A stretch of 59,957 nucleotides of DNA from the IMG/VR virus record IMGVR_UViG_3300025064_000001. One strand, 5' to 3'. The DNA is from a virus. The notes under the pieces are model-generated. The model made no database searches. It was not told where the DNA came from and saw only the letters and a program-made list of their open reading frames with translations. Made by a program: the position numbers and the translations under genes. Shown piece by piece: positions 1 to 59,957 of the stretch. The number at the start of each line of letters is the position of its first letter. The first letter of the stretch is position 1.

Positions 1-127
1 CGAACTATTATGCTAGCCATAGCGTAATCTGCAAGCCAGACCGCGCAATTAGCTATGGTGCTATGGCCGTATCTCACATCATGCCAAGCGACGTAGAGCA
101 CGCATTAAGTCATAAGCTTGTGGTGCC
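1..127. repeat. Left copy of an exact 127-bp terminal duplication (identical to 59831..59957). It marks circular closure of the contig.
   Basis: Read directly: the same 127 nt (cgaactattatgctagcc...aagcttgtggtgcc) occur at both window ends, and an ORF crosses the junction in frame. Confidence 0.95.
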
Positions 128-620
128 ACAATATCTGCCAGTCGGTGAAGCCTACATCATAGGGCACAATATTGATTACGATATTCAAGTCGCGGCCAAC
201 GCTGGCGTCGATGTTAGTCAGTACAAACGTATTTGCACCCAAGCGCTGGCACGTAGAATGCTGCCGGACTTGGATAGCCATTCACTAGGCGCACTCACCT
301 ATGCTATCAACCCTGATTTAGCACGCCAGTATTGCCGCAATGCTCATGATGCTGGTTACGATGTGACGTTCACGCTATGGCTGCTGGAGGAGATATGCGA
401 GATTGGGTTCTTCACCAGCATGGAGCAGCTGTATCTTGCCAGCGAGGAAGCGCGGATTCCGCTTACTTTTACGTTTGGTAAGCACCAAGGCAAGGCTATC
501 AAAGATATAGCGGTCACTGATCGCAGTTACTTACAGTGGATTATAAAAAATCACGACAACGCTTATCTAGTTAAGGCGTGTCTCGATGCTATAACCGGCA
601 ATATTAATATTAACGTGTAG
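3..620 (+). CDS. DnaQ/ExoX-like DEDDh 3'-5' exonuclease, 3' portion. The gene starts at 59692 and wraps through the junction (252 aa in total).
   Basis: Exo II GHNIDYD and Exo III HDAGYDV lie here, and Exo I IIDFEAT lies in the 59692.. part. The C-terminus has an FGKHQGK...YLQWI module. The frame is continuous across the 127-bp overlap. Confidence 0.85.
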   Translation, partial: NYYASHSVICKPDRAISYGAMAVSHIMPSDVEHALSHKLVVPQYLPVGEAYIIGHNIDYDIQVAANAGVDVSQYKRICTQALARRMLPDLDSHSLGALTYAINPDLARQYCRNAHDAGYDVTFTLWLLEEICEIGFFTSMEQLYLASEEARIPLTFTFGKHQGKAIKDIAVTDRSYLQWIIKNHDNAYLVKACLDAITGNININV

Positions 621-629
621 GAGTTTGAC

Positions 630-773
630 ATGGGTGATGCTAATTGTCCTGAGTGTGGCGGCGGCTATACCTGCCAAGATCAGGTTGCGGATCAAGAAGT
701 GGTAACAGCTACTTGCCGCAACTGCCAAACTGAGTTTGATGTTGAAGCAAGTGTTTCTTTTAATATGGCTTGA
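630..773 (+). CDS. Small (47 aa) four-cysteine zinc-ribbon protein, below the ORF-track size cut-off
   Basis: ATG at 630 is preceded by TAGGAG 7 nt upstream. Translation is MGDANCPECGG...CRNCQTEF. The stop overlaps the next start (TGATG). Confidence 0.6.
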   Translation: MGDANCPECGGGYTCQDQVADQEVVTATCRNCQTEFDVEASVSFNMA

Positions 774-1060
774 TGGAGATTGAAATGGCTAAGAAGCTAT
801 GGAAGAACGTCACTGAAGACGAAAAAATGAAAATGAAGCAGTTTGTTATTAATAATCCACCAAACACGCCGCTGACGCCTGAGTATGCAGCAAGCTACTT
901 GGGCGTATCGACAGCCACGTTGCAAAAAATGCGCTGCGAAGATACCAATGGCATAGCATTTTTTAAGCCCAGTCATAGGTGTGTCGTTTACTACAAGCGT
1001 GATCTTGACGAGTATCTGACATACGAGCCAGCCTATCACAGCACCGCGCAATATGCGTAG
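773..1060 (+). CDS. xis: Excisionase-like HTH DNA-binding protein (start is 773 or 785)
   Basis: The segment LTPEYAASYLGVSTATLQKMR...YYKRDLDEYL resembles Xis/AlpA-type HTH proteins. The gene sits immediately upstream of attP and int. Confidence 0.6.
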   Translation: MEIEMAKKLWKNVTEDEKMKMKQFVINNPPNTPLTPEYAASYLGVSTATLQKMRCEDTNGIAFFKPSHRCVVYYKRDLDEYLTYEPAYHSTAQYA

Positions 1061-1205
1061 TGGCGGCTTGCGAATTTTTCTTAGAATGCCGTTACCGTTT
1101 TCCTGCCTTGGCCCACGACCAATTCTGGCCGTCGGCCATATTTTCAGCAAGCAATAGTGCTCATGAGAACTTCTTAGGCACTCTATAATTATCGTTACAC
1201 AATAA

Positions 1206-1224
1206 CTATGTATTGCCATTTATT
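1206..1224 (+). repeat. Direct repeat copy 1 (CTATGTATTGCCATTTATT), candidate integrase arm-type site
   Basis: 16 of 19 nt match 1288..1306. The copies are 82 bp apart, just upstream of the tRNA-derived core. Confidence 0.45.
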
Positions 1225-1287
1225 GCCAAGACTGTTTTAAGTGATTGATATAACGGTGTTTTTATTGCTATCTATTGTTGTATATAG

Positions 1288-1306
1288 CCATGTATTACCA
1301 TCTATT
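1288..1306 (+). repeat. Direct repeat copy 2 (CCATGTATTACCATCTATT), candidate integrase arm-type site
   Basis: See 1206..1224. Confidence 0.45.
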
Positions 1307-1320
1307 TTGACCGAGTATAA

Positions 1321-1367
1321 GACTCATAATCCTTTGGTCGTAGGTTCAAGTCCTACTGGGCCCACCA
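1321..1367 (+). other. attP core: the 3' ~47 nt of a tRNA gene with a CAU anticodon (anticodon loop to CCA). The 5' half is absent.
   Basis: The parts read as GA|CTCATAA|TCCTT|TGGTC|GTAGG-TTCAAGT-CCTAC|TGGGCCC|A|CCA, which fit anticodon loop, variable loop, T-arm, acceptor and CCA. No complementary 5' acceptor (GGGCCCA) is found upstream. From memory it resembles the minor Ile (ileX-type) tRNA. Confidence 0.8.
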
Positions 1368-1375
1368 TATTTAAA

Positions 1376-1406
1376 CCCCGTAAGCTCAATGTTTACGGGG
1401 TTTTTT
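1376..1406 (+). terminator. Rho-independent terminator directly after the tRNA 3' fragment
   Basis: Stem CCCCGTAA / TTACGGGG followed by TTTTTT. Confidence 0.8.
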
Positions 1407-1536
1407 GTTGTCTGCTGTTTTTGGCTGGCTAGTTAGAGAGTGCGATAAACCTCTGTATGAGGACTTTGTGGGCACTTCTTATAATCTCGCTTATCGGCTA
1501 TGATACCTAAGTAAATCTACGGAATAGGCAATCAAT

Positions 1537-2793
1537 ATGGCAAGGGTTAAACTAACCAAGCGCTTCATAGACGCGCTTGAATATTCAGATAAAGCGGATA
1601 TTATCCAAGACGAGTTGGTCAACGGTTTTGCTGTGCGTACCAATAAGACTAATAAGAGCTATATGATTAGCAAGCGGATTGGCGGCAAGATGATCCGTAA
1701 GTCTATCGGTGATTGCTCAGTCATGACGTTGCAGGATGCACGCGAGCAAGCCATGTCTATCATTAGTGAATTGATGCAAGGCCGCGATCCATTCAATGAT
1801 GATATGAAAGACGTGATAGTTCCTACACTTGGTGAAGCTTATGAATATTATATTACTCATAAGCCGGGACTGAAGCAGTCGACTATCAACACCTATAATC
1901 GGCAGATACCGGGCAAGCTGGCTGAATGGCAAGATAGGTCAATGAATGAGATAATGCAAAGCAATGTCACCGAAAAGCATTTAGAGCTTACTAAGTTGAG
2001 CCCGTCACAAGCCAATGCCACTTTTAGGGCCCTTAATGCCGTGTGGAATTTTGCTAGGCTAAGCTTTTTAGATAATTCCGAATCTCCTATTATTAAGCTA
2101 AGTCCGGTTGAGATACTGACAGCCAAAAAATTATGGAACACGGTTAAGCCTCGCACTACTTATCTCAATGAAGATACGATGGGCAATTATGTTCGGGTAC
2201 TCACTGATTTTAAGAGTGAGGATTTTCATAACATGCAGCCTCATAGTAATAATGCACGCGATATCATGCTGCTATTTCTGTGCACCGGCATACGTGCCAG
2301 CGAAGGTTACACATTAAGATGGGATTTTATTGATTTAAAACACGGTACTATGACTATTCACGAAACTAAGAACGGCGATACTTTGCATGTGCCGCTCGGT
2401 AAAGTCATGTGCGCAATGATGGACCATCGTCATCACTACCGACAAAATGAGCCTTGGGTATTCCCATCACGCTTAATAGAATATGACGGCAACCTGACTG
2501 ATATATCAAAACAGTATAAGAACATCGGTGACGCGGCTGGCATTCATATCACGCCGCATGATCTGCGCCGGACATTCTCAACCGTGGGTGATATTCTTAA
2601 TTTAAATATATCGGTTATCAAGCGCTTGATGAATCATCGGACATCGAAAGCGTCTGACGATGTGACATTGCAGTACATTCAGGTCAGTCAAAAAAGATTG
2701 CGTGCTGCAATGAATGATATTGAAGAGTTTATTTTTAATGAGGCTGGCATGACACAGGATGAGGTTATCGAGAAGTTGTACAAGATTTACTAG
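1537..2793 (+). CDS. int: Tyrosine integrase, P4-like (N-terminal arm-binding domain plus C-terminal catalytic domain)
   Basis: N-terminus MARVKLTKRFIDAL...NGFAVR. Catalytic residues are in context: GIRASE (Arg), HDLRRTF (His-x-x-Arg), NHRTS...LQY (His, Tyr). It is adjacent to the tRNA-derived att core. Confidence 0.95.
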   Translation: MARVKLTKRFIDALEYSDKADIIQDELVNGFAVRTNKTNKSYMISKRIGGKMIRKSIGDCSVMTLQDAREQAMSIISELMQGRDPFNDDMKDVIVPTLGEAYEYYITHKPGLKQSTINTYNRQIPGKLAEWQDRSMNEIMQSNVTEKHLELTKLSPSQANATFRALNAVWNFARLSFLDNSESPIIKLSPVEILTAKKLWNTVKPRTTYLNEDTMGNYVRVLTDFKSEDFHNMQPHSNNARDIMLLFLCTGIRASEGYTLRWDFIDLKHGTMTIHETKNGDTLHVPLGKVMCAMMDHRHHYRQNEPWVFPSRLIEYDGNLTDISKQYKNIGDAAGIHITPHDLRRTFSTVGDILNLNISVIKRLMNHRTSKASDDVTLQYIQVSQKRLRAAMNDIEEFIFNEAGMTQDEVIEKLYKIY

Positions 2794-2809
2794 CTAACAA
2801 ATATTGTTA

Positions 2810-2818
2810 TGTTATAAT
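2810..2818 (+). promoter_or_regulatory. Extended -10 promoter TGTTATAAT, 17 nt after the int stop codon
   Basis: TG-n-TATAAT read directly. No convincing -35 element. Confidence 0.5.
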
Positions 2819-2824
2819 ATTACC

Positions 2825-3049
2825 ATTCCTTGTAGTTGATTGACGCAGTAATCCCTAGTCGCTAGGGCTGGGTTTCCAGATAGAGCGAACGTAGTCAGAC
2901 CAGCGGTGCTACGACATGCAAAAACACTGGCAGATGATGTGCGTTTCCTTACCTCCGTATCACCGCGCATGAGTCATCCGATTGATACCCGTAAAGTTGT
3001 GCTAAGGTATTTGGGCAGAAAGCCGCTAATTACAGTTAGCGGCTTTTTT
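2825..3049 (+). ncRNA. Candidate ~225-nt non-coding RNA (or structured int 3'UTR) bounded by a promoter and a terminator
   Basis: No ORF longer than 18 codons and no RBS. Several hairpins are present (CCCTAG-tcg-CTAGGG at 2853-2867). A C/U-rich anti-SD-like segment CCTTACCTCCGTA lies at 2947-2959. It ends at the 3021-3049 terminator. Confidence 0.45.
3021..3049 (+). terminator. Rho-independent terminator (9-bp stem AGCCGCTAA/TTAGCGGCT plus T-run)
   Basis: Read directly. The T-run is present only on the + strand. Confidence 0.8.
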
Positions 3050-3148
3050 ACGTCTGCTATCCTTATGGCTCCCGGCTGATATATAAGGGTTGCAGCGTTT
3101 TCGCTCTCTCATTCTTTCTCTCAAAACTCGCTCACTTCTCTCAAATTT

Positions 3149-3186
3149 TTGCGTTCATTTGCGTTCATGAACGCAAATGAACGCAA
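3149..3186. repeat. Perfect 38-bp palindrome built from four TTGCGTTCA units (two direct, two inverted)
   Basis: TTGCGTTCATTTGCGTTCA|TGAACGCAAATGAACGCAA. The reverse complement of the left 19 nt equals the right 19 nt. Confidence 0.95.
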
Positions 3187-3219
3187 TAAAAAACCCCATC
3201 TAAATTAATAGGTGGGGTT
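3185..3219 (-). terminator. Rho-independent terminator closing the minus-strand late/lysis operon
   Basis: On the - strand: AACCCCACC...GATGGGGTT followed by TTTTTTATT. It lies about 100 nt after the endolysin stop. Confidence 0.7.
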
Positions 3220-3316
3220 AGTTGGTTTTTTCTGCGCTACTTTACTCGAGTTTTCACACAGTCTCGGCGACCAAGCCAACAAGGTAATTATAGCAGCTAA
3301 ACCTAGCCAGGTGTAG

Positions 3317-4189
3317 CTACAAATACCGCAAGCACTTCTCAAGCGCTTGGCAAAACTCAGTGTAACCATTCAAGCCACCGTTGACCGTCTCGCGAATAAT
3401 GCGAGCGCCGTAATTCATCTTATAGTCTTTGGTTTCAACACCTTTGGTATTCAGTGTGTTCAGCGTATAACCATTTGAGTAGGTGTTAATCTTTTCAGCT
3501 TTCTCATTGCAGCCATTAATACGCCAAAATTCCATAGCAGCGATGGCGGCATTCTCCATGTCTTCAATCAGCTTGGGATTGTCACCAAACTTGATGCTAG
3601 TCATGTTCTGCAAAATAAAATAGTTATCTCGGAAGGTATTGCCAGTCCAGCCGCCACCTCTATAATCCCAACCGTCATTGGTGTTAGGGCGATTGCCATA
3701 GCGACCGCCGTACAAGTAATTAGCCACAGCGACTTGCCCCTTTGCAAGCAATGCCCTGGCATCCGCTACAGACTTGATACGCGTAGGGAACACGGCTCGC
3801 AAGCGCTCAGGGCGATAATTAAAGCTCTCACGCTTGGCATTAAAGGCGCTTGACTCATGAATGCAGTTAGCAATAAAGGCACACATCTGCTTCTTGGTGA
3901 CAATGCCGTACTGTGGACCTAGTCTTAATAGCAGCTCTACCGCCGCTGGATTGACGCTTGAGTCTACTTTTTTAAGTGTCTCAATCGTTAGGTTATAAGG
4001 TCGCTTGCCAGCCGCGACTTCCACTTCTTTAACTGACAACTCTAATCGCTCGATAAGTTCGCCGCGAAACTTGTTATCAGTCATGGCCTGATTGGTGATA
4101 TCGACAATAAGTTGTGACATTTTGGTTGGCGCTAAATGCTCGCGCAGTTTTGCAAAAATAGCGGTATCGGTAACGGCTTGACTGGTCAT
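3317..4189 (-). CDS. Endolysin, glycoside hydrolase family 19 (chitinase-like) type
   Basis: Motifs FIANCIHESSAFNAKRE and YRGGGWTGNTFRDNY resemble the GH19 catalytic region. It is the last gene of the late block, after two membrane proteins. Confidence 0.75.
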   Translation of the reverse strand: MTSQAVTDTAIFAKLREHLAPTKMSQLIVDITNQAMTDNKFRGELIERLELSVKEVEVAAGKRPYNLTIETLKKVDSSVNPAAVELLLRLGPQYGIVTKKQMCAFIANCIHESSAFNAKRESFNYRPERLRAVFPTRIKSVADARALLAKGQVAVANYLYGGRYGNRPNTNDGWDYRGGGWTGNTFRDNYFILQNMTSIKFGDNPKLIEDMENAAIAAMEFWRINGCNEKAEKINTYSNGYTLNTLNTKGVETKDYKMNYGARIIRETVNGGLNGYTEFCQALEKCLRYL

Positions 4190-4521
4190 AATGATTTACC
4201 TTTAATACGGGTTTTTTTAATCTTAACTTCTGGCGCATTTGGCTCTAGCGTTTCCACCTGCTTTTTTAGCAGTGGCATACAGCACCACAAGCCAATTAGT
4301 ACCAGCGCTCGACTGACCACGGTTAAACTGGTTGGCACCAAGTCCTGAACAGTGTCGGCCAAGAATAGTAAAACCCACACGACGCCAAGCGAGATAACAC
4401 CTATTTGGATGCGAGCGTTACAACCTGTCTTGTACTTACCAAACCACCACACCCAGCTCCAGCCGATAATGCCAATGAATGCGAGCAAGGTATTAAAAAA
4501 CTCTAAGTTAAAGATGATCAT
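4186..4521 (-). CDS. Small membrane protein (about 3 TM), lysis-cassette component
   Basis: Hydrophobic segments in the translation. Overlaps both flanking genes by 4 nt. Confidence 0.65.
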   Translation of the reverse strand: MIIFNLEFFNTLLAFIGIIGWSWVWWFGKYKTGCNARIQIGVISLGVVWVLLFLADTVQDLVPTSLTVVSRALVLIGLWCCMPLLKKQVETLEPNAPEVKIKKTRIKGKSL

Positions 4522-5084
4522 TTATCATTCCTCCCGATAAACGCCATCAAGATACCTTTGAAGTAACCAAAGACAGCCTTTATCATGTCAGGCGCAGAGC
4601 TATGAGCCTCTGTGTTAATAAGCGCCCATAATTTTTCGCCAGTAAAGAAGGCAATCACGTAATAGATAACCACCGAGCCAATAGCAGCAAAAAAACCTGC
4701 CGGTACAATAAGACTCCAGATAGTGATATCAGGGTAGAAGGCCGGCACGATAAACAAAGTCACCAATATGCCAAACGACAAGCTATAAAACGGCTTGAGA
4801 TAAGCACGTTTAAACTTACCGTCAATCGGCGTTTCTTGGTTCATGCCAGCAATGGTGCCAAAGATAAGCGCTATCACAAAGAACACTACGCCAAGCCAGT
4901 TGGGAACTGTGAAGCCGACTAATAGGTATGGGTCAGCCATTTGAAATAAGTACACGTTATTCTTTGGCACGACCTCAACAACCGACGGCGTGGTGATATC
5001 TGAGGCAGATAATGCGGCGGCTTTGGTGGCAATATAACCGCCCATTGCGATAATGCCATTGCCGAAGGCTGCTCTAATGGTCAT
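4518..5084 (-). CDS. Multi-pass membrane protein, holin candidate
   Basis: At least 4 hydrophobic helices. Located upstream of the endolysin. Confidence 0.55.
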   Translation of the reverse strand: MTIRAAFGNGIIAMGGYIATKAAALSASDITTPSVVEVVPKNNVYLFQMADPYLLVGFTVPNWLGVVFFVIALIFGTIAGMNQETPIDGKFKRAYLKPFYSLSFGILVTLFIVPAFYPDITIWSLIVPAGFFAAIGSVVIYYVIAFFTGEKLWALINTEAHSSAPDMIKAVFGYFKGILMAFIGRNDK

Positions 5085-5132
5085 TGATATGTCCTTTACT
5101 GCGTTTTATTTAAGCGAGGCACCAGTCGGTTG

Positions 5133-6068
5133 CTATAGCGTTAGCAATCTACGGATATCACTAGGTTTATGACCGTCCCATTCAGGTGCTCTATCTACCT
5201 CATTGACATCAAACATATTCCAATCATCTAAATGGTAGTGGTATGTGTAGTAACCATTAGGTGTTTTAACACCAACAATAAAGTAATCATCAAACATAGT
5301 ACCGTCTGCGTGTAGCTTAGACTTGAAAGCTACTTCTTTATTGTTGTTACAGATAATTGAAAATAAGACCATGCGATGATAGTAAAGCTCGTCAAACGTA
5401 TGGTAGCCGTCCGAAGTTTCTCCGGTTATAACAATATCTTTTGCGCAATCGCACAATGAGCCAGTTTCGTTTAGACGCTTAATTTCATCTTCGGTTAATT
5501 CGTGGTCGGGGTCTTGGGGTGCGGTGCATTTATTGACTTCGGCAGTTACTTTTTCTGAAAAGGCTAATGCTGTCTTCTTTACAGCGTCAGACTCCAACTT
5601 CTTACTAAGTGCGATTTTGATGCGTATTTCTAATATGTTGAAATACTCAGACATATAGTCGCGCTGATCTAGTAGTAACTCCCATTCTTTATCGTCAATA
5701 AAACTAGGTTGCGGTTTAGATAAGAAGTCGCACAGCTTATCTAGTTTTTCACGCAAGTCTGATTGCTCAAAAATCATTCGGGAAGCGTAGCTTGTCGGCT
5801 GTTTGACGCGATAGATATCATTGGCCAATAAATAACCTTCAAGTGGCCATAGCTGAGTGATTACTTTTTTAAGCGCGATTTCTTCGCCTAGCTCTTTATT
5901 GTAATTGGCAGGATCAACACAAGCTGATTCGCCAGTGACTTGAAAACCGCAAGGCAAAGTAACCATGCAATGAGTCAACGTGCCAGCAAGGTTGGTATAA
6001 GTAATAGTGCTTCGAGCCACTAAATGCTCAAGGTCTTCTTTGGTGACTTTATTAGGGAGGTCTGCCAT
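5133..6068 (-). CDS. Two-domain protein: N-terminal Gp49/Sf6-gp66-like domain plus an uncharacterised C-terminal domain (DGYHTFDELYYHR...EWDGH)
   Basis: The N-terminus TYTNLAGTLTHCMVTLPCGFQVTGESACVDPANYN resembles the N4 gp49-type family from memory. It is the first gene after late-motif copy 1. Confidence 0.6.
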   Translation of the reverse strand: MADLPNKVTKEDLEHLVARSTITYTNLAGTLTHCMVTLPCGFQVTGESACVDPANYNKELGEEIALKKVITQLWPLEGYLLANDIYRVKQPTSYASRMIFEQSDLREKLDKLCDFLSKPQPSFIDDKEWELLLDQRDYMSEYFNILEIRIKIALSKKLESDAVKKTALAFSEKVTAEVNKCTAPQDPDHELTEDEIKRLNETGSLCDCAKDIVITGETSDGYHTFDELYYHRMVLFSIICNNNKEVAFKSKLHADGTMFDDYFIVGVKTPNGYYTYHYHLDDWNMFDVNEVDRAPEWDGHKPSDIRRLLTL

Positions 6069-6145
6069 GGGTCATCCTTTTTCTGATTAATAGATATCTA
6101 TACCGTTTCAATAGTCACCATTTAATCAAGATAGGCGCACACTTA

Positions 6146-6161
6146 CGAACCTTATAGGGGT
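6146..6161 (-). promoter_or_regulatory. Late-unit element copy 1: ACCCCTATAAGGTTCG (minus-strand sense)
   Basis: 16 of 16 nt identical to the copies at 18165, 37577 and 44091. It lies 78 nt upstream of the 6068 start and 16 nt after a terminator. Confidence 0.6.
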
Positions 6162-6176
6162 GCGCCAAAAAGCAAA

Positions 6177-6206
6177 CACAAAAAAGCCCACCGCTTAGGG
6201 TGAGCT
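6177..6206 (-). terminator. Rho-independent terminator after the giant gene
   Basis: Minus strand: AGCTCACCC-taagc-GGTGGGCT followed by TTTTTTGTG. Confidence 0.8.
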
Positions 6207-6241
6207 TTGAGTTATCGAGGAATCTTCGGTAACTGAATTAC

Positions 6242-9200
6242 TTAAAATCCGTCACGTACTTGTGAAAAATCTGACGCCATCTGAGCACGCATGGACTTAG
6301 GTGCCAGCTTGGTAACGCGCTCTGATTTTTCCATCTTCATCTCACGCACACGGCGAGCGATATCCGTAGGCTTGATAACGATTTTTTGATCAGGGTTTTT
6401 AGCATTCCAGTCTTTGACAGCGGCTTTTGCATCAGCAACTTTATTACTATTACCTTCGACCACGCCAGCCGCCCATAGCGCTCTGATATTTGAGGCGCGC
6501 AGACTATAAAAAGAAGTGGCTGTCTGACCAAGATAGTTAGCCTCTTGGATTTTAGATACTTTGAGTGGCTGGAATCCTGCAAACTTAAATGCTGCATCAA
6601 CGGGTGACACGTCAGTGACCTTGTAGCCCTTGGTATCTTTATAGATACCAGACGTACCCATATCGATACCCTTCACAGCATTACGCACAGCGGTTGGCGA
6701 GAACTCAAGCGCACCTTTTTTAAGACTGGTTGCATCAAGATTTGCCACGCCTTTTGCAATATCTCTTGTGCCGGTTGCGATACGTCCGGCAAAGTCACCT
6801 GCTGGACCTGCAATCTCTAGCACGTCACGAGTGTTATTGGTGCGCTCTTTAAAGATACCTGTACCTGGAATCAAGTTACCAAGACCTAAGCGACCTGATA
6901 CATCGGTCGGTGAGCCTGGCAATGTTGAAGCGCCTGACTCAAGGAAGTCGCCCAACATTTCACCAAACCACGCATCCAAGAAGTCTTGACGTGCTTTTTT
7001 CGATGATAGGTTATAACCCATAATCTGTCCGATACCGTCAATCAAGTCTTCCGCATCTTCCATAAATGGTAAACCGCCTGAACCTGATAGTAGGAACATG
7101 ACGCCAAGCATAATCATGGTTGCCTTGCGACCTTGCGCACGTTCAACAGATCCCTTCTCGCCTTGATTCCATAGTCTGTGCATCAGCTCAATGTAAGATA
7201 CGGTATAAGTCTTAAAGGTCATGAGCGTACCGCCAACAGCGCCGCGGCCCCAATTCATGCGACTGGCTTTGTTGTAGACAAATTGCGTCTCTTTAATGGA
7301 TTTGGTGGCAAAGTCTGCTGGATTATCCATGCCCTGCTCTTTTGCCAAGCGGTAAGCTGCCACAAAAGTCACGCGGCGGTTAATCTGCTCAGCACCACTA
7401 AATAAGGCGCCCCATGCTAGACTAACGCGAGATAAGGTATTACCTGCCAGCGCTCTGGCATCACCAACTTTCGTGCCATCACCAGCGCTTAATGGATTCT
7501 TACCGCTGGCTTGCTTGAGTAGGTTGTGAACCTCTTGCGGGCTAAGCGTACCGTCTGCTTCTGCTCGCTCAATAGCTGCCAACAAGTCAGGCTCAAAGTG
7601 GCTTCTGTCTTTATCCTTAAACGCCTTTGTCCAGTCGCTTGATGCCTTACCAAGTTGTGAGGCTGCCTTAACTGCGCCGCCGAACTGTGAAAGGTATGGG
7701 AACGATACGGCAATGGGCTGCGTGATGTTGACCACGGCTGACGCAATCGAACCACCAAGATACTGCGCGAACATCCAGCCGCGCATAAGCTGCGCTTCTT
7801 CTTGTGGGTTTTTAATGTACTCAGCAAGCTTAACGGCCGCATCTTTTAGCTGACCTTCACCTTTTGGGATATCAGTAATAGCGCGGTCAATGTTGCTCAT
7901 GTTTAAAGCAGCCGAGGTATGGCGAGCATTAGAATAGATAAAGCTTGCCAGCACACGCCCAACGTCTTCAGAATACCCTTTAATACCTTTACGGTGCATT
8001 AATCGTTTCATGGCGCTACGATTGTTTTTGGTGCGTTTTAGGTACTCTTGGAACGCTTCATCTGCCGCTTTATCGCCAGTTGCATCAAGCCCTAGCATCT
8101 CACCAAACAATTCAGCCGTTTCAGGTGTCACTCCAGCGAATAATTTAAACTCTTCGTTCGATAAAGTACCGCGACTGACGGTGTGTGTAGCAGGGTCGTC
8201 GTACAGCGCTTTCATTTCAGCTTCCATTTTGCGAGCTTCATAAGCAGATTCAAACATACCAAAGTATTCACGGTTGCCATCAGCGTCTACCACGTCAACC
8301 GTGTACTGGCCGAAACGTGATAGCGGCGCATAACCATCATCCATTAGTTTGTTGGTACGGAATTGCGACTCTTTGATATCTTTAAGGGTCTGCTTTAATG
8401 CCTTCTCTTTTCTTGGGTTGGCTTGTATCAGGCTATTGATATGCTGCTCGATATTAAAGACCGCTTCGCGTAACGTGCCAGCCTCCATGACTGCTGCTTC
8501 GATATCGTTAGCATCTTTACCCAAACGGCGTAGCATGTCTGAGCGCGTGAGACTATCAAGACTTTTATCAGTGGCGGATCTGAACTCGCGGTACAGCTCG
8601 ATTTGCTCATCTGATAAATCAAACTTGCTGCGTAGCTCGCTGTCTTTCCAGACAAGGCCAGCGTTGACTTCCTCGTCAATAATGCCATTAATAAAGCGAT
8701 TGGCTTGGATGTTGTTTAGCGTGGCAAGCTGTTGCAGCTGTGCTGGCGTGATACGGTTGGCATCTTTTAGCATCTGTAAGCGGTCTTGCTTTGAGGCGGC
8801 CATGACTTTTTTGCGCCAGTCTTCTATGAGCACTGCTTTACCATCAAGGTCGCGGCCCCATAGTAATGTACCTTCAAAAATCGGCTTGCTTAACGCCTCA
8901 TTATCTTTGGCACCGATAGCAGACTTGGTGATATCGCGTAGTGAATCAAGCTGCGGTAACAGTCTTGGCGCAAGCTCTGAGGCTTTGGCTGCATAGAATG
9001 ATACGTCATTGATAAACTTCTCAGTGTTCTCAAAGACGGGTTTAAAGTACGGGTTACGCTGTGCCAAGTTGTACATCGTGCCGATGGTCTTGTGCCACCA
9101 CGATAGTTTGCCGGGAGGCGCGGAGCTTGCCCAGTCGTAAAGTCGTGTCGCTGTTTCTTTAGCGATATTGCGTGGGTCGAACTGATCATTCATGCCAGCG

Positions 9201-12200
9201 GCGCGGCTGAAACGGATATCAGGGTTTGAGCCGTCAAACGTGCCTACGTTGTCAGTGGCAGATTTGATTTGATTATTATTGATAGCAATAATCGCATCAG
9301 TTTCTCTACCAAAAGAGCCTTCATCTACTTCAAGAACCACACCATCGATATCATTTTCAGCTAAATGGTCATCAATTAGTTTTTTAGCAGCGAGTGAGCT
9401 GGCTTGTTGGTTGGCTGTCCACTCGTCCAAGATATCCCTAGATTTTTTGAATAACTCTTTCGAGCTTTGCGAACGGTCGCCAGTCTCATACCTTCTTTTT
9501 AACTCAGCTTTAATACTGCTCTCAGCTTCATCTAATGCCTTGCTGTAAGTATCATCATTCTGTTTCATGCTTGCGACAATATCCGCATAGCCATCGATAT
9601 TATTTTCATAATACTTTTTAGCTGCCTGCCTATCTTTTAGCTCAAGCGGATTTTTTATATTAGTAAATAAAGGCATCTGGTTTAAATTCTCACCAATACC
9701 TATATCTCTATCGCTGCCCTTTACGAATATACCTGTTGGTGTTTCATTGTCATGCTTCCCAGCCTTGGCTTTCGTTTTATCAAAAGTTGTCCAAGTATTA
9801 TCTGTTTGGTGATAAGTTATTCTTGGCTCACCATTATCATCGACTATCTTAGACGCATTTTTTGGGTCGTTCTGCCAGTCACCAAACCACTGCTTAAAGG
9901 CTGGTGTTCTTGTTTGCACCCACTGGTTTTCGGTCAAGTTGGTTGGCTTGCCATTAGGCGCAGTCATCCATTGATCAGTATTCTCATACTGGTCGCGCAC
10001 GTCCTGCATCTGTTTATCAGGAATATTCGGGTCGCTAAACTGCGGCGCTGCATTGGCCACATTGTCTAGCGAGCCTTGCTTTTCAATCTCGTTTACCATG
10101 CGTTCAGCCAGTGACAAGATATCTTGCGAGTTAATGGCAATCGGTACGCCAAGCGTATTTTTAAGCCATGAGCGTATCGCCATCACCATGCGATTAATCA
10201 TGCCAGCAACTTTACCTTGCTTGGCTTGCTGGCGTGAGGTAAGTGTGATTAGGTACGGCAGATACTCATCGAGTGCGTCTTGCTCATTACGTGCGACTTT
10301 ATCCGCCATCGCTTTTGCTTGCATAGCTAATGGGTCGCCTGCTTTAACCAGGCTGTCAAAATCTCTCATCAGCGCGTCGTAGGCTTTCTTATCCATGAGC
10401 GTTTGCATACCGCCATGACCACCGAGCTCATGTAAGAAGGTCGGGATAATCATATCGTCAGATAGGTTGTCTGCAATCAAGGTTGCTTTGCCGTTGTGGT
10501 ATAGACCATCGACATCACTAGGGATAGTCAGCTTGCCGTCTTGCATAAAGTCGGACAGCACTTTGATATCAAGCTTGCCATCAGCCATGAGCTTAGCAAT
10601 GGTTTCTTTACCAAACTTATCGTTTAGTTTGCCAATGACTTGCTGGCGTGTGGTCTGCGTACTGCCAATCGCGCCAGCCTTCACTTTATCTATCGCTTTA
10701 TTTAACTGTCCAGCACGACTAAAAAGTGTTTTTCCGTTACCGTCTTCCGAAGCTTTACTGTCAAGAGTGGCAAATAAGTTATCAAACGCTTCTGCCACTG
10801 GCGCCATCTCACTCTGTAGTAAGTATGGGTATCTGTCCATATTACGAGGAAAGGCATTCTCTGGCGTGATGTTGGCTAAGAAGTCGCTGCGCGCGCCCTG
10901 CTTCTCTAACTTGTTAATCACATAGCCTTCAAACGCTCGCGCTGCACGCTCGATAATGCGTGACCAATAACCATCAGGCGCACCTTTATCGATGGTGACA
11001 GCTCGAGCTTTCATTGGTGATTCGTCTAGCGTCTCTACCAAGTTTGCAAAAGCCACTTCAACTTGTGGGCGCACACCTTCTTTATGATTAGGGTCGGGCA
11101 TAAAGTTTTCGGGTAAGTAGGCGCGGTTCTTATTCATCTCGTACAACTGCTTGCGTCGCATCTCTGTTATTGGGCGCATACGACTAGGATTGCCGTTCTG
11201 ATCTTTCATAATCAGCATTGGCTCGGGCTTATAGGTGATATAAGCATTCTCTTTGCTGGTCAAGCGATTAGGGTCATCGCGGAACGAGGTAAAGTGATTG
11301 TCTAACGCATGGAACCATTCATGAGCAAGCGAGCCTGCGCCTTGCGTTTTGGTTAGGTTGATGATGACTTGCGACGGCTCATAGTGCGCCATGGCGCGGC
11401 CTTTACCGCGAGCACCAAAGGACATAGCGAGCTTTCCGCCTAGACCAATTGCTTCTGGTGGGATATTAAGCACGCCTGCCAAGTCCATGAAGGCGTCGTA
11501 AGCATCATTCAGCATGTTCTGACGGTCTTTGCTGTTGGCGCCTTGCTTTACCCAGTTACCAAACTGACCGCCACGTAAGCCAAACGTGTTCATAAACTGT
11601 TCGGTCGTTACGTCTTGACCGCTGCGATGGTCGGGACCGATGCGCTCACGGTTGACATTCGAGCGCATGTCAGATTTTTTGACGTTTACGCGCTCTTTAT
11701 GTTGATCCCACAGCTCAGATAGCTCGCTGTTGTTTTCTTTTAGAAACGCTCTAGCAGCATCCCTGTCGTTAAATTCAATAAGCGGCGTCTTATCTTTGTC
11801 GCTGGCTTGTGTGATAAACCACGACTTAGCATCGCCGCGACCGCGACTATACAAGTCAAATTTCAATGCTTGCGTCTTGACCTCGCCACCCAGTAGATTA
11901 TTAACCTTATCGATAATCTCTGATATATCTCTTTGCTCAGTGTTAAAAGTATGCGTTCTCTTGTCGATGGTCACAGCAAAGCCAACGAAGGGAATGTAAT
12001 CGCCATTCTCGTTTCTTTTTTGATAGCCTATCTGCGGATCAACTTTATCAATGCGCGACCACTGCTCTTTATCTAACTGTGCCAATAGCTGTGCCTGATA
12101 ACCAATGTCTGCCACTGCTTCTATTTGGGTTAATTGACTGATAAACTCATTTGCTGGCATGTCGCTGCTAAGCATGTTCTGCATAATACCGCGAGTGCTT

Positions 12201-15200
12201 TTAACCTTATTCACCCAGCTATTAAGTCTATAGCCTTTGCGTGGTTTGGTTGGTATCGTGCTGCGCAAGGCGGTAGCAAGTGCTGCCATTTGCGTGTCTT
12301 CAATAGCGTCAATATCTTTCTTGGGCCATATCTTGCTCAGTGGTTGGCTTATGATATCGTCGTCTGTCATTTCTTTTTGATAGAACGACTGCATGTCTTT
12401 ACGCGCGCCTGTTATCTTTTCGCCAAAGTCTTCAATCTCTGCGACTGGTGCGGTAGGCGTGGTTGGCTTGTCTGCTTTTTTGGTAGCAGGCTTAGCGCTG
12501 CTTTCGGCTTGTTTGAGGATTGGCAGGAGGGAGCCGGTAGGTTTCTTTGTCCCTTTCTTACGAATCATATCGCCTTCACCATCGAGCCAGATAGATGCCT
12601 CACTAAATGGGTCGCTAGGGTTTTCTTTAGCGGCAATATAATGCAGCTCTCGAATATCTTGGCTGGCAAGCTCTTTGGCTTTCTTGCTGGCCGTTATAGA
12701 GTTTGCACCTCGGATGTGAACAACTCGGTCATGCTTGCGCACCGTGATTCCGTCTTCATTGATGCGGAACTCATTACCATTCACTTGTGTTTGCCAGTCA
12801 CCGGTAGGATTAGGGTTATTAGTCGACTCAATAACACTGGTAGAACCTTTAGGTTTATCTTGCTGCTCTTCTTGGAATTTTTTAGATAACTTCAAGAATG
12901 ACTCGGGGTTGTATTTCGCTTCATCACGTATAAAGTCACGCGCATTCACCCCTTGCGCCTCAAGCTTATCTTTATAAGCGTTGACCATTGCTGTGCCGTA
13001 CTGCTTGTATTCTGCTTGCGCCTGCTCTTTGATTGGCAACAAGCGCTCTGTCTCTGCCTCTGCCTTCTCAGTGTTCTTGGTTTTAACTTCATCAAGTTTT
13101 TTAGCGTCAATTTTTGCTTTATCTGCTTTATAACTATCAAGCTCACTATCAATGTTCTTTGTGCGATTAGGGATAGATAGCTCGCCATGATCAAGTTTAT
13201 TACTATCGTTAAAGCCGTACTTCTCTGCAAGCTTAGATTCAGGGGTTGCTTCGCTTTCCTGCGCTGCTTGCTGCTTAGCATAGCTTTTTGTGTTGTTAAT
13301 ACCTGCATCCACGGTTTGGTATTGCATGCCCTTATGCAATCCACGTTTACCGTTGACCGTTGCTTCTACTGTGACGCCTTTATCGTCCATGCTTTTTACT
13401 ACGGCATCATCAAAAACTCTGCCGCTAGACATAATTAAGCGACCAAGGTTTTGACCTTCTGATAAGTTTAACGCTGCCCTGTAGTCCGTCTCAGTATTTT
13501 TGGTGGTAGGCTTCTGCATTTCACGAACCATCGCTTTATCTGACAGCTCTCTTGGTGCTTTCTTAGGCGCTGGAATATTAACCGTAGGGTTTTCATCGGT
13601 TAGCTGCGTGGCTGTTTGAGCATTAGTAGGCGCTGGATCATTACTCAGAACATTAGGCGCGTCGGCTTCAAAGTCAGCAAGTAAGTCGGGTGCATTAACG
13701 CGATTGGTTGCATCAATACGTGCCTGCAAACGCGACCCCATCCTAGTTGCTGAGCGTGCATTGCTATAGAAATCTCGGACAATCTCTTTGGATTGTGGGC
13801 TAATACCCTCTCCAAACATATCTTCCATATTTAGATAGTCGTCAATATTAGCGCCACTCTCCACAAGATCAATATAGGTTTCAGCAGCAGTCTTTATATC
13901 TTCTGATAGAGTATCGGCTTCACGATTGCCTTCCTTAATAGATTGATTAATCTTGGTTATTTGTGGCGCTTTATCAACCAAGGTTTTAAGCACGTTCTTA
14001 GCGCTGGAATCAATATCTTCTGTCACTGCTTTGGTTAGCTTTGATGAGCCGTAAGCATTTTGAAGTAGTGCACCTGACACTCGGTTCTGCCCAGTCTGTG
14101 ACAACTCTCCATTAGATAGTACAAGCTCATTTACTTCATTTTTATCAAGCGAGCTGATGAAGGCTTGAGTAAATTTATAACTGCCTTTTAGGTTTAAACT
14201 ACCATTGCTATCAAGCTCTAGGAGGTCAGCGTTTGGCAATATCTTAGCGTCTGCTTTCGCACGTTCACTGCTACTCATAGCTGCGCCAGTCGGGGCATTA
14301 GCACGTAAGGCAAACTGCTCTCTATCCATATCGGAATTATTGCGTCGTACAAGGACTGGTTGCTGCATCTGATTGATAGCATTGGCATCAAGACCAAACT
14401 CTTCAGCACTTTTATTTACAAATTGACGATAGGCATCTCCCTTGCCAGACTCGTACATTCTACGGATAGCGATAGTACGACCATTGCCAGACTCAACTAG
14501 GTTGTCGTCACGCCCAACAATAGGACTACCAGCATTGACAGAGTTATCCTTACCTAGTAGTTCGGGGTTAAATTTTTTGACGATATCAAGCACTTGCGCT
14601 TGATATCCAGCATCCGCTCTATCGCGTGGCTGATATTGCTGCGGGTAATCAGGGTTTTCTACAAAGTTGTTGCTATGGCTAGATAAAAGCTCACTTGCAT
14701 CAACCACATCAAACTGTAGCGGTATTTTGTCACCTCTAGGGTTGTAGGCCACAGACTGCGCTTTAGCTTCATCAATAACGCGAGCTTTAGGGTCTATCTT
14801 TTTGGCGGTAGGTTCAGGTTTTTTTGGCAGCGCATCAATGGCTTTTTTAAGGCGTGCGCGTTCTGGTACTGACTTAGGGTCAGCTTCAATCGATTGCGAT
14901 AGCGCTTGATAAGTACCGTTGTCGATATCAGCAGTAGCTAGACTGGTGCGCATACTTTGCAGCCACTTACTACCTGTCGGCTGCTCTTGCGTTTCAACTT
15001 CAACCAAACCAGCCATGCGTGTCGCTGAATTCTCACTAGATTGCGCACTCGCCTGCTCAAAATCTGCCGCCACTGAACTCGCGCCACTATCTACAGCAAT
15101 AGCAGCGGCAGCACTTAGACTGCCTTTGTTCGGGTCAAGTCCCATCAGCTCAGACGGTTTTGGTGCTTCTGGTATTGGTGTTCTATCTAGAATTTCACCG

Positions 15201-16639
15201 CGAGCAATGCGCGCTCGGCGCTCGGCTGCGGCATCACGTTCTTGGCTTAATCTGGTATTAATATCATCACGGCCATAAACCTGACCGTCTTGACTGGCGG
15301 TAAAATCCGTACCGTCTGGTGCTGGCAAGCGTGGGTCGCTGCCGTACTTATCATAGCCTTCTGGTACTTGGGTGACATCATTGATATCGCTCATGCCAGC
15401 GTCACGGGCAGCTCTTGCCTGCGCTTGCTGCTGCGCTAGATACTCGTTGTACTCAGACTCAGTAAAGACCGTACCATCTGCCGCGGCGCTAAACTGACCG
15501 CCAAGCTCGCTATTATAAGTAAGCTCTGGGTCAGGCGTAAGATTGCGCATGTTAGCAGCATTAGGACCTTGACCACGGTTAAAGTAATCAGGATTGGCAT
15601 CTTCAATCCAGTTGGGATTATTCGGGTCGCTGATAGCACCTTGATAGCCAAGCTGATTGCCACCTGGTCTATTGGGACTTGGCAATCCAAGCCTAGGTGC
15701 TTCTTGACCCATGTCTTCTGTTGGGGTGATATCATCACGCGCTGGCGTGCGATTGCGAGTGATACCGCCAACCACGCCGCCCATAGCAGCACCAGATAGC
15801 AAGCCAAGTACGGCGGCATCGGTCACGCCCTCATCAAGTGGACGGCCAAGCGCTTCGTTTTGCAGGATGGTTTCAGATACCGATTGTGGTAGTTCCTCAA
15901 GCAAGCCTTCGGTTAAGGCGCCCTCACCGATACGGCGAACCATACCTTTGTTGCCATTAACAGTACGGCTGCCACTTGCCAGCAAGGTATCAACATCACC
16001 GATACCAAGTTTCTGCGCAATTTTACCACCGGCAAAACCAAAGCCTGCGGTTGTGGCACCAGTAGCGGCGGCCAGACCAGCTTGTTTGCCGGTTAATAAA
16101 CCATCGTCTGTTTGTTGACGTATCTGTTCAGCGGCAAGACCAGCGCCGACCGCGCCTTCACCCAATGCACCAGCGGCAACCGGCGATAAGCCTTTAGCTG
16201 CCGCGCCAAGTCCACGGCCAACGACGCCACCAGCCAGCATAGGCGCAAGGGACTCGACCACGGTGTTACTAATCATCGATGGATTTTTACGCGCATAATT
16301 TAGCTTGCCACCAAAACCTTCAGTCTCTTGGAACTCGCGCATCTGCTCTTGGCTTTGCTCAGACTTCCAGCCACCGATAACCTCCTTAGCCTCACCCGGG
16401 CGAAAGCCTAAACCACCACCTTCGTTCTCCAAAAACTTACCGACACGGCCGCCAGTCGGGATATCCAATAAACCGACTGCCAATTCGGGCACAGCAACGG
16501 CACTCGATAAGCCTGACAGTAATGTGTCACCAATTAAGCCTGCCGCGCCTTTGTTTCTCGCTGGCGCGTTTGCCATAGCTGCATCGATAGCATCTTTACG
16601 GCTATATGGTTTTTTTTCATCGTTAGGGTTCATGCTCAT
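6242..16639 (-). CDS. Giant (3,465 aa) polyvalent virion/ejection protein. It carries ParB-like, zincin metallopeptidase (HEWFH), ART-like and PLxRFG modules plus a C-terminal membrane segment.
   Basis: One uninterrupted ORF. Motifs verified against the DNA: SGNGRT (14474-14491), HEWFH (11309-11323), HELGGH (10415-10432), ITYHQT (9803-9820), PLSRFG (8309-8326). Confidence 0.85.
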   Translation of the reverse strand: MSMNPNDEKKPYSRKDAIDAAMANAPARNKGAAGLIGDTLLSGLSSAVAVPELAVGLLDIPTGGRVGKFLENEGGGLGFRPGEAKEVIGGWKSEQSQEQMREFQETEGFGGKLNYARKNPSMISNTVVESLAPMLAGGVVGRGLGAAAKGLSPVAAGALGEGAVGAGLAAEQIRQQTDDGLLTGKQAGLAAATGATTAGFGFAGGKIAQKLGIGDVDTLLASGSRTVNGNKGMVRRIGEGALTEGLLEELPQSVSETILQNEALGRPLDEGVTDAAVLGLLSGAAMGGVVGGITRNRTPARDDITPTEDMGQEAPRLGLPSPNRPGGNQLGYQGAISDPNNPNWIEDANPDYFNRGQGPNAANMRNLTPDPELTYNSELGGQFSAAADGTVFTESEYNEYLAQQQAQARAARDAGMSDINDVTQVPEGYDKYGSDPRLPAPDGTDFTASQDGQVYGRDDINTRLSQERDAAAERRARIARGEILDRTPIPEAPKPSELMGLDPNKGSLSAAAAIAVDSGASSVAADFEQASAQSSENSATRMAGLVEVETQEQPTGSKWLQSMRTSLATADIDNGTYQALSQSIEADPKSVPERARLKKAIDALPKKPEPTAKKIDPKARVIDEAKAQSVAYNPRGDKIPLQFDVVDASELLSSHSNNFVENPDYPQQYQPRDRADAGYQAQVLDIVKKFNPELLGKDNSVNAGSPIVGRDDNLVESGNGRTIAIRRMYESGKGDAYRQFVNKSAEEFGLDANAINQMQQPVLVRRNNSDMDREQFALRANAPTGAAMSSSERAKADAKILPNADLLELDSNGSLNLKGSYKFTQAFISSLDKNEVNELVLSNGELSQTGQNRVSGALLQNAYGSSKLTKAVTEDIDSSAKNVLKTLVDKAPQITKINQSIKEGNREADTLSEDIKTAAETYIDLVESGANIDDYLNMEDMFGEGISPQSKEIVRDFYSNARSATRMGSRLQARIDATNRVNAPDLLADFEADAPNVLSNDPAPTNAQTATQLTDENPTVNIPAPKKAPRELSDKAMVREMQKPTTKNTETDYRAALNLSEGQNLGRLIMSSGRVFDDAVVKSMDDKGVTVEATVNGKRGLHKGMQYQTVDAGINNTKSYAKQQAAQESEATPESKLAEKYGFNDSNKLDHGELSIPNRTKNIDSELDSYKADKAKIDAKKLDEVKTKNTEKAEAETERLLPIKEQAQAEYKQYGTAMVNAYKDKLEAQGVNARDFIRDEAKYNPESFLKLSKKFQEEQQDKPKGSTSVIESTNNPNPTGDWQTQVNGNEFRINEDGITVRKHDRVVHIRGANSITASKKAKELASQDIRELHYIAAKENPSDPFSEASIWLDGEGDMIRKKGTKKPTGSLLPILKQAESSAKPATKKADKPTTPTAPVAEIEDFGEKITGARKDMQSFYQKEMTDDDIISQPLSKIWPKKDIDAIEDTQMAALATALRSTIPTKPRKGYRLNSWVNKVKSTRGIMQNMLSSDMPANEFISQLTQIEAVADIGYQAQLLAQLDKEQWSRIDKVDPQIGYQKRNENGDYIPFVGFAVTIDKRTHTFNTEQRDISEIIDKVNNLLGGEVKTQALKFDLYSRGRGDAKSWFITQASDKDKTPLIEFNDRDAARAFLKENNSELSELWDQHKERVNVKKSDMRSNVNRERIGPDHRSGQDVTTEQFMNTFGLRGGQFGNWVKQGANSKDRQNMLNDAYDAFMDLAGVLNIPPEAIGLGGKLAMSFGARGKGRAMAHYEPSQVIINLTKTQGAGSLAHEWFHALDNHFTSFRDDPNRLTSKENAYITYKPEPMLIMKDQNGNPSRMRPITEMRRKQLYEMNKNRAYLPENFMPDPNHKEGVRPQVEVAFANLVETLDESPMKARAVTIDKGAPDGYWSRIIERAARAFEGYVINKLEKQGARSDFLANITPENAFPRNMDRYPYLLQSEMAPVAEAFDNLFATLDSKASEDGNGKTLFSRAGQLNKAIDKVKAGAIGSTQTTRQQVIGKLNDKFGKETIAKLMADGKLDIKVLSDFMQDGKLTIPSDVDGLYHNGKATLIADNLSDDMIIPTFLHELGGHGGMQTLMDKKAYDALMRDFDSLVKAGDPLAMQAKAMADKVARNEQDALDEYLPYLITLTSRQQAKQGKVAGMINRMVMAIRSWLKNTLGVPIAINSQDILSLAERMVNEIEKQGSLDNVANAAPQFSDPNIPDKQMQDVRDQYENTDQWMTAPNGKPTNLTENQWVQTRTPAFKQWFGDWQNDPKNASKIVDDNGEPRITYHQTDNTWTTFDKTKAKAGKHDNETPTGIFVKGSDRDIGIGENLNQMPLFTNIKNPLELKDRQAAKKYYENNIDGYADIVASMKQNDDTYSKALDEAESSIKAELKRRYETGDRSQSSKELFKKSRDILDEWTANQQASSLAAKKLIDDHLAENDIDGVVLEVDEGSFGRETDAIIAINNNQIKSATDNVGTFDGSNPDIRFSRAAGMNDQFDPRNIAKETATRLYDWASSAPPGKLSWWHKTIGTMYNLAQRNPYFKPVFENTEKFINDVSFYAAKASELAPRLLPQLDSLRDITKSAIGAKDNEALSKPIFEGTLLWGRDLDGKAVLIEDWRKKVMAASKQDRLQMLKDANRITPAQLQQLATLNNIQANRFINGIIDEEVNAGLVWKDSELRSKFDLSDEQIELYREFRSATDKSLDSLTRSDMLRRLGKDANDIEAAVMEAGTLREAVFNIEQHINSLIQANPRKEKALKQTLKDIKESQFRTNKLMDDGYAPLSRFGQYTVDVVDADGNREYFGMFESAYEARKMEAEMKALYDDPATHTVSRGTLSNEEFKLFAGVTPETAELFGEMLGLDATGDKAADEAFQEYLKRTKNNRSAMKRLMHRKGIKGYSEDVGRVLASFIYSNARHTSAALNMSNIDRAITDIPKGEGQLKDAAVKLAEYIKNPQEEAQLMRGWMFAQYLGGSIASAVVNITQPIAVSFPYLSQFGGAVKAASQLGKASSDWTKAFKDKDRSHFEPDLLAAIERAEADGTLSPQEVHNLLKQASGKNPLSAGDGTKVGDARALAGNTLSRVSLAWGALFSGAEQINRRVTFVAAYRLAKEQGMDNPADFATKSIKETQFVYNKASRMNWGRGAVGGTLMTFKTYTVSYIELMHRLWNQGEKGSVERAQGRKATMIMLGVMFLLSGSGGLPFMEDAEDLIDGIGQIMGYNLSSKKARQDFLDAWFGEMLGDFLESGASTLPGSPTDVSGRLGLGNLIPGTGIFKERTNNTRDVLEIAGPAGDFAGRIATGTRDIAKGVANLDATSLKKGALEFSPTAVRNAVKGIDMGTSGIYKDTKGYKVTDVSPVDAAFKFAGFQPLKVSKIQEANYLGQTATSFYSLRASNIRALWAAGVVEGNSNKVADAKAAVKDWNAKNPDQKIVIKPTDIARRVREMKMEKSERVTKLAPKSMRAQMASDFSQVRDGF

Positions 16640-16645
16640 ATTCGA

Positions 16646-18112
16646 CTACCTCAAGGCTTCAAGTTGTTTGCGACGCTCATCTTTACTCAGACTTCTATCA
16701 TTGATAATGGCCTGCGCTCTTGGGTCAGACTCATAATCGATAGGCTCTGCTGGCAGGGCGCGAGTCTCACCCGTGTTTCTGTTCAGCAAAATGTCAGGGT
16801 TTTTAGTCGAAGTTAAGCCGTCAGCGGATAAGGTTTCACCGCCGCCAATGTTGGTCCAATACTCTTTATCGGACTTATCATTGGTGCCTTTGAGCGCTTG
16901 AATCTGCGCGGCCACAGCGGTTCTGTCTTCATCACTTTGCGCCGTATCATATTTTTCATACAAGGCGTTAAGCTGCTTTGGCGCATAGTTGGCAACATCA
17001 GAATTACTCTGCTCGATATCTAAGCGGCGAGACGCCAAGCTGTTTGCTTGCTGCTGCTGCTCAGCGGTCTGTTGGAACTTGCCAGCATCAAAACCAAGCT
17101 GGCTATTAAAGCGGCTGTTTGAATTGGCTTCACCAAGGGCGGCGCGTTCGTTGGCACCCTCTTGCGACATTTGTGTTTGTGCGAGCTGACTTGCGGCACT
17201 GAGCTGGGCGCCGTAGCGGTCATTCTTATACTTGTCATCAGCACCAACAATGCCAGCGCGTAGCTCCATTTGCTTGGCGGTAAGCTGCCCGTTTTGCGAA
17301 CCCTTATAAGCGGTACTGGCATCACGTAGCAATGCTTCGCGTTCTTGGCGCTCGCTCCAGCTTCGGGTCGGGGCATTTGGCATACGAAAGCCATTGCCAC
17401 CGCCACTGCGTTGAATGGTTTGCGGATTGTTTACTGGGTCAAAACCGATACGTGGCGGCGCGGTTTGTTGTGGCTGCTCCACATAACTGCCCGGCACCGC
17501 TTCTTCAGGTATCGCCTGCTTGCCAGCATAAACCGATGGGTAGTCTTTTGGATTCCATTTATCCTCGCCGCGACTTGGCTTGCCAACAGGAAAATTAAGA
17601 TTAATTTTGGCATCGGTTGTCGGTTTTTTGACGCCACCGCCAAGCTCAGTTAGGCGCTCTACTGGCTGGTTTGCGGCAGCGGCTTGTGCTGGCATTAACC
17701 CTAGCGATGGATTGATGGCGCTTGTCCTTGCTGGTGCTGGCGTGTTTTGGCGTAAGCCTTGGGCGGCTTGTGTTTGCTGGCTGGCTGGTAGTTTGAGTAT
17801 GTCTTGAATGCCGCGTCTGGTATCTTGGACGGCAGCATTACGACTGGCGGTTTGATTGGTTTGCGCTTGGCGCTGCTGCGTCAGTGCTTGCTCGCGTTCT
17901 TGGGCGGCGATGTTTGTGGCAACTTGTGGCGAGCGTTGCACCGGTGCTTGCTGTGGCATCTGCTTGGCTTGTGTGGCAAGTGCGCCTGCACCCATAAATC
18001 CTGCTGGTGCGTTACTAGCGCCTAGACCTAAGTTTGCGCGGCCACGTTCAAACGCCTCACGTCTTTTCTTTTTCTCTTCTTCGCTGCGTGTATCAATCGC
18101 CATAACCATCAC
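16646..18112 (-). CDS. Q/A-rich low-complexity protein, internal virion (ejection) protein candidate
   Basis: Composition and position directly upstream of the giant gene. First gene after late-motif copy 2. Confidence 0.6.
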   Translation of the reverse strand: MMVMAIDTRSEEEKKKRREAFERGRANLGLGASNAPAGFMGAGALATQAKQMPQQAPVQRSPQVATNIAAQEREQALTQQRQAQTNQTASRNAAVQDTRRGIQDILKLPASQQTQAAQGLRQNTPAPARTSAINPSLGLMPAQAAAANQPVERLTELGGGVKKPTTDAKINLNFPVGKPSRGEDKWNPKDYPSVYAGKQAIPEEAVPGSYVEQPQQTAPPRIGFDPVNNPQTIQRSGGGNGFRMPNAPTRSWSERQEREALLRDASTAYKGSQNGQLTAKQMELRAGIVGADDKYKNDRYGAQLSAASQLAQTQMSQEGANERAALGEANSNSRFNSQLGFDAGKFQQTAEQQQQANSLASRRLDIEQSNSDVANYAPKQLNALYEKYDTAQSDEDRTAVAAQIQALKGTNDKSDKEYWTNIGGGETLSADGLTSTKNPDILLNRNTGETRALPAEPIDYESDPRAQAIINDRSLSKDERRKQLEALR

Positions 18113-18125
18113 CCATACTTTTAAT

Positions 18126-18155
18126 TAGACATTACCTAAGTATGGCGGATATACT
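18126..18155 (+). promoter_or_regulatory. Sigma70-like promoter for the inverted moron (TAGACA-18 nt-TATACT)
   Basis: Read directly. Divergent from, and overlapping, late-motif copy 2. Confidence 0.45.
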
Positions 18156-18164
18156 GAGCTTTTC

Positions 18165-18180
18165 CGAACCTTATAGGGGT
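18165..18180 (-). promoter_or_regulatory. Late-unit element copy 2: ACCCCTATAAGGTTCG
   Basis: Exact copy, 53 nt upstream of the 18112 start. On the + strand it lies in the 5' leader of the moron. Confidence 0.6.
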
Positions 18181-18187
18181 AGGCGCC

Positions 18188-18472
18188 ATGAGCGTATTGG
18201 TAATGTATATTTTAGGCGTAGCGATGTTTGCTGCGGTGCTTGGTATGTTCTGGTATTTCATTCGTAGCATCTCTATCATGGGCCGTCATAATATCCTCAT
18301 AGGGATAGCCGGTCTTATTTTGGCACCTATCTCGCAAGTGGTTTTTTATGCCATCAAAGATGATGAGCTTGATGATAAAGACAAAAAAGCCTTTATTGGT
18401 TTGGGCGTTTCTTTATTGGTCATCGCTATGATCAGTGCCATCTCTGCGATATACCCACCACCACCGATGTAA
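18188..18472 (+). CDS. Moron: 94-aa three-TM membrane protein transcribed against the virion operon
   Basis: It is the only + strand gene between 3.3 and 53 kb. It has its own promoter and a perfect bidirectional terminator. Confidence 0.8.
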   Translation: MSVLVMYILGVAMFAAVLGMFWYFIRSISIMGRHNILIGIAGLILAPISQVVFYAIKDDELDDKDKKAFIGLGVSLLVIAMISAISAIYPPPPM

Positions 18473-18483
18473 ATGATAGGCGC

Positions 18484-18522
18484 AAAAAAATACCCGTCAC
18501 GACCGTGACGGGTATTTGTTTT
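18484..18522. terminator. Bidirectional rho-independent terminator (10-bp perfect stem TACCCGTCAC/GTGACGGGTA with A-run and T-run flanks)
   Basis: Read directly: AAAAAAATACCCGTCACgaccGTGACGGGTATTTGTTTT. Confidence 0.85.
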
Positions 18523-18540
18523 CTCGTGATGGATAATTAA

Positions 18541-21228
18541 TCAGTAACTATAATTATAACTGGTAGATTCGCTCTCACTATCGCTCGAACCCACACTCGC
18601 GCTACCGCTACCACTAATACTTGCTGACACATGCGCGGCGCTCATAGCACCTGCTGCCAATTGCGCGGTATATTGACCAGTTGCCTTAGCAGCCTCTAGT
18701 GCGATACGTGCCTGCTCCTGCGCTTGGCTGACCTTGGCATTGTACTCGCTAATCTGCATCTCAGCATAAGCCAAGTTGGTACGAGTATTCATATCAGTGT
18801 ACTTAGACTGCATCTCACTGTCGGCAGTATTGGCCGCCACTTGTGCGCGCCAGCCATCGACTTGCGCGGTAAATACTTGCGTATTGTATTGCACCTCACT
18901 GAGTCCAGCTTGTAGCTCCGCCTTAAAGCCGTCCACATCAGCCAAGTAGGTCGTCACATAAGCGCGAGCGGCATCAATATTAATCTGCGCCTGCTTAACT
19001 TTGACATCACTTTTTGAGGCATAGCTTTGTACGCGACTGGCAAATGCTCGTACCGTACTGTCATAGATTTCAGCCTTGGCTGTTTCCGCTTTCACCTGAC
19101 TATCAAAGGCGTCAAACTTCACTTTTTGCGCGTCATTCTGCGCTTTATAGGCATCGATATCACTGCTGTATATTCTTGCCTGCGTCTCACCAATACCGAG
19201 TTCTGCTTGCTTGGCTTTAATCTGCGCCTCAAAGCTGGCAAGCATGAGCTTACCGGACTCTGATTGTGCCAATGCTGCCCGGACATCGGTTTCATAGATA
19301 CCAGCTTCGGTCTGCATGATGCCAGCCTTGATAGCTTCGCCGCGTAGTGCCGCCTCGTGCATCTCAAGCTTAACCTTTTCGCCACCAAGTTTGGCCGTGT
19401 AAGCTTGAATATCAGTACCGTATATCTGTGCTTGCGTCTGCGCTATGCCTAGCTTGGCTTGCTCACCATCGATACTGGCTTTATACAACTCAAGCTTTAG
19501 GCGTTCGCCATCGAGCTTGCCGCCATAAGCTTGTATGCGCTTGGCATAGATATCCGCTTGCGTCTGGGCGATACCGACCTTGGTTTGAGCGCCGCGCATT
19601 TCAATATCATACTTCTCAAGCTTTAGACGTTCAGCGCCAAGCTGCTCAGCATAAGCCTGCATATCGGTTTTATAAACATCAAACTGCGCCTTGATGATAT
19701 CGACACGCATCTGGACGGCAAGCATCTTGGTTTTAAACAGCTCGCCATCGGCGGTCGCGCCAGCCAATTTTGCCTTATAGACTTCCAGCTCTTGCGCGTT
19801 CAGCTGACCTTGGGCGACCTTACTCTCAATCTCAAGTCTAATTTTACTGACGAACATATCAAGCTTGGTCTTATAGGTATCAACCAGTATCTTAAAGCCT
19901 TCGTTTTGTGCATTAAAGATGGTGAATTGGTACTCATACAAGCGGAAGTTTGCCTCGACGTTGTACTTGGCCACTTCAAATAGTCGATTGGTGGTATCAA
20001 GCCAGCGGTTATAGGTTGCTTGCTCAAGCGCCATACCCTTCTCGACCGCAAATTTTAGCGCATCGATTTGCATCTTACTGGCTTCCATGAATACATCACG
20101 GTTTAAATCAGCGACACGTAGCTGCCCTTCCTGCCTTGCAACATTAACTTGCTTGGCAAGCATACCAGGCGGCATGCTAAACCCACGACCTGCCCAAGTA
20201 TTAGTTGCCTCTTGTACACTACGCTCGACCTCGGCGCTAATACGCTCGCGTGGCTTGTCAAACAAAGCGCGTACCACTGGCTCAGGTAAACCAAAGTTTT
20301 CAGGCTTATTGAGCATGTCACTGGCAACCGTTATCAGGTCATCATATAGCGGATGATCGTAAGCGGTCGGCTCGGTCCACCAGTCCTCGTTAAAATCCAT
20401 CTCATCAAATTGATGATCAGCGTTTGGCATGTCCGGCAGATTCAGCTCGGGCATCACAAAGTCATCAATCTTTAATGCTTCGAGCTGTGCAAGCTCTGGC
20501 AGTACCAAATCAAAATCTGCTGGCATGTCCACATTCACATCGACGTCAGGTCGCTGCGGTGCGTTCAGCTTATCAATGGCATCAAGCGTTGGCAGTGTAA
20601 CGCTGGTATCAAAGTCCGGCTCGTTGGGTGCGGCGTGCTCGCTCAGTGTTGGCGCGACTGGCATGTTGACCGTTAAATCAAGGTCTGGTCTATCGGGCGC
20701 TGCGACCGCATCAATCGTTGGCAAGTCAGGGATATCGATGGTGATTGTCGTTTGATTGCGCTCAGGCATGACAATCGGGTCGATAGTCGGCGCATCCGGG
20801 AAGGCAACCGTGGTCACAATATCTGGGCGTGCTGGCAGGTCTACCCGTTCAAGCTCGGGTGCTTGTGGCGGCGTGATAGATATCTCAGCTGGTGCTTCGG
20901 GTTCTGGCCCCAAGTCCGACACATCAAGATTGCTTAAAAACCTATCGATGTCCGTCATGTTGGGCATGGCAGGAATGGTTAGGCTGGCAGGGTCAAAGGT
21001 TGGGAATGCACCGATATCATACGTTGGCACTACTGCTTCTGGTACTTGCGGTCTAATCGGTGCTGGTATATCGGCAATCGTGATATCGCCAATATCACTT
21101 AGCGCCACTGACAGCTCATTGTTGTAGCGTCTTGATAGGCTATCCAAGTCTTTTATCTTTTCAACCACGGTGTCCGTGGCTCGGTATAGCATGTTGTCTG
21201 CTATCGCGCCTCTAATGGTTAAGGCCAT
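18541..21228 (-). CDS. 895-aa virion protein with a Pro/Asp-rich N-terminal region and tandem 42-aa coiled-coil repeats
   Basis: Repeats with period 42 aa (starts about 522, 564, 606, 648, 690), e.g. IQAYGGKLDGERLKLELYKASIDGEQAKLGIAQTQAQIYGTD. Ser-rich C-terminus. Confidence 0.75.
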   Translation of the reverse strand: MALTIRGAIADNMLYRATDTVVEKIKDLDSLSRRYNNELSVALSDIGDITIADIPAPIRPQVPEAVVPTYDIGAFPTFDPASLTIPAMPNMTDIDRFLSNLDVSDLGPEPEAPAEISITPPQAPELERVDLPARPDIVTTVAFPDAPTIDPIVMPERNQTTITIDIPDLPTIDAVAAPDRPDLDLTVNMPVAPTLSEHAAPNEPDFDTSVTLPTLDAIDKLNAPQRPDVDVNVDMPADFDLVLPELAQLEALKIDDFVMPELNLPDMPNADHQFDEMDFNEDWWTEPTAYDHPLYDDLITVASDMLNKPENFGLPEPVVRALFDKPRERISAEVERSVQEATNTWAGRGFSMPPGMLAKQVNVARQEGQLRVADLNRDVFMEASKMQIDALKFAVEKGMALEQATYNRWLDTTNRLFEVAKYNVEANFRLYEYQFTIFNAQNEGFKILVDTYKTKLDMFVSKIRLEIESKVAQGQLNAQELEVYKAKLAGATADGELFKTKMLAVQMRVDIIKAQFDVYKTDMQAYAEQLGAERLKLEKYDIEMRGAQTKVGIAQTQADIYAKRIQAYGGKLDGERLKLELYKASIDGEQAKLGIAQTQAQIYGTDIQAYTAKLGGEKVKLEMHEAALRGEAIKAGIMQTEAGIYETDVRAALAQSESGKLMLASFEAQIKAKQAELGIGETQARIYSSDIDAYKAQNDAQKVKFDAFDSQVKAETAKAEIYDSTVRAFASRVQSYASKSDVKVKQAQINIDAARAYVTTYLADVDGFKAELQAGLSEVQYNTQVFTAQVDGWRAQVAANTADSEMQSKYTDMNTRTNLAYAEMQISEYNAKVSQAQEQARIALEAAKATGQYTAQLAAGAMSAAHVSASISGSGSASVGSSDSESESTSYNYSY

Positions 21229-21229
21229 C

Positions 21230-22615
21230 TTATACTCTCCGACTGGTTGGTAAGTGCTCGATAGTCAGGTCATTGATATGCCCATGCGTACCGATCATGA
21301 TTAATTCAAAAGCAAAGTGACGACCACGCAAGCCGCGACCAAAGATAAAGCGGCCATTGGTCAATTCATTAGCAACCTCACTTGGTAGCAGGTAGGTATA
21401 TTGCTGCTCGATACCCTTTTGGGTGCTGTGTACTGTCATGCTAGCACCGCCGTTTAGCTCATACTCAAGATAGGCGCTTGCTGGGTGCGTGAGTTGACCA
21501 CGCCCTAAATCCATCTTGCCGGTCTTAACGATGGCCGTTACCGCATCTACTTCTTGGTCAAGGCGATAGATGCCGTCATCCGCCTCGCCGTATAGCACAC
21601 CATTGATAACGACTAAGCGATTATAATTGTAAGGATTGTAGCGGCTCATGGCCCAGCTATCGACGTTTGCTGTCCACGCCTGACCTTGTGCGCCGCCACT
21701 ACTGAGCACGCTATCCTCAATCACTGCACCATCGATAATCAACACCATGGCATCAAGCTTATCTGTCACCTCGTCAGTGATCGCAATGCTGTCCATGATG
21801 ATGGCGTTTTTAATAATACTATCGAGGACGATATCGCTAATAACAGCGGCATCAATCAGCAAGCCAGCCGCGCCAAACTTGCCGGTAGCCCTGTCACTGA
21901 TAGCTACGTCATCGATGATAATATCGGCGCGATTGAATAGCAGCTTATCTACTATAGATAGGTTGTCTATTGACAAAGCTTTGACAGTGCGCTGAGTGAA
22001 TGGCTGCCCATACGCAAATGCGCTGTCCGTAATAAGGGTTGCGATACTGCCAGTAGCGCTATCGGACACGCCAGCGCTGTCATTAACCAACTGCACCGCT
22101 TGCAATTTGTCGGTGGTGCTGTCAGCTGTAACCAGGCTATCAATAATTAAGTCGCGCTCAATGGCTGTGACACCATCTTTGGCGCCTGCGCTGTCTGTAA
22201 TTAAGTGGGTGACAATACGCTGGCTAGTCGTGCTGTCAGATACTTGGGCACTGTCAGTAGTAATCGAGCGTGTGCTGCCGCTCAGTAGTTCATTATTAGC
22301 AGTAGCGCTATCAGATTGCACCGCCAATAAGCCATGTTGATATTGCTCATCTATTTTGGCGCTATCGGTGTGTAGCTGGCTTGCTGCCTTGGTGTCTGTT
22401 ACTTGCTCAGATATGAAAGCGCTGTCCTGCAAGACTTGTATGCTGCTATCTATCACCTCGTCGCTGGCAAGAGCGCTACTAGATACCATAATAGCAATGC
22501 CAAATAATAGGGCGTCCGATACGCGCAGCAATTCCTCAACGACTGCACGTAAACCGCCAAAGGTGGTATTGCTGGCAATCGCCGTATCTTGGTTATCGTC
22601 TCTATAATTACTCAT
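21230..22615 (-). CDS. 461-aa virion protein built of ~20-aa (I/L)xDSAxxxD repeats plus a globular C-terminal domain
   Basis: At least 10 consecutive degenerate repeats in the translation (ITDSAGAKDG.., IIDSLVTADS.., VNDSAGVSDS..). Confidence 0.7.
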   Translation of the reverse strand: MSNYRDDNQDTAIASNTTFGGLRAVVEELLRVSDALLFGIAIMVSSSALASDEVIDSSIQVLQDSAFISEQVTDTKAASQLHTDSAKIDEQYQHGLLAVQSDSATANNELLSGSTRSITTDSAQVSDSTTSQRIVTHLITDSAGAKDGVTAIERDLIIDSLVTADSTTDKLQAVQLVNDSAGVSDSATGSIATLITDSAFAYGQPFTQRTVKALSIDNLSIVDKLLFNRADIIIDDVAISDRATGKFGAAGLLIDAAVISDIVLDSIIKNAIIMDSIAITDEVTDKLDAMVLIIDGAVIEDSVLSSGGAQGQAWTANVDSWAMSRYNPYNYNRLVVINGVLYGEADDGIYRLDQEVDAVTAIVKTGKMDLGRGQLTHPASAYLEYELNGGASMTVHSTQKGIEQQYTYLLPSEVANELTNGRFIFGRGLRGRHFAFELIMIGTHGHINDLTIEHLPTSRRV

Positions 22616-25196
22616 TGATCACTCCTATAAAACAATGCGCTGATTTATGATCAGCAAGTTTGGTGCTGCCCCAATAAGAGCGTAAGCCATTGGCTTTGGT
22701 TTCACTGGTGCTTGAGTATTTTTGTGTGCCGCAAGTTATCCATGTGGCGTCGCGGTAGAAGTACACCAGCGAACCGCCGCTATCGACTGGCGAAAAGCTG
22801 TAATAAAAGTCATCAGGTATATTTTCATGAATATTACCAGCGTCCTTAATAGAAATAGACGTATCAACACGCCCATAAAAGTTACCGTAGGTAGTATCGG
22901 ATTTTTCATAGGTGTCAAGCCTTGGTTCTTCTCCGCCAACAACCACTCCGTCTGCTGGGTGCGTACCATTTCTATCTGTGTATTTAGACAGCTTTCCTGA
23001 CACATCTGCATAACCGCCTTCTAAACCGTACCAATCACCACTATCTGCGAACCAGCTGTATTCATTGGTTATATAATCGCCCTTATTGACAAAAACATAA
23101 TCACCCTTACTTGGTGTTGGTTCGCCTATACCAAACTGCCCTATAAAGTGGTAAATAGGATCATAAGTCCATACTGAGTAAGAAGTAGGGTCTGCAACTG
23201 AAAGCTTATCGAGTTTCTCGTATTTTGTTTTCGACTCGCTTGTTTCGGTAAATGCGTACAACATACTGTCTCGTGTCAGAGCCGGAATACAGACTGCTAC
23301 ATCTATAACCCCATTGGTAGTAGTTATCGCTTCAGTCTTAAAACTATAATATCTATACCTAACCAAACCGCCCCACATAAATAGTAGTCGTGGCGTACTA
23401 TAAGCTGGGTTGCCATACCCTAGATCGCTGCCAGTAAGTTTGGTATAAGTGACGTTATCACTCTGCTCTCTCCTGTCATCAAAATGAGTGGTGTATAAAT
23501 ACCCCATTAAACCACTTATACTGTCGGTTCTGGTTTCCTCCCATTGTCCAACAATCATCACCTCCTCAAAGGTGGTATCTTTTTCCTGCTGGAATCGACG
23601 TTCATCAAGAAAATATTTGATGACAGTAAGCTGGTCATCGATATAGCAACCAAAGACAACCGTGTCGCATCTAGCGGATGGGCCTTTATATTCAGGCATT
23701 GACATATCGAACGATTCGCAGCCAAGGCCGGTAAACTCAGGGAACTTTAAGTACCCAAATGACAGCGGATTAGGATTACCCCAATATAAATTGCCTTTTG
23801 ATACTTCTGTCAGGCTGCCGTGATGATTGGCGATAGGGTCTGCAATCAAATTTTCCCAATAATCAACATTGCCAGTGTTGGCTCTAGCATGAGCCATTAG
23901 TACATGATTTGGCGTGCGCATAATCTTGTAGCGGATAGCGCGTTCTCTATGGCCATTGCCGCTTAGCTGCTTAAATAAACTGCCTATATAGCGATTTAAA
24001 ATAGCAGCATCTTGACGGTCGTTTATGTTTTTAGCGTTTAGCGTCCAACCATTATTAACCGCTGCACCTAGACGCAAGCGCAATTTAAAGCCGTGAGCGT
24101 AGCGTATGTTTTCACCGCCGCCACTCCAGCATGTATTGAATGCCTCGGTGCCTTTACTATTGAATGACCAGCCACAAGCTGTATAAAAAGCATTGTTCTT
24201 ATAAAACTCGCTGGTATCGCATACCTTGATGATCGCGCCAGCTCTATACCAGGCTTGGAAATCATCGCCTGTTGGGAACAACTCACCGCTTGGTAGGCCG
24301 CCAAAACGCTCAACGATATGTATTAACTCGTCATCTACCACTTCACGCAAATAGCTCAAAAAAGCTGGGGCAGTGGTAGCAGGAATGATAGGTAGCGGCA
24401 TAGCATAAACACCGCTTGCACTAATTCGTAGCAACCACGGATTGCCAGCAGCATCAAAAGACACAGCATTGGTCAATCTATGACTGTACTCATATTTAAC
24501 CTTGCCCTCAAAATCAGGTATGCCGCTGTAAGCTGGCAGGCGTTGATTGGCGATATAAGCTCTGACGCTTTTATTGACTTGCGCTGGCAGCTTAAAACGC
24601 TTTCGCTCCAATGGCTTGTCAGGCAGATCGTCTGCGTCTTGGCGACCATAGCCACCGATGATTTGCACCACCTCCGACATAGCGCCCGAATACCAAGTTG
24701 CGCGCAACTTGTGGTACTGAGTGAATGTTTTTATGCCCTTATACTGCGGCTCAAAGTATTTAAACTTGTCTGCGTATTCAATACGGAAACGATGTAAGGC
24801 TAACTCCTTTGGCGGCAACGACTCGCTACCGCTGTAGTTTATTAGTCGTCGTCTTGTGGTTTCGGTTAGACGTAAATCTACGCCGTCTGTTTTAAAAGGA
24901 ATGGGATTGAGTACGACGCCTGAGTACAACATAGGCATGTAGTCGGTTGCCATGCCATCGATAGTAATTAATGCTATCTCGCTGGTTTTATGAGCAATGA
25001 CACGAAAGTTATTGCCCATATCCTGAATGACAACATAGCCGCCGTCAGGCAGATCGTAAACCATGCGCGAGCTATCTATAGACGATAAGTCTTTTAGATT
25101 ACTAAAGCGCTTAGCGGTAACTGAGACAAACGCTTCATCACGGTCGGTTAGCTTGCCGCCAATGACGTGCAAGCCATACGGTCTACCTTGGTGCAT
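22608..25196 (-). CDS. 862-aa virion structural protein (function unassigned)
   Basis: Long ORF in the virion block with 8-nt overlap coupling to its neighbour. Confidence 0.7.
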   Translation of the reverse strand: MHQGRPYGLHVIGGKLTDRDEAFVSVTAKRFSNLKDLSSIDSSRMVYDLPDGGYVVIQDMGNNFRVIAHKTSEIALITIDGMATDYMPMLYSGVVLNPIPFKTDGVDLRLTETTRRRLINYSGSESLPPKELALHRFRIEYADKFKYFEPQYKGIKTFTQYHKLRATWYSGAMSEVVQIIGGYGRQDADDLPDKPLERKRFKLPAQVNKSVRAYIANQRLPAYSGIPDFEGKVKYEYSHRLTNAVSFDAAGNPWLLRISASGVYAMPLPIIPATTAPAFLSYLREVVDDELIHIVERFGGLPSGELFPTGDDFQAWYRAGAIIKVCDTSEFYKNNAFYTACGWSFNSKGTEAFNTCWSGGGENIRYAHGFKLRLRLGAAVNNGWTLNAKNINDRQDAAILNRYIGSLFKQLSGNGHRERAIRYKIMRTPNHVLMAHARANTGNVDYWENLIADPIANHHGSLTEVSKGNLYWGNPNPLSFGYLKFPEFTGLGCESFDMSMPEYKGPSARCDTVVFGCYIDDQLTVIKYFLDERRFQQEKDTTFEEVMIVGQWEETRTDSISGLMGYLYTTHFDDRREQSDNVTYTKLTGSDLGYGNPAYSTPRLLFMWGGLVRYRYYSFKTEAITTTNGVIDVAVCIPALTRDSMLYAFTETSESKTKYEKLDKLSVADPTSYSVWTYDPIYHFIGQFGIGEPTPSKGDYVFVNKGDYITNEYSWFADSGDWYGLEGGYADVSGKLSKYTDRNGTHPADGVVVGGEEPRLDTYEKSDTTYGNFYGRVDTSISIKDAGNIHENIPDDFYYSFSPVDSGGSLVYFYRDATWITCGTQKYSSTSETKANGLRSYWGSTKLADHKSAHCFIGVINE

Positions 25197-25203
25197 AACT
25201 CAC

Positions 25204-25803
25204 CTACACAGTCAGACTGATACGATAACCAATCTCATAGGTATCACCATCTTGGAATACGCGAGGCGCTGCATACTTACTGGCACTAATGAGCGCGCCA
25301 GCCGTACTGCCCTTGCTGCTATTGGTGAGCATTGCCGCGCCTTGCACTGTTAAGCTACTGGCAGTTTTCATGGTTACTTTTGCGACGGCGGCCATATTGT
25401 CAATAGAGTTAGTAGCAGTATTGGCAGGCGTCCACGTTGGGCGTGTTGCTGCGCTATAGCCTTCAGTCATACTAACAATTTCACTTGCGGTACTGGCAAA
25501 GCTTGCGGCAGTCCAACTTGCGGTTGGCTGTGCGGCTGCTGAAAATAGCGCCAGGTGATAGCTGGCAGGTTTTGGCGTGGTGCCAAGCGCGACGTTTAGA
25601 ATGTGCGCAAGGCCTTCAGTTGGGATAAGGTTTTCGGTACGTGTCCACTCGCCGCCATTGATACGGTCGTAGTATTCACCTTTGGCAGTAATGCCTTGTC
25701 CTGTGGTAATACTGCCATCTTCGTTGTTTGTGTAGTCTTTGGCACTTACTGCTGCTAGTAATGTGCTCGCTAAGAAGGGGTTTAATGATTTTTGTGATTT
25801 CAC
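25204..25803 (-). CDS. 199-aa virion structural protein (function unassigned)
   Basis: ORF in the virion block. Ala/Thr/Ser-rich. Confidence 0.65.
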   Translation of the reverse strand: MKSQKSLNPFLASTLLAAVSAKDYTNNEDGSITTGQGITAKGEYYDRINGGEWTRTENLIPTEGLAHILNVALGTTPKPASYHLALFSAAAQPTASWTAASFASTASEIVSMTEGYSAATRPTWTPANTATNSIDNMAAVAKVTMKTASSLTVQGAAMLTNSSKGSTAGALISASKYAAPRVFQDGDTYEIGYRISLTV

Positions 25804-25837
25804 GGTTTGTCTCCTTTGACAATTTGGCTAACCGTGA

Positions 25838-27019
25838 TTAGTTTACCGCTGTGACAAGCCTCCGGTCGAACCTTACAGTAGTGCCGGACTGTGCGCTGAT
25901 ATTGCTAATGCGCCCAGCTTGGTATTCAATAATCTGTCCAGCGCTGCTGCCAGCGACATAACCATTGCTTGCCAGCCATACCGTTACTAAGCTTCCGCCC
26001 TCTGCTGCCTCACCAATATCATTGCTTGGTATCTGTATCGCGCTGTTTGGTACGGGTGCTTGTGCGCTCTTAATAGAGATAGTCATATCGTCCGGCTGCG
26101 TGCCTTGAATGAATATCACATGGTCCGACTGACCAACCCATAAGCCATTCTCGACCGGCTGAATAAAGGTGACGCGCTGGCTAGTCTGGATAAAGCCATG
26201 GCGTTCATCGTGCAAGTGGTAGTCCAGCGGCTCTGAAAATCGAATGACGTTAGCGGTTGCTGTGATAAGACGACCGCGCCAGTAGCATAAAAATTTACCG
26301 GTAGGCATAGGCGATAGGTGCGCAAACTGCGCGGCCATACCTAGCTTATGGTCTTTGCTGATTGCAAAGTTAGTCGCGGCTCTATCTATAGTGCCAGCCA
26401 GTTGCATATCAGTACCGCCAATACTGGTCGCATAGATATTTACGCCAGTCACCGTCGGGTCAAAAACCATCGGCAGTACAATATCAGCCGACTCGCCAGC
26501 AGTGACATAATCAGACAAGCTGGATTCCATCGAGCCTCGTAACCATGATATCGCCACGCTTCTTGATGATGGCTTGGTGTTTTCCACGCTATCATCAGCA
26601 ATCGGCGCTGGCGGCGCATCAATGGTAAGTGGTATAGCTAAGTGACCATCATAGGCATATAACCCATGCTTACCAGCTACCACGACCAGGTTGTTTAGTA
26701 CGGCATGACTCACCTCGCCATCACCAATAGTTGCCAACACTTCATGCGACCAACTGTTACCATCTGCCTTTACCTTAACCCAATCATTAACATATACGCC
26801 AAAAACGTCTTTATGTAGTGGGCTTTGCCATAGGTTCGTGTAGGTACTATCTGTTACCTTGCCGCCACTGGCAATCATATCGAGCTTGCCAGCTGGCGTG
26901 ACATTGGCGTTCACCACATCGCGCATATAAACAAACGGCTCACGACCGCCCTGTACCATTGCCGCATCTTCCGAGGTGTTATCGATACCGAAACACGGCA
27001 TAAAACTTTGACTAGGCAT
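25838..27019 (-). CDS. 393-aa virion structural protein (function unassigned)
   Basis: ORF in the virion block. Overlaps the upstream gene by 8 nt. Confidence 0.7.
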   Translation of the reverse strand: MPSQSFMPCFGIDNTSEDAAMVQGGREPFVYMRDVVNANVTPAGKLDMIASGGKVTDSTYTNLWQSPLHKDVFGVYVNDWVKVKADGNSWSHEVLATIGDGEVSHAVLNNLVVVAGKHGLYAYDGHLAIPLTIDAPPAPIADDSVENTKPSSRSVAISWLRGSMESSLSDYVTAGESADIVLPMVFDPTVTGVNIYATSIGGTDMQLAGTIDRAATNFAISKDHKLGMAAQFAHLSPMPTGKFLCYWRGRLITATANVIRFSEPLDYHLHDERHGFIQTSQRVTFIQPVENGLWVGQSDHVIFIQGTQPDDMTISIKSAQAPVPNSAIQIPSNDIGEAAEGGSLVTVWLASNGYVAGSSAGQIIEYQAGRISNISAQSGTTVRFDRRLVTAVN

Positions 27020-30000
27020 GATAGCCTCCTTTTCTGAATTGATTTGAACTGCCGTCAGGTCGTATAAATTGCTGACCCCACTTGGTATCTATGGCTCCCA
27101 TTATTTCTGAGTCTATGCCGATAACATTAACGCCTTGTGTTAATACATCTGCATTGCTTTCTGAGCGCGTTATTTTCATACGTTTACCAAAGGCATTGAT
27201 ATCGTACTCACTTCTGAATGCCACAAAACCCTCTAATAGTATCTCTCGAACACGTAAACCAATTACTGTTTCGCCAAACACTGAGGTATCACCAGCGCCG
27301 ATATTCATTGGTACAAACTCACCAATACGCAATCCTTGCCACATATAAGGGGTGTCATCTGACTTACTAATACCCATTTCTAGCATGTCGCTACCTACGG
27401 TCAGTATATTTCGTACAAGCAATTCAATAGAGTGTGCGCCTATATCGCTGTTTTCAATACCCTCTAGCGCTACGATTTGCGCCCCAAGGTATGGCGGCCT
27501 ACTCACTGTCGCTGTGCCATGCTCATCGCCAACATAGCTATTGTTGTCGATGTTAATGGTTTTTTTCGTAAAAGGTATTTCAGGTATCCCCATAAACGAG
27601 CCACGGATAGTTGGTGGCTTAACGTATCTAGTATGCAGGTCTGTAGCAGCGCTCTCACTCACAATCGAGCTGGTATAACCATCGGGGTAAATAACCCTAT
27701 GCTGATTAGTGAGTGTATGCTGCCCAAATTTATCAACTGAAACAGCTTGTCCGTCATAGGGTTGATTAAAAGATGACGGGTAAATATAAAAAGGACTTAC
27801 TGTTAACTGATCGCCTATAGCGATTTCATTCTTTATGCCAATAACATCGATATGCTGTTTTTTATTACTAACAACTGGACCAAATTCAATATTTTTAGTT
27901 GATATGCCTACGTCCAGGTAGAGATTGTTTGACTGTACAATAGTATCACCAAACTCTTGTGAGTCGTGACCAGCGTGGTAAAGTACGTTTTGATTAAAAC
28001 TTGGTGTGCCAACCACTTCCTCAAAACTACCATCACCATTCGCACTGGGATTGATCTCATTCGCGTGCCATATATTTTGAGTGGTGTAAGGCGGCGCTCC
28101 TGTCTTAGTGACCGCATGTAGTTGACTGGTAACGCTATCTTGCCAGCCGCGCAAGCCTATTTGTTGCTTAGTGTCTGCTATCATCGCACTACCAAACAAG
28201 GTAGCGGTATCGCCTTGTGCTTTTACAAAACGCCATTGGGTGCGTATAGCTGTATTGCCAAACTCACTACTATCAAAACTACCAACCAGTAACGCTGGCG
28301 TGCGATTACGCACCACAGTGCCATAGCCAAAATTGTCACGATGACGCCAGCTAGGACCTATGATATTAAAGTGTATTGATAAGGATGGATAACCATATTT
28401 AGCTGTTTCATATCCTCTTAAAGTAAGATACTTGGTATATAAATCAATCGTTGGTAACTCTATTTGTGGTGGTGCAATAGAGTAGCGCGGCTCAATATCT
28501 ATCGTTCTGATACGATAGGCTATCATTGGTGCGCCCATTTCAAGCGAGTCGATACGCCCTACATTGCGATACTCACGCCTTGTATTAACAAGCGTACCTT
28601 CATTACCCCCTTGTGATTGATCATGACCTACTGGTGCAATAACACGCCCTGAATTATGCACCACTCCCCATGTTGATAATAGCGGCGGCTCTATAGCATC
28701 AAGTGCTATCGTCCTGTTCTTATGGCTTACCATGCCAATCGCAATTACTGGCGGCTCAATCCCTGCTGGTAGCAATGGTGTGGCGTTATTGTCTATCTGT
28801 GAATAACCAAATTTTTGTGAGATAAAACCAGTCACATTCATTTGAATATTGCGATTAGCTATTAATAGATAATCTGACCACTTAGGCGGCACAAGTCCAC
28901 TATTAACATCATACTCTTGTACGATATATTGCAGCTTGTTATAAACAACAATATCACCCCATCTGTCTTGCGGCTGCTGACCTACGCTGATATAGCCTAC
29001 TGGAGCGATGTACTTAGTGAGTAGATCAACGGTAGCGTTACCCCAAACACCAGTAAATCCAAGCGGTTGCAACGACTGTCTTATCGGGATAATGCGCTCA
29101 CCCCAAAGTGTCGCCTCATATCCTGCTGGCATAATGGTCTGTGTGCCGCCTACCATGTGACTAGAGGGAAATTCGGTATAGATAGCGACTGGCTCAATCC
29201 GTCTTGTGCCAAAACTTATCCACGCTTCACCATAATCATCGGCCTTGTACCCTTGCGCTATTAGTTCACGCAACTGGTGCGTTAATGTCGCTTCGCCGTA
29301 GTCAGATGATTGCCATGAGTCAGGAATAATAGGGCGCTGGCCATACCATACCGTTATCTCGCCAGCGTTGAAGCTGTCAATGCCTTTTTGGATTAGGTCT
29401 AGAGTTCTATTCTTATACCATATTGTTGTATCGCCAAACTCTGAGCTTTGACTTCCTATCGGGTTAAGCTCAGGTGTTGTGGTTAATACTGCGTTACCTA
29501 GTAGTAGATGATCAAAACCACTAGGCTGCAAAAATCGTATAGCATGCCCTATCGCTGGCGTGCCAGTATCGAAAGGCTCGATAGCATCAACAAAGAGTGA
29601 CGGTGTCTTATTAGTGATTAATACTGCACCTATCACCAAAGAGTCAATGCTCATAGGTGCGTAGTATCTATCTTTATTGGTTAATGTTGCGTAGTCACTA
29701 AAACGCCCATCATCAATAGACTTGACTTTAATAATGGTTGATTTGTTTATTATCGCTGTATCACCAAAGATAGCAGACGTTAATAACGATGGGGTTTGTA
29801 TAAATTGCGTGGGATCGGCAACTATTGCAAAACCTGACTCGTAAGCCAGTATGCCATTAGGTGATAGGTTTCGCGTATGGAACCAAACGGTAGGCGTGCC
29901 AGCCAACGAGCTTATAAAGCCATTAGGTAGTAGCACTGGTATGCGTATATCAGGTACACCTATTTTTGTTTGAAATATGCCGTCAGGGTACAACATGCGT

Positions 30001-30593
30001 GGCGATACGCTAGGCGCTGGCATGACTAAGCTGTCAATGCCTGTTGGCTCTAAGTATTTAACTAAATACGGTTCGCCAAATTCTTCACTATCAATACCGT
30101 ATGGCTCTAGGTATTTAACGCCGCCTTGAAGATAGAGATCGCCAAATTCTTCTGAGTCTATTCCATCAAGAGTAATGAATTGCTTTTTGTTATATATTAA
30201 TGAATAGCCATGCTCCGAGCTTTCAAAACCATCGGGTGCGGCAGTTTGATGGAAATTAACAATACTGGTATCGTAACCAAATTCTGACGACTGCCAAGAT
30301 TGCCATTCCTCAAAACTAATAACCTCTCTTTTATTCTTGATGCCAGGCTCAGAAACAACAAGCGTTTCTTCTATGCCAATAATGCCATTAACTACCCACT
30401 TTGAACCTTTAATGCTAGGCGCTGATATAGCAAGGGAGTCTATAGGTACTGGAAATAGATATTGAGTCTTACTTATGACGCCTGACTCTGCGGCAAAATT
30501 AAGCGCAATAACATTACCAAGTGGTGGCGTATAGATAAGACCTTTAAAATCTAATGCTATGACGTTGCCGTTAGGTGGTATATATACAGACAT
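27012..30593 (-). CDS. 1,193-aa tail-associated protein with many degenerate G(I/Y)DSxEFG repeats
   Basis: Recurrent motifs IDSEEFGDLYL, IDSEEFGEPYL, SSEFGDTTI, DSSEFGNTAI, DSQEFGDTIV along the whole protein. Confidence 0.7.
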   Translation of the reverse strand: MSVYIPPNGNVIALDFKGLIYTPPLGNVIALNFAAESGVISKTQYLFPVPIDSLAISAPSIKGSKWVVNGIIGIEETLVVSEPGIKNKREVISFEEWQSWQSSEFGYDTSIVNFHQTAAPDGFESSEHGYSLIYNKKQFITLDGIDSEEFGDLYLQGGVKYLEPYGIDSEEFGEPYLVKYLEPTGIDSLVMPAPSVSPRMLYPDGIFQTKIGVPDIRIPVLLPNGFISSLAGTPTVWFHTRNLSPNGILAYESGFAIVADPTQFIQTPSLLTSAIFGDTAIINKSTIIKVKSIDDGRFSDYATLTNKDRYYAPMSIDSLVIGAVLITNKTPSLFVDAIEPFDTGTPAIGHAIRFLQPSGFDHLLLGNAVLTTTPELNPIGSQSSEFGDTTIWYKNRTLDLIQKGIDSFNAGEITVWYGQRPIIPDSWQSSDYGEATLTHQLRELIAQGYKADDYGEAWISFGTRRIEPVAIYTEFPSSHMVGGTQTIMPAGYEATLWGERIIPIRQSLQPLGFTGVWGNATVDLLTKYIAPVGYISVGQQPQDRWGDIVVYNKLQYIVQEYDVNSGLVPPKWSDYLLIANRNIQMNVTGFISQKFGYSQIDNNATPLLPAGIEPPVIAIGMVSHKNRTIALDAIEPPLLSTWGVVHNSGRVIAPVGHDQSQGGNEGTLVNTRREYRNVGRIDSLEMGAPMIAYRIRTIDIEPRYSIAPPQIELPTIDLYTKYLTLRGYETAKYGYPSLSIHFNIIGPSWRHRDNFGYGTVVRNRTPALLVGSFDSSEFGNTAIRTQWRFVKAQGDTATLFGSAMIADTKQQIGLRGWQDSVTSQLHAVTKTGAPPYTTQNIWHANEINPSANGDGSFEEVVGTPSFNQNVLYHAGHDSQEFGDTIVQSNNLYLDVGISTKNIEFGPVVSNKKQHIDVIGIKNEIAIGDQLTVSPFYIYPSSFNQPYDGQAVSVDKFGQHTLTNQHRVIYPDGYTSSIVSESAATDLHTRYVKPPTIRGSFMGIPEIPFTKKTINIDNNSYVGDEHGTATVSRPPYLGAQIVALEGIENSDIGAHSIELLVRNILTVGSDMLEMGISKSDDTPYMWQGLRIGEFVPMNIGAGDTSVFGETVIGLRVREILLEGFVAFRSEYDINAFGKRMKITRSESNADVLTQGVNVIGIDSEIMGAIDTKWGQQFIRPDGSSNQFRKGGYHA

Positions 30594-30612
30594 CGTAGCT
30601 ATCCTTGATGGG

Positions 30613-30963
30613 TTACATAGTCGCTGGTGATACGTTTGATACTATTACGTCTTTCTCGCCAGCGACACGCGCCACTATATCGTATTTAAACCCCATAGGT
30701 ATATTGTTAATACGCCACGTCCCATTAGCTGCTGATACTGTAGTGGCGATAACTGCACCGTCTGCAAAACTACCTGGCTCTGCTCTTAGTAACACCCTTA
30801 CTACTGCTGACGTTGGCACGCCTTTGATTGTCGTCAAACCATTTGGGTGCGTGCCAGCAAAGTACCCATTACCAGTAAGTGCTAACTGAAAGCCCTCATA
30901 GTTCCTAGCAAACCCTGACCGACCTTCGTTTTTTCTCTCGACTATATAGATTTCATCAGGCAT
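30613..30963 (-). CDS. 116-aa virion-block protein (possible small beta-sandwich domain)
   Basis: ORF and position only. Confidence 0.55.
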   Translation of the reverse strand: MPDEIYIVERKNEGRSGFARNYEGFQLALTGNGYFAGTHPNGLTTIKGVPTSAVVRVLLRAEPGSFADGAVIATTVSAANGTWRINNIPMGFKYDIVARVAGEKDVIVSNVSPATM

Positions 30964-30971
30964 AACAATAC

Positions 30972-32000
30972 CTATAAAGTGGTTGGGAATACTGCAATAG
31001 AAAACATATTTAACGGCATCGCGTCCGTTGCTGGATTACTGCTCCCCAAAGAGGGTAGTGCTTGGTATCTCTTATCAACACCAGTTAAATTAACATTGAT
31101 AATACCAAATTCCTGTACTGACAACAGATTAACAAAGCCAAAATTAAAACGGTGTTGCTGTCCGTTAATAATTAACTCTGCTTGCGCCACTCGCGTACCA
31201 CTCGCAGTAGAAAATTGTGAAGCATCACTTAATGAGCCAGCTGCGCCATTATCTCTCTTTACCCAAGATGTGCCTGACAAAACATGGTATCTCAAACATG
31301 AGTATTCGGATTGTCCAGACGTGGGTTCTGTAAACACTCCAGCGCCTCCATTCATAAGACTAATAAACTGAGGCAGGACAACACAAAGATCGCTGCTATT
31401 TTTTGATGATGAAAATACCCCTATACCTAAAACATCGGCAGCTGTCGATGGGTGCTTAGCGTATCCTGACGAAAAATACACCCTTGAACCCTCTTTCCTT
31501 GAAATCCAAAAATGGTCTGCTCCGCAACTTATAGTGATAGGGTTGATTGTGGCTGGTAGGTCGTCAAGAGGGTATAGACCTATAGACAAAGTTTGTGGGT
31601 AAAATACTTGACTTACTGACGCTGGATCAAAAGCTCCACCTATTAAGGTTCTACCAATCTGATAAGACAGTGCTGCAAAAGTGCTGGTTCTATCTGCTAC
31701 AAAATTTATATAATTCACTCTAATATAGAATAATAAACTAGGATGCCTATAAACCTTATAACCTAATAATCGCTCTCCAGCTGCGCCGGACGTTGGTGCA
31801 TGAACTACTTTAGTTTCACCAGCACTAGGCGAGGCTTTAGCGGTAAAAATGCCAGCCTGTCCAGTATATTCGTCACTAGCAACCTGTATCATGCCTGAGT
31901 CAACAATCATGGTATGAATGGTATTCATGGTTAATACTAAAGCAGCAAGGGTATTAACCTCTGTTTCTCTGAGCTTCACTGAGCTTTGTATGGTTGCCAT
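30972..32000 (-). CDS. 342-aa virion structural protein (function unassigned)
   Basis: ORF and position only. Confidence 0.65.
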   Translation of the reverse strand: MATIQSSVKLRETEVNTLAALVLTMNTIHTMIVDSGMIQVASDEYTGQAGIFTAKASPSAGETKVVHAPTSGAAGERLLGYKVYRHPSLLFYIRVNYINFVADRTSTFAALSYQIGRTLIGGAFDPASVSQVFYPQTLSIGLYPLDDLPATINPITISCGADHFWISRKEGSRVYFSSGYAKHPSTAADVLGIGVFSSSKNSSDLCVVLPQFISLMNGGAGVFTEPTSGQSEYSCLRYHVLSGTSWVKRDNGAAGSLSDASQFSTASGTRVAQAELIINGQQHRFNFGFVNLLSVQEFGIINVNLTGVDKRYQALPSLGSSNPATDAMPLNMFSIAVFPTTL

Positions 32001-32368
32001 TATTTCACCTCTTGTATCAATGCGCCCATCGGCGTTTCGTCAGGCCAATAACCCTTAGCTCTATGCCACTTGGCGTACAATTCATACAGCGGCTTATCAC
32101 CCATGCCAGCGCGTCTTTGTACCACCCATTCATCAGCTGACGCGCCAGCGTGCTGGCCGCTTTCTTCAAACACAAACATTTCAAATGATGGTAGGCTGAT
32201 CAGTTTGTTCCAGTCGATGTAGTCTGCTGGCAGGACCATATCACCCATGCCGCCATGTGCGTCAATACCACCAACGCCAGCCGTTTGAGTTGGCGGCTTC
32301 TTCTTGGCGCGTGGCTTGGTAGCTTTTGATGTTGGTGTTTCTACTGGCTTTTCGATAGCGTCCGTCAT
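32000..32368 (-). CDS. 122-aa virion-block protein with a basic N-terminus
   Basis: ORF. Its stop overlaps the next start. Confidence 0.6.
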   Translation of the reverse strand: MTDAIEKPVETPTSKATKPRAKKKPPTQTAGVGGIDAHGGMGDMVLPADYIDWNKLISLPSFEMFVFEESGQHAGASADEWVVQRRAGMGDKPLYELYAKWHRAKGYWPDETPMGALIQEVK

Positions 32369-32379
32369 AGTAATAATCC

Positions 32380-32793
32380 TTATTGTCTGCTTGGCTTGTT
32401 ATCAATCATCAAGCCCTTAATATTTCGTACTGAGTATTCGCCTTGCGTTGACTCGTGCATTGAAGCGGTAAGCCCTCGTATTGCTTCAACACTGGTAAGC
32501 GGCTGGTGTAGGTGAGCGCTTGCCATTGCTAGGTTGTTGCTGATACTTTCATTGGTGACTACACCACGGCCTAATTGGTCGAATAAATCAGCATACATGC
32601 GCTGGCTGGTCTGTAGCGAGTTTTGTAGGTTGCGCCCTTGCTCTACCCAAAAATCACGCTCAATGAGTAAGGCTTTTTGTTTGGCTTCTGAAATATCGGC
32701 GCGCTTTTCCGCTGCGGCCAACTGTCTTTTTAGTTGCATAATCTCTAAACGTGGCTGATCTTCTGCCTCTTGAAATCTTCCCATGATTGTCAC
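32380..32793 (-). CDS. 137-aa coiled-coil protein
   Basis: ORF. Heptad-like QLKRQLAAAEKRADISEAKQKALL. Confidence 0.6.
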   Translation of the reverse strand: MTIMGRFQEAEDQPRLEIMQLKRQLAAAEKRADISEAKQKALLIERDFWVEQGRNLQNSLQTSQRMYADLFDQLGRGVVTNESISNNLAMASAHLHQPLTSVEAIRGLTASMHESTQGEYSVRNIKGLMIDNKPSRQ

Positions 32794-32853
32794 CCTAAGT
32801 CGTTGATAGTATGCCGTTGCTCATATCTGAGCAACGGTCTATCGCCTAGTATA

Positions 32854-33261
32854 TTACAGCTTAAAGATTTTGTTTGTACCATTATCCCATGTGACGATAA
32901 TATCACCGCCGTTAGGTGTGATAGGCAAGCCAGTAGCGGTATCAATATAAGCAATCAAGGGGCTGGTCGCTTCTGAGCTGGTATCTTTGTAGATAATAAT
33001 CGCTTCAATACTCGCGCCTGTTACTGAGCTGAATGTAATGTCAGCGGCGTCAGCGGCACCGCCAGCCGTTGATTTAGCAGTCAGCGTTACTGGGCCAGCA
33101 ATACGCGCAGACGTTGCAATATCTGATAGGTACTCATGCGTCTGTGTTTGTGGCGTGTATGCGCCAGTATCAACTAGATAGACTTTGATGGTATCAGTCT
33201 GCCAGTTAATCTGCCCTTCTAAGAACCGCTTACGTGCGGCATCGTATAACGTATTAGCCAT
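32854..33261 (-). CDS. 135-aa virion structural protein
   Basis: ORF and position downstream of the head genes. Confidence 0.6.
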   Translation of the reverse strand: MANTLYDAARKRFLEGQINWQTDTIKVYLVDTGAYTPQTQTHEYLSDIATSARIAGPVTLTAKSTAGGAADAADITFSSVTGASIEAIIIYKDTSSEATSPLIAYIDTATGLPITPNGGDIIVTWDNGTNKIFKL

Positions 33262-33282
33262 CAGGCTGTCTCCTGTATTAAA

Positions 33283-33957
33283 TTAAACCCAAAATGGCGC
33301 GACCACATGGGGAACGTCGTGTCGTGTGATACGCCGTAAGTCTGAATCAGGTCGCTCACCAAAGTATTTGGTAAATTCCTGCTCAGCCAAGGCAGATCGA
33401 TTCATATCAAAAACTTCGGAATCTGGAATCCCAAAGCCTTTATGTAGCGCCCATTGAATAAGATACTCGTGGTGAATGATGTTAATCTCAGGTCTATCGG
33501 TATCGAGCACCATCGGCGCAAGTGGTGTGCGATAGCCTTCAATGGTAATCACGCCAGCCGTGTTCGGCGCTGGCACGAGGCGAATGTTTGTATCGTGCTG
33601 AATCGCGTACTCCGGCGTGGCATAGTCGCGTGTGCGCCAGTCATGCCAGATATCAGCCATATCTTCTTGCGATACCAGTTGCAAGTCGTTCACTTTGTAA
33701 GGGTTGTCGGCGCTCAACCAGTGAAGACTGTCTATCTCATATAGTGATTCATGCAGCGCGTAGACCGAAACATTAGGCTGCGTACTGACAGTACAAACGC
33801 CAGTGGTGGTAGAGTCATGAATAAGTCGACCACGGATAGCCGCTTCTTTCACCCCATCGTTTAACCAGTCGGTAATGTCTTCGTCGCTGAATAAATACGG
33901 CTGCTCTTTATCAAACGCTAAGACGCGAAACTGGCGTATCAATTCAGACAAAATCAT
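33283..33957 (-). CDS. 224-aa virion protein, possible head-tail adaptor
   Basis: Position after the capsid genes. N-terminal pattern FSDEDITDWLNDGVKEAAIRG. Confidence 0.5.
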   Translation of the reverse strand: MILSELIRQFRVLAFDKEQPYLFSDEDITDWLNDGVKEAAIRGRLIHDSTTTGVCTVSTQPNVSVYALHESLYEIDSLHWLSADNPYKVNDLQLVSQEDMADIWHDWRTRDYATPEYAIQHDTNIRLVPAPNTAGVITIEGYRTPLAPMVLDTDRPEINIIHHEYLIQWALHKGFGIPDSEVFDMNRSALAEQEFTKYFGERPDSDLRRITRHDVPHVVAPFWV

Positions 33958-34508
33958 TACGGTGCTCCAAACTGGTCAATCATGGCCGTGACATCAAGAC
34001 GGATGTTTTCAACCGACTTTGAGTTGTTGGTGTTTTGCTGATAGTGATTCTGTGCAAAGTCTTTTAGCGCCGGCTTGTCCATGACATTCACTTGGTCATA
34101 CAAGGCTTGCAACTCGCGCTGCTCATCATCCTTGTCTTTATTCTTAGCTTCCTGCTCATCAAGCAGTGCTTGCGTGTCATCAGGCTTTTGATCGCTGTCA
34201 TCCGGCGTATCATCTTTTGACGTCGAATCCGCTTTACCATCGTCATCTTTTTCATCAGGCTTCGCCTTTTCAAGATTAACTTTCGCTGGTGGTGCATCGT
34301 CCTTTGATGGATCGACTGGCGGCTCTTCTTCGACCACTGGCTCGAATTTCTCAAAGAGGTCTTCGTGACGTAAAAATTTGCGTGCCATATCCCAAGGGAT
34401 AGTGCGAACTTGATTGCAATCAAAGACAAGGCCAGTGCGGTAGAGACGGTCATGCCACGGCTCACGCTTGCCAATGTACTTGATGGACACTTCATCTGGC
34501 TTACTCAT
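33957..34508 (-). CDS. 183-aa protein with a highly acidic/Lys-rich central region
   Basis: ORF with AGGAG 9 nt upstream of the ATG. Confidence 0.65.
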   Translation of the reverse strand: MSKPDEVSIKYIGKREPWHDRLYRTGLVFDCNQVRTIPWDMARKFLRHEDLFEKFEPVVEEEPPVDPSKDDAPPAKVNLEKAKPDEKDDDGKADSTSKDDTPDDSDQKPDDTQALLDEQEAKNKDKDDEQRELQALYDQVNVMDKPALKDFAQNHYQQNTNNSKSVENIRLDVTAMIDQFGAP

Positions 34509-34522
34509 TGTTAGGTTGCTCC

Positions 34523-34561
34523 TAAAAAAATAGACTGACTGAAACCAGCCAGCCTATTTTT
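34523..34561 (-). terminator. Hairpin terminator/attenuator after the capsid-associated gene (12-bp stem including 2 G-U pairs, then a T-run)
   Basis: Minus strand: ATAGGCTGGCTG-gttt-CAGTCAGTCTAT followed by TTTTTTT. Confidence 0.65.
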
Positions 34562-34593
34562 GTTATCGTTAGACTTCTTATTCCTGACCAGGC

Positions 34594-35076
34594 TTATCGA
34601 TAGCCGGTCAGCTCGCCTGTTACCGTGACTTTGATATCTGCTTCTTTGGCATTAGCAGCACCAGCGAGCGTTAAGATTAGGCGGGCAGACTTAGGTAGCA
34701 CAACCAAGTTATTGCCGTCAGCACGTAAGCGCCCAGCAGTAGCAAGGTCAGCGCCAGCTTTGATAAAGTATTCTGCATCTTGCGGTACGTCTGTGTCATC
34801 TTCACCATCTGCGTAAGAAAATCCTAAGCTGCCAGTAACGGTTGCGCTCAGACCTTTAGTGATAAAAACTTGCGCGTCAGTTAAGCACCAGCCTTCTAGT
34901 AGCTCACCTAAGTCAATCACATCACCTGCTTTTGGCGCTGTGGCTGAATCACTGTTAGCAAGTACGCCGCCAGTGTTGGCTTTTAGGTAGTACGCTTGGG
35001 TGGTGCTATTGCCGTAAGGGGCGGTGACGGTATAAAAGTGAGTCATCACTTTGTTGTTTGTCTTGATTGTAGCCAT
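34594..35076 (-). CDS. 160-aa capsid-associated (decoration-like) protein
   Basis: Immediately downstream of the major capsid gene and followed by an attenuator. Confidence 0.5.
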   Translation of the reverse strand: MATIKTNNKVMTHFYTVTAPYGNSTTQAYYLKANTGGVLANSDSATAPKAGDVIDLGELLEGWCLTDAQVFITKGLSATVTGSLGFSYADGEDDTDVPQDAEYFIKAGADLATAGRLRADGNNLVVLPKSARLILTLAGAANAKEADIKVTVTGELTGYR

Positions 35077-35141
35077 AAGGCTATCTCCTATTTTTTAAGT
35101 TGATGGGTCAAACGCTGGCGTGCCAGCGCTTAACGATAGCC

Positions 35142-36431
35142 TTACTTACCGCGACCGAATGAATCGACCGCTGTATCGACCACAGTGATACCGTAGTCGG
35201 TGAACTCATGGCCGTTGCCTGTATCGATATCAAAGCGGATTTTACTCACGCCACGAATCGCACCGATCAATAGCTCAACCTTATCGCCATGGTCTAGCTC
35301 TTTTTCTGACCAGAAGAACGGCATACCTGAACCTTTATGAGCCGCCATTGCTTCAGCGACCGCCTGACCACCTAGGATAAGTGAACGGTCAATCGCAAAC
35401 TTATCGGTAAAGCTGGCAGGTACTTTAGCGGTGCCTTCTGCTTCACTGTTGTACGAGGTGCTGTACTGCATTTCATCGCCAGCGTAGAAGCGAATCGGAC
35501 GCGGCATCTTGATCATCAAAAAGCCATTCCAGATACCAGCCTGACCTTTGAACAATGGATGACCAGCCGCTTGAGCCGCACGAGCCAATGCCGCCGCTTG
35601 GAATTGACGGAACGCAGGGTCAGCGGCAAACTTGTTGTACTGAGCCGGAGATAACATCCATACACGCAATGGGTCGTCATCTGACATCGTATCGCCTTCA
35701 AACTTGACGATAGGCGGCGGCAGTGCGATTTGGTCCATTAGCGACTTCATGCTATCGATGGTATCCATCTTCAGCATGTCAGCGGTGGTGATATCAATCT
35801 CACCGCCAGTCTGCTTGAATTGCTGAATACTATCGCCCGTCGCTAAGTAGTGACGGTTTTTGGTGGGCGCTTTGACGCGGTTGACCATAATCTCTTTAAA
35901 CTTCGGATCATCTTTAGTCGGTACCACCCACTCGATATTGTCTTGATAACCACGAGCACCAGCCATGTGAACAAGTAGTGACTGGTCAACGTAGCGAGCC
36001 ATCAAGCTCTCGGCCACTGGACGACCCATAGCACGAAAATCTACTGGCGAGCGAATACCAGTCATCACATCGCCCATATCGATTGGGAAACGTGCTTGGT
36101 TGACGCGCAGCTTGTCTTCACTAAACGACATGCCAGTACCGCGACCTTCGGCAAAATTACTGCCCATAATGGGTTTAGCGCCCATCGGGTTTAGCAAATG
36201 AAAGGTCACTTCATCGCCGGTGCCTTTACCCAAGTCTTGCACCTGGACAATCGGCATGTGCTGCGTGGTTTGTTTACGAACAGTCGCTTCAGCACCAGCC
36301 GTACCTTTTGGCATTTTGCCAGTCAGCTTGTTCATGGTGCCGTTTCGGTTCATGTGAGTCGCAAACAAGCCAGCGGCTTGAACGACCATGTTTTTCTTAT
36401 CGCCATATCCGGCGTGGGTTTTGGTAGCCAT
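35142..36431 (-). CDS. Major capsid protein (resembles the N4 gp56 / epsilon15-type family from memory)
   Basis: 429 aa, located after the scaffold gene. Segments PIVQVQDLGKGTGDEVTFHLLNP and QSLLVHMAGARG recall that family. Confidence 0.7.
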   Translation of the reverse strand: MATKTHAGYGDKKNMVVQAAGLFATHMNRNGTMNKLTGKMPKGTAGAEATVRKQTTQHMPIVQVQDLGKGTGDEVTFHLLNPMGAKPIMGSNFAEGRGTGMSFSEDKLRVNQARFPIDMGDVMTGIRSPVDFRAMGRPVAESLMARYVDQSLLVHMAGARGYQDNIEWVVPTKDDPKFKEIMVNRVKAPTKNRHYLATGDSIQQFKQTGGEIDITTADMLKMDTIDSMKSLMDQIALPPPIVKFEGDTMSDDDPLRVWMLSPAQYNKFAADPAFRQFQAAALARAAQAAGHPLFKGQAGIWNGFLMIKMPRPIRFYAGDEMQYSTSYNSEAEGTAKVPASFTDKFAIDRSLILGGQAVAEAMAAHKGSGMPFFWSEKELDHGDKVELLIGAIRGVSKIRFDIDTGNGHEFTDYGITVVDTAVDSFGRGK

Positions 36432-36442
36432 CTATGCCACTC

Positions 36443-37477
36443 CTAAAGGTTGTTTAAGTATTGCTCGCGCTTCTCAGGCGACCAGTTCATCATTTCATCA
36501 GCAAGCTCGATACCGGACATTGAGTCCATCTGCTCAGCGATGTTGGTTGCGCCTTTATGTCCACCAGGTATGTCGCTTAGGCTGGCAGGAATTGGGGGCG
36601 CTGCATTATCGATTGCCTCGCGTGCCTTGGCTTTTAAGTCATCAGTTGATGGCTTATCGGCTTTGGCAGGCTCAGCGGTGCTATTGGTTGACTGCTTATA
36701 GTTATTGAGTAGTTCGACCACTTGTTCGGCCGTACCTTGTGCTAAGACGCCATCGAGCGCGGCTTGAACGTAGGTAGGCTGTGCGCCTTTCCATGTTTCA
36801 AACTCGCCACTCTCTAAGATGGAATCAATATCTTGGTGAGCTTCGTAAATGGTCCGATAGTGCGCGGCTTCTGCACTCTCTTGCTCGCGTGCCTGTATTG
36901 GCTGCAACGCTTGAGCAACTTGCGCATCGACCTGAGCTTTCACGCGCTCATCAATCAGCTTGTTAATACCTTCTGCCAAAGCCTCTTCAGAGAAATCTCC
37001 AAAGTAGTCAGGGTTCACGCCAGCATCGATTGCGGCCTGTGCCGTCTCAATGTCCTGCTCTTGCTGCGTAGGTGCAACAGTGGCAGGCGTTTGGTTTTGC
37101 TTGCGTAAAATTTCTAACTCAGCATTGGCAGCGGCTAACGCTTCTTGTGATACGCGGTCACGCTCACGCGCTTCGACCAGCTTTTCATAAGGAATGGTGT
37201 GTACGCCATCACGAGCGAGGACCACCTTTTCACCTTCAACATCATCGTTCGACGAGTCATTAGGCGTGTCAGCGGGGGATTCTGTGGCTGGCGTGTCATC
37301 CTTATCATCAGGCTCAGTGGTCTGCTCATTCGCTGCGGTATCGGCTGGCGTGTCGATACTTTCCGATTGCTCGGTATCGCCATTCATACTCATTTCTAAG
37401 TATTGCGCTGCTTGTTGAGGCGACCAATCACCATCATCAAAGCTGTCATCAATAAAACTATTTGCATCAACTGTCAT
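36443..37477 (-). CDS. Scaffolding protein candidate (acidic, Ala/Gln/Glu-rich, helical)
   Basis: Composition and position between the portal block and the capsid gene. First gene after late-motif copy 3. Confidence 0.6.
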   Translation of the reverse strand: MTVDANSFIDDSFDDGDWSPQQAAQYLEMSMNGDTEQSESIDTPADTAANEQTTEPDDKDDTPATESPADTPNDSSNDDVEGEKVVLARDGVHTIPYEKLVEARERDRVSQEALAAANAELEILRKQNQTPATVAPTQQEQDIETAQAAIDAGVNPDYFGDFSEEALAEGINKLIDERVKAQVDAQVAQALQPIQAREQESAEAAHYRTIYEAHQDIDSILESGEFETWKGAQPTYVQAALDGVLAQGTAEQVVELLNNYKQSTNSTAEPAKADKPSTDDLKAKAREAIDNAAPPIPASLSDIPGGHKGATNIAEQMDSMSGIELADEMMNWSPEKREQYLNNL

Positions 37478-37576
37478 TAATCTGTCCTTTACCCATGTCG
37501 GAGGGCTACCGTTAAAAAACAGGTTTCGCCACTAGCAATGGCTTGATAACAATTTAAGCGTTGGCAAGCTTTTATG

Positions 37577-37592
37577 CGAACCTTATAGGGGT
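37577..37592 (-). promoter_or_regulatory. Late-unit element copy 3: ACCCCTATAAGGTTCG, with TTGGCT 17 nt upstream of TATAAG
   Basis: Exact copy, 100 nt upstream of the 37477 start and about 30 nt after a terminator. Confidence 0.6.
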
Positions 37593-37621
37593 GTCGGGCT
37601 TGCCAGCCAAATTTTGGGCAC

Positions 37622-37648
37622 AAAAAAACCACCGCGAAGGGTGGTTTT
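37622..37648 (-). terminator. Rho-independent terminator after the portal-proximal small genes
   Basis: Minus strand: AACCACC-cttcgc-GGTGGTT followed by TTTTTTTG. Confidence 0.85.
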
Positions 37649-37673
37649 GGTTCATCTGAATAGGTTTATCGCA

Positions 37674-37871
37674 CTACTGTTCGTGTCTTGGTTGGGCGTC
37701 ATACTCGCTAAGCATTAAGTCGATAGTATCTCGCACTTCTTTCAGCTTATCTCTAGGGATATGAACACACTCGTCATCGTCCATGTCAGTAAGATAAACA
37801 TCGCCGCCTCTAATGACTATCTCTAGCTCGCCATTAAACTCACCCATGTATAACTTCTTAATGACCATCAC
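37674..37871 (-). CDS. 65-aa acidic protein
   Basis: ORF with about 16 D/E against 8 K/R. 4-nt overlap with the upstream gene. Confidence 0.6.
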   Translation of the reverse strand: MMVIKKLYMGEFNGELEIVIRGGDVYLTDMDDDECVHIPRDKLKEVRDTIDLMLSEYDAQPRHEQ

Positions 37872-38206
37872 TCCACCTCATTAATCAACTGCCGCAACGC
37901 CTCACCAATTCCCACGCCTTGCGTCTTAGGCTTGGCACGAAACAGTAGCACGTCATTGTCGGTCAGCATGTCGTTGATGGTAATGCGCATCTGACTGCTA
38001 GGATTGCTCACATCATTCTGTGATAGTTCGACTGGCGCGGATTCTAAGCTCTCGCGTATCAGCTCGCCATTGGCAGTATTAACCATCATGGTTGCTGGCG
38101 CGTCATCGCTACTGGTAAAGCTGTATAGGTACTCAGTGACAGTCATGCCCTTCTCGCTCAGGCTGACAGCTTCGGCTTGACCATTCATAAGTAAGTCGAT
38201 GTTCAT
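37868..38206 (-). CDS. 112-aa acidic protein
   Basis: ORF with about 20 D/E against 7 K/R. 1-nt overlap with the upstream gene. Confidence 0.6.
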   Translation of the reverse strand: MNIDLLMNGQAEAVSLSEKGMTVTEYLYSFTSSDDAPATMMVNTANGELIRESLESAPVELSQNDVSNPSSQMRITINDMLTDNDVLLFRAKPKTQGVGIGEALRQLINEVE

Positions 38207-38499
38207 TATTTGTCTTCCTTGTTCTCGCCAGCATGGTCAACGCTTGGTGTGCCCATTGCGAAGCGGTCTATGGGTTCTTTTTTGCTTTGTTCTTTTTTCT
38301 GCAAGTGAGTGGCTAAATCAATCAATCTGTTAGCTAACAATGCAGCCTGACTGATATTTAAACTGGTTGCTAAGCATATGCTGCTTGGATAATCCTGTTT
38401 TCGCATTGCGATAATCAGATCATCATTGCTATCAATAAACACACGCAATGACATACCATCAAGGTCGCCAAGGTTCAGTTCTTCAAATACTTCTGACAT
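38206..38499 (-). CDS. 97-aa acidic protein
   Basis: ORF between the portal and scaffold genes. Confidence 0.6.
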   Translation of the reverse strand: MSEVFEELNLGDLDGMSLRVFIDSNDDLIIAMRKQDYPSSICLATSLNISQAALLANRLIDLATHLQKKEQSKKEPIDRFAMGTPSVDHAGENKEDK

Positions 38500-38612
38500 A
38501 ACATTACTCCGCTATTAGTAATCGCTAGTGAGGGTGTCAGAAGCACGTCTAGCGTAACGCGCTTGTCGGTTATAAGAAGCTATCGAACAACCTATCTGAC
38601 CAATTCAGTTTA

Positions 38613-40889
38613 TCACTCCACTGGCAAGTTGTCAGTAATATCAGGTGTTTCAATACCTTGCATGGGTGACTGCCCATCTTGCGGCACTGGCGGGAACATC
38701 GGACTGGTGTTCTTCTGCACATCGACCGCTTGCTCTGGTAACTCGCCAGCCACATCATCAGGCAGTGGTTGCTCTACTGGCTGGACTGGCATGTCGGCAG
38801 TAGGGTAATTTGGATCAACGCCATAAGGGTTAGGGCGCTGATAGCCTGCGCTCATCATTATTTCATCTGCAATCGGTGCTATCTGTGGCATCTGTGCAAT
38901 CTGAGCGCCACCTTGCATGGCCGCAAAAGCACTTTGGACGCCGATTTGTACGGCTTTAGCGTCAAGCCCTTTAATCTCACTATTCGCTTTACGCTCTTTA
39001 AGCTCAAGCTCACGTAGCTTAATGTCGTTACCTGCTTTAACCAACGCATCTTGAATGGCTTGCTGCTGTGCTTGTTCAATCTCCTCCGGTGATTGCTGCT
39101 GCTGAACATTGCGTACGTCCTCGATGAATTTTTCTTTGTTCGGAATATCCATCAAGGCAATCATGTAAGGCATGGCCGCGACTTGATACTCTGCTGGCAA
39201 GGACTTCACGGCCTCACTAAATGCGTTCAACTGCTGACCACGGTAGCTATTAGTGCTCGGCACGTCTTCAAGCGCAACCATGAGGCGCGTCTTGCTAATA
39301 TCGTTTGATAGATAGACTTGACCAGTTTCAGGGTCACGCTCAGGCGCATTGATAGTCACTGCACGTTCTTCTGTGACGGCATCACCTTCAATGATAATGG
39401 TTTGCGGCTCTTGTCCTAAGTCCTCAATGATAAGCGCAAGCAAAAGCTCGCCTACTTGCTTGCGCCCTTCTCTGAAGTTATCCATCATATCGGCTAGCGA
39501 CTGATTACTTTGCTCGACTTGCAACTGCTCTTGATAGCCTGACTGCGCGTTACCTTTACCTTGGAATGGGTCAGTAATACCAGACGTGCGGCTAATGCTC
39601 TCTCTATTTTCTTGCAGCATTTGATAGTGCTGGCTAGTTAGCTGGTAGTCGCGGATAATCTCAAACTTTGCACCAGGTAACTTCATGTGATTTTGGTCAA
39701 GCACGATATCGCCGTCTGGTCTTGCGGCTTGCTTGCGAACCTGCGCGTCAGTCATATCGACAGCGCCTTTGGTGCGCTCCATGCGCGTAACAGACATTCC
39801 CCAGCGCAGCTTAGCAAGTGCGCTATTTAAACTGTCTTGCGAGTATTTCATATCACGCACATAGCCATACGGTATGCCAGTCGCGTCCTCTTTAAAGCCC
39901 CAAAACGGCACGTATGGGAAATGCGTGTGATTATAAGGCGATGGGCTGTCATGCAGTAAGTGCGGTCCCAACCAATATGCGCGGCGCATTCTCGTGACAG
40001 TAGCAGTGATTGGCTTGGTCAAGCCAGCGGCCACAGCCATCACATGATTTTGATTATCCTCGTCATACTCAACGACACGGCCATCAGGCGTTTTGATGAC
40101 GGTTGCCGCTTCCCAGCGTCTATACCACAGCTCAAACACGCACAGCTCTTTACTCGTTGGATTGTACCAGCGTTCCTCATGCAGCGTACTGCCACGTCCA
40201 AAACCATGCGAGCCTTCAAGCCCAGTCGAACCACCACCATCATAGCTCTGTGACATATACCACGAGTTCATGCCGTAGCGACCTAGATTCATGATCATAT
40301 CTTTGTGCTCGGGGAATGATAGCGCGATACGCTCAGGACGAAGCCACTTAGCACGGCGTAACCATCTTGCATCTGACAAGTCTGCTTCAGTCGCTCGCAT
40401 GTCCCAGTGGATTTCATTGCGATGAATCTTACGGCAACGATATGGGTACTTGAATGGGTCAGTCTCTTTACTCACCTCAACCCAACCAATGCCGCATTTA
40501 ATCTGCGTCTCGAACGCATCACTACACGCTTTATCGGCTTTACTATTACGCTCAGCTTGATTGACCTTATAATTCAGCGCGTCTGCCACGTCTTGGCCAC
40601 CGACTTCACCATTGGGCGTCACTCGCCAGTCTGTTCGCACAGTCGCTTCATAGCCTTGGATAGCTCTAAGTGCGGGACCAATCAAGTTCTCGACGGCAGG
40701 CGGCAGACCTAACTCTCGCTGCTTCTTGAGTAATTCACCGTCTAATTGATTGCCATCGGCATAATCCATCTCTGAATCAGCAATAGCTCGCCAGCGTGGT
40801 TGCTGCTCAATCTCGTTGATAATATCTTGATACTCAATTAAGCTCAGCGCTTGGTCGTCGGCTGGCGTGTCTGTCACATCTATACTCAT
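38613..40889 (-). CDS. Portal protein
   Basis: 758 aa, immediately downstream of the large terminase. Q/P-rich C-terminal tail. Confidence 0.75.
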   Translation of the reverse strand: MSIDVTDTPADDQALSLIEYQDIINEIEQQPRWRAIADSEMDYADGNQLDGELLKKQRELGLPPAVENLIGPALRAIQGYEATVRTDWRVTPNGEVGGQDVADALNYKVNQAERNSKADKACSDAFETQIKCGIGWVEVSKETDPFKYPYRCRKIHRNEIHWDMRATEADLSDARWLRRAKWLRPERIALSFPEHKDMIMNLGRYGMNSWYMSQSYDGGGSTGLEGSHGFGRGSTLHEERWYNPTSKELCVFELWYRRWEAATVIKTPDGRVVEYDEDNQNHVMAVAAGLTKPITATVTRMRRAYWLGPHLLHDSPSPYNHTHFPYVPFWGFKEDATGIPYGYVRDMKYSQDSLNSALAKLRWGMSVTRMERTKGAVDMTDAQVRKQAARPDGDIVLDQNHMKLPGAKFEIIRDYQLTSQHYQMLQENRESISRTSGITDPFQGKGNAQSGYQEQLQVEQSNQSLADMMDNFREGRKQVGELLLALIIEDLGQEPQTIIIEGDAVTEERAVTINAPERDPETGQVYLSNDISKTRLMVALEDVPSTNSYRGQQLNAFSEAVKSLPAEYQVAAMPYMIALMDIPNKEKFIEDVRNVQQQQSPEEIEQAQQQAIQDALVKAGNDIKLRELELKERKANSEIKGLDAKAVQIGVQSAFAAMQGGAQIAQMPQIAPIADEIMMSAGYQRPNPYGVDPNYPTADMPVQPVEQPLPDDVAGELPEQAVDVQKNTSPMFPPVPQDGQSPMQGIETPDITDNLPVE

Positions 40890-40900
40890 ATCTCAATCCT

Positions 40901-42523
40901 CTACATTACACGCCAGTCGTCAGCGTCTTGTTCTTCGTAAGTGGTGGTTTTATCTGACCTGTCTAACATGCCAGCCTCTTTTGCTTGTGCGTGTTGGCGC
41001 AAGGCATCAGCACCTTCACTACAGCCATTCGCCTTGTTTGGTCTGTTCGTGTAGCGCATATCTTTTGTGCTAAAGACTTTCTTATAACCTTCCACGCGCT
41101 TAATACCGAGCTGGCAATCAACCTCGTCAAAGTAATAACCTTTCATCGCGGCTCTGGTCTGCTGAATGCCGTTCATAAGCTCTGAGATAAGCGGCACGAC
41201 TTCAAAGACTTCACCGGGCATGAGGTCCTCTAACATCTCGCGTGTTGATTTATTGGTGTCTGATAAGCGCTTGTGGTCAGCATCGTGTGGTAAGAAGTGA
41301 CGCCCAAACACATAGCCGTAGCTTCTAAGCTGTGCAACATAGTGTTTCAGCGTCTCATTGTGTGCTTCGTAGTATCTTATCCAGCGGTCTTGACCGTTCA
41401 TGTGCTGCAAAAACCAAATAGCACAGCCATCTGAGTTGCCAATATCCCAAAACGTATCGACTGGAATGTCGAGCTCGTCAATATGACAAATACCGCCACG
41501 TTTGCGTAGCTGTAGCATATCTTTTGCGTAGTAATGACCTTCTGTGCTGACCTGGAATGGCTCATCAGGGAATGATGGATACTCTTGCCACATGCGCTCT
41601 TCTGCGCCAACAAAGTCACTGTTCTTGATTGCCACATACCAGGCGCGCTGATCAGGGTCGAGTTTCATATCGATACCCATATCACGCTTGGCTATCATCT
41701 CGACTTGATCAAAGTATTCGTGTTCTTTGTCCGTGATATCGACCGTGCGCGAATTGACACGGTAGTTTTCTTCTTGCCACCAAGCGTAGAAGTGCAATCG
41801 GTAGTCTTTGCTCGATAGCTTCTTGCGTGAATAGAAATGTTTTTGCGCTGCTTGAGTTAAGCGGAAGAAGTCACCCTCTCGACCTTCAGCGGTTGATTCG
41901 ATGACTAAAATACCGCTGGCAGGCACAGCAGGGATTGAACCGGTCATTACCTCTTTTGCTTTGTCCGGATATTTGGCACAAATTTTGCCAAACTCTGATA
42001 TGTGCAAGCGATGAATGGTGCCAGAACGCATGGACGTGGCCACACGGATTGATGAGTTGTTGTGCTCGAATAACAGCTCAGCAGCGCTGTCACGCTTTAA
42101 AGGGAAGCGCTCACGTATCTCAGTCGGTAGATTCTCGTAGGCAAACTTAACCTTGTCTCGAAAGATAACTTCACTGGCATTTTTATCTTGGGCGATAATA
42201 CCGCAGCGCTGGTCAGCGTTAAATAACGCATGGTCAAGCCAAAGTATCGCTATGAGTGTGGTAAAACCTAGCTGGCGAGCTTTCAAAATGATGTTACGGT
42301 GCCATAATCTATCGACGAACTTCTTTTGCGCAGCATTGGGCTTAAACGGCACGACGTAGCTTTCGGCTTCAACGTCTTCTTCGTCATCACCTTTAATCAT
42401 AATCTTATACAGACAGCCACTAAACACGCGCCAGTAAGGGTCAGCTAAGCATCTTGCCAGCTCAGCTGCATCGGTTGGGAGTGGATTTAGGGCGGTCGTG
42501 TGGATTACGTTAGGCATATTCAA
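40901..42523 (-). CDS. terL: Terminase large subunit
   Basis: 540 aa. ATPase-type N-terminal half (ILKARQLGFTT, ...IIAQD) and nuclease-type C-terminal half. Gene order is TerS-(MTase)-TerL-portal. Confidence 0.8.
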   Translation of the reverse strand: MNMPNVIHTTALNPLPTDAAELARCLADPYWRVFSGCLYKIMIKGDDEEDVEAESYVVPFKPNAAQKKFVDRLWHRNIILKARQLGFTTLIAILWLDHALFNADQRCGIIAQDKNASEVIFRDKVKFAYENLPTEIRERFPLKRDSAAELLFEHNNSSIRVATSMRSGTIHRLHISEFGKICAKYPDKAKEVMTGSIPAVPASGILVIESTAEGREGDFFRLTQAAQKHFYSRKKLSSKDYRLHFYAWWQEENYRVNSRTVDITDKEHEYFDQVEMIAKRDMGIDMKLDPDQRAWYVAIKNSDFVGAEERMWQEYPSFPDEPFQVSTEGHYYAKDMLQLRKRGGICHIDELDIPVDTFWDIGNSDGCAIWFLQHMNGQDRWIRYYEAHNETLKHYVAQLRSYGYVFGRHFLPHDADHKRLSDTNKSTREMLEDLMPGEVFEVVPLISELMNGIQQTRAAMKGYYFDEVDCQLGIKRVEGYKKVFSTKDMRYTNRPNKANGCSEGADALRQHAQAKEAGMLDRSDKTTTYEEQDADDWRVM

Positions 42524-43256
42524 CGCTCAACTTGCTTAGCGCTTCATTGATACGCTGCTCAGCTATTGCAAAGTAATCTTTATCTAGCTCAATGCCAATA
42601 AACTTGCGATTAGTATTGATTGCCGCGACACCAGTAGAGCCTGAACCCATGAATATATCAATTACTGTTTCACCATCGTTTGTAGAGTTATTAATCAAAA
42701 TCTCTAGCAGCTCGACGGGTTTTTCGCTTGGGTGTTTCTTGCCACCTATAATATTAGGCACTCTTAATATATTACTCGTGCCTTTATTGTGGATATTCTT
42801 AGCACCGCCTTTACGCAACATCAAAACGCACTCATAGCCCTGCATATAGTAGCGATTAGGCGTTACATTGCCTTTATCCCAAATTAGCAAGTTTTGAAAC
42901 TTAAACCCTGCTTGTTCGGCTTTATTTTGCAATTCAGCTAAGTTGCGAGAGTTAATCATCAAGTAAGTGTGTGATTTATCTGCCATTACGCGATACAGTT
43001 CAGGCAACCAATGCTCAAACTTAATATCGTTATGCTTAAACATTTTCCCTGTTCGCACCTCCTCAACCCAATCGGTACGCTTGTTGCTTTCTCTGCGCTT
43101 ATTCATAATTCCTGAACACTCGTCACCTAGTGCAACCTTTCTACAGCCACCTGCCACTATTTTGTATGGAGGGTCAATGACCGCGCAATCAATGCCGTTA
43201 TCAGGCATTGATTTTAAAATATCCAAGCAATCGCCCTGTTTCAAATCAATCATCAT
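42510..43256 (-). CDS. DNA methyltransferase (N6-A/N4-C class, DPPY motif). The start is probably the ATGATG at 43256/43253.
   Basis: VIDPPY (motif IV) and IDIFMGSGSTGVAA (motif I) in beta-class order. No partner endonuclease was recognised. Confidence 0.8.
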   Translation of the reverse strand: MMIDLKQGDCLDILKSMPDNGIDCAVIDPPYKIVAGGCRKVALGDECSGIMNKRRESNKRTDWVEEVRTGKMFKHNDIKFEHWLPELYRVMADKSHTYLMINSRNLAELQNKAEQAGFKFQNLLIWDKGNVTPNRYYMQGYECVLMLRKGGAKNIHNKGTSNILRVPNIIGGKKHPSEKPVELLEILINNSTNDGETVIDIFMGSGSTGVAAINTNRKFIGIELDKDYFAIAEQRINEALSKLSVEYA

Positions 43257-43342
43257 TACCACCCTTACGCTTCTTGCGCTTGGTATAAGCGACACACGCG
43301 ATATCAATTACCATAAACACGACTTCGAGCAATAATTTACGT

Positions 43343-44035
43343 TTACGCATCGTCATCACCACTCACGCCAATACTATTACTGGCAGGCGCGTCCTCATAT
43401 TCGGGATCAGCTTTCACTACACCAAAAGCATTGCCGTTATTATTCGCAATGCTGTGTAGTAGTGTGGTGAGGGCATCGACTGGCGAGCTATCAACGTCAT
43501 CGAGGCCGTAGGCTTGACGCTCTAATGTCACAAGCTTGGTCATGGTGTCTGCCAAGTCTTTCATGACACGCACATGATTAGATAAAGACGTGACGCGCTC
43601 GTATGCTTCAAGCGCGCTTTCATCAATCGCATTGGATTTGAGTGCTGCTATAAACAAGTCTTCTAAGCGTGCGCGGTTGTCAGTGCCAATCTGCGCCTTT
43701 AAGTCATCAAGCAAGGTCATGGCAATGCTGCGAGCATCACCAATGTCTTGACGGTGTGATAAGCGCACGTTGGCTGTTAGCTGTGCGTTTTCTTCAATCG
43801 TTTGGTCATCACTTGCCAGCTTTTTAACCGCACGCTCTTGCACCAATGCGTTTGCTCGCTCTTTGATGCGGTGTTTTAAGTCACGTTTCCAAGCATGTTT
43901 TTTAGCGCGGCGTGTGATAGTCGTTGCATGAATGCCAAAATCTCGCGCAAGTTGTGCGTTTGTACGCAAGTCTGCACGATAAAGTCGCTCGACTTCTTCC
44001 CAATCACACTCAGGCTTGTCGTTTTTTTTACTCAT
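43343..44035 (-). CDS. terS: Terminase small subunit (HTH N-terminus)
   Basis: WEEVERLYRADLRTNAQLARDFGIHATTITRRAKKHAWKRD. ATG at 44035 with GGAG 7 nt upstream. First gene after late-motif copy 4. Confidence 0.65.
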   Translation of the reverse strand: MSKKNDKPECDWEEVERLYRADLRTNAQLARDFGIHATTITRRAKKHAWKRDLKHRIKERANALVQERAVKKLASDDQTIEENAQLTANVRLSHRQDIGDARSIAMTLLDDLKAQIGTDNRARLEDLFIAALKSNAIDESALEAYERVTSLSNHVRVMKDLADTMTKLVTLERQAYGLDDVDSSPVDALTTLLHSIANNNGNAFGVVKADPEYEDAPASNSIGVSGDDDA

Positions 44036-44090
44036 ATCATGCTCCAAACACCTTTAATAGCTTGATGTTAGAGCCTGTACGTGAAAAGTG

Positions 44091-44106
44091 CGAACCTTAT
44101 AGGGGT
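44091..44106 (-). promoter_or_regulatory. Late-unit element copy 4: ACCCCTATAAGGTTCG, with TTGCAC 18 nt upstream of TATAAG
   Basis: Exact copy, 56 nt upstream of the TerS start and about 80 nt after a terminator. Confidence 0.6.
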
Positions 44107-44185
44107 AAGGACGCACGCTGTGCAAGCTGGCGTGCAATTTAATGCGTGTTTAATGCGATTTCTCGCAATCATCAATCAATAGGCG

Positions 44186-44211
44186 TAAAAAAACCTCGCA
44201 TTTAGCAAGGT
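44186..44211 (-). terminator. Rho-independent terminator ending the early-right operon
   Basis: Minus strand: ACCTTGC-taaat-GCGAGGT (one G-U pair) followed by TTTTTTT. Confidence 0.75.
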
Positions 44212-44238
44212 ATTCTTGTCAAAAATCAGGCTTGCCAG

Positions 44239-44679
44239 CTAAACTGCCGATAATGCACGCAACTGTTTGCGCATCTCCTTCATCTCCAAGTCCATCTTAG
44301 CTGTCGTCAGTGCTGCATGATGGCCTATCTCAATATTGCTGTACTGCATTGCCTCGCACATCATTAGCGAGCCTACAATGCGCGCCTCCTTTGGCGTCAG
44401 TGTCAGTACGATGGTGTCACCGATATCAATCACAGTCGTGCCGCAAGGCAATACAATTTTACTAATGATACGTGCTGGCTTGTGCTCAATCACGGGCACA
44501 TAGACGCCACGCTGTACACGATGAATAAAGCCGTCATTAGTGAGTGACGATAAATTATCATCAATAATCGTCTGTTTTAAGTCGAGTATGTCAGACAGCG
44601 TTTCGCGTGTGACTATCTGCTCCTGATTATGCAAATCAATAACCGCGTCCAATACTCTTTGCTTGTTCGTTATCTGCAT
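44239..44679 (-). CDS. Winged-helix-like DNA-binding protein, candidate late-gene regulator
   Basis: It is the last early gene, directly upstream of the first late element. N-terminus LDAVIDLHNQEQIVTRETLSDILDLKQTIIDDNLSSLTNDGFIHRVQRGVY. ATG at 44679 with GAGGA 8 nt upstream. Confidence 0.5.
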   Translation of the reverse strand: MQITNKQRVLDAVIDLHNQEQIVTRETLSDILDLKQTIIDDNLSSLTNDGFIHRVQRGVYVPVIEHKPARIISKIVLPCGTTVIDIGDTIVLTLTPKEARIVGSLMMCEAMQYSNIEIGHHAALTTAKMDLEMKEMRKQLRALSAV

Positions 44680-44744
44680 GTGATTCATCCTCAAAATAAT
44701 ATATAATCGACATGCGATAACATTGCTCTGTTACTTGCCAGCCT

Positions 44745-44780
44745 AAAGCACTCATGCGACCAACATGGGTGCTTTTTATT
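44745..44780 (+). terminator. Plus-strand-only rho-independent terminator embedded in the minus-strand early operon
   Basis: 12-bp stem (AAAGCACTCATG / CATGGGTGCTTT, one G-U pair) followed by TTTTTATTTATTT. No U-run on the - strand. Confidence 0.7.
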
Positions 44781-44938
44781 TATTTCCAAAAATCAAGTGC
44801 CAACATAATCAAAACAGCAATAGCAGCTTTTATAGTCACTGCAATCACATCAGCCCAAGGAATAGGCCAAAAATGAATAACAAAAGCTACAAGCAGGCAC
44901 ACGGTCACAACCCACTCTATTCGATAGTTATTACTCAC
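44765..44938 (-). CDS. 57-aa membrane protein with a GTG start (not in the ORF track)
   Basis: GTGA start/stop overlap with the upstream gene, GGAG upstream, two hydrophobic helices. The 44765..45007 + ORF in the track is its antisense shadow. Confidence 0.45.
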
Positions 44939-45219
44939 TCGCCAACTCCTTTAATAAAATCACTCACCCAAGGGTTATCTGCTAGACGACACTTAAATCT
45001 TGCCTGACTACCAAAATTAACCATCACACCAGCGCCATCCTCTACGTTCTCATCAATCAGCACCGATTCAATCTTGCTGGTATCTATGTAAATCGTATTA
45101 CCGGAAAGATTTAACGCCTTAACTAAGCGCTTTGATAACTTGCCAGCCTTATACGCGAGCACAGCAACGACACTGCCGTACATCAGCATGAAGACAAAAC
45201 TGAGTAAGAAGTAAGTCAC
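44935..45219 (-). CDS. 94-aa protein with an N-terminal TM helix
   Basis: ORF with 4-nt overlap coupling. Confidence 0.6.
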   Translation of the reverse strand: MTYFLLSFVFMLMYGSVVAVLAYKAGKLSKRLVKALNLSGNTIYIDTSKIESVLIDENVEDGAGVMVNFGSQARFKCRLADNPWVSDFIKGVGE

Positions 45220-46139
45220 TCGCCCACCTCGCTTATAAAATCACCCAGCACCGCATTACCATCAACCTGACCATGCAACCAAGCCAAGTCACGCGAATTA
45301 TCAATCACAATATCACCAGGCTTAAACTCAATAGCGTTCTCTGATACGTGATTACCTTCAATACCGCCACGGCCAACTAAGTGAATAAGCACACCATGCT
45401 CTCGCACTAATTCGGCTTCGTTTTCAAAACGAACATCAGGCACTATCACGCACTTGCCAGCGTTCAAACGCGCAAATGCTTTTACCCAGATATCGCCATC
45501 AATCATGTGACGACCCCATTCGGTGCCTAACGTCTGCATCATGTGACGTGGCGTAGCACCATAACTATCATCAATCACCGCTTTTTTATCATCACTGCAA
45601 TCCACTCCGATAGCGCGTAGCATGTCTCTCAACGGATCAGCAAACGATGAGCGCGACCAGTCATCGCTTAAATTATCAAGTAAGTAGCTGGCGAGTGTGT
45701 CCTTGCCTGCGCGTGCTGGTCCCGCGATACCGATAAGGCGCATCTTATCTACCATTACGTCCATAAATTCCTGTAGCGTAATTTCATCGGTAGCAGCTCT
45801 CACCTTCTTGTCATCTCTGCGCCATAGACTTGGCACTCTAGTTGCGTACTTGTTAGCAGCGTTAGCCCTACAAGTTGGGCAGCCTAGACCTTGGTTTACC
45901 ACGTAGTAATCAATGCTGTCCTCTGCCATTTTTGCATCACAAGTAAGACATACCGCTACTTTTACTGGCTGTTCATCTGTGCCCATATCCCACTGAATAT
46001 CACCAAACGTCTGCGCTGGCGTGTCATCGTTGAATGTGTCGTCAATAACTGGCTGCTGCTCATGAGCAGGCAAGCTATCTACATACTCATCAAGTGTTCG
46101 CATACCTAGTCCTGCCAGCGTTTTAGATTTACTTGTCAT
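45216..46139 (-). CDS. Deoxynucleoside-monophosphate kinase-like P-loop protein with an N-terminal Cys4 zinc-ribbon extension
   Basis: IGIAGPARAGKDT (P-loop), LQ..GTEWGR, VPDVRFENEA and H.SE motifs recall phage dNMP kinases. CLTC...CPTC lies upstream. The start is 46139 or 46154. Confidence 0.65.
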   Translation of the reverse strand: MTSKSKTLAGLGMRTLDEYVDSLPAHEQQPVIDDTFNDDTPAQTFGDIQWDMGTDEQPVKVAVCLTCDAKMAEDSIDYYVVNQGLGCPTCRANAANKYATRVPSLWRRDDKKVRAATDEITLQEFMDVMVDKMRLIGIAGPARAGKDTLASYLLDNLSDDWSRSSFADPLRDMLRAIGVDCSDDKKAVIDDSYGATPRHMMQTLGTEWGRHMIDGDIWVKAFARLNAGKCVIVPDVRFENEAELVREHGVLIHLVGRGGIEGNHVSENAIEFKPGDIVIDNSRDLAWLHGQVDGNAVLGDFISEVGE

Positions 46140-46308
46140 TGATAGATTCCTCATATTCCTTTACAGCGTAAGATAGCAAATCGACCGACTCGCCCATCAT
46201 TTCACAGTAAAAAATTTCACCGCTGGCGTGTTCGTCTTGGTCGTACTCAATTAGCGACTTTCTAACATCCTTAGCCGCTTGAATTAACGCCTTTAATTCC
46301 TCAGTCAT
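46129..46308 (-). CDS. 59-aa acidic protein (below the ORF-track cut-off)
   Basis: ATG at 46308 overlaps the upstream stop. Its stop overlaps the next start. Confidence 0.5.
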   Translation of the reverse strand: MTEELKALIQAAKDVRKSLIEYDQDEHASGEIFYCEMMGESVDLLSYAVKEYEESINDK

Positions 46309-46486
46309 TGATAGCCCTCCTGCCTTGTTCGATTAACGCTGCATCAATCAATGCTTGCTCGCGCTGTGTCTGATTGTCACCCAGTTGCACCGGCAGGTTT
46401 TTAAACGAGCTGATACAGCCATCAATATCAACTGTGCCTGTGACTGCTCTAGCTGTGCCCGTGAGCATCTTTACTTCTATCTTCAT
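46301..46486 (-). CDS. 61-aa hypothetical protein
   Basis: ORF in operon context. Confidence 0.55.
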   Translation of the reverse strand: MKIEVKMLTGTARAVTGTVDIDGCISSFKNLPVQLGDNQTQREQALIDAALIEQGRRAIND

Positions 46487-46500
46487 TTTTATGCACCTGG

Positions 46501-46908
46501 TTAAGTTTCAAATATTTCAATATCTAAAATCAGTTTCATTAGCTTGCGCTTGATCTGATAAACGTCCGTCTTTTTTCCTTTGACATCTTCAACCACTTCA
46601 CACCCTTTATCACAGTCAAAATATACAAAGTCTGCTAGGTAGTACGTGCCAACCATGCTTGAGCCATCGCTAAACTTCTGCTTTGGTATCAAGTCGTAGC
46701 GAACTTGCAATCTTAAATCTCTAATCTTGCCAGCGCGAACGAGTAACTTTAATTGCGCGTAGCGATTCGCTTCCTTGGTTGAATCAAACTTAATATCATC
46801 AACCACCTTTTTGACCGCACCAAACTTGTTTTTAGGCTCTCCGGTGATTTCTCTGACCAACTGCTCCAGACTAGAAGGTCTTTTACTGCTTTTTCGTGCC
46901 AATTTCAC
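46501..46908 (-). CDS. DUF1064-type protein (PD-(D/E)xK-like, Holliday-junction-resolvase-like)
   Basis: KFGAVKK...FDSTKEANRY..L...GKI.DL..Q....L......YLADFVY...G..VVEDVKGKKT..Y..KRKL pattern. Confidence 0.65.
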   Translation of the reverse strand: MKLARKSSKRPSSLEQLVREITGEPKNKFGAVKKVVDDIKFDSTKEANRYAQLKLLVRAGKIRDLRLQVRYDLIPKQKFSDGSSMVGTYYLADFVYFDCDKGCEVVEDVKGKKTDVYQIKRKLMKLILDIEIFET

Positions 46909-46922
46909 ACCCTCCTGCCCTT

Positions 46923-47234
46923 TTAGATTGTCCTTACACCCGAATGTACCGAACCAAGCACCAAGACGCTCAAATCGTCATCTAGTGCGTTCCCGTCTTT
47001 ATCCCAACTACATAACTTCCCGTTATCTCTCACGCCGTCAATCTCGATAGCGCTCGCTGAGTAACGCTGTAGCGCGATGTTGTAGGTCAACCCAATAACA
47101 AAATCACCTGCCTGCGTCACCGCTGAATTTTTACGATAGATAGCGGCGTTCGGCTTGCCAGCCTTAACCGCTGCTACTAAATCAGCAAATTTGCGCTGAC
47201 CTGGTGTGTAGTCGGATGGGGATTTTTTACTCAT
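46923..47234 (-). CDS. 103-aa hypothetical protein
   Basis: ORF in operon context. Confidence 0.6.
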   Translation of the reverse strand: MSKKSPSDYTPGQRKFADLVAAVKAGKPNAAIYRKNSAVTQAGDFVIGLTYNIALQRYSASAIEIDGVRDNGKLCSWDKDGNALDDDLSVLVLGSVHSGVRTI

Positions 47235-47583
47235 CGGTCTGCTCTATATGACCTGACAACTTCTCTGCTAAAAACTCATTAGCACTTAGGTTGTATAGCC
47301 TCTCGCGCTCTGCTTGTACACCTTGCTGATAAACTGCTTGTCGCTGCTCAATAGGATAGCGAGCCAAAAGACGGTCACGCAGCTTGATAGCTTCGTCATT
47401 TTTTAAACGCGAGACTATTAAGTAAGAAAAATGCCTTGGGTCCGCGCCACGTTCTTTATTATTTACCTCGTCTTGCCGACTCTCGATAACTACGCCGCGC
47501 TCGTAAAACTGAAACGATAGCGACCTATAACTTTCATAGTCATTTAAAATTACCGACTGCTGAACTATAAATTTACTCACCAT
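47227..47583 (-). CDS. 118-aa hypothetical protein (start moved to the ATG at 47583 with an AGGAG RBS)
   Basis: CAGGAGAGTAATGGTG context. The upstream part of the tracked ORF overlaps the preceding gene. Confidence 0.6.
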   Translation of the reverse strand: MVSKFIVQQSVILNDYESYRSLSFQFYERGVVIESRQDEVNNKERGADPRHFSYLIVSRLKNDEAIKLRDRLLARYPIEQRQAVYQQGVQAERERLYNLSANEFLAEKLSGHIEQTDE

Positions 47584-47902
47584 TACTCTCCTGACTAAAA
47601 TCACCATCGCGCCAGCGCTCAAACATAGCTTTTGACTTAGTAAGGTCGGTTATCACTGGCGTGATAGACAAGACAAGAGGGTTGTCAGACAAATGATTGC
47701 CTGTCGCCTTACACCAGTTTTCAATAATTGCTGCATCTACTCCGCTGTTTGGATTTAAGGTGCCGATGTTGTGCTCATAATTTGACAGGTGGGCGGGAGT
47801 AAATCCCATTTCCTTGCTCATAGTCATTAGCGTCATATTGTTTTTTAAGCGTATGGTTTTAAGTTCAACGCCTAATGCGCAGTCGATTCTAGAGTCACTC
47901 AC
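47573..47902 (-). CDS. XRE-type HTH protein (GTG start overlapping the upstream stop)
   Basis: LKTIRLKNNMTLMTMSKEMGFTPAHLSNYEHN. GGAGG lies 6 nt before the GTG. Confidence 0.6.
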   Translation of the reverse strand: MSDSRIDCALGVELKTIRLKNNMTLMTMSKEMGFTPAHLSNYEHNIGTLNPNSGVDAAIIENWCKATGNHLSDNPLVLSITPVITDLTKSKAMFERWRDGDFSQESNGE

Positions 47903-48372
47903 TTGCCCGCCTCCTTCAAAAAACATATCCAATGTGTGTTGCTACGCTTACCGCTGCGATGACCAACGACTGGCTTTTGGTCTGTCAGTGCCAAAATATC
48001 TTTTACTGGAATCTGGCCTTCATTCCATTTGAATATCAGCGTACCGTTGGGCTTGAGCACTCTAAAACATTCTGCAAAACCATCTCGAATCATAATTGGC
48101 CAAGTTTCATCGAGCTTGCCGTATTTGAGTGCCATCCATGAATCCTTGCCAGCTTTACGCAAGTGAGGCGGGTCAAACACAACCATGTGAAATTGCTCAT
48201 CATCAAACTGTAGGTCGGTAAAATCCATTACCATGTCTGGTTCGATAATCAATTCGCGGCCATCGCATAGGGTGTGCTGCTCACTGCGCTTGTCTGTAAA
48301 CACTGCTCTGTCATCCTTTTTATCAAACCAAAACATTCGGCTACCGCAACATGGGTCTAGTATTGTTTTCAT
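47899..48372 (-). CDS. Small SAM-dependent methyltransferase (DPCCGS motif I, FDPPH motif IV), probable orphan DNA methyltransferase
   Basis: Motifs read from the translation. Confidence 0.65.
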   Translation of the reverse strand: MKTILDPCCGSRMFWFDKKDDRAVFTDKRSEQHTLCDGRELIIEPDMVMDFTDLQFDDEQFHMVVFDPPHLRKAGKDSWMALKYGKLDETWPIMIRDGFAECFRVLKPNGTLIFKWNEGQIPVKDILALTDQKPVVGHRSGKRSNTHWICFLKEAGK

Positions 48373-48704
48373 ACCGCCGCCCCTGCCAAATATTGATTCA
48401 CCGCTTCAAGCTTTAGCGCACTTACCAACCCAAAACTATCGCCTTCATCGAACGGTTGAACCTCTACTCGCTTATCATTCACAGTAACAACACCTGACAA
48501 TCCGTTTTTGTTGTAGCTCATAGTGCTCATACGAGCTTCTATCTGCTTAAACATAACGAAATACGTCCAAACTGGCTTATCGCTTTCAAAGCTCAGAAGG
48601 CTGACGATCTCGTTCACACTTAATTCGTCAGTCGCAATATCAGTAAAAACTCTTTTCTTTGTTGTCACGCCATCCGTTATAGATATCTGTGTGTAGTTAC
48701 TCAT
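48369..48704 (-). CDS. 111-aa hypothetical protein
   Basis: ORF with 4-nt overlaps on both sides. Confidence 0.6.
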   Translation of the reverse strand: MSNYTQISITDGVTTKKRVFTDIATDELSVNEIVSLLSFESDKPVWTYFVMFKQIEARMSTMSYNKNGLSGVVTVNDKRVEVQPFDEGDSFGLVSALKLEAVNQYLAGAAV

Positions 48705-49393
48705 ACCGCCACCCTCCGCAACTCTGCCAACTGCTCGCTAATTTTCTTATCTGCTTCACTACCTGCCTGCACTGGCGTATGCTCATAAGCGACTTGATGC
48801 GACTGCGGAATGACAAACGTCTTGCCAGCTTTATGCTCACTCACTACTTGCTCATAAACTTGCTTGAACGTCTTGAAGAAATACTCGGTCGCACTTGCCA
48901 GATTTCCCCATCCAATGCGGTTTGCTGCTTCATAAACCACTTCATGCTTCCAGTCGCGTTCTATGTCACCCTTCATACCGCAATTGGTACAAGCAACTGT
49001 AAAAGCGTCGTTAGCTGTGGGATATGTATCAATCTCACCTAGCTTGCATAGCTGAATAAACTTGTAAGCGCGCTCTACCGGATAATCCTGCTGCTTCATT
49101 GCTTGCCAGCGTCCGCGTTGATACTGTTCTGCGTTGATACCGCTTTCTAGCAGCTCTACCGCCCATTCACGCGCTTTGGCTGGCGTGTAGCGATGTTCTT
49201 TGTTATCAAATAAGGCACCGTATTCTTCTTTGAGTTCTGCGAATAGGTTTAATACCCTAGCTGTAGCAGTCTGTATGGCTGCCGGGCTGTACTTCGATTC
49301 CAAACTCTTCGTTAAACTCTCGCTGCATCCGCTGCTTGTATTCTTCTGTAGTTTCTCTGCGAGGTTTGTTGTTAGCTGAGTAGTGGTTTGCAT
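48701..49393 (-). CDS. Replication protein P-like (helicase-loader candidate). The start is uncertain.
   Basis: RVLNLFAELKEEYGALF...AREWAVELLESGINAEQYQRG...YKFIQLCK resembles the lambda-P family. The first ATG in frame is at 49393, which overlaps the O-like gene by 137 nt. Confidence 0.55.
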   Translation of the reverse strand: MQTTTQLTTNLAEKLQKNTSSGCSESLTKSLESKYSPAAIQTATARVLNLFAELKEEYGALFDNKEHRYTPAKAREWAVELLESGINAEQYQRGRWQAMKQQDYPVERAYKFIQLCKLGEIDTYPTANDAFTVACTNCGMKGDIERDWKHEVVYEAANRIGWGNLASATEYFFKTFKQVYEQVVSEHKAGKTFVIPQSHQVAYEHTPVQAGSEADKKISEQLAELRRVAV

Positions 49394-50087
49394 GAGTGTT
49401 CCCCTGAGTGATTGTCTTGCGTTTGCGCTCAAATACCGTTTGATAGTCGCCTGTGATTGAGTAGTCCAATGAGTCGTTAACATCAAAACCATCTTCATCC
49501 AATTTGATTATTTTATTAACCAAGCGCTTACAAGCTGTTTCTGTGAGAGGTTTTTTAATCCTCTTTCTCATTTCTACAAAATCATTCCAATTTTCTTTAT
49601 CAACAAAACTAGGTACTGGGTAACTAAGAGCATCAAAAGCAGACTTATCTTTTTTTGCCCCTACTTCTTTATTGATAGGTTCATTGATAGGTTCATTGAT
49701 AGGTTCGGGTGCAGCTCCTTCACTACCTAGTGAATCTCCTTCACTACCCTCGACGCTCATTTGCACTAGTGCAGCATTTGCACCACCCTCTAGTGGTGAA
49801 TCATTTGCACTACCCTTAGACAAGGTTAAGTGATACTTATTGCTAAAATTCTTGCCAGCATCTTTGTTGTATCGTTTCTCAATACGGAGAAACCCTTGTT
49901 TTTCTAGCTTCTGAATATGAGTAATGACTGAGCGCTTGCTGATCTCGCAAGTCTTAGCAATAGACTCATAACTAGGCCAGCACACACCTTCGTCATTAGC
50001 CTGGTCTGCAAGCTTGATAAGTATTATCTTGCGCAATGGGCTGCCGACTTTAATATCCATCACTTGTGCTACTAATTTAAAGCTCAT
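49257..50087 (-). CDS. Replication initiator O-like protein (N-terminal winged-helix domain, repeat linker, C-terminal domain)
   Basis: LRKIILIKLADQANDEGVCWPSYESIAKTCEISKRSVITHIQKLEKQGFL. Contains the tandem iterons. Lies upstream of the P-like gene. Confidence 0.7.
   Translation of the reverse strand: MSFKLVAQVMDIKVGSPLRKIILIKLADQANDEGVCWPSYESIAKTCEISKRSVITHIQKLEKQGFLRIEKRYNKDAGKNFSNKYHLTLSKGSANDSPLEGGANAALVQMSVEGSEGDSLGSEGAAPEPINEPINEPINKEVGAKKDKSAFDALSYPVPSFVDKENWNDFVEMRKRIKKPLTETACKRLVNKIIKLDEDGFDVNDSLDYSITGDYQTVFERKRKTITQGNTHANHYSANNKPRRETTEEYKQRMQREFNEEFGIEVQPGSHTDCYS
49671..49706. repeat. Three exact tandem 12-bp repeats (ATTGATAGGTTC), candidate origin iterons inside the O-like gene
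   Basis: Read directly. They encode EPINEPINEPIN in the interdomain linker. A T-rich tract (TTTTTTGCCCCTACTTCTTT) is adjacent. Confidence 0.6.
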
Positions 50088-50395
50088 GGCTCCAACTCCA
50101 ATTTCTTAAACTCAACCGTCCATACCCACTGGCCGCTATCTTTATCACGCTGTAAGCCTATATCTGTAACCTCATACGCTGGCTGGTTACCAAGCAGTCT
50201 TAAACCCTTCTCGCTTAAGATAAACTCCAAGCGGTCGCCTATCGCTAAGCTTGGATGATCCATTCCTGAACGTGGATAAGTGCCTTTTCTCACCAGTGTA
50301 GTAAAGCCACTAGATGATCCTTTTGCAGCTGACCTTTGGAAGTGTCTGTCAGCGATAACTCGATGCAACCTTGGTCTGATACCAATGACAGCCAT
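50084..50395 (-). CDS. 103-aa hypothetical protein
   Basis: ORF coupled to its neighbours by overlaps. Confidence 0.6.
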   Translation of the reverse strand: MAVIGIRPRLHRVIADRHFQRSAAKGSSSGFTTLVRKGTYPRSGMDHPSLAIGDRLEFILSEKGLRLLGNQPAYEVTDIGLQRDKDSGQWVWTVEFKKLELEP

Positions 50396-51144
50396 TACAC
50401 TAGCTCCGCTTCACGACTACGCTCTTTCTCAAGCATCTCTGCAATCTTAGCCACGCCAGCCGGGGTAAATTTAACTCTAGGCTCTGCTCTATCACGCCCA
50501 TCATGACCAACGAACGACTGTAGCTTCTGCGTCATCAATCCCGCACTGGTGCGATGTGAGTACGCATTAAGCACGCCTCTATCATCGCGATACATAAAGC
50601 GACGGCTCATAGGCTTGGTATCATCAACACACCACGCTACAAAGTCGTTCTGACGCATACCAACAGCTTTAGCGGTATCACGAATACCAGTAGCGCCTTT
50701 TGAGCTGCTGATACGTGCCAGCGCTTCGGCCTTTGGTTTTAGCTCGATGACCTGAGCTTGTGCGACCTGCTTTTCTTCTTCGCTGCTCACTAACGCCTTT
50801 AGTGCCGATAAATAATCTTGTGGTAAGGCGATAACTGGCTGGCTAGCACTTACTTGCTGTTCTAACTCTTGCCAGCGGCGATTAATACGAATACGGATAT
50901 CAGCGCGATAACCGGTTATTAGATCAATCGTCTGCTCTTTACTAAGTAGGTATTGACGATAACTTTGTCCATTATCAGCAATGTAATTTGACTGCCCAAC
51001 TTTGGGCAGTGCCATTCCTGCATAGGTTGCGTTAAGATCATCGATATCGCGCAATACGTGCCGATGCTCTTTGACGCATAGTTCCGCTATTTCACGACTA
51101 CTCATTGTTTTGCTTACTTCATTTACTTGCATAATGTCGTTCAT
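50395..51144 (-). CDS. Rha-family / KilAC-domain antirepressor-like regulator
   Basis: N-terminus MSSREIAELCVKEHRHVLRDIDDL (Rha-like). The C-terminal half is typical of KilA-C/ANT domains (GIRDTAKAVGMRQNDFVAW). Confidence 0.7.
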   Translation of the reverse strand: MNDIMQVNEVSKTMSSREIAELCVKEHRHVLRDIDDLNATYAGMALPKVGQSNYIADNGQSYRQYLLSKEQTIDLITGYRADIRIRINRRWQELEQQVSASQPVIALPQDYLSALKALVSSEEEKQVAQAQVIELKPKAEALARISSSKGATGIRDTAKAVGMRQNDFVAWCVDDTKPMSRRFMYRDDRGVLNAYSHRTSAGLMTQKLQSFVGHDGRDRAEPRVKFTPAGVAKIAEMLEKERSREAELV

Positions 51145-51178
51145 GGATATATACTCCGATTACAGGTTAAGTTTGTTA

Positions 51179-51212
51179 AACGCTCTCAGTTCGTGCTGAC
51201 GAGCGTTTTTTA
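51179..51212 (+). terminator. Plus-strand-oriented rho-independent terminator between two minus-strand genes
   Basis: AACGCTCTCAG-ttcgtg-CTGA(c)GAGCGTT followed by TTTTTT. Only TTTAAC follows on the - strand. Confidence 0.6.
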
Positions 51213-52121
51213 TTGCCCAGCTTTCGCCTTTCGTTCTTCCAAAAAATCGAGCGCTTGCAACAAATCGCCTACTTCTTTGAGCTTAGCTTTGCGCTTTTCT
51301 TCGTCCATGATGAATATCCAGCCATGCACAGAACGACTCTCAAACACGGTATAAACGTCCAAGTCGTGTATCTCAGCCAATGCTGCAATCGTTCGCGATG
51401 CAACTTTAGCGCTGCTATCGATATCACTTGCCAGCACAAGCTTCTTGCTAAGTAATGCGGTTAGCATTTTTTGCTTTTCTTCAGCATAGCCACTGATAGG
51501 CTCTGGCAATTCATAGCGCTCAAAGTCATCTAAGACAAAGTAAGAAGTGTTGCTTCTGACGCGCTGTATGCGTGCAATGACCAGTCCTTTCACGCGGCCA
51601 ATCCAGCGAATATCGGTGTACTGCGTTTGATACTCTGCATAGCCACCTTCGCACCGCTTTTGCGGTATCTGCTCAATCTTGCCACCTGATTTAAGCGTAC
51701 TTATCATAGCCATACGTCTTTCGATTGCTGCTGCTTCATCAAACGCCGCTTTACTGCTATTGCGTTTTGCGTACTTGCGCTTTGGCGCTGCTGCTGGTCT
51801 GACTGTTTTGCTTTTAACGCCTTTAGATAACACTGGCGTGCGCTCTTTCTTTTGACGCAATACCGCTGTGCCGTCATTCAGTCTTGCCAGCGCTGCTTGA
51901 TGTTCTGCTTGCGCTCTTGCCTCTGCTTCTCTGCGTTTCTGTCCTTGGAGAGCTACAAATAGCTGATCGTTAGTACGCTGAATTTTGCGTTTTGGCGCGT
52001 CTGGTGCATCAAGGTCTGTTGCGCCCACTTCTTCTAAGTATTCAGCTACCGCTGATTGACAGTCAGGATTAACTGGTTTTGGATAATTGCTAATATCTGA
52101 AAATATCTGTTCTCTTAACAT
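51210..52121 (-). CDS. 303-aa hypothetical early protein with a basic central region
   Basis: ATG at 52121 in a TGATG overlap with the upstream stop. Confidence 0.65.
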   Translation of the reverse strand: MLREQIFSDISNYPKPVNPDCQSAVAEYLEEVGATDLDAPDAPKRKIQRTNDQLFVALQGQKRREAEARAQAEHQAALARLNDGTAVLRQKKERTPVLSKGVKSKTVRPAAAPKRKYAKRNSSKAAFDEAAAIERRMAMISTLKSGGKIEQIPQKRCEGGYAEYQTQYTDIRWIGRVKGLVIARIQRVRSNTSYFVLDDFERYELPEPISGYAEEKQKMLTALLSKKLVLASDIDSSAKVASRTIAALAEIHDLDVYTVFESRSVHGWIFIMDEEKRKAKLKEVGDLLQALDFLEERKAKAGQ

Positions 52122-52330
52122 CACTGCCCCCACATTCTGTATAACGTTGTCAGCACAATTAATACGGCTGCTACGTGGACCAATATATAAACGACTTTCC
52201 AAAACGCCTTGTCGTCTGCTTCTTTGTCACTTTCTTCTTGCGAGCAATCACTGACCGCTTCACTTGCCAGCGCTGCTAAGCGTTCGCGCTCTTGTTCGCA
52301 AGAAAATAGACTTCTATCCGTTGATTTCAC
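52121..52330 (-). CDS. 69-aa protein with a C-terminal TM helix
   Basis: ORF. Contains FWKVVYILVHVAAVLIVLTTLY. Confidence 0.55.
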   Translation of the reverse strand: MKSTDRSLFSCEQERERLAALASEAVSDCSQEESDKEADDKAFWKVVYILVHVAAVLIVLTTLYRMWGQ

Positions 52331-52361
52331 CTTTGTCTCCTTTTCGGTGCCTTAAAAACAC

Positions 52362-52547
52362 CTATTTGATAATCTGGATTGGTTCAGGATTTTGAATGCG
52401 CTTGCGAATATCGTCTTTGGACTTCTTGACGAACTGGTTGGCGGCGTGGGCCGTAAACTCTTCTACGGTCATTCCCTTTTGTGCTGCCGCCCATCGCAAC
52501 TGCTTCATTTCTTCATCGTTTTTAAATTCCGTTTCTATATCAGGCAT
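52362..52547 (-). CDS. 61-aa small early protein (possible ribbon-helix-helix)
   Basis: ORF in operon context. Confidence 0.5.
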   Translation of the reverse strand: MPDIETEFKNDEEMKQLRWAAAQKGMTVEEFTAHAANQFVKKSKDDIRKRIQNPEPIQIIK

Positions 52548-52577
52548 AGACCTCCCCTTGTGGTAACCGAAAAACGC

Positions 52578-52778
52578 CTAAACTGCGTCTTCATAATCGG
52601 TTAGGTTTCGTTCAAACTCAGCTTTAATCTCAGCGACAAGCTTCATCGTTGCTTTACGGACTAGCGTGCTTTTTTGTAGACCAGTCAGACCAGTGACGCG
52701 GATTAAATCCTCGTACTCGTCGTCACTGAAACGCGCATTGATACGGTTGTCTTTGATGTGTTTCGGGTCGTCGTACAT
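52578..52778 (-). CDS. 66-aa ribbon-helix-helix-like protein
   Basis: RINARFSDDEYEDLIRVTGLTGLQKSTLVRKA pattern. Confidence 0.55.
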   Translation of the reverse strand: MYDDPKHIKDNRINARFSDDEYEDLIRVTGLTGLQKSTLVRKATMKLVAEIKAEFERNLTDYEDAV

Positions 52779-52781
52779 GAG

Positions 52782-53006
52782 TTACGCCTCCTCTTGTATG
52801 TATGTTTCAACGTGCTGAACATCATCGATGCTTTTAGGCATGAATATTTCTGGGTGGTCGATTTTTGCGTCTTTCGAGATGCCACGTTTAACCCAGTTAT
52901 GAACTGTGTTGTTTTTATAACCAAGCGCGTCAGAGATAGCCTTTACACCGCCCAATCTCTCAATGACTTGCTTATCGAACTCTTTTTTAGATTTCATGTT
53001 TTTCAC
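52782..53006 (-). CDS. Cro-like HTH repressor (GTG start)
   Basis: GGVKAISDALGYKNNTVHNWVKRG. Divergent from the CI-like gene. GGAG lies 6 nt before the GTG. Confidence 0.7.
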   Translation of the reverse strand: MKNMKSKKEFDKQVIERLGGVKAISDALGYKNNTVHNWVKRGISKDAKIDHPEIFMPKSIDDVQHVETYIQEEA

Positions 53007-53021
53007 ATCTAACTCCTATAG

Positions 53022-53112
53022 TCACATGACATGATAAATATTATCACATAGTGTGAAATAAAAGGCAATAAACAATTTTTTCTTGTGAAACAAAGTTACT
53101 CACACGTTGTGT
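53022..53112. promoter_or_regulatory. Immunity-region operators: TCAC-N5-GTGA at 53044-53056 (perfect), 53100-53112 and 53022-34 (one mismatch each)
   Basis: Read directly. The perfect site overlaps the -10 of the rightward promoter. Confidence 0.6.
53040..53068 (-). promoter_or_regulatory. PR-like promoter for the cro operon (TTGCCT-17 nt-GATAAT)
   Basis: Hexamers at 53063-53068 and 53040-53045 on the - strand. Confidence 0.5.
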
Positions 53113-53148
53113 AAAATACTTATAACAGGATTGATAACGAGGTGACTC

Positions 53149-53856
53149 ATGCACGAGAGTATGAAAAGACTTCAAGAAGTCGCAAAAACAGATAAAAACT
53201 CTGATATTTCTCGCGACTTGAATGTCGGTGCCTCTACCGTAGCAAACTGGGTTAAAAGAGGTGTGTCCAAAGAAGGTGCTTTAGCGGCAGCCGCTAAATA
53301 CGATAGCGATGCTAATTACATATTAGACGGCGTTCAAGAAACTAAGCCCTCCATCGCTAGTCTTAGAAGTAAAATACACGCTATCCAAAATGGTAGCGAC
53401 GACAGTCAACCAGCGCCATTAGGCACTAAAAACATACCAATGGCTGAAAACTCAGATAAGGTGCCTATTCTTAGCTGGGTCGCGGCTGGTAGCTGGTCTA
53501 ACGTTGAGGCAGTGACTTTTGATGATGCTATAGGGAAGGTGTCGAGACCAAATAACTTATCAAAAAACGGCTTTGCCTTAATTGTACGCGGCGAAAGCAT
53601 GTTACCTAAGTTTGATCCTGACGATATTATCTATGTAGAGCCTGAGACTGGATTGTTTGCATTAAAGAATAATGACCTTGTGGTCGTCCAGTGCAATGGA
53701 GACACAGAGGCGACATTTAAGCAGTTGGTTATTGGCGAAACCTCGGATGATATGTATTTAAGACCACTTAACCCTAATTGGCATGAACAGAAGATGATGC
53801 CAATGGGTGACTGTAATTTGGTTGGCAAAGTGGTGGGTAAGTATGTTGAATTCTAA
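53149..53856 (+). CDS. CI-like repressor: N-terminal HTH plus C-terminal S24/LexA-type autopeptidase
   Basis: VGASTVANWVKRG (HTH). FALIVRGESMLPKF (Ser) and LVGKVVG (Lys) are spaced as in LexA/CI. GAGGTG RBS. Confidence 0.85.
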   Translation: MHESMKRLQEVAKTDKNSDISRDLNVGASTVANWVKRGVSKEGALAAAAKYDSDANYILDGVQETKPSIASLRSKIHAIQNGSDDSQPAPLGTKNIPMAENSDKVPILSWVAAGSWSNVEAVTFDDAIGKVSRPNNLSKNGFALIVRGESMLPKFDPDDIIYVEPETGLFALKNNDLVVVQCNGDTEATFKQLVIGETSDDMYLRPLNPNWHEQKMMPMGDCNLVGKVVGKYVEF

Positions 53857-53976
53857 CGAGTGGGCTTATATATGGGTTTGTCACTTGATACAGCACTCAA
53901 AGCTAGTGACAGAGTTACCGCATGGTTGGTGCGTCTATAGAGAGGCGTTAGATTGGGATTAATGTAAATAATAGAT

Positions 53977-54004
53977 AAAACCGTCATTTATGGCGGTTTT
54001 TTTT
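53977..54004 (+). terminator. Rho-independent terminator after the repressor gene
   Basis: AAAACCGTCA-ttta-TGGCGGTTTT followed by a T-run. Confidence 0.75.
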
Positions 54005-54015
54005 CGTCTGTATTT

Positions 54016-54088
54016 TCACACCAAGAGATAATATAATCACGTTATGTGATATTTGTTATTGACTTATTTTCACATGGCGTGATAGTAT
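54016..54088 (+). promoter_or_regulatory. PL-like early promoter (TTGACT-18 nt-TAGTAT, 54059-54088) with operators TCAC-N5-GTGA at 54037-54049 and 54070-54082, and a weaker site at 54016-54028
   Basis: Read directly. The operator at 54070 lies within the promoter spacer. Confidence 0.6.
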
Positions 54089-54174
54089 TATCACATCAAA
54101 ACGGCAATCGCCCTGCGAGCAATCGCTAAAACTATTTAATAACGGTCTATGACCACTACTACGGAGATAAAGGC

Positions 54175-54429
54175 ATGGCATGTAAATGTATTGATGAATT
54201 ACCTGCAAAGATTATGGCTCATTGCAATCAGCAGAAAGAGTATCAAGCCAAACCAGTAATAGATGCCTCTTTTAAAGACATTGTGTTCCCGATAATAAAC
54301 GGCGAGATGTTCGATGCGCTAAAAGCGGATGTGTTACTCATCGTAGATGGGCGACGAACGCCAAAGAAAACAACTATGACGTTCGTTTACTGCCCTTTTT
54401 GCGGCGTGAAGTATCAGGAGAATGTATGA
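54175..54429 (+). CDS. 84-aa Cys-containing early protein
   Basis: ORF preceded by ACTACTACGGAGA with GGAG 8 nt before the ATG. Confidence 0.7.
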   Translation: MACKCIDELPAKIMAHCNQQKEYQAKPVIDASFKDIVFPIINGEMFDALKADVLLIVDGRRTPKKTTMTFVYCPFCGVKYQENV

Positions 54430-54653
54430 GCGAAGAAACCATCATCAAAAAACTGTCAGACGGTGCAACCGTAAAGATTAGTCATTACCAAGAAAAGAAA
54501 GTGAGCTTGAACTTAGTTACTGGTAATTCACGCACAAGTCGAATTGACCATTACGAGTTTATAACTGAATCAAACGGCAAGCAAAAGAAAACGAAGATAC
54601 CTAAGCGTCTATATGTTGCGCTACGTGCATTTGAGATAGACCCGAAATTTTAA
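54426..54653 (+). CDS. 75-aa hypothetical early protein (ATGA overlap start)
   Basis: ATG at 54426 overlaps the upstream TGA. Confidence 0.6.
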   Translation: MSEETIIKKLSDGATVKISHYQEKKVSLNLVTGNSRTSRIDHYEFITESNGKQKKTKIPKRLYVALRAFEIDPKF

Positions 54654-54733
54654 AACCAGTTATTACAACATAGCCGATTGCTCGCAGTCGTCTATCTCGT
54701 AACAACTCACTCAATCACATAAGGAATAACTTA

Positions 54734-54907
54734 ATGAGCAATCAATCAGAACAGTTAAGCCGACGCGACCAGTTAGCGGCGGCAGCCATGCAAGGTCTTA
54801 TTAAGGCGCACGCTGGCAAGCAAGTGAGTAGCGTTCAGATAGCGCTGTCAGCAGTGCAACACGCTGATTCATTAATTGCCGCGCTTAGCCTCAAAAAACA
54901 GGCATAA
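54734..54907 (+). CDS. 57-aa hypothetical protein (below the ORF-track cut-off)
   Basis: AAGGA lies 8 nt before the ATG. Translation is MSNQSEQLSRRDQLAAAAMQGLIKAH... Confidence 0.5.
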   Translation: MSNQSEQLSRRDQLAAAAMQGLIKAHAGKQVSSVQIALSAVQHADSLIAALSLKKQA

Positions 54908-54964
54908 AAAAAGCCCCAATCAGATGCAACTGACTAGGACTTCAAACTACTACGGAGACCCATT

Positions 54965-55246
54965 ATGGAACAATTATTAAAGTTAGTCAACGTCGAGCTG
55001 ACTGCAAAGCTCGCAATATCCGCCCTACTCGCCAGCGCCGTCATTGCTACGGGTGCGAGTGCCCTAGCAACTGGTATCGAAGCGCAAGACCAGGTGCATT
55101 TAGAGCACAAGCTTTATCTGGAAGATAACACCAATCCGGACGCTGACGATGATATGAGTTGGGAAGAATATCAAGCCAGCCAGCAGGCCAAGGAAGCGGC
55201 GCACGCCAATGATTTTATCGCTAAGGCGTATGGGAGAAAGTCATGA
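54965..55246 (+). CDS. 93-aa protein with one TM helix
   Basis: ORF preceded by ACTACTACGGAGA. Confidence 0.65.
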   Translation: MEQLLKLVNVELTAKLAISALLASAVIATGASALATGIEAQDQVHLEHKLYLEDNTNPDADDDMSWEEYQASQQAKEAAHANDFIAKAYGRKS

Positions 55247-55701
55247 GCTTAGTTGATTTAACTGAATTGGCGAACAACTTGAACACGCAAGACAACCTCG
55301 CCACCCAGCACCCTTTTTACTGCATCTACTCTAAGCGTTCTATTTACATAGAAGATGGTTATGGCGGCATCGAGACAAAAGATGTGTGGGTTGCCGCTGA
55401 TGACTACTGCGAAGTAGAAGATGAGCTTTCAGAGGCGCTATCTGTAATCTCAGAAGGGTATAGCTCGGTGGAGGTTACTGTTGATGACTGTAAGACACAG
55501 TATCACCGAAAGACTGTAGGAGTGATTCCTCAGTTTGAAACCGCTTGCCTCACTCGCGCTGGTGCAGATGCTTATCTTGCTGCTAATAGTCACAATTTAA
55601 ACCAGCCATACATTCACGTCCACTCTCTTAATCGTAATGACGAAATGATTGGCTTGCGTGAACACGTCATCAATAACTTCTCAGGAGAAAGTCATGAGTA
55701 G
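55243..55701 (+). CDS. 152-aa hypothetical early protein
   Basis: ORF with a 4-nt overlap. Confidence 0.7.
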   Translation: MSLVDLTELANNLNTQDNLATQHPFYCIYSKRSIYIEDGYGGIETKDVWVAADDYCEVEDELSEALSVISEGYSSVEVTVDDCKTQYHRKTVGVIPQFETACLTRAGADAYLAANSHNLNQPYIHVHSLNRNDEMIGLREHVINNFSGESHE

Positions 55702-56041
55702 CAGAATCAGCTATAAAACGATGACCGACGCCGAGCTTATCGATGAAGGTCTTGATTGCGACCCTGATAGCTTAGCTTATGAGTTGGCTGTCACGTTGGA
55801 TGTACTGCCAATCAATCATGGTTCAGTACAAATTGATGATGATGGTTCTTGTGATGGTTGTGACGAGTTGCAAAACGAAATCCATCATCTTGAGTATGAA
55901 GTTTCTCGCTTAGAGAGTGACTTGGAGGAGCTGGATATCGACACTCTCATTGCTGGCGCAAAGAAAGCGAAAGAAGCAGTTAAGAAAGCACATGACAAGC
56001 TTAACTACTTGTTTGGGCTGGGAGGCGACGATCATGAGTGA
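55694..56041 (+). CDS. 115-aa acidic coiled-coil protein
   Basis: ATG at 55694 with a GGAGAAAG RBS. Confidence 0.6.
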   Translation: MSSRISYKTMTDAELIDEGLDCDPDSLAYELAVTLDVLPINHGSVQIDDDGSCDGCDELQNEIHHLEYEVSRLESDLEELDIDTLIAGAKKAKEAVKKAHDKLNYLFGLGGDDHE

Positions 56042-56207
56042 GTATCAACAAGACGCCGCTGGCTGGGAATGGATGGATCAGGAAGAACAGCACTGGTTTG
56101 CTAACAATATCAGCGAACAAGCCAGCGCTGAAGCTGAAAAACAAATGATGGGCCAACTATTAGCGCAGTTTGACAGCGTGTTTGGTCAAAGTAAGGAGAA
56201 TATCTAA
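56034..56207 (+). CDS. 57-aa acidic protein
   Basis: ATG at 56034 (ATGAGTGA overlap), GGAGG upstream. Confidence 0.55.
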   Translation: MSEYQQDAAGWEWMDQEEQHWFANNISEQASAEAEKQMMGQLLAQFDSVFGQSKENI

Positions 56208-56866
56208 TGGCTATCGTGACTTTAGTGTTAGGCAATAGCGGTTCGGGCAAGTCTTTTAGTATGCAAAACCTCGACCCATCGCTATGTGGCGTTATCAACG
56301 TCATGGGTAAGCCGCTACCCTTTCGAGCTGGCAAGCAATTTAGAAAGTTGAACACGGATAATGCTTACGAGATTAACAACCTTCTGCCATCTCTTAAAGC
56401 GCCTATCGTGATTATCGATGACTTCCAGTACATCATGGCCAATGAGTTTATGCGCGGTGTGACCGATGAAGGTGGTGGTAACTCAGTATTCCAGCGCTTT
56501 AATCGGATTGGTCAGAACGCTTGGAACATTCTGAACACGGCTATCAACAATACGCACCCTGACCAACGCATCTACATTTTATCGCACATCGAAGAAGTGG
56601 AAGGTAAGACGAAGATTAAAACGATGGGCAAGATGCTCGATGAAAAGATTGTACTTGAAGGCATGGTGACTATCGTACTGCAAACCACTATTAGAAATGG
56701 CGAGCATTACTTTATGACCAAGAATGACGGTACAACCACTGTCAAAACGCCGCATGAAATGTTTGCCAGCGAACTAATACCCAATGATTTAAACGCTGTA
56801 GATGATGCAATTTGCGACTTCTACGGTATTGCTAAAAACCCTAATCAACAGGCACAAATAGCCTAA
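56207..56866 (+). CDS. Sak4-like (AAA_24-type) recombination ATPase
   Basis: Walker A GNSGSGKS and Walker B VIIDDF. 219 aa. Directly upstream of the SSB-like gene. Confidence 0.7.
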   Translation: MAIVTLVLGNSGSGKSFSMQNLDPSLCGVINVMGKPLPFRAGKQFRKLNTDNAYEINNLLPSLKAPIVIIDDFQYIMANEFMRGVTDEGGGNSVFQRFNRIGQNAWNILNTAINNTHPDQRIYILSHIEEVEGKTKIKTMGKMLDEKIVLEGMVTIVLQTTIRNGEHYFMTKNDGTTTVKTPHEMFASELIPNDLNAVDDAICDFYGIAKNPNQQAQIA

Positions 56867-56887
56867 TTTTATTTAAAGGACCTACCC

Positions 56888-57652
56888 ATGAACTTCCCTA
56901 CTATCCAGCTAAACGAAACTGCCGCACTTAAAGCCAATACTGGTGGCGGTCAATTCTTTGATGGCAACAGCGAACAGCTGGTCAAGATTGGTCGCGCTGA
57001 GTTTGTTGTATCAAACAACACTGGCACAACCGGCATGGCTTTTGATGTATTCAACAAAGATGGTCAGAAAGGTTACTTCACTCTTTGGTTTATGAAGCAA
57101 GACGGCAGTTATATCGAAGGCTTTTACAACCAGTTGCAAAGCATTATGGCTGTCACTGGCGTTACGACACTCACCCCAACGCAAGCTAATATCGACAAGT
57201 ACGATGCTGCGGCTGGCAAGGTGGTCCCAACTCAGATGACGGTGGCCAATGAATTAATGGGCAAGCACTTCACTGGTCTGTTTATTGATGAGTTTGAAAT
57301 CTATAACGGCGAGAAGCGTAAAAAGACACAGCTATTCGCCGCCTTCAATCAGAAGCGCCAAACCTTGCAAGAACAAAAAGACCAATCAGCGGCACAGCAA
57401 ATTGAAGTACAGATGGAGCGCTTGATCGGCTACTCGTTAAAGTCAGAGAAAGAAGTTGATGCACAGATGAGCGGCAATAAAGGCGGCTATAACAATCAGC
57501 GTACAAGCCAGCCGCCACAGGGCGGTACAACTTACTCGCGCGGCACAGCACCCCAGCAAGGCTATAACAATCAACAGGGTAACAGCGCGCCAGCCAATAA
57601 TCAGGCACCAAATGGTGGTCCAGTAGTTGACGATATGGATATTCCGTTCTAG
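56888..57652 (+). CDS. Phage ssDNA-binding-like protein with a Gly/Gln/Asn-rich linker and an SSB-type acidic tail (DDMDIPF)
   Basis: C-terminal tail motif read directly. The gene is paired with the Sak4-like ATPase. Confidence 0.65.
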   Translation: MNFPTIQLNETAALKANTGGGQFFDGNSEQLVKIGRAEFVVSNNTGTTGMAFDVFNKDGQKGYFTLWFMKQDGSYIEGFYNQLQSIMAVTGVTTLTPTQANIDKYDAAAGKVVPTQMTVANELMGKHFTGLFIDEFEIYNGEKRKKTQLFAAFNQKRQTLQEQKDQSAAQQIEVQMERLIGYSLKSEKEVDAQMSGNKGGYNNQRTSQPPQGGTTYSRGTAPQQGYNNQQGNSAPANNQAPNGGPVVDDMDIPF

Positions 57653-57661
57653 GAGATAGTA

Positions 57662-58153
57662 ATGGTCTATTGTAGATACTGCGAAACTGAGAAAGCGGAG
57701 GGTGACTTTTATAAGTCATCTATCCGCAGTGATGGCAAGTCTGGTGACTGCAAAGAGTGCATACGCGCCAAGGCTAGAGCTAATAGAGCCAATAACATTG
57801 AAGCTCGCCGCGAGTTCGATAGACAGCGAGCCAACAATCCTGACCGCGTGCAAGCGCGTAAGGATTACCAGCGTACCTAACGAGGCCAACGAAAGGCAAG
57901 CGCTGCCAAACGTGCTTACGCTGAGCGCAATCCATCGATACGCCAAGCACACAATGCGGTTAATAACGCCCTACGTGACGGCAAAATTGCAAAACCGTCT
58001 TGCTGTGAGACTTGCCAGCGCGAGGCTGAATTACACGGTCATCATTGCGACTACAACAAGCCGCTAGACGTTATGTGGCTGTGTGATCCGTGTCATAAAG
58101 ACTGGCACAAAGACAACACACCTATTTACTGTGACGAGCGCAAGCTGGCGTGA
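57662..58153 (+). pseudogene. HNH (His-Me finger) endonuclease gene interrupted by a single in-frame TAA at 57878-57880
   Basis: 72 codons (CRYC...CKEC zinc finger), then TAA, then 90 more in-frame codons containing CCETC...HGHHCDYNKPLDVMWLCDPCHKDWH. The second part has no ATG/GTG/TTG/CTG start before the codon 64 Met. Confidence 0.7.
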
Positions 58154-58226
58154 CGGACAGTTTTAAATTTTTGGAATAACGACTAGCAGCCGTAAGCCGC
58201 CCTACTTCTACTTAAAGGTAAAAATC

Positions 58227-58658
58227 ATGGACTCTAAGAAAGACTTAACCCCAGTTTTAACAGGCAAGTCACTTGCTGACGCCGTAATGCTATTACAAGA
58301 TGCTTGCCACACAGCCAGTATTAACGGCGGCTGGTGGACTTGTCCTGAAACTGGCGAGTATCTAGGTGACACCGATGGTACTGGCATGAAGCGCAATACT
58401 GGTCAGTTGCTTATGTTGTGCGTAAGCGAGCTTAGCGAGGCAATGGAAGGTGATCGTAAAGGTTTGATGGACGACCATCTACCCCATCGAAAAATGATGG
58501 AAGTTGAATTAGCAGATGCAGTTATCCGCATTTGCGACTTGGCTGGCGGTAAAGGTTACGACCTAGGCGGCGCTATCGCTGAAAAACTGGCTTATAACGC
58601 TCAGCGTGCAGATCACAAGATGGAAAACCGCATCAAAGACGGTGGCAAAAAGTATTGA
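58227..58658 (+). CDS. MazG-like all-alpha nucleoside-triphosphate pyrophosphohydrolase
   Basis: SELSEAMEGDRK...EVELADAVIRICDLAG...KLAYNAQRADH pattern. Confidence 0.75.
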   Translation: MDSKKDLTPVLTGKSLADAVMLLQDACHTASINGGWWTCPETGEYLGDTDGTGMKRNTGQLLMLCVSELSEAMEGDRKGLMDDHLPHRKMMEVELADAVIRICDLAGGKGYDLGGAIAEKLAYNAQRADHKMENRIKDGGKKY

Positions 58659-58801
58659 TTGAATCAACCATCAATCGTTTAGGCAACTGGTATCAGCTAG
58701 TTGGTGAGGTGATGGCTCACCAAGGCTATGACACTGGGGTTAGTTTGAAAGGACAACTGCCAGCCTAAACACCCTATTTAACTTACTACGGAATAAATAT
58801 T

Positions 58802-59146
58802 ATGGATAAGAACATCGAAAAAAAATCTCACAGCTTGATTGATAACTTCAATGAAGTCACTGGTGATGACAGAGCGCAAGCAATGGTGATTATCTCAACA
58901 CTTACAGATGATAGTGACAGGGTATCGATACTTTCCGCGGGCACTGCATCAATGATGATGAGCATACAAGCATCTGCTTTGGCTCAAAGCTTCGATTACT
59001 TGGTTAAGGAAGGCGCAATCGAAAAGCCCATGCTTCTAATGATGGAGCTTATCACTAACCTGACTCGAGAGATGGATAGTTCCGTACAGCAAGCCCGCCA
59101 GCAAAGCCAAGATATTAACTTGCATCATGTGGCTGGCAAGCACTAG
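58802..59146 (+). CDS. 114-aa hypothetical protein
   Basis: ORF preceded by TACTACGGAATA. Confidence 0.65.
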   Translation: MDKNIEKKSHSLIDNFNEVTGDDRAQAMVIISTLTDDSDRVSILSAGTASMMMSIQASALAQSFDYLVKEGAIEKPMLLMMELITNLTREMDSSVQQARQQSQDINLHHVAGKH

Positions 59147-59158
59147 GAGGAGTTACCA

Positions 59159-59695
59159 ATGGCAAAGATTAAAAACCGCGATAAGCGCAAGAAGGCGGCA
59201 GTTAAAAAGGCAAACCAGGTTAAAGCTGGTAAGCCAGAAATGTACAAAGGATTCATGAAAATCCCTCTCGATACCTCACTCACTGGCGATCAAGTTAGAT
59301 ATCGAACTGAATATTTTGATGAATGGATTAGCCCGAAGGTACGCAAAGAGATACTGGAATCGCCGCGTAAGTTTGTTGTGACTGGCCATGTATGTATGGC
59401 TGACGGTGAAATGTACTGTGCGACGATTGACTATCAAGGCTATGGCGATAGACGCACGATACCAGACGCGGCAAACATGGCGTTTGATGCAGCAAGGAAT
59501 GGTAGCGGTGCAGTCATTATGAGCAAGTCGTATGTTGTGGTGCGAGCGCAAAAGGATATGTCTAAGTTTCCAAAAGAGATTGATATCGAAGCGCTTATGG
59601 CTGAACGCCAGAAGCAAGCGCCGGTCATGGGTGTGGCACAGCCTTTTGACTACAACTACCTATTTGAAGAATTTGTTAAGGAAGCGAAAGCATGA
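59159..59695 (+). CDS. 178-aa hypothetical protein with a Lys-rich N-terminus
   Basis: ORF with a GGAGG RBS. Confidence 0.7.
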   Translation: MAKIKNRDKRKKAAVKKANQVKAGKPEMYKGFMKIPLDTSLTGDQVRYRTEYFDEWISPKVRKEILESPRKFVVTGHVCMADGEMYCATIDYQGYGDRRTIPDAANMAFDAARNGSGAVIMSKSYVVVRAQKDMSKFPKEIDIEALMAERQKQAPVMGVAQPFDYNYLFEEFVKEAKA

Positions 59696-59957
59696 ACACG
59701 CCAGCAATGATCATAGATTTTGAAGCAACCGATGTTAGCAAGGAAGCTGAGGCAACGCAGCTTGGGTATCGTGAAGTAAGTTTTGATGATGAAGGTGATT
59801 TGATAGCAGAGACTTGCTACGAACAAGTAGCGAACTATTATGCTAGCCATAGCGTAATCTGCAAGCCAGACCGCGCAATTAGCTATGGTGCTATGGCCGT
59901 ATCTCACATCATGCCAAGCGACGTAGAGCACGCATTAAGTCATAAGCTTGTGGTGCC
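59692..59957 (+). CDS. 5' portion of the DEDDh exonuclease gene (continues at nt 3..620 through the circular junction)
   Basis: ATG at 59692 overlaps the upstream TGA. Translation MNTPAMIIDFEAT.. carries the Exo I motif. Confidence 0.85.
   Translation, partial: MNTPAMIIDFEATDVSKEAEATQLGYREVSFDDEGDLIAETCYEQVANYYASHSVICKPDRAISYGAMAVSHIMPSDVEHALSHKLVV
59831..59957. repeat. Right copy of the 127-bp terminal duplication
   Basis: Identical to 1..127. Confidence 0.95.

Follow-up and report, generated by a model that had tools for sequence, protein, structure and literature searches.

An asymmetric, abundant DNA motif specific to a lineage of marine F116-like phages

Results

Genome organization of the phage

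The window analyzed here, the whole 59,957-nucleotide stretch of virus record IMGVR_UViG_3300025064_000001, is a complete genome, circular and about 59.8 kb long, whose assembly ends overlap by 127 nt. The phage is temperate and F116-like. The features relevant to the analysis are as follows.

1313-2793, plus strand: attachment boundary (about 1313) and tyrosine integrase (1537-2793), from homology to Psychrobacter genomes
6242-16639, minus strand: DarB-like polyvalent virion protein of 3465 amino acids, with ddrB-ParB, LPD5, LPD1 and ART domains
40901-42523, minus strand: terminase large subunit
42453-52271, minus strand: early and replication region with 16 copies of GCTGGCAAG, all on the sense (minus) strand
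42510-43307, minus strand: stand-alone N6/N4 DNA methyltransferase (Pfam PF01555)
43343-44047, minus strand: terminase small subunit (phrog_1206)
47899-48372, minus strand: small DNA methyltransferase (phrog_954)
52272-54811, no strand assigned: motif-free stretch over the immunity region, from the list of gaps between copies, with cro-like genes and an S24/CI repressor (53149-53856) recognized by their domains
56207-57652, plus strand: recombination module of a Sak4-like annealing protein and an SSB

The terminase large subunit groups the phage with F116-like and Bcep22-like phages, with identities of 81% to Shewanella phage Y11, 72% to Pseudoalteromonas phage Y7 and 68% to Pseudomonas phage F116, a generalized transducer. 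The phage is tied to Psychrobacter by its integrase module, which is present in Psychrobacter genomes at 82-92% identity (88-92% for full-length matches). Homology starts at window position 1313 in every one of these genomes, and housekeeping genes such as maeB and cca lie upstream of it. Palindromes of 6 bp are extremely avoided in the window, which suggests a lineage under strong restriction pressure.

Definition of the motif

An exact search of the whole window for the 9-mer GCTGGCAAG returned 36 copies between 435 and 59140, nine on the plus strand and 27 on the minus strand, matching every coordinate of the original prediction.

Minus strand, first half: 435, 4004, 7944, 15975, 17078, 17519, 25968, 26885, 28139, 37599, 42453, 43812, 44231, 44734
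Minus strand, second half: 45139, 45453, 46726, 47154, 48145, 48821, 49102, 49851, 50868, 51427, 51883, 52263, 58011
Plus strand: 12662, 15321, 19234, 22463, 39193, 54812, 56327, 57212, 59132

This 9-mer is the commonest spelling of a looser motif, for which all copies were listed with strand and variant.

245-59705, 60 copies on the plus strand and 75 on the minus strand: 5'-GCTGGC-D-N-G-3', 135 copies (2.25/kb)

Position 9 is G in 135 of the 168 GCTGGC hexamers of the window, and position 7 is C in just six, near-exclusion. The motif is specified by six strict positions, a position 7 that is not C, a free position 8 and G at position 9; variants one mismatch away are hardly enriched. Two other spellings, GCTGGCGTG (23 copies; 17 plus, 6 minus) and GCTGGCAGG (11 copies; 9 plus, 2 minus), bear out the earlier remark that related GCTGGC words recur; part of the effect is common to GCTGGC words more widely.

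Enrichment and coding context

The 36 copies of GCTGGCAAG compare with 0.92 expected from dinucleotide shuffles (maximum 4), in line with the over-representation originally claimed, and with 0.36, 3.1 and 11.6 expected from Markov models of order 0, 3 and 5. At maximal order, the model proposed in the original prediction, most of the excess is absorbed (29.5 expected). This absorption, the many purged palindromes and the commonness of GCTGGC-type words in many gammaproteobacteria would speak for a compositional artefact of codon usage, amino-acid content or a knock-on of restriction-site avoidance. That explanation is refuted. Maximal-order models are here saturated by the motif itself, and the coupling of the hexamer to G at position 9 is unique: GCTGGC+NN+G is the top 6+NN+1 pattern of the window (z 17.6, next best 9.2), and it is also the top such pattern of Y11 (z 11.1). 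When proteins and codon usage were preserved, 8.6 sense and 6.6 antisense copies of the full motif were expected in coding sequence and 63 and 57 were observed, an excess of 7-9-fold on each. Non-coding DNA is equally enriched (2.22/kb), with about 85-90% of copies lying inside genes, and the motif positions are conserved beyond their flanks (see below).

The claims of frame independence and of a DNA-level signal rather than an amino-acid motif also held, with non-coding density equal to coding density and several frames in use. GCTGGCAAG is read as A-G-K, L-A-S/R and W-Q on the sense strand and as L-A-S and L-P-A on the antisense strand. With proteins held fixed, 24 sense copies were observed against 2.3 expected, and seven antisense copies against 0.43. 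The 9-mer spells 14 of the 19 AGK tripeptides, against 1.2 expected from codon usage, and the tripeptides themselves are tripled in number (19 versus 6.9 expected).

Strand, spacing and clustering

The original prediction had placed 29 of the 36 copies of GCTGGCAAG on the sense strand and had offered a polar signal as one explanation. The count was correct, but a sense fraction of 0.74 is already expected from codon-order shuffles (0.77 observed); because coding constraint and codon composition account for the 3:1 ratio, the strand bias of this AAG variant results from coding and not from polarity. The full motif is strand-symmetric in genes, as the sense and antisense counts above indicate, and no strand skew or strand switch was seen along the window. 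Its spacing cannot be told apart from random placement (CV 0.96 versus 0.99), on each strand as well.

The reported cluster of 16 copies at 42.4-52.3 kb is mildly unusual for GCTGGCAAG (scan statistic P = 0.003) and is confined to this variant, since the full motif shows no excess there (29 sites versus 31.7 expected). Thirteen of the 16 lie in ORFs used as genes, eight of them as in-frame A-G-K. The adjoining interval at 52272-54811 ranks among the three longest stretches that lack the motif, and the zero copies in the control region of the repressor argue against an operator or stoperator role.

Distribution and conservation

The motif is dominant in close metagenomic relatives, Psychrobacter prophages, Y11 and Y7, which together with this genome make up the clade considered here and span three host genera and two orders. 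Its logo recurs in the relatives L140 and L196 and in Y11 and Y7. No comparable word was found in F116-type relatives from Pseudomonas.

Of the motif sites, 82% are retained in L140 (26% expected), where identity reaches 0.94 at the specified positions, compared with 0.83 in flanking sequence and 0.75-0.83 for the two degenerate positions; Y11 retains 47% (13% expected). In host orthologues the sites are unconserved (11% kept versus 20% expected), with identities of 0.71 for the motif and 0.73 for its flanks. Purifying selection on the specified positions is therefore very probable in the phages.

The motif is unremarkable in the Psychrobacter chromosome, of which 584 kb were analyzed: GCTGGC ranks 744th of 4096 hexamers, and its coupling to position 9 does not stand out (z 3.5, rank 773 of 15600). 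Small Shewanella chromosome samples showed no position-9 coupling, the motif is absent from an 11.5-kb Pseudoalteromonas sample, and it is unremarkable in a Psychrobacter plasmid and two unrelated phages. A consistent strand skew was not seen in the host loci. The phage is about ten times denser in the motif than any host sample.

A classical host Chi hotspot or host DNA-uptake sequence, selected on the host chromosome and copied by the phage, both put forward originally, would fit the resemblance of the core to E. coli Chi, the 9-mer density of about 0.6/kb, the natural transformability of Psychrobacter, and the higher density of the degenerate motif in chromosomal samples (about 0.2/kb) than in plasmid and unrelated phage (about 0.01/kb). 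But hosts lack special enrichment, extra position-9 coupling, skew and conservation, which leaves either host signal unsupported, and the motif is shared by phages of three genera. This explanation is largely refuted and has very little probability left. Of the phage-specific polar signal also suggested, the first part is favored by clade distribution and the lack of host enrichment, and the second does not hold. The motif is a selected, phage-lineage-specific, orientation-independent signal.

Candidate readers in the genome

The candidate reader proteins of the phage were weighed, and none was identified as the reader. All motif phages share the polyvalent protein and the structural and packaging module, and the early modules (replication, recombination, methylases) vary among them. 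This pattern favors a site at which a phage-encoded protein of the conserved late module binds or loads, as do the tracking of phage lineage across host genera at a density far above that of the hosts and the orientation-independent, even spread with equal intergenic density, which recognition on duplex DNA would predict. The terminase might start headfuls at any copy, density marking phage versus host DNA by the logic of uptake sequences, or an injected protein such as the DarB-like polyvalent protein might coat or mark incoming DNA. However, the N-terminal helix-turn-helix of the terminase small subunit is conserved in relatives with or without the motif and shows no clade-specific recognition helix, and no pac-like cluster of copies was found near terS. 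The ParB-containing middle of the polyvalent protein (the ddrB-ParB segment), common to Y11 and Y7, is also found in 933W and Acinetobacter phage TPWB-05, both without any abundant motif. We know of no dispersed packaging signal of this kind in any phage. A late-module reader is considered possible, with low confidence.

It seems quite unlikely that the motif is the target of a phage enzyme that methylates or hypermodifies DNA, with protection growing as more sites are modified. The window does encode two methyltransferases, a dNMP kinase and a MazG-like pyrophosphatase, the polyvalent protein carries a methyltransferase annotation in Y11 and F116, and the asymmetric 6+NN+1 shape resembles the sites of single-strand-modifying enzymes. 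But the N6/N4 methyltransferase is ruled out as reader by its absence from the motif-rich relatives L136, L137, L140 and L196 and from Y11, as is the small methyltransferase, present among relatives in L136 only. No dNMP kinase turned up in the first 50 kb of Y7, the purged palindromic restriction sites imply DNA that is not broadly protected by modification, and enrichment is not usual for the recognition sites of modifying enzymes.

A self-propagating bias without cellular function, in which mismatch or site-specific repair resolves heteroduplexes of recombining relatives toward the motif, is rather improbable. It follows the very-short-patch logic proposed for cyanobacterial HIP1 and would fit enrichment irrespective of frame, strand and gene, random placement, the strictness of some positions beside the freedom of others, the scarcely enriched one-mismatch variants, and phages that are mosaic and recombining. 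But no Vsr-like nuclease or other candidate gene common to all motif phages was found, DUF1064 and methylases being missing from some, and conversion spreads copies and would hardly create 135 of them or triple the AGK tripeptides. The Sak4-like/SSB module is ruled out as reader, because Y7 keeps the motif yet carries RecT and an exonuclease instead.

Discussion

A possible private Chi-like brake

We are highly confident in the overall description: an asymmetric GCTGGC-D-N-G motif occurs at about 2/kb in a marine F116-like clade, on both strands, at random positions and in any frame, selected in the phages and unused by their hosts. As to mechanism, a phage-private Chi-like brake on a RecBCD-type host helicase-nuclease is the single most likely, but it is proposed tentatively and with low confidence, which attaches to the mechanism and not to the description of the motif. 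Both the reader and the benefit are postulated here, and the headful lifestyle is suggested by the relatedness of the terminase to that of F116. An F116-like phage would package by headfuls, giving circularly permuted virion DNA in which any position can be a free end in either orientation. The motif would stop the helicase-nuclease attacking these ends; with a site about every 0.9 kb per orientation, degradation could be halted within a short terminal redundancy, and the stopped end might be handed to RecA or a phage annealing protein for circularization. Fragments from restriction might be protected likewise. Each extra copy would shorten nuclease travel, an additive benefit that could drive 135 copies into coding sequence.

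Consistent with this brake, the motif is asymmetric, 8-9 nt long and shares its first five bases, GCTGG, with E. coli Chi (GCTGGTGG), and both orientations are equally dense throughout, as permuted ends would require. Also counted in its favor are the F116-like terminase, the circular assembly, the avoidance of palindromes, and the lack of a recognizable Gam-, Abc- or gp5.9-type inhibitor in the early operons, in contrast to the unrelated Pseudoalteromonas phage RIO-1, which lacks the motif and has an annotated RecBCD inhibitor. The headful phage P1 is reportedly unusually rich in E. coli Chi. Against it, every well-studied Chi is, to our knowledge, over-represented on its own host chromosome, whereas here the host rank of GCTGGC, the unconserved host sites and the lack of a consistent host skew all count against a brake. 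One motif in three genera and two orders requires a shared nuclease specificity, which is unsupported. The Pseudomonas F116-type relatives without a comparable word indicate that not every member of the family has this need; the retention of the motif by Y7 with its own RecT and exonuclease, and the lack of an identified reader, also count against the brake.

Comparison with known systems

No known system accounts for the motif. KOPS and other architecture-imparting polar octamers are likewise short and frequent, with selection acting on the DNA sequence itself, but these octamers are strongly skewed and switch strand at origin and terminus, whereas this motif has neither skew nor switch. Stoperators of cluster A mycobacteriophages, the sites of the L5 gp71 repressor, are also asymmetric short sites present in dozens over a temperate phage genome, with an orientation along transcription that the 36 exact copies seemed to share. 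Stoperators, however, lie in short intergenic gaps, have a true orientation and correspond to the operator of the promoter that drives the repressor; here the sites are mostly genic, the apparent orientation is a coding artefact, the 135 copies are symmetric and the immunity region is empty.

HIP1 of cyanobacteria (GCGATCGC) is similarly hyper-abundant (about 1 per 0.3-1 kb), frame-independent and conserved beyond its surroundings; it too lacks an established reader, and repair has been proposed as its origin. HIP1 is a palindrome found genome-wide in a cell, whereas this motif is asymmetric and restricted to a phage clade, and a HIP1-like methyltransferase link was not found for the two stand-alone enzymes when their presence was compared across relatives.

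Uptake sequences (Haemophilus USS, Neisseria DUS) resemble the motif in being asymmetric, 9-10 nt long, present at about 1/kb equally in both orientations, frame-independent, conserved in position and distorting of peptide content; their explanation by a machine that prefers motif-bearing DNA is a further likeness. USS and DUS, however, occur on bacterial chromosomes and are read by a competence pilus, and here the signal is confined to a phage lineage whose hosts lack it.

Chi, recognized by RecBCD or AddAB, is also an asymmetric sequence of 8-9 nt that starts with GCTGG and can lie within coding sequence whatever the frame; every copy might contribute protection to linear DNA, and a headful, permuted genome would need both orientations everywhere. 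Chi is over-represented, skewed and conserved on its host, none of which applies to this motif in Psychrobacter, and no enrichment is seen in small samples from Shewanella and Pseudoalteromonas either. The present motif is about ten times denser in the phage than in the host, occurs in phages from three host genera and has two degenerate positions.

Results

An exact search of the whole window for the 9-mer GCTGGCAAG returned 36 copies, 27 on the minus strand and nine on the plus strand, at the coordinates given in the original prediction. Dinucleotide-preserving shuffles gave an expectation of 0.92 copies and a maximum of four. Markov expectations were 0.36 at order 0, 3.1 at order 3 and 11.6 at order 5; the maximal-order model expects 29.5, because its constituent 8-mers are already inflated by the motif. 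With the proteins and per-gene codon usage held fixed, 24 sense copies were observed against 2.3 expected and seven antisense copies against 0.43, an enrichment of 10-16 fold in both orientations. The word was proposed to be independent of reading frame and to lack conserved flanks, and both properties were borne out: sense copies are read as A-G-K, L-A-S/R or W-Q and antisense copies as L-A-S or L-P-A, and flank composition showed no conservation. The codons GCT-GGC-AAG spell 14 of the 19 AGK tripeptides (1.2 expected), and the tripeptide itself is about three times too frequent (19 versus 6.9). The fixed-protein, codon-aware shuffles confirm the earlier view of the 9-mer as a DNA-level signal and not an amino-acid motif, and a compositional artefact is considered to have a negligible chance of being the explanation.

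GCTGGC was the most frequent hexamer in the window (n = 168), with G at position 9 in 135 cases. Position 7 was A in 81 hexamers, G in 52, T in 29 and C in six, position 8 was unconstrained, and no coupling to position 9 was found in the window for any single-base variant of GCTGGC. Among patterns of six bases, two free positions and one further base (6+NN+1), GCTGGCNNG ranked first (z 17.6). The 9-mer GCTGGCAAG is one member, the AAG variant, of a degenerate motif, 5'-GCTGGC-D-N-G-3' (D, any base but C), which is asymmetric and nine nt long with seven specified positions. This motif occurs 135 times in the window, 60 times on the plus strand and 75 times on the minus strand. Open reading frames used as genes contain 120 of these copies, in all frames, 63 in sense and 57 in antisense orientation against a codon-aware expectation of 8.6 and 6.6, and the density in non-coding DNA is the same as overall (2.22 per kb). 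Neither even spacing nor clustering was found, the copies being random-like on each strand and on both together, and counts per 4 kb are balanced along the window with no switch in orientation. No copy lies between 52272 and 54811, which holds the repressor gene and the divergent promoter region.

The strand bias of the 9-mer, previously taken as possible polarity, does not have that meaning: codon-order shuffles predict a sense fraction of 0.74, and 0.77 was observed. Coding alone can yield strand bias in a coding-dense genome, and the variants of the motif differ in their lean, AAG toward sense and both GTG and AGG toward antisense. The reported cluster of 16 copies at 42.4-52.3 kb is mildly unusual for the AAG variant (P = 0.003) and disappears when the full motif is considered.

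Genome, gene content and host

Nucleotides 1-127 of the window are identical to 59831-59957, with no motif copy in the duplicated part, and marine metagenomes contain circularly permuted contigs, about 59.9 kb long, that encode the same proteins. Both observations mark the window as an entire phage genome assembled as a circle, with a length of about 59,830 bp. One long minus-strand operon starts with cro-like genes, followed by Rha/Ant, a DnaD-like replication protein, a dNMP kinase and methylases, and continues through TerS, TerL, portal, capsid and tail genes, a DarB-like polyvalent protein and an endolysin. The plus-strand operon opens with an S24/CI repressor, continues with Sak4, SSB and a DnaQ-like exonuclease and ends with an excisionase and the integrase.

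Selected features of the window
6242-16639, minus strand: DarB-like polyvalent protein of 3465 aa with ddrB-ParB, LPD5, LPD1 and ADP-ribosyltransferase domains
42510-43307: orphan DNA methyltransferase, inserted between terS and terL
47899-48372: second orphan DNA methyltransferase
6146-6161, 18165-18180, 37577-37592 and 44091-44106, sense on the minus strand: four exact copies of the 16-mer ACCCCTATAAGGTTCG, in intergenic gaps of the long operon

The N- and C-terminal parts of the polyvalent protein are common to phages of the type of Pseudomonas phage F116; its middle part, including ddrB-ParB, occurs in Shewanella phage vB_SbaS_Y11 (Y11), Pseudoalteromonas phage vB_PalP_Y7 (Y7) and scattered other phages, and not in F116. 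The two orphan methyltransferases are present or absent among otherwise close relatives and behave as mobile cargo. Two of the ACCCCTATAAGGTTCG copies sit 20-35 nt downstream of a terminator-like hairpin and T-run, and this 16-mer looks like a phage-specific promoter or processing element dividing the late operon. The TerL protein is 81% identical to that of Y11, 72% to that of Y7 and 68% to that of F116. Since F116 is a generalised transducer, this relatedness makes headful packaging of the window phage likely.

The integrase is 82-92% identical in Psychrobacter genomes, and 88-92% identical over its full length. Homology to the Psychrobacter genomes (loci L127, L129, L131 and L132) begins every time at window position 1313, about 220 bp upstream of the integrase gene, and ordinary chromosome (maeB, cca) lies upstream of this boundary. 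The Psychrobacter prophage at L129 also has the endolysin region in common with the window. These matches, the fixed boundary and its chromosomal flanks identify Psychrobacter as the host, with position ~1313 as the attachment-site boundary and the site upstream of int, not downstream.

Palindromes of 6 bp were found to be extremely purged from the window, from Y11 (L133 and L310) and from Y7 (L309). ACATGT, AGTACT, ATGCAT, CACGTG, CTGCAG and TACGTA have zero copies against 15-27 expected, and Y11 also has no CCWGG (83 expected) and no GAATC (60 expected). As judged from these counts, the purge appears to indicate strong restriction pressure together with little global DNA modification.

The motif in other phages

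Close relatives, with TerL at least 91% identical, carry 1.5-3.4 motif copies per kb, and position 9 is G in 80-100% of their hexamers. Densities were 1.2-2.1 per kb in the Psychrobacter prophages L129, L131 and L128, 1.86 per kb in Y11, where the motif is the top 6+NN+1 pattern (z 11.1), and 1.68 per kb in Y7. The sequence logo is the same across all of these phages. The motif is at background or missing in 73 more distant TerL relatives with a GC content of 39% or 53-67% (plus L214, 46%), and it is likewise absent as an abundant word, or at background, in F116, 933W and Acinetobacter phage TPWB-05. One copy was found in 40 kb of the unrelated Psychrobacter phage Y8A, one in 43 kb of Pseudoalteromonas phage RIO-1 and none in 41 kb of a Psychrobacter plasmid. 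A scan of IMG/VR with the pattern GCTGGCAAG N1-31 GCTGGCAAG gave mostly tandem repeats and chance pairs, and no unrelated motif-rich phage. The integrase gene is uninformative as a natural experiment, all of its versions having one to three copies.

Other words stand out elsewhere in the same phage family. ACGGCG occurs 25 times against 2.2 expected in L212 (IMGVR_UViG_2565956691_000002, GC 38%), the palindrome CCGGTACCG occurs up to 14 times against 0.5 in L179, L168 and L174, and GCTGGC is missing from 13 kb of L214, where CCAGGC abounds. In 933W (L318), the first 50 kb contain lambda-type exo, bet and gam genes and a single E. coli Chi, in line with the published view that a phage supplying recombination and anti-RecBCD genes of its own dispenses with Chi.

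Sites of the motif are kept between phages well above the neutral expectation, as tabulated here.

Motif sites of the window kept in related phages
Phage compared; sites kept; neutral expectation
L140, close metagenomic relative; 82%; 26%
L136, close metagenomic relative; 80%; 35%
Y11; 47%; 13%
Y7; 36%; 9%

In the two closest comparisons, L136 and L140, identity reached 0.92-0.94 over the seven specified positions, compared with 0.80-0.83 for the flanking sequence, and the two degenerate positions evolve at the flank rate or faster. The same test on host orthologues (904 site-pairs) gave 11% of sites kept versus 20% expected, with identity of 0.713 at the motif versus 0.731 in the flanks. The motif is conserved by the phages and not by the host.

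The motif in host DNA

Host chromosomes were sampled over about 0.65 Mb, much of it orthologous and none of it a whole genome, from integrase loci, IS transposase loci and a gcvP scan of metagenomes. The 584-kb Psychrobacter pool is mostly one orthologous region, which permits the conservation test. Four chromosomal flanks beside Psychrobacter prophages held nine motif copies in 39 kb, and two further Psychrobacter loci held six and four copies in 21 kb each; nine of the 10 copies at these two loci would be on the leading strand, provided that oriC marks the start of the records. Thirty contigs of the gcvP region averaged about 0.16 copies per kb. Across the 30 co-oriented orthologous loci there were 49 plus versus 32 minus copies, with conflicting signs between loci. 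In the pooled 584 kb GCTGGC ranks 744 of 4096 hexamers; the hexamer count predicts 90 copies of GCTGGCNNG, and 120 are present (z 3.5, rank 773 of 15600). The Shewanella chromosome samples (64 kb) contain 56 hexamers, 11 of them with G at position 9, which is the baseline, and no motif copy was found in an 11.5-kb Pseudoalteromonas sample. The MR-1 megaplasmid carries 0.28 copies per kb. Host density is 0.16-0.23 per kb for the degenerate motif and about 0.02 per kb for the 9-mer.

No Psychrobacter or Shewanella chromosome was found among the PLSDB records. PLSDB does contain chromosomes labelled as plasmids, from Acinetobacter baumannii (3.97 Mb), Neisseria gonorrhoeae (2.17 Mb), E. coli and others; examples of such records are NZ_CP064203.1 and NZ_CP119140.1. 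They offer an indirect route to chromosomal sequence and call for caution with statistics on plasmids.

A classical host Chi or uptake sequence, which had been among the explanations first offered, is disfavoured mainly because conservation is confined to the phages and because these infect three host genera. It is very unlikely.

Search for a reader of the motif

Candidate proteins that might recognise the motif were compared by co-occurrence across the motif phages, and no reader was found among them. Close relatives rich in the motif lack the two stand-alone methylases, and a search of the first 50 kb of Y7 gave neither the dNMP kinase nor DUF1064; all four were rejected as readers. The recombination module was rejected as well, Sak4 and SSB being present in the window and Y11 but RecT and an exonuclease in Y7, and the replication modules also differ between motif phages. 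All of them do have the packaging and structural module in common, together with the polyvalent protein. Evidence against TerS is weak: its helix-turn-helix is family-wide, without a clade-specific recognition helix, and no cluster of motif copies marking a pac site was found in the window. Evidence against the ddrB-ParB segment is also weak, the segment being present in 933W and TPWB-05 without an abundant word. No methylase domain was detected in the polyvalent protein, and the early operons contain no recognisable Gam-, Abc- or gp5.9-like inhibitor, a purely negative piece of evidence. The motif resembles the sigma-54 -24 element, (r)YTGGCAcG, but is not accompanied by a TTGC -12 element at the proper spacing, and the resemblance was treated as chance.

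Discussion

The results call for a process that sees the whole genome on either strand and gains slightly with each added copy. This process has to be tied to the phage lineage, or to something common to three host genera, and irrelevant to the host chromosome. The reading ranked first, a tentative one, is that the motif may act as a private Chi-like brake on a RecBCD-type helicase-nuclease. Any sequence of a permuted headful genome may become an exposed end, in either orientation, and one site per ~0.9 kb per orientation would let the brake take effect even where the terminal redundancy is short. The shape of the motif is right, and its GCTGG start is in favor of a brake; the heavy purge of restriction sites, which suggests strong restriction pressure on the window's lineage, was counted on the same side, and P1, reportedly a Chi-rich headful phage, provides a precedent. 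Against the brake stand the host data, the phages of three host genera that bear the motif, and the F116-type relatives that have no equivalent word. Codon usage alone already gives the host about one copy per 5 kb, and selection there might be unneeded, a consideration that weakens, without cancelling, the objection from the host data.

A site for a phage-borne protein, used for distributed packaging recognition or for loading an injected protective protein, gives the best fit to the distribution of the motif but has neither a candidate nor a precedent, and it is ranked just behind the brake. A repair or gene-conversion drive, as proposed for HIP1, is unlikely, and a modification target is more unlikely still. 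The rest of the probability was assigned to something outside these candidates. A broader possibility, again a tentative one, is that the phage clade has its own host-independent, genome-wide 'self' word, with a phage-borne machine reading motif density to distinguish phage from host DNA. The packaging motor, an injected protective protein or a phage nuclease could conceivably be that machine.

If a host nuclease is restrained, the motif would represent an anti-defence strategy made of DNA only and a means of finding out which Chi-like sequences little-studied marine bacteria recognise. Reading by a phage protein would instead imply a new self-recognition principle for packaging or protection. 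A true 'self' word would give viruses their equivalent of the bacterial uptake sequences, and it would be unprecedented among phages as a dispersed signal for self-recognition. The motif is also a compact signature for spotting members of the clade in metagenomes. Literature searches returned nothing relevant for the 9-mer, for the hexamer with phage or for GCCAGC with methyltransferase, and the Y11 paper mentions neither the motif nor genome termini. No description could be found of a host-independent, phage-lineage-specific dispersed motif under purifying selection. The motif is placed among the selected genome-wide oligomers; that it is a new principle of phage self-recognition is a lesser possibility.

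Comparison with known systems

The motif departs from testable defining features of Chi, USS/DUS, stoperators, HIP1 and KOPS. Chi is over-represented on the host chromosome and its sites are kept by selection in the host core genome; the motif shows neither behavior, in the 584-kb Psychrobacter pool and the Shewanella and Pseudoalteromonas samples for the former and in the 904 site-pairs for the latter. Chi sequences are short (5-8 nt) and asymmetric with one active orientation, and the motif is asymmetric and 9 nt long. Chi also favours the leading strand of replication; the two Psychrobacter loci agree with this, given records that begin at oriC, and the gcvP loci point both ways. USS/DUS occur at about one copy per kb on a competent host's chromosome, a density absent from the host DNA here; their equal orientations, frame independence and conserved positions are all seen for the motif, but in phage genomes only. 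Stoperators lie in intergenic gaps or at gene ends, in a single orientation to transcription, and have the same sequence as the operator at the repressor's early promoter. By contrast, 120 of the 135 motif copies are inside genes, 63 are sense and 57 antisense with an AAG bias equal to the codon-shuffle expectation, and none lies in 52272-54811. HIP1-like words are palindromes matching a resident methyltransferase; the motif has no such symmetry, and relatives rich in it lack both of the stand-alone methylases. KOPS/AIMS show a strong skew that switches at defined points, and motif counts are balanced.

Chi, uptake sequences, KOPS and HIP1 are properties of bacterial chromosomes that are sometimes copied by phages. 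For the motif this relationship is reversed: the word is a feature of one phage lineage, stays with it in three host genera and goes unused by those hosts. Its nearest counterpart in sequence is Chi. In behavior it comes closest to uptake sequences, with which it agrees in density, symmetry, frame independence, peptide distortion and positional conservation.

Follow-up and report, generated by a model that had tools for sequence, protein, structure and literature searches.

The box shared by four late units of an F116-like phage: a probable site for a phage-encoded late activator

Control of separate late operons through a shared promoter element is familiar from other phages. In the P2 Ogr and P4 Delta systems, four late operons each have an activator-dependent promoter of their own with a common upstream element; the zinc-finger protein Ogr recognises TGT-N12-ACA, a site with its centre near -55. 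In lambda, the regulator Q is encoded last in the early right operon, immediately 5′ of the packaging genes, and Q systems have one late promoter followed by a terminator. At class II activator sites (those of CAP and FNR, and of lambda cI at PRM), a quasi-palindrome with its centre at about -41.5 lies right beside the -35 hexamer, and from there the bound activator contacts sigma region 4 or the alpha subunit. Phage Mu has four late promoters (Plys, PI, PP and Pmom), each heading a morphogenesis or lysis block: they have a recognisable -10, a poor -35 and a site for the phage activator, protein C, that overlaps the -35 region (see also PMC4461284). Protein C itself is small and is produced at an earlier stage of lytic growth.

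The viral DNA analysed here (IMGVR_UViG_3300025064_000001; 59,957 nucleotides, referred to as the window) also has four late units with a common element at their heads. The element is a 16-mer, CGAACCTTATAGGGGT on the plus strand, that a sequence-only reading of the window had counted exactly four times; an exact search of the whole window bore out that count and returned no further exact copy (Table 1). Allowing up to three mismatches gave five matches, against a mean of 0.24 and a maximum of 2 in 100 dinucleotide shuffles. When the four copies are aligned, identity reaches slightly past the 16-mer, to Y-ACCCCTATAAGGTTCG-N-A. The ORF list likewise agrees with the earlier description of their setting: all four are intergenic, share the orientation of the late genes and head a block of minus-strand genes, lying 44-100 nt 5′ of its leading gene. 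The box is not a mobile element, because no repetition was seen in the flanks around the four window copies. An Rfam covariance-model search gave no family match at any box; the only window match at gathering score was Proteo-phage-1 (2853-2935), far from every box.

Table 1. Late-unit features of the window, with predicted promoter parts, neighbouring terminators and the candidate activator gene
Feature	Position	Strand	Details
Box copy 1	44091..44106	minus	ACCCCTATAAGGTTCG, exact match; heads terS/methyltransferase/terL/portal unit; predicted span about -48 to -33
Predicted -10, copy 1	44065..44070	minus	TAACAT, 22 nt past the box's TAAGGTT; implied start A near 44058; terS ATG at 44035
terS	43343..44035	minus	phrog_1206
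Box copy 2	37577..37592	minus	Exact match; heads scaffold/capsid/tail unit
Predicted -10, copy 2	37551..37556	minus	TAAATT, gap 22; implied start A near 37544
Scaffold-position gene	36443..37477	minus	Followed by capsid gene
Box copy 3	18165..18180	minus	Exact match; heads unit of 488-aa protein and 3465-aa polyvalent protein
Predicted -10, copy 3	18139..18144	minus	CATACT, gap 22; implied start A near 18132
488-aa protein gene	16646..18112	minus	Followed by 3465-aa polyvalent protein gene
Box copy 4	6146..6161	minus	Exact match; heads lysis unit (gp49-like 5133..6068, two small ORFs, endolysin)
Weakest predicted -10, copy 4	6120..6125	minus	TTAAAT at gap 22, without A at position 2; TAAATG at gap 23; implied start near 6113
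Endolysin	3317..4189	minus	phrog_181
Degenerate fifth copy	25867..25882	minus	ACTACTGTAAGGTTCG (minus sense), 3 mismatches; same orientation; inside 3′ end of head-closure gene 25838..27019
Candidate activator gene	44239..44679	minus	146 aa; predicted N-terminal winged helix, small beta region, long C-terminal helix; phrog_8117, function unknown
Intrinsic terminator	44193..44211	minus	Between candidate activator gene and box copy 1
Terminator	37622..37648	minus	Hairpin 37631-37645 and T7 run, 5′ of box copy 2
Bidirectional terminator	18481..18517	both	13-bp-stem hairpin 18488-18517, T-runs on both strands
Intrinsic terminator	6183..6208	minus	After giant gene, 5′ of box copy 4

The fifth match, a degenerate copy that the sequence-only list lacked, may be a weak internal promoter. 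It lies upstream of gene 25204..25803 and is accompanied by a -35-like TCGACC and a -10-like TAAACT (25840-25845, gap 23). In Shewanella phage Y11 it is identical, but there it lies within coding sequence that is itself 89% identical; Pseudomonas phages F116 and 8P have no copy at the corresponding position.

The proposed search of related phages for the motif was carried out and found the box in Y11, F116, 8P, Pseudoalteromonas phage Y7 and prophages of Psychrobacter and Acinetobacter. In the complete genomes of Y11, F116 and 8P it stands at the same four late-unit heads (terS; scaffold/capsid; the 488-aa and giant polyvalent proteins; lysis), and three of the four were seen in the part of Y7 examined. 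Its recurrence in synteny at these four heads, even among distant relatives, supports the suggestion that it marks the heads of four late units. For copy 2, the syntenic Y11 site has the identical 16-mer, and F116, 8P and Y7 have syntenic boxes; for copy 3 the syntenic boxes read ACCCCTGTAAGGTTTT in Y11, CCCCCCGTAGGGTT in F116 and CCCCCTGTAGGGCT in 8P; and those corresponding to copy 4 precede the lysis genes of Y11, F116, 8P and Y7. The box before terS is shared by these four phages and by many IMG/VR and prophage loci. IMG/VR loci that cover only the region of the candidate regulator gene have it there and often before the scaffold gene too, as do most of 20 prophage loci of the same extent (from Psychrobacter, Acinetobacter, Alkanindiges and others). 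The family-wide consensus reads CCCC-T-N-T-A-R-G-G-Y-T, and the sequence flanking the box is not conserved among relatives. The negative controls for co-occurrence of box and regulator gene were two structurally related phages, DC1 and Parlo, with about 25 kb of each: their TerL is 54% identical to that of the window, no box was found within the 25 kb around terL of either, and both are absent from the matches to the winged-helix regulator.

Downstream of the box there is a second conserved feature at a fixed distance. Of 35 non-redundant sites, 85% have a hexamer of the form nAnnnT (A at position 2, T at position 6) starting 22-23 nt past the box, whereas other offsets give 0-17% (about 6%); the proportion is 38 of 47 (81%) in a second set of sites, and in a deliberately loose set 49 of 94 have it where 12.7% would be expected (binomial P = 4e-20). 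When sites are anchored on this hexamer, an A falls at the implied +1 in 26 of 40 and a C at the implied -1 in 20 of 40, the -10 and +1 assignments being statistical. Within the window, the hexamer is TAACAT, TAAATT and CATACT at copies 1, 2 and 3, in every case with a gap of exactly 22 and with the implied start on an A, and the lysis site is without nAnnnT at gap 22 or 23 (TTAAAT, TAAATG). At individual units, TA(A/C)ATT is kept at the copy 2 offset in relatives, CATACT at copy 3 is kept in Y11 and locus L119, and the block CCTAYCTTGATTAAAT at the predicted -10 of the lysis unit is conserved in relatives. A predicted -10 with A at -11 and T at -7, at the fixed distance that class II geometry would call for, is present at most sites of the family and at three window sites, with the lysis site conforming approximately. 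Many relatives also have TCGACA, TCGACC or TAGACC right after the box, -35-like sequences with a 17-18-bp spacer; the window's counterparts (TCGCAC, TCGCAT, TCGGAA, TCGTAA) are very poor. Because of the hexamer at 22-23 nt and the C/A at the implied -1/+1, the box can be placed at about -47 to -36 relative to predicted starts, with its centre near -41.5 and adjoining a weak -35-like TCGnnn. This would be the geometry of a class II activator site, although, unlike the classical examples, the box is only 10-12 bp, the start is a predicted one and the candidate protein is phage-encoded.

The sequence-only reading had put the -10 inside the box, as TATAAG, with a start within about 15 nt. In that arrangement, host polymerase and a phage factor acting near the -10 would read the box much as the T4 late sigma gp55 reads TATAAATA, which we consider unlikely here. 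TATAAG does resemble TATAAT in the window, and the sequence upstream of the box has no conserved -35, as that reading had correctly noted. It nevertheless fails as a -10, since most relatives (Y11, F116, 8P, the Acinetobacter group and Y7 among them) have G or C at the second base, in the forms TGTAAG, TCTAAG or CGTAGG. An alternative register, TAAGGT or TAGGGT, retains in most lineages the T, A and T of hexamer positions 1, 2 and 6, but it reads TAGGGC at all four 8P sites and was rejected. With neither in-box register conserved among relatives, the sites do not belong with T4-type late promoters (extended -10, phage sigma gp55); a start so close to the box would also leave the nAnnnT at +22/23 and the C/A at -1/+1 unexplained. 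Searches of Pfam, PHROGs and NCBIfam detected no sigma-like protein among 21 early-region proteins (a set that leaves out the plus-strand ORFs of 54175-59695), and the predicted fold of the candidate regulator, a winged helix that includes beta strands, differs from the all-helical fold of a sigma factor. Promoters for a phage-encoded polymerase, whether T7-like single-subunit or N4 virion, were set aside since no polymerase gene was found: the largest early ORF has 330 aa, and the 3465-aa giant protein has ddrB-ParB, LPD5, LPD1 and ART as its only domains and matched no sequence of the PDB, that of N4 mini-vRNAP included.

If the box is an activator site, the question is what binds it. The earlier proposal was the winged-helix product of 44239..44679, beside the first copy, and the protein stands as the best candidate: of the early proteins, it alone has homologues in Y11, 8P and F116 (four complete box-carrying genomes compared), and DC1 and Parlo, which lack the gene, show no box in the 25 kb around terL. 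The gene is the last of the early operon and directly 5′ of the terS box in the window, where its neighbours are terS, an unannotated 94-aa ORF (44935..45219) and, beyond that ORF, a dNMP kinase gene; the F116 homologue is likewise directly 5′ of the terS box, but the 8P gene is about 11 kb upstream of terS, so adjacency is not universal. The N-terminal 60 residues are predicted to form a winged helix, a DNA-binding fold. No Pfam or NCBIfam model of any characterised regulator family matched the product above threshold. The only named family with any sequence signal is the AbiEi antitoxin (PF13338; NF047376), which has an N-terminal winged-helix DNA-binding domain too: distant homologues of the product carry precomputed PF13338 matches, and its own residues 10-76 match NF047376 with E = 2.4e-4. 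This is not an AbiEi antitoxin, however, since the match scores 20.8 bits against a cut-off of 150 and covers the winged-helix part alone, and no AbiEii toxin gene was recognised beside 44239..44679; the 146-aa protein also lacks the AbiEi C-terminal domain and sits in a phage early operon.

The binding of this protein to the box is itself a prediction, and a promoter element could instead be recognised by a host factor, or by some other phage protein whose versions in different lineages were not connected by sequence comparison. Across hosts from Psychrobacter to Pseudomonas the box hardly changes, while the candidate falls to 34-40% identity, as such a recogniser would allow. Yet the box follows phage lineage and the presence of the 44239..44679 gene, not the host; no second early protein is common to the four complete genomes; and the most conserved N-terminal residues of the candidate lie in the winged-helix and wing regions. 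A different recogniser is accordingly improbable.

A Q-like role deserves separate mention, as the gene occupies the lambdoid Q position (last of the early right operon, next to terS) in both the window and F116. In such a scheme the box would be the DNA loading site of an antiterminator, and the winged-helix protein would join polymerase and make it resist terminators within and between the late units. Terminators do punctuate the late region. That each copy follows a transcription stop, as had been claimed, is true of the window, where all four terminators are real (the bidirectional one closes both the upstream minus-strand unit and an inverted ORF, 18188..18472), but a terminator is not part of the module, as three of the four F116 boxes directly abut the preceding gene's stop codon. 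F116 and 8P also have hairpins in their leaders between box and start codon. These mostly lack U-tracts, however, and no terminator was found between box and start codon in the window leaders; there are four boxes and not one, each 3′ of the preceding terminator; and the protein has no Q-family match in Pfam or NCBIfam. The system is thus not of the lambda/82/21 Q type, and the antitermination scheme as a whole seems highly unlikely. As for the box having no part in transcription start at all (an RNA element of a read-through RNA, a site for packaging or replication, or what is left of a mobile element), any transcript reading through the upstream terminators would contain it, but the lack of an Rfam match at the sites, the absence of a conserved hairpin (lineages differ in their possible C/G pairing, from 2 to 4 pairs), the strictly uniform orientation, the intergenic place before the same four blocks and the constant distance to a -10-like hexamer and C/A start make this a very remote prospect.

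The 16-mer is most likely, on this comparative evidence, a docking site at which a small DNA-binding protein of the phage turns on the packaging, head/tail, injected-protein and lysis genes. Host sigma-70 RNA polymerase would read four late promoters, possibly five, and in each the box would be the upstream half that gives specificity. Within CCCC-T-N-T-A-R-G-G-Y, at about -47 to -36, a 10-bp quasi-palindrome, CCCTnTARGG, would be centred near -41.5; the T-C-G that follows would supply the first bases of a poor -35 hexamer, with a weak -10 (nAnnnT) 17-18 bp further on and a predicted start some 35 nt (33-37) downstream of the box. Ten base pairs is short for the palindrome of a typical winged-helix dimer. 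With -35 and -10 both poor, the promoters would be expected to stay silent until the activator, for which the 146-aa product of the early rightward operon is the best candidate, occupies the box and, in class II style, brings in RNA polymerase or stabilises it. In the window phage each late unit ends in a terminator, so the units would be switched on separately but in step.

Conservation, fixed positions and gene co-occurrence together make it reasonably probable that the four boxes and the candidate winged-helix protein constitute an activator-dependent late regulon, with sigma-70 dependence, protein-DNA contact and activation as its predicted components. The Mu C site is a longer dyad-symmetric sequence, different from the box, and the window protein has no above-threshold match to a Pfam or NCBIfam regulator; its phage lineage is also unrelated to Mu, being F116-like with an N4-gp56-type capsid. 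Unlike Ogr and Delta, the protein has no above-threshold family match of any kind in Pfam or NCBIfam. This would be a late-gene switch of a familiar type, while the literature searched contained no description of the box or of the protein family.

A bolder version is doubtful. The 44239..44679 product might be not an ordinary class II activator but a specificity factor that replaces the -35 (an appropriator like T4 MotA, or a surrogate for sigma region 4). This would explain why a 12-bp box is nearly invariant across hosts of 40-65% G+C despite a degenerate -35. If so, the protein would found an uncharacterised family of late master regulators in F116-like temperate phages of Pseudomonas, Psychrobacter, Acinetobacter, Shewanella, Pseudoalteromonas and some beta-proteobacteria.

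The 16-nt box CGAACCTTATAGGGGT (minus sense ACCCCTATAAGGTTCG) is a real, strongly conserved regulatory element. A search of the window found exact copies at 6146, 18165, 37577 and 44091 only, as the sequence-only reading had claimed, and the ORF positions bear out its description of their setting: all four are intergenic, in the same sense as the minus-strand late genes and 44-100 nt before the first gene of a block. When the four regions are aligned, identity is confined to Y-ACCCCTATAAGGTTCG-N-A and the flanks are unrelated, so the box belongs to neither a duplicated segment nor a mobile element. An RNA element can also be dismissed, since Rfam and tRNA scans gave no match at the box sites and no hairpin is conserved. 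Allowing up to three mismatches adds one match, at 25867-25882 (the mean in shuffled sequence is 0.24). This degenerate copy lies before the gene 25204..25803, with TCGACC where the -35 would be and TAAACT at a gap of 23 (the gap being the nucleotides between the last T of the box and a -10-like hexamer), and may act as a weak internal promoter. Only the Shewanella phage Y11 keeps it, inside 89%-identical coding sequence; F116 and 8P have no copy at the corresponding position.

Late units headed by the exact boxes and the -10 hexamers predicted for them
Feature	Content or sequence	Position (nt)	Strand	Implied start
Unit headed by box 44091	terS, then methyltransferase, terL, portal		-	
Unit headed by box 37577	scaffold-position gene, then capsid and tail genes		-	
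Unit headed by box 18165	488-aa protein, then 3465-aa polyvalent protein		-	
Unit headed by box 6146	gp49-like gene, then two small ORFs, endolysin		-	
Predicted -10, terS site	TAACAT	44070-44065	-	A near 44058
Predicted -10, scaffold site	TAAATT	37556-37551	-	A near 37544
Predicted -10, 488-aa/giant site	CATACT	18144-18139	-	A near 18132
Predicted -10, lysis site	TTAAAT	6125-6120	-	near 6113

The genome carrying these units is that of a temperate phage, with an integrase (1537..2793), a CI-like S24 repressor (53149..53856) and a Rha/KilAC antirepressor-type protein. Its ends are an exact 127-bp direct repeat (1-127 and 59831-59957), so the contig probably represents a whole phage genome of ~59.8 kb, circular or circularly permuted, and not a chromosome fragment. 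The integrase gene is closely followed downstream by a match to the Rfam family Proteo-phage-1 sRNA (RF03044; 2853-2935, plus strand; 45.9 bits, gathering score 42). The nearest isolated phage, Shewanella phage vB_SbaS_Y11, is syntenic across the entire late region; Pseudomonas phages F116 and 8P and Pseudoalteromonas phage Y7 are more distant. The DNA methyltransferase gene inserted between terS and terL in the first late unit (42510-43307, minus strand; phrog_67) is without counterpart at the corresponding position of Y11, F116 and 8P. Y11 in turn has ~700 bp of non-coding DNA between its antirestriction genes and terS (3200-3760 of the Y11 locus; 48200-48760 of the record), rich in short direct repeats (GCTGGTCAT..., CATAGCTAAA...), which may be an origin or pac region; nothing equivalent precedes terS in the window.

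The sequence-only reading had called for a search of related phages, and this located the box at syntenic late-unit heads. Y11 has it at four of them (ACCCCTGTAAGGTTTT; GCCCCTGTAAGGTTCG; ACCCCTATAAGGTTCG; TCCCTTGTAAGGTTTG), F116 before terS (CCCCCTGTAAGGTT), scaffold (CCCCCTGTAGGGTT), gp58 (CCCCCCGTAGGGTT) and holin (CCCCCTGTAAGGAT), and 8P has CCCCTGTAGGGCT four times, in the same places as the other genomes; Y7 carries ACC-N3-YGTAAGGTTAG at three of the syntenic heads. A box before terS, often with another before the scaffold gene, is present in most of 20 loci from prophages of Psychrobacter, Acinetobacter, Alkanindiges and others, and the same arrangement recurs at IMG/VR loci that have the gene 44239..44679, discussed below as the candidate regulator. 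The family consensus is CCCC-T-N-T-A-R-G-G-Y-T, followed in many lineages by CGAC or AGAC. A pattern scan of IMG/VR for CCCCTNTAAGGTTCG returned 116 stretches, a number that by a rough estimate chance alone could give; statistics were therefore limited to loci that synteny or the regulator gene confirmed. It had also been proposed that every box follows a terminator. The terminators listed for the window are all present, but of the four F116 boxes three come directly after the preceding stop codon with no terminator between, so that insulation is lineage-specific.

Three of the relatives (F116, locus L154, 33363-33569; 8P, L156, 9910-10122; Dartukuta, L160, 25862-26056) have a CsrA-like regulator gene within the head/tail late unit, and 8P has an additional box-pattern sequence, CCCCTGTAGGGCTGG, at ~9838, directly upstream of it; no CsrA-like gene was noticed in the window. 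Dartukuta (MW749009.1) was deposited as 'Bacillus phage vB_BspP_Dartukuta', and its gene content and box variants are those of the Gram-negative F116-like group, so the Bacillus host assignment looks doubtful.

What part of a promoter does the box represent? The intuitive answer, also given by the sequence-only reading, is that its TATAAG is the -10, and the comparison corrects it: most relatives have G or C at the second base, where a -10 would need its critical -11 A. Shifting the register to TAAGGT does not help, as this reads TAGGGC at all four 8P sites. The box is instead best read, from the pattern of sequence downstream of it, as the activator box of a late regulon. Each offset downstream was scored for a hexamer of the pattern nAnnnT, its second base A and its sixth T. 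Across 35 non-redundant family sites, such a hexamer is found in 51% and 34% at gaps of 22 and 23, respectively, and in 0-17% at the remaining offsets up to 60 nt beyond the box end. A second set of sites gave 38 of 47 with the hexamer at a gap of 22-23, and a deliberately loose set 49 of 94 (12.7% expected; binomial P = 4e-20). With sites anchored on the hexamer, an A stands seven positions past its end in 26 of 40 and a C one base earlier in 20 of 40; C/A at -1/+1 is the usual start preference of bacterial RNA polymerase.

Placing the hexamer at -12 to -7 puts the box's last T at -35 and makes the conserved block CCCCTNTARGGY span -47 to -36, its centre coinciding at -41.5 with that of a 10-bp quasi-palindrome, CCCTnTARGG. 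From -35 on, many relatives read TCGACA, TCGACC or TAGACC, which is -35-like with a 17-18 bp spacer, and the window has the poorer TCGCAC, TCGCAT, TCGGAA and TCGTAA. The lysis hexamer, which lacks the A at position 2, is the weakest of the four in the window. Predicted leaders of ~20-65 nt are consistent with the gene starts. A standard sigma-70 consensus scan found no late-sense (minus-strand) promoter at any of the four sites, as expected if these promoters are activator-dependent. On the plus strand, a sigma-70-like promoter (TAGACA-18-TATACT, 10/12 matches; 18126-18190) faces the inverted ORF 18188..18472, which encodes 94 aa with a weak DUF2569 match. Because it overlaps the -10 predicted on the minus strand for late box 3, the moron promoter and the late promoter would be divergent and overlapping.

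Which polymerase would read these units? A phage enzyme is rejected: no early ORF of the window exceeds 330 aa, no phage polymerase was detectable, nor was any sigma factor among the early proteins scanned. With its ddrB-ParB, LPD5, LPD1 and ADP-ribosyltransferase domains, and without a sequence match in PDB, the giant 3465-aa protein (6242-16639, minus strand) is a polyvalent protein, not an N4-type virion RNA polymerase, and the phiC725A paper describes its giant protein as only C-terminally similar to N4 gp50. Late transcription would thus fall to the host polymerase. The giant protein resembles DarB-type injected anti-defence proteins, and the homologous proteins of 8P (5145 aa) and Y7 carry structural or DarB-like annotations.

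The candidate activator is the product of 44239..44679. When all major window ORFs were compared, it was the only non-structural protein common to the window, Y11 (76% identity), 8P (54%) and F116 (40%); the nearest proteins belong to Psychrobacter prophages (86-87%). Box and winged-helix gene are linked phyletically: two negative-control phages, DC1 (Burkholderia) and Parlo (Serratia), which share 54% identity in terL with the window, do not appear in the regulator matches and have no box within 25 kb around terL. The gene closes the early rightward operon in the window and F116, directly before the terS box; in 8P it lies ~11 kb upstream of terS, near cro. Protein-site co-variation was uninformative, since the box hardly changes among lineages.

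The protein belongs to phrog_8117, a family without assigned function. Pfam, PHROGs and NCBIfam gave only sub-threshold winged-helix signals as to its identity, with no above-threshold match in Pfam and no characterised regulator family, Q families included, above threshold in Pfam or NCBIfam. Residues 10-76 match the NCBIfam AbiEi winged-helix domain at 20.8 bits against a cut-off of 150, for which reason an AbiEi antitoxin identity was rejected; PF13338 is present in some distant homologues. In an AlphaFold model (mean pLDDT 76), residues 1-62 form an N-terminal winged helix, 73-94 a small beta region and 96-145 a long helix at the C terminus. Searching PDB and BFVD with Foldseek gave generic 60-residue winged-helix matches only, none with an E-value <=0.001, and a PDB profile search nothing specific.

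We infer from this arrangement that the winged-helix protein, made early, would bind the box at about -41.5 and help host sigma-70 polymerase to use four intrinsically weak promoters from the predicted starts. Packaging, head/tail, injected-protein and lysis genes would then be switched on together, and in the window phage the terminator closing each unit would make every promoter necessary. The four boxes would functionally resemble the four late promoters that depend on C in Mu, the four that depend on Ogr in P2 and, more broadly, class II activator sites. Late promoters that need an activator are a textbook mechanism; the gain is in assignment and coverage, not concept. The phiC725A (F116-like) and Y11 papers mention neither promoters nor the box motif, and the VvAW1 paper has nothing on the motif or any late promoter. 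A full-text search with motif strings returned unrelated primer or sequence matches only; the original F116 genome paper (PubMed 15716012), which lay outside it, may note the repeat.

If this model is true, one 12-16-bp box and one small protein control the entire late programme of temperate phages belonging to a widespread group, which includes the classical generalized transducer F116 and many Pseudomonas, Acinetobacter and Psychrobacter prophages. Late operons and their starts in F116-like genomes could then be annotated by a simple sequence rule, a PHROG family now without a function would gain one, and a compact, probably orthogonal activator/promoter pair might serve as an expression switch in several gamma-proteobacteria.

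Follow-up and report, generated by a model that had tools for sequence, protein, structure and literature searches.

The gene at positions 6242..16639 (minus strand) of the 59,957-nt stretch of viral DNA analysed here (the window) very probably encodes a polyvalent internal virion protein, injected and cargo-bearing, of a temperate podophage with the late-gene order of the F116/H66 group (Hollowayvirus). Its 3,465-aa product is a clear member of a known giant-protein class and not a new kind of system, and its annotation can be corrected to a scaffold of the IVP-D (internal virion protein D) type with predicted ParB, zincin and ADP-ribosyltransferase (ART) cargo. Few components of the phage virion are as poorly understood as the giant polyvalent proteins, which probably encounter the host before any other phage protein does; to our knowledge, none of the PLxRFG-type giants has been studied biochemically. 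The protein described here provides a clean specimen of a very large family, in which at least 1,808 clusters share the N-terminal module.

The giant gene and its genomic setting

The giant gene is a single, uninterrupted, ATG-initiated frame that takes up 10,398 of the 59,957 nt of the window (17.3%), as the original prediction had it (10,398 nt, 17% of the genome), and the motif coordinates given in that prediction all proved exact when the translation and the DNA were checked again. An identical protein is encoded on ENA metagenome contigs of ~59.97 kb. The genes for terminase, portal, major capsid and tail precede the giant gene, and an endolysin homologue follows at 3317-4189; the placement of the giant gene at the distal end of the virion block thus holds. 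Two cysteine-free, repeat-rich or low-complexity proteins, of 895 and 488 aa, are encoded ahead of it, again as predicted. The nearer of these genes (16646..18112, minus strand), separated from the giant frame by 6 nt, encodes the 488-aa Gln/Ala-rich protein, a presumed internal virion protein and the positional equivalent of H66 gp59.

An intrinsic terminator with a 13-bp stem and a T-run (18488..18517, minus strand) falls between the genes for the 895-aa and 488-aa proteins, where it closes the preceding tail/IVP block, and a second one, composed of a hairpin and a T-run (6183..6208, minus strand), is situated 34 nt past the stop codon of the giant frame. Because these strong terminators flank both genes, the 488-aa gene and the giant gene form one transcription unit, in agreement with the earlier claim that the giant gene shares a unit of its own with one low-complexity gene. 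The head of this unit bears a copy of the invariant late-block motif (A)CCCCTATAAGGTTCG at 18165..18179 (minus strand), a candidate promoter or regulator site. The motif occurs in exact form four times, each time on the minus strand, between genes and at the head of a late block, against a chance expectation of 0.09. Additionally, a gene of the Gp49 family adjoins the giant-protein gene in N4, in Y7 and in the window.

The same slot is occupied in Pseudomonas phage H66 by gp60 (p60 in F116), a 'PLxRFG domain-containing protein' of 3,787 aa in H66 whose gene likewise comes after the tail/IVP block, with one co-transcribed upstream gene, flanking terminators and then a lysis cassette. The RefSeq record of H66 marks gp60 as 'verified by mass spectrometry as part of the virion'. 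Similarly, mass spectrometry detected gp47 of phi24B in virions, but the cryo-EM map does not show it, and the protein has been proposed to be an ejection protein (bioRxiv 10.64898/2026.04.10.717836). The gene-for-gene synteny with H66, the virion mark on H66 gp60 and the literature on phi24B gp47 and IVP-D support the ejection-protein slot proposed for the giant gene at the outset. Homology, synteny and literature together show this slot to be the one held by H66 gp60, Stx-phage orf71/phi24B gp47 and N4 gp50. We give hardly any credence to a non-virion protein, be it a multi-enzyme expressed late in the cytoplasm or a structural protein (a tail fibre or tape-measure-like), for which the varying GenBank labels of relatives ('methyltransferase', 'structural protein', 'putative internal virion polymerase') might be cited: the two detections in virions by mass spectrometry, of H66 gp60 and of phi24B gp47, count against it, profile searches found no fibre, receptor-binding or tape-measure families in the giant protein, and the near-total exclusion of cysteine described below would have no explanation in a cytoplasmic enzyme.

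Conserved terminal modules and the IVP-D family

The N-terminal module (aa ~25-310; 15710..16567, minus strand) is Gly/Ala-rich, with small-xxx-small (glycine-zipper-like) repeats. Gly and Ala make up 33% of aa 1-200, versus 11-18% in the 200-aa blocks of aa 601-2800, and hydrophobic stretches lie at aa 30-66 and aa 270-296. The original prediction had noted this Gly/Ala-rich, hydrophobic N-terminus and can be corrected in one respect, in that alignments show it to be a conserved module of the family, sharing 52-60% identity with the N-termini of the Y7, 8P, H66 and F116 giants. At E<=1e-3 the module is matched by 1,808 cluster representatives; among the 150 listed of these, the match always lies near the N-terminus (starting at residue 1-239), in proteins of up to 5,677 aa. 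A Pfam search of both conserved ends, the N-terminal module included, found no matching model.

The C-terminal module (aa 2509-3462; 6254..9115, minus strand), an IVP-D-like scaffold, is supported by NCBIfam model NF032893 and by identity to relatives, which reaches 55% over 956 aa to H66 gp60 (blastp E = 0) and to the 8P giant, and 75% to Y7. Within it, the PLxRFG domain (aa 2769-3450; nt 6290-8335) matches NF032893 ('tail-700') at 678.9 bits against a cut-off of 100 (E 8e-204), over model positions 2-680 of 681, a full-length match that bears out the PLxRFG signature read in YAPLSRFGQY (aa 2770-2779; PLSRFG = nt 8309-8326). Three hydrophobic segments had been claimed at aa ~2955-3192; a Kyte-Doolittle scan recovered two hydrophobic helices, a moderate one at aa 2954-2986 and a strong one at aa 3168-3196, and did not find the third. 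The suggestion of a special fusion to a membrane-insertion-like module has to be given up, as the PLxRFG motif and the helices make up one conserved module of ~950 aa, the constant scaffold of the family.

Modelled with AF2 (pLDDT 78), the segment aa 2750-3465 is helical nearly throughout. In BFVD, where predicted structures are compared with predicted structures, its fold matches at probability 1.0 include a protein of Roseobacter phage CRP-4 annotated as 'Internal virion protein D' (E 7e-8) and proteins of the Vibrio phage ICP2 and the Salinivibrio phage CW02; the PLxRFG model had no match in the PDB. Direct hhalign comparison with T7 gp16 stayed below significance: aa 3108-3246, which span a hydrophobic helix, aligned weakly with residues 1073-1196 of the single sequence (E 0.003, probability 10%), and a 17-sequence profile of the T7 gp16 C-terminus gave an E of 0.028. 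The C-terminus of N4 gp50 gave no match. Using joined intermediate profiles, Hardies et al. (2016; PMC4819975) traced an extended T7 gp16 (IVP-D) family that takes in H66 gp60, orf71 of the Stx phages and the N4 gp50 C-terminus. Since the direct match to T7 gp16 is not significant, the IVP-D assignment of the window protein rests on its orthology to H66 gp60, on that literature and on the predicted-fold matches. Through the recognised member H66 gp60, sequence homology places it in the extended IVP-D family.

Of the 150 representatives listed among the 1,808 with the N-terminal module, 103 are giants of at least 2,000 aa. Within this listed set, 66 of the 103 giants carry PLxRFG, whose end lies a median 2.5 residues short of the C-terminus, the zincin unit occurs in 31, and 95 have no cysteine at all. 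The window protein is itself cysteine-free (0 of 3,465 residues, versus 0.64% in 25 other ORFs of the window), and zero cysteine is also found in T7 gp15 and gp16 and in N4 gp50 and gp51. The absence of cysteine is a simple compositional marker common to these proteins, and may help to flag ejected proteins in uncharacterised phages.

Several features of the C-terminal module argue against an alternative we regard as unlikely: no other part of the family is as well conserved, the module ends within ~3 residues of the C-terminus in the 66 of 103 giants just mentioned (150 listed), it contains hydrophobic helices, and its predicted fold matches annotated IVP-D proteins. The alternative would make the protein an anti-restriction cargo of the P1 Dar type, packaged in the head and devoid of any conduit role, whose conserved ends serve only for packaging or targeting. 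The resemblance of aa 635-970 to P1 DdrB speaks in its favour, as do the relatives that carry DarB-typical methylase and helicase sets and are annotated 'DarB-like antirestriction', and the lack of a significant direct match to T7 gp16. However, no other IVP-D candidate gene was identified in the block, and Hardies et al. give the role to H66 gp60. An injected internal virion protein with an IVP-D-type scaffold is the preferred reading.

Cargo domains

Four domains of the polyvalent repertoire, ddrB-ParB, LPD5, LPD1 and ART-PolyVal, are combined in the one polypeptide, all of them above their Pfam cut-offs; encoded as they are among late/virion genes, they uphold the proposed membership in the polyvalent-protein class. 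The first, the ddrB-like ParB/Srx domain (aa 635-767; 14339..14737, minus strand), matches PF18763 at E 8.3e-33 (113.5 bits; cut-off 27.6) and so confirms the ParB/Srx-like block recognised at aa 704-727, GSPIVGRDDNLVESGNGRTIAIRR. This block includes SGNGRT (nt 14474-14491), and we infer that the Arg of GNGRT is equivalent to the catalytic Arg of the ParB/Srx pocket. It is followed by a DdrB-like extension (aa 768-1029; 13553..14338, minus strand) that is shared with Y7 and with ORF9 of Shewanella phage vB_SbaS_Y11 (Y11) and resembles P1 DdrB (29% identity to ddrB by tblastn, E 3e-13). The ParB/DdrB-like region is matched by phrog_5143, phrog_2299 and phrog_14693, the first of which covers aa 634-1186 and may also have as a member the 2,198-aa polyvalent protein of PTXU04, which is needed for plating (PMC11879866). 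Next comes a variable, Lys/Glu-rich linker (aa ~1030-1382; 12494..13552, minus strand), seen as the gap between two blastp blocks against Y11 and therefore not kept even in the closest phage orthologue; a family search of the linker gave no match.

The second cargo unit (aa 1567-1961; 10757..11941, minus strand) has the order LPD5, zincin core, LPD1, with the two Pfam matches (E 4.7e-21 and E 5.8e-13, respectively) on either side of HEWFH (aa 1773-1777; nt 11309-11323). FGLRGGQFGNW, for which no coordinates had been given, lies at aa 1686-1696. Extended to HEWFHALD (aa 1773-1780), the motif takes the form HExxHxxD, and its residues H1773, E1774, H1777 and D1780 are invariant across 51 divergent LPD5-LPD1 homologues. 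Together with a partial match to the CLCA_X model over aa 1666-1785 (E 8e-35), which we take to be a zincin family, this invariance supports the zincin signature first read there. Pfam peptidase models did not match the zincin-core region. An AF2 model of the unit (pLDDT 83) gave a weak list of PDB fold matches (E>=0.1) that is led by zincins, the best being Wss1 (probability 0.72).

Further along, a module at aa ~1975-2240 (9920..10717, minus strand) is conserved in Y11 (76%) and Y7 (65%), had no match in a Pfam search, and contains HELGGH at aa 2070-2075 (nt 10415-10432). The motif stands where it was first placed and is indeed non-canonical, its H-to-H spacing of five residues departing from HExxH, but it is not the oddity of one protein that it had seemed: homologue alignments reveal a conserved family motif, HExxGHxGL, whose first His never varies in one alignment of 14 members (A4) and hardly varies in another (A5). 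A segment of VT2-Sakai orf71 that contains HEIIHH also shows a weak alignment to the module (E 1e-3).

The last cargo domain is an ART-PolyVal ADP-ribosyltransferase-like domain (aa 2267-2468, with the tail QIKSATDNVGTFDGSNPDIRFS reaching aa 2478; 9206..9841, minus strand). The match to PF18760 takes in all 140 positions of the model (E 1.9e-10; 42.1 bits, cut-off 31.2), in accord with the ADP-ribosyltransferase-like module that had been recognised from FKQWFGDW (aa 2248-2255), ITYHQT (aa 2274-2279) and NQIKSATDNVGTFDGSNPDIRFS (aa 2456-2478). Homologues keep H2277 ('TYHQT'), the D of 'DGVVLE' and the tail motif. The active site of polyvalent-protein ART domains is described as having an H-Y-D configuration (Iyer et al. 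2017; PMC5512222). At the presumed strand-2 position, 'GIFVKG' in the window protein and 'xFF[ST]' in homologues, the Tyr expected from the family description is apparently a Phe, and sequence alignment finds Phe there in the window protein and in most aligned homologues.

Pfam content differs among four phage orthologues, which by blastp share their ends and vary in the middle, and 19 different Pfam families occur across 14 family members. Among the listed representatives, the one nearest to the window protein (83% identity across the N-terminal module) carries a PBECR5 nuclease and has no LPD5/LPD1 match. Only the middle of the protein, the cargo, thus varies while both ends stay constant, and the comparison suggests that cargo is exchanged as cassettes between related phages. 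Such a map of constant and exchangeable parts could be of use in engineering or in predicting anti-defence repertoires. Because the cargo is replaced by other enzyme classes (nucleases, helicases, methylases, pyrophosphatases) rather than decaying, selection on activity is indicated. This speaks against a reading that we consider very unlikely, in which the protein is mainly a structural ejectosome or core protein whose enzyme-like domains are catalytically dead relics serving as bulk or spacers. The apparent replacement of the ART strand-2 Tyr by Phe, the non-canonical HELGGH, the want of a matching peptidase model in Pfam and the large low-complexity linker stretches would all suit dead relics, whereas the invariance of HExxHxxD in divergent homologues and the ParB and ART scores well above Pfam thresholds would not.

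Proposed mechanism and comparison with known systems

By analogy with its relatives, the giant protein is probably carried in the particle and injected with the DNA. A few copies would be packaged in the capsid and, at infection, would pass in a mostly unfolded state through the portal and tail; the absence of cysteine would fit the crossing of an oxidising periplasm. Helping to build or anchor a trans-envelope conduit, as T7 gp16 does, may be the part of the C-terminal module and perhaps of the N-terminal one as well, and the cargo domains would enter the cytoplasm either before the DNA or along with it. The ParB-like domain (a predicted NTP-binding/hydrolysing domain or nuclease) and the ADP-ribosyltransferase would act on host defence or transcription factors, and the zincin probably cuts the polyprotein into working units. 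A more specific scheme, possible but one we lean against, is that both end modules and the near-absolute exclusion of cysteine constitute a dedicated translocation chassis, from which the zincin, the family-wide HExxGH module or both would free the cargo at recurring '...FSR(A/S/T)G' domain boundaries. If this were true, podophages would have a means of passing exchangeable cargo 2,000-4,500 aa long down the tail and into the cytoplasm, and the family would offer a natural modular protein-delivery system in which cassettes are swapped between close relatives, such as the zincin unit here for the PBECR5 RNase of the representative noted above.

Like P1 DdrB, the window protein has a DdrB-type ParB domain followed by the same extension, and with polyvalent proteins in general it shares a multi-domain build and a place among late genes; the metallopeptidase hub and the ART of the H-Y-D type described for that class have putative counterparts in it (Iyer et al. 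2017; PMC5512222). The term 'PLxRFG' is absent from that account, in which neither the PLxRFG nor the N-terminal module is described. P1, unlike the window phage, is a myovirus whose Dar proteins are packaged in the head as polypeptides of their own. An identity as a P1 DarB-like antirestriction protein was rejected, as the N6-adenine methyltransferase and helicase found in the Y7 and 8P relatives are absent here by Pfam.

The giants of the Stx phages, VT2-Sakai orf71 (2,806 aa) and phi24B gp47 (2,811 aa), have in common with the window protein the LPD5-zincin-LPD1 unit and the segment next to it, aa 1401-2092 being ~30% identical to orf71, and their gene, too, comes after the tail genes in the late region. 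In Hardies et al. (2016), orf71 appears as the F116 group's IVP-D homologue. In orf71, MuF_C and LPD38 take the place of ParB, ART and PLxRFG, and blastp found no similarity to orf71 in the N- or C-terminal module of the window protein. The N4 virion RNA polymerase gp50 (3,500 aa) is also giant and cysteine-free, with its gene at the virion block's distal end, and is the model of an injected giant protein with a cargo that works in the cytoplasm; its C-terminal domain is reported to be an IVP-D homologue, with the enzyme embedded (PMC4819975). Neither blastp (E >= 0.19) nor hhalign detected similarity between it and the window protein, which shares only its slot and logic. An N4-like virion RNA polymerase was rejected as well, as PF21769, PF21867, PF21894 and PF21624 are absent from the window protein while the same search finds all four in N4 gp50. 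T7 gp16 (IVP-D) resembles the C-terminal module in being helical, cysteine-free and an ejected core protein encoded last in its IVP block. It differs from the window protein in its length of 1,318 aa, in its transglycosylase ('internal virion protein with endolysin domain') and in having no cytoplasm-directed enzymes.

H66 gp60 is 56% identical to the window protein in the N-terminal module and 55% in the C-terminal ~950 aa, and it differs in cargo, with a SAM-methyltransferase site, LPD23 and LPD3 in place of ParB, LPD5-zincin-LPD1 and ART. GenBank records of relatives bear labels as diverse as 'methyltransferase', 'structural protein', 'DarB-like antirestriction' and 'putative internal virion polymerase', and Y11 ORF9 (WIF21962.1; 3,372 aa) has been published solely as a methyltransferase (PMC10846135). 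This protein is 56% identical to the window protein over aa 22-1027 and 66% over aa 1383-3463, the C-terminal module included, and differs in the linker at aa ~1030-1382 and in a long insertion within its ART domain. Its neighbours are syntenic and it, too, has zero cysteines. The particular domain set that the original prediction had singled out as special is therefore not so, for Y11 ORF9 carries the same four Pfam domains, ddrB-ParB, LPD5, LPD1 and ART-PolyVal, in the same order.

The giant gene in the late block

The gene for the 3,465-aa protein occupies 6242-16639 on the minus strand as an ATG-initiated ORF free of interruption, and accounts for 17.3% of the window's 59,957 nt. The original prediction had read its product as a polyvalent effector in the ejection-protein slot of the virion module, and this interpretation is supported, with corrections, by domain content, by architecture, and by synteny and orthology with gp60 of phage H66. 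The ORF and every motif quoted from it were recovered at their exact amino acid and nucleotide positions, and the proposed Gly/Ala-rich hydrophobic N-terminus is present (33% Gly plus Ala in aa 1-200; hydrophobic stretches at aa 30-66 and 270-296). Three hydrophobic segments had been proposed for the C-terminal region, of which a hydropathy scan recovered two (aa 2954-2986 and 3168-3196) and not the third. The same protein, 100% identical, is encoded on ~59.97-kb contigs of several ENA metagenome assemblies, where its position and orientation vary, as would fit a complete phage genome that is circularly permuted or circular. Homologue searches were made with segments of the 3,465-aa protein; the closest named protein fragment, 98% identical, comes from a Psychrobacter sp. 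assembly, and on that basis Psychrobacter is the probable host.

On the minus strand, the late block runs from the small terminase (43343-44047) through the large terminase, portal, capsid protein, and tail and other virion proteins. The family of the capsid protein is named the 'N4-gp56 family' in the paper on Shewanella phage vB_SbaS_Y11 (PMC10846135). Distally follow the genes for an 895-aa protein with Pro-rich and coiled-coil repeats, a Gln/Ala-rich 488-aa protein, the giant protein, a 311-aa protein and an endolysin homologue. A terminator with a strong hairpin and T-run (18517-18488, minus strand) separates the 895-aa and 488-aa genes, another hairpin with a T-run (6208-6183, minus strand) lies 34 nt past the giant stop codon, and the gap between the 488-aa gene and the giant ORF is only 6 nt. 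Given these two flanking terminators and the short gap, the proposal that the giant ORF forms its own transcription unit with one of the two proteins preceding it is well supported, the 488-aa gene being the partner.

A 16-mer, ACCCCTATAAGGTTCG, occurs in four exact copies in the window (0.09 expected by chance), all intergenic and all on the minus strand. The copies stand ahead of the small terminase (44091-44105), the gene preceding the major capsid gene (37577-37591), the 488-aa and giant unit (18165-18179), and the 311-aa and lysis genes (6146-6160). Placed at the heads of late blocks, the sequence is a candidate for a promoter of late genes or a site for a regulator, and it has zero copies in the fetched genomes of relatives and is thus specific to this phage. 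Between the tail-block terminator and the copy ahead of the giant unit sits a 94-aa ORF on the plus strand (18188-18472), also annotated as a gene on the ENA contigs. It encodes two or three helices of hydrophobic character, matches DUF2569 weakly and resembles a small membrane protein of the moron type.

The 311-aa gene (5133-6068, minus strand), directly downstream of the giant ORF, encodes three domains: Phage_gp49_66 (N4 Gp49 / Sf6 gene 66 family), a crAss001_48-related domain and WDGH (E 2e-42). Since the giant gene has a Gp49-family neighbour in the window, in N4 (gp49) and in Pseudoalteromonas phage Y7 alike, this adjacency appears to be conserved. The integrase (1537-2793, plus strand), CI-like repressor (53149-53856, plus strand) and anti-repressor homologue (50395-51144, minus strand) identify the phage as temperate, as F116 and H66 are. 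A search of the window for tRNA genes was negative.

Constant ends and variable cargo

Comparison by blastp with the giant proteins of other phages separates constant ends from a variable middle. Two stretches alone, aa ~30-325 (at 54-56% identity) and aa 2509-3462 (at 55%), are common to the window protein, H66 gp60 (3,787 aa) and the giant of Pseudomonas phage 8P (5,145 aa). The Y7 giant (4,675 aa) adds the ParB unit and everything from aa 1868 on, and Y11 ORF9 (3,372 aa) shares all except a linker at aa ~1030-1382. Within the C-terminal module, the PLxRFG domain (NF032893, 'tail-700') is matched over its full length at aa 2769-3450, with 679 bits against an NCBIfam cut-off of 100. The cargo identified by Pfam comprises a methyltransferase, LPD23 and LPD3 in H66 gp60; C5 and Eco57I-type methylases, a SNF2 helicase and LPD23 in the 8P giant; ParB, an Eco57I methylase, a helicase and an ADP-ribosyltransferase-like (ART) domain in the Y7 giant; and ParB, LPD5, LPD1 and ART in Y11 ORF9, as in the window protein.

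An exhaustive HMMER search with aa 1-330 returned 1,808 cluster representatives of the N-terminal module at E<=1e-3, with 843 at E<=1e-30. In the 150 listed of these 1,808 representatives, the match starts at residue 1-239, close to the N-terminus, and the proteins reach up to 5,677 aa. PLxRFG is found in 66 of the 103 metagenomic giants of at least 2,000 aa in this list, its end lying a median of 2.5 residues from the C-terminus, and the zincin unit, made up of LPD5, the HEWFH core and LPD1, in 31. Over 14 full-length family members, 19 Pfam families were counted, including ART (5), ResIII (5) and SNF2 (4) helicase domains, inorganic pyrophosphatase (4), LPD39, ParB, Eco57I and N6 methylases, PBECR5, RadC and MuF_C. 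The nearest representative among those listed, 83% identical in its N-terminal module, carries PBECR5, a nuclease, with ParB on one side and ART on the other, and has no match to LPD5 or LPD1; cargo cassettes are thus swapped even among close relatives.

Domains of the cargo

Four Pfam matches to the giant ORF exceed the gathering thresholds: ddrB-ParB (aa 635-767, E 8e-33), LPD5 (aa 1567-1685, E 5e-21), LPD1 (aa 1884-1961, E 6e-13) and ART-PolyVal (aa 2267-2468, E 2e-10). NCBIfam adds a partial match to CLCA_X (aa 1666-1785, E 8e-35), which we take to be a zincin family. LPD5, the HExxH core and LPD1 nearly always occur together, and stand-alone versions of 340-510 aa exist. In 51 aligned homologues containing LPD5/LPD1, residues H1773, E1774, H1777 and D1780 (HEWxHxxD) are invariant and FGxRGxxFGNW is nearly so. 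An AlphaFold model of aa 1560-2100 (pLDDT 83) gave only sub-significant fold matches to the PDB, with zincins dominating the top of the list (vibriolysin, LasB, thermolysin, Wss1 at probability 0.72, anthrax lethal factor and selecase). The earlier reading of HEWFH as a zincin signature is accepted as probable.

The ParB domain is prolonged by aa 768-970, which are similar to DdrB of phage P1. Conserved in the ART domain are the His of 'YH', the Asp of 'DGVV' and the tail QIKSATxNxGxFDxxNPDIRFS; its strand-2 position, at which the family description leads one to expect Tyr, is apparently Phe here and in most aligned homologues. A structural protein carrying the relics of dead enzymes is judged very unlikely.

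Both Y11 and Y7 retain HELGGH, which had been listed as a second, non-canonical motif. Across 14 diverse members of the family in each of two alignments it takes the form HExxGHxGL, its first His invariant in one and nearly invariant in the other, and this conservation across the family marks aa ~1975-2240 as a further conserved, unmodelled module. The module aligns weakly (E 1e-3) with a segment reading HEIIHH in VT2-Sakai orf71, a Stx-phage giant protein that is presumably the counterpart of phi24B gp47 and that has the LPD5-zincin-LPD1 segment in common with the window protein at 30% identity. Equating the HELGGH region with the MuF_C metallopeptidase of phi24B gp47 was rejected: in orf71, MuF_C (aa 1763-1852) lies downstream of the aligned HEIIHH segment (~aa 1520-1585), so the two are different domains.

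No family match was found to aa 1-634 or aa 1030-1560. Pfam at E<=10 gave only chance-level matches on aa 1-640, 760-1580 and 1950-2270, and Laminin_II, Gag_p6, FmrO and others on the unmatched segments were dismissed as such. Sequence searches of the PDB returned nothing useful, whether the query was the full-length protein, its ART or ParB region, or the zincin profile.

The motif FSR(A/S/T/M)G recurs at domain boundaries of the protein, at aa 1973-1977 and 2477-2481 (nt ~10709-10723 and ~9197-9211). All five phage giants have it at such places, after LPD1 and just ahead of the conserved C-terminal module. The pattern F[ST]R[ASTGM][GAS] was matched in only 31 of the 103 metagenomic giants, and F[ST]R lies within 150 aa of the start of the C-terminal module in 34 of the 66 giants with PLxRFG. 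A universal boundary or cleavage motif FSR(A/S/T)G was discarded on these counts; speculatively, the motif could be a linker or processing-site signature.

Probable virion location, proposed ejection and known relatives

The Hollowayvirus H66 has the same late-gene order as the window, with portal, major capsid protein, 'head closure Hc3' homologue and more genes to gp58, then a terminator, gp59 and gp60, a terminator, holin, lysozyme and spanin. The H66 RefSeq record describes gp60 as 'verified by mass spectrometry as part of the virion', and by its sequence the window protein certainly belongs to the gp60 family. That it is no virion protein at all is scarcely credible beside this record. 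A tape-measure or tail-fibre reading was dropped, as no such families were matched and the structural module is of podovirus type.

The extended T7 gp16 family (IVP-D, for internal virion protein D) takes in H66 gp60, F116 p60, Vibrio phage douglas 12A4 gene 00062, VT2-Sakai orf71 and the C-terminal domain of N4 gp50, and internal virion proteins 'variably host ... domains destined for the cytoplasm' (Hardies et al. 2016, PMC4819975). The phi24B gp47 protein was detected in virions by mass spectrometry, is unseen in the cryo-EM map, and was proposed to be an encapsidated ejection protein (bioRxiv 10.64898/2026.04.10.717836). Coliphage PTXU04 has a putative polyvalent protein of 2,198 aa that is needed for plating (PMC11879866); its length suggests possible membership of phrog_5143, to which aa 634-1186 of the window protein match.

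An AlphaFold model of aa 2750-3465, which include PLxRFG, is almost entirely helical (pLDDT 78, pTM 0.67). Compared with PDB folds it gave nothing below E 0.5, and the ABC-transporter and other helical membrane proteins topping that list (probability <=0.13) were treated as noise. In BFVD the model had 43 matches at E<1e-3: other giant phage proteins, represented by their C-terminal pieces, a Roseobacter phage CRP-4 protein named 'Internal virion protein D' (E 7e-8), and proteins of Vibrio phage ICP2 and Salinivibrio phage CW02. An hhalign comparison of the PLxRFG profile with T7 gp16 gave a weak match (E 0.003, 10% probability; aa 3108-3246 against gp16 1073-1196) spanning GAVGGTLMTFKTYTV against GALGKMVMQFKSFTI and a hydrophobic helix, and against the T7 gp16 C-terminal profile a match at E 0.028 in a region differing from that of the single-sequence match, which is not taken as support. 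The literature and predicted-fold similarity suggest a deeper tie to T7 gp16. N4 gp50 (3,500 aa) occupies the same distal position as the giant ORF; hhalign of the PLxRFG profile found no match to its C-terminus and blastp with the whole protein nothing below E 0.19, so that direct homology is not demonstrable here.

Composition may bear on the route of delivery. The window protein has no Cys in 3,465 residues, against ~22 expected from the mean of 0.64% in 25 other window ORFs. Cys is likewise absent from Y11 ORF9 (0/3,372), the Y7 giant (0/4,675), N4 gp50 (0/3,500) and gp51 (0/644), and T7 gp15 (0/747) and gp16 (0/1,318), with single or paired residues in H66 gp60 (1/3,787), the 8P giant (2/5,145) and VT2-Sakai orf71 (2/2,806). 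Among the metagenomic giants listed (>=2,000 aa), 95 of 103 are Cys-free, for an overall fraction of 4e-5. Within this phage, Cys is also missing from the two upstream proteins (488 aa and 895 aa) and from some of the other virion proteins. We infer that this exclusion marks proteins that must pass unfolded through the tail channel and are exposed to the oxidising periplasm, and absence of Cys may offer a compositional marker of ejected proteins. Dar-like head cargo that takes no part in the channel is an unlikely alternative reading of the protein.

Assignment to the polyvalent ejection proteins is the best explanation of the giant ORF, and a likely one. A few copies would be packaged and ejected via the tail. 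The helical C-terminal module, with the hydrophobic helices it contains, and perhaps also the glycine-zipper-like module at the N-terminus, would form part of a trans-envelope conduit. The ParB-type and ART domains would reach the cytoplasm and target components of host defence or transcription, roles proposed for these domain families by Iyer et al. (2017, PMC5512222), and the zincin may process the polyprotein.

The particular domain set, put forward as a point of interest, is not new, as the same Pfam set is already in GenBank in Y11 ORF9 (OQ927986.1, 9735-19853), a protein discussed only as a methyltransferase (PMC10846135). At E<=0.01, Pfam finds only ddrB-ParB, LPD5, LPD1 and ART-PolyVal in ORF9 and no support for the methyltransferase label, which probably spread from F116/H66-type relatives, which do carry a methyltransferase site. 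The term 'PLxRFG' is absent from Iyer et al. (2017, PMC5512222) and turned up in only five papers of the library searched. What appears under-described is the conserved N-terminal module, the HExxGH module, the near-absolute exclusion of cysteine and the very recent exchange of cassettes among close relatives. These features place the finding above routine annotation, as no new system but as a member of a class already known from the polyvalent proteins of Iyer et al. (2017), the IVP-D homologues with cytoplasmic domains of Hardies et al. (2016) and the 2026 phi24B preprint.
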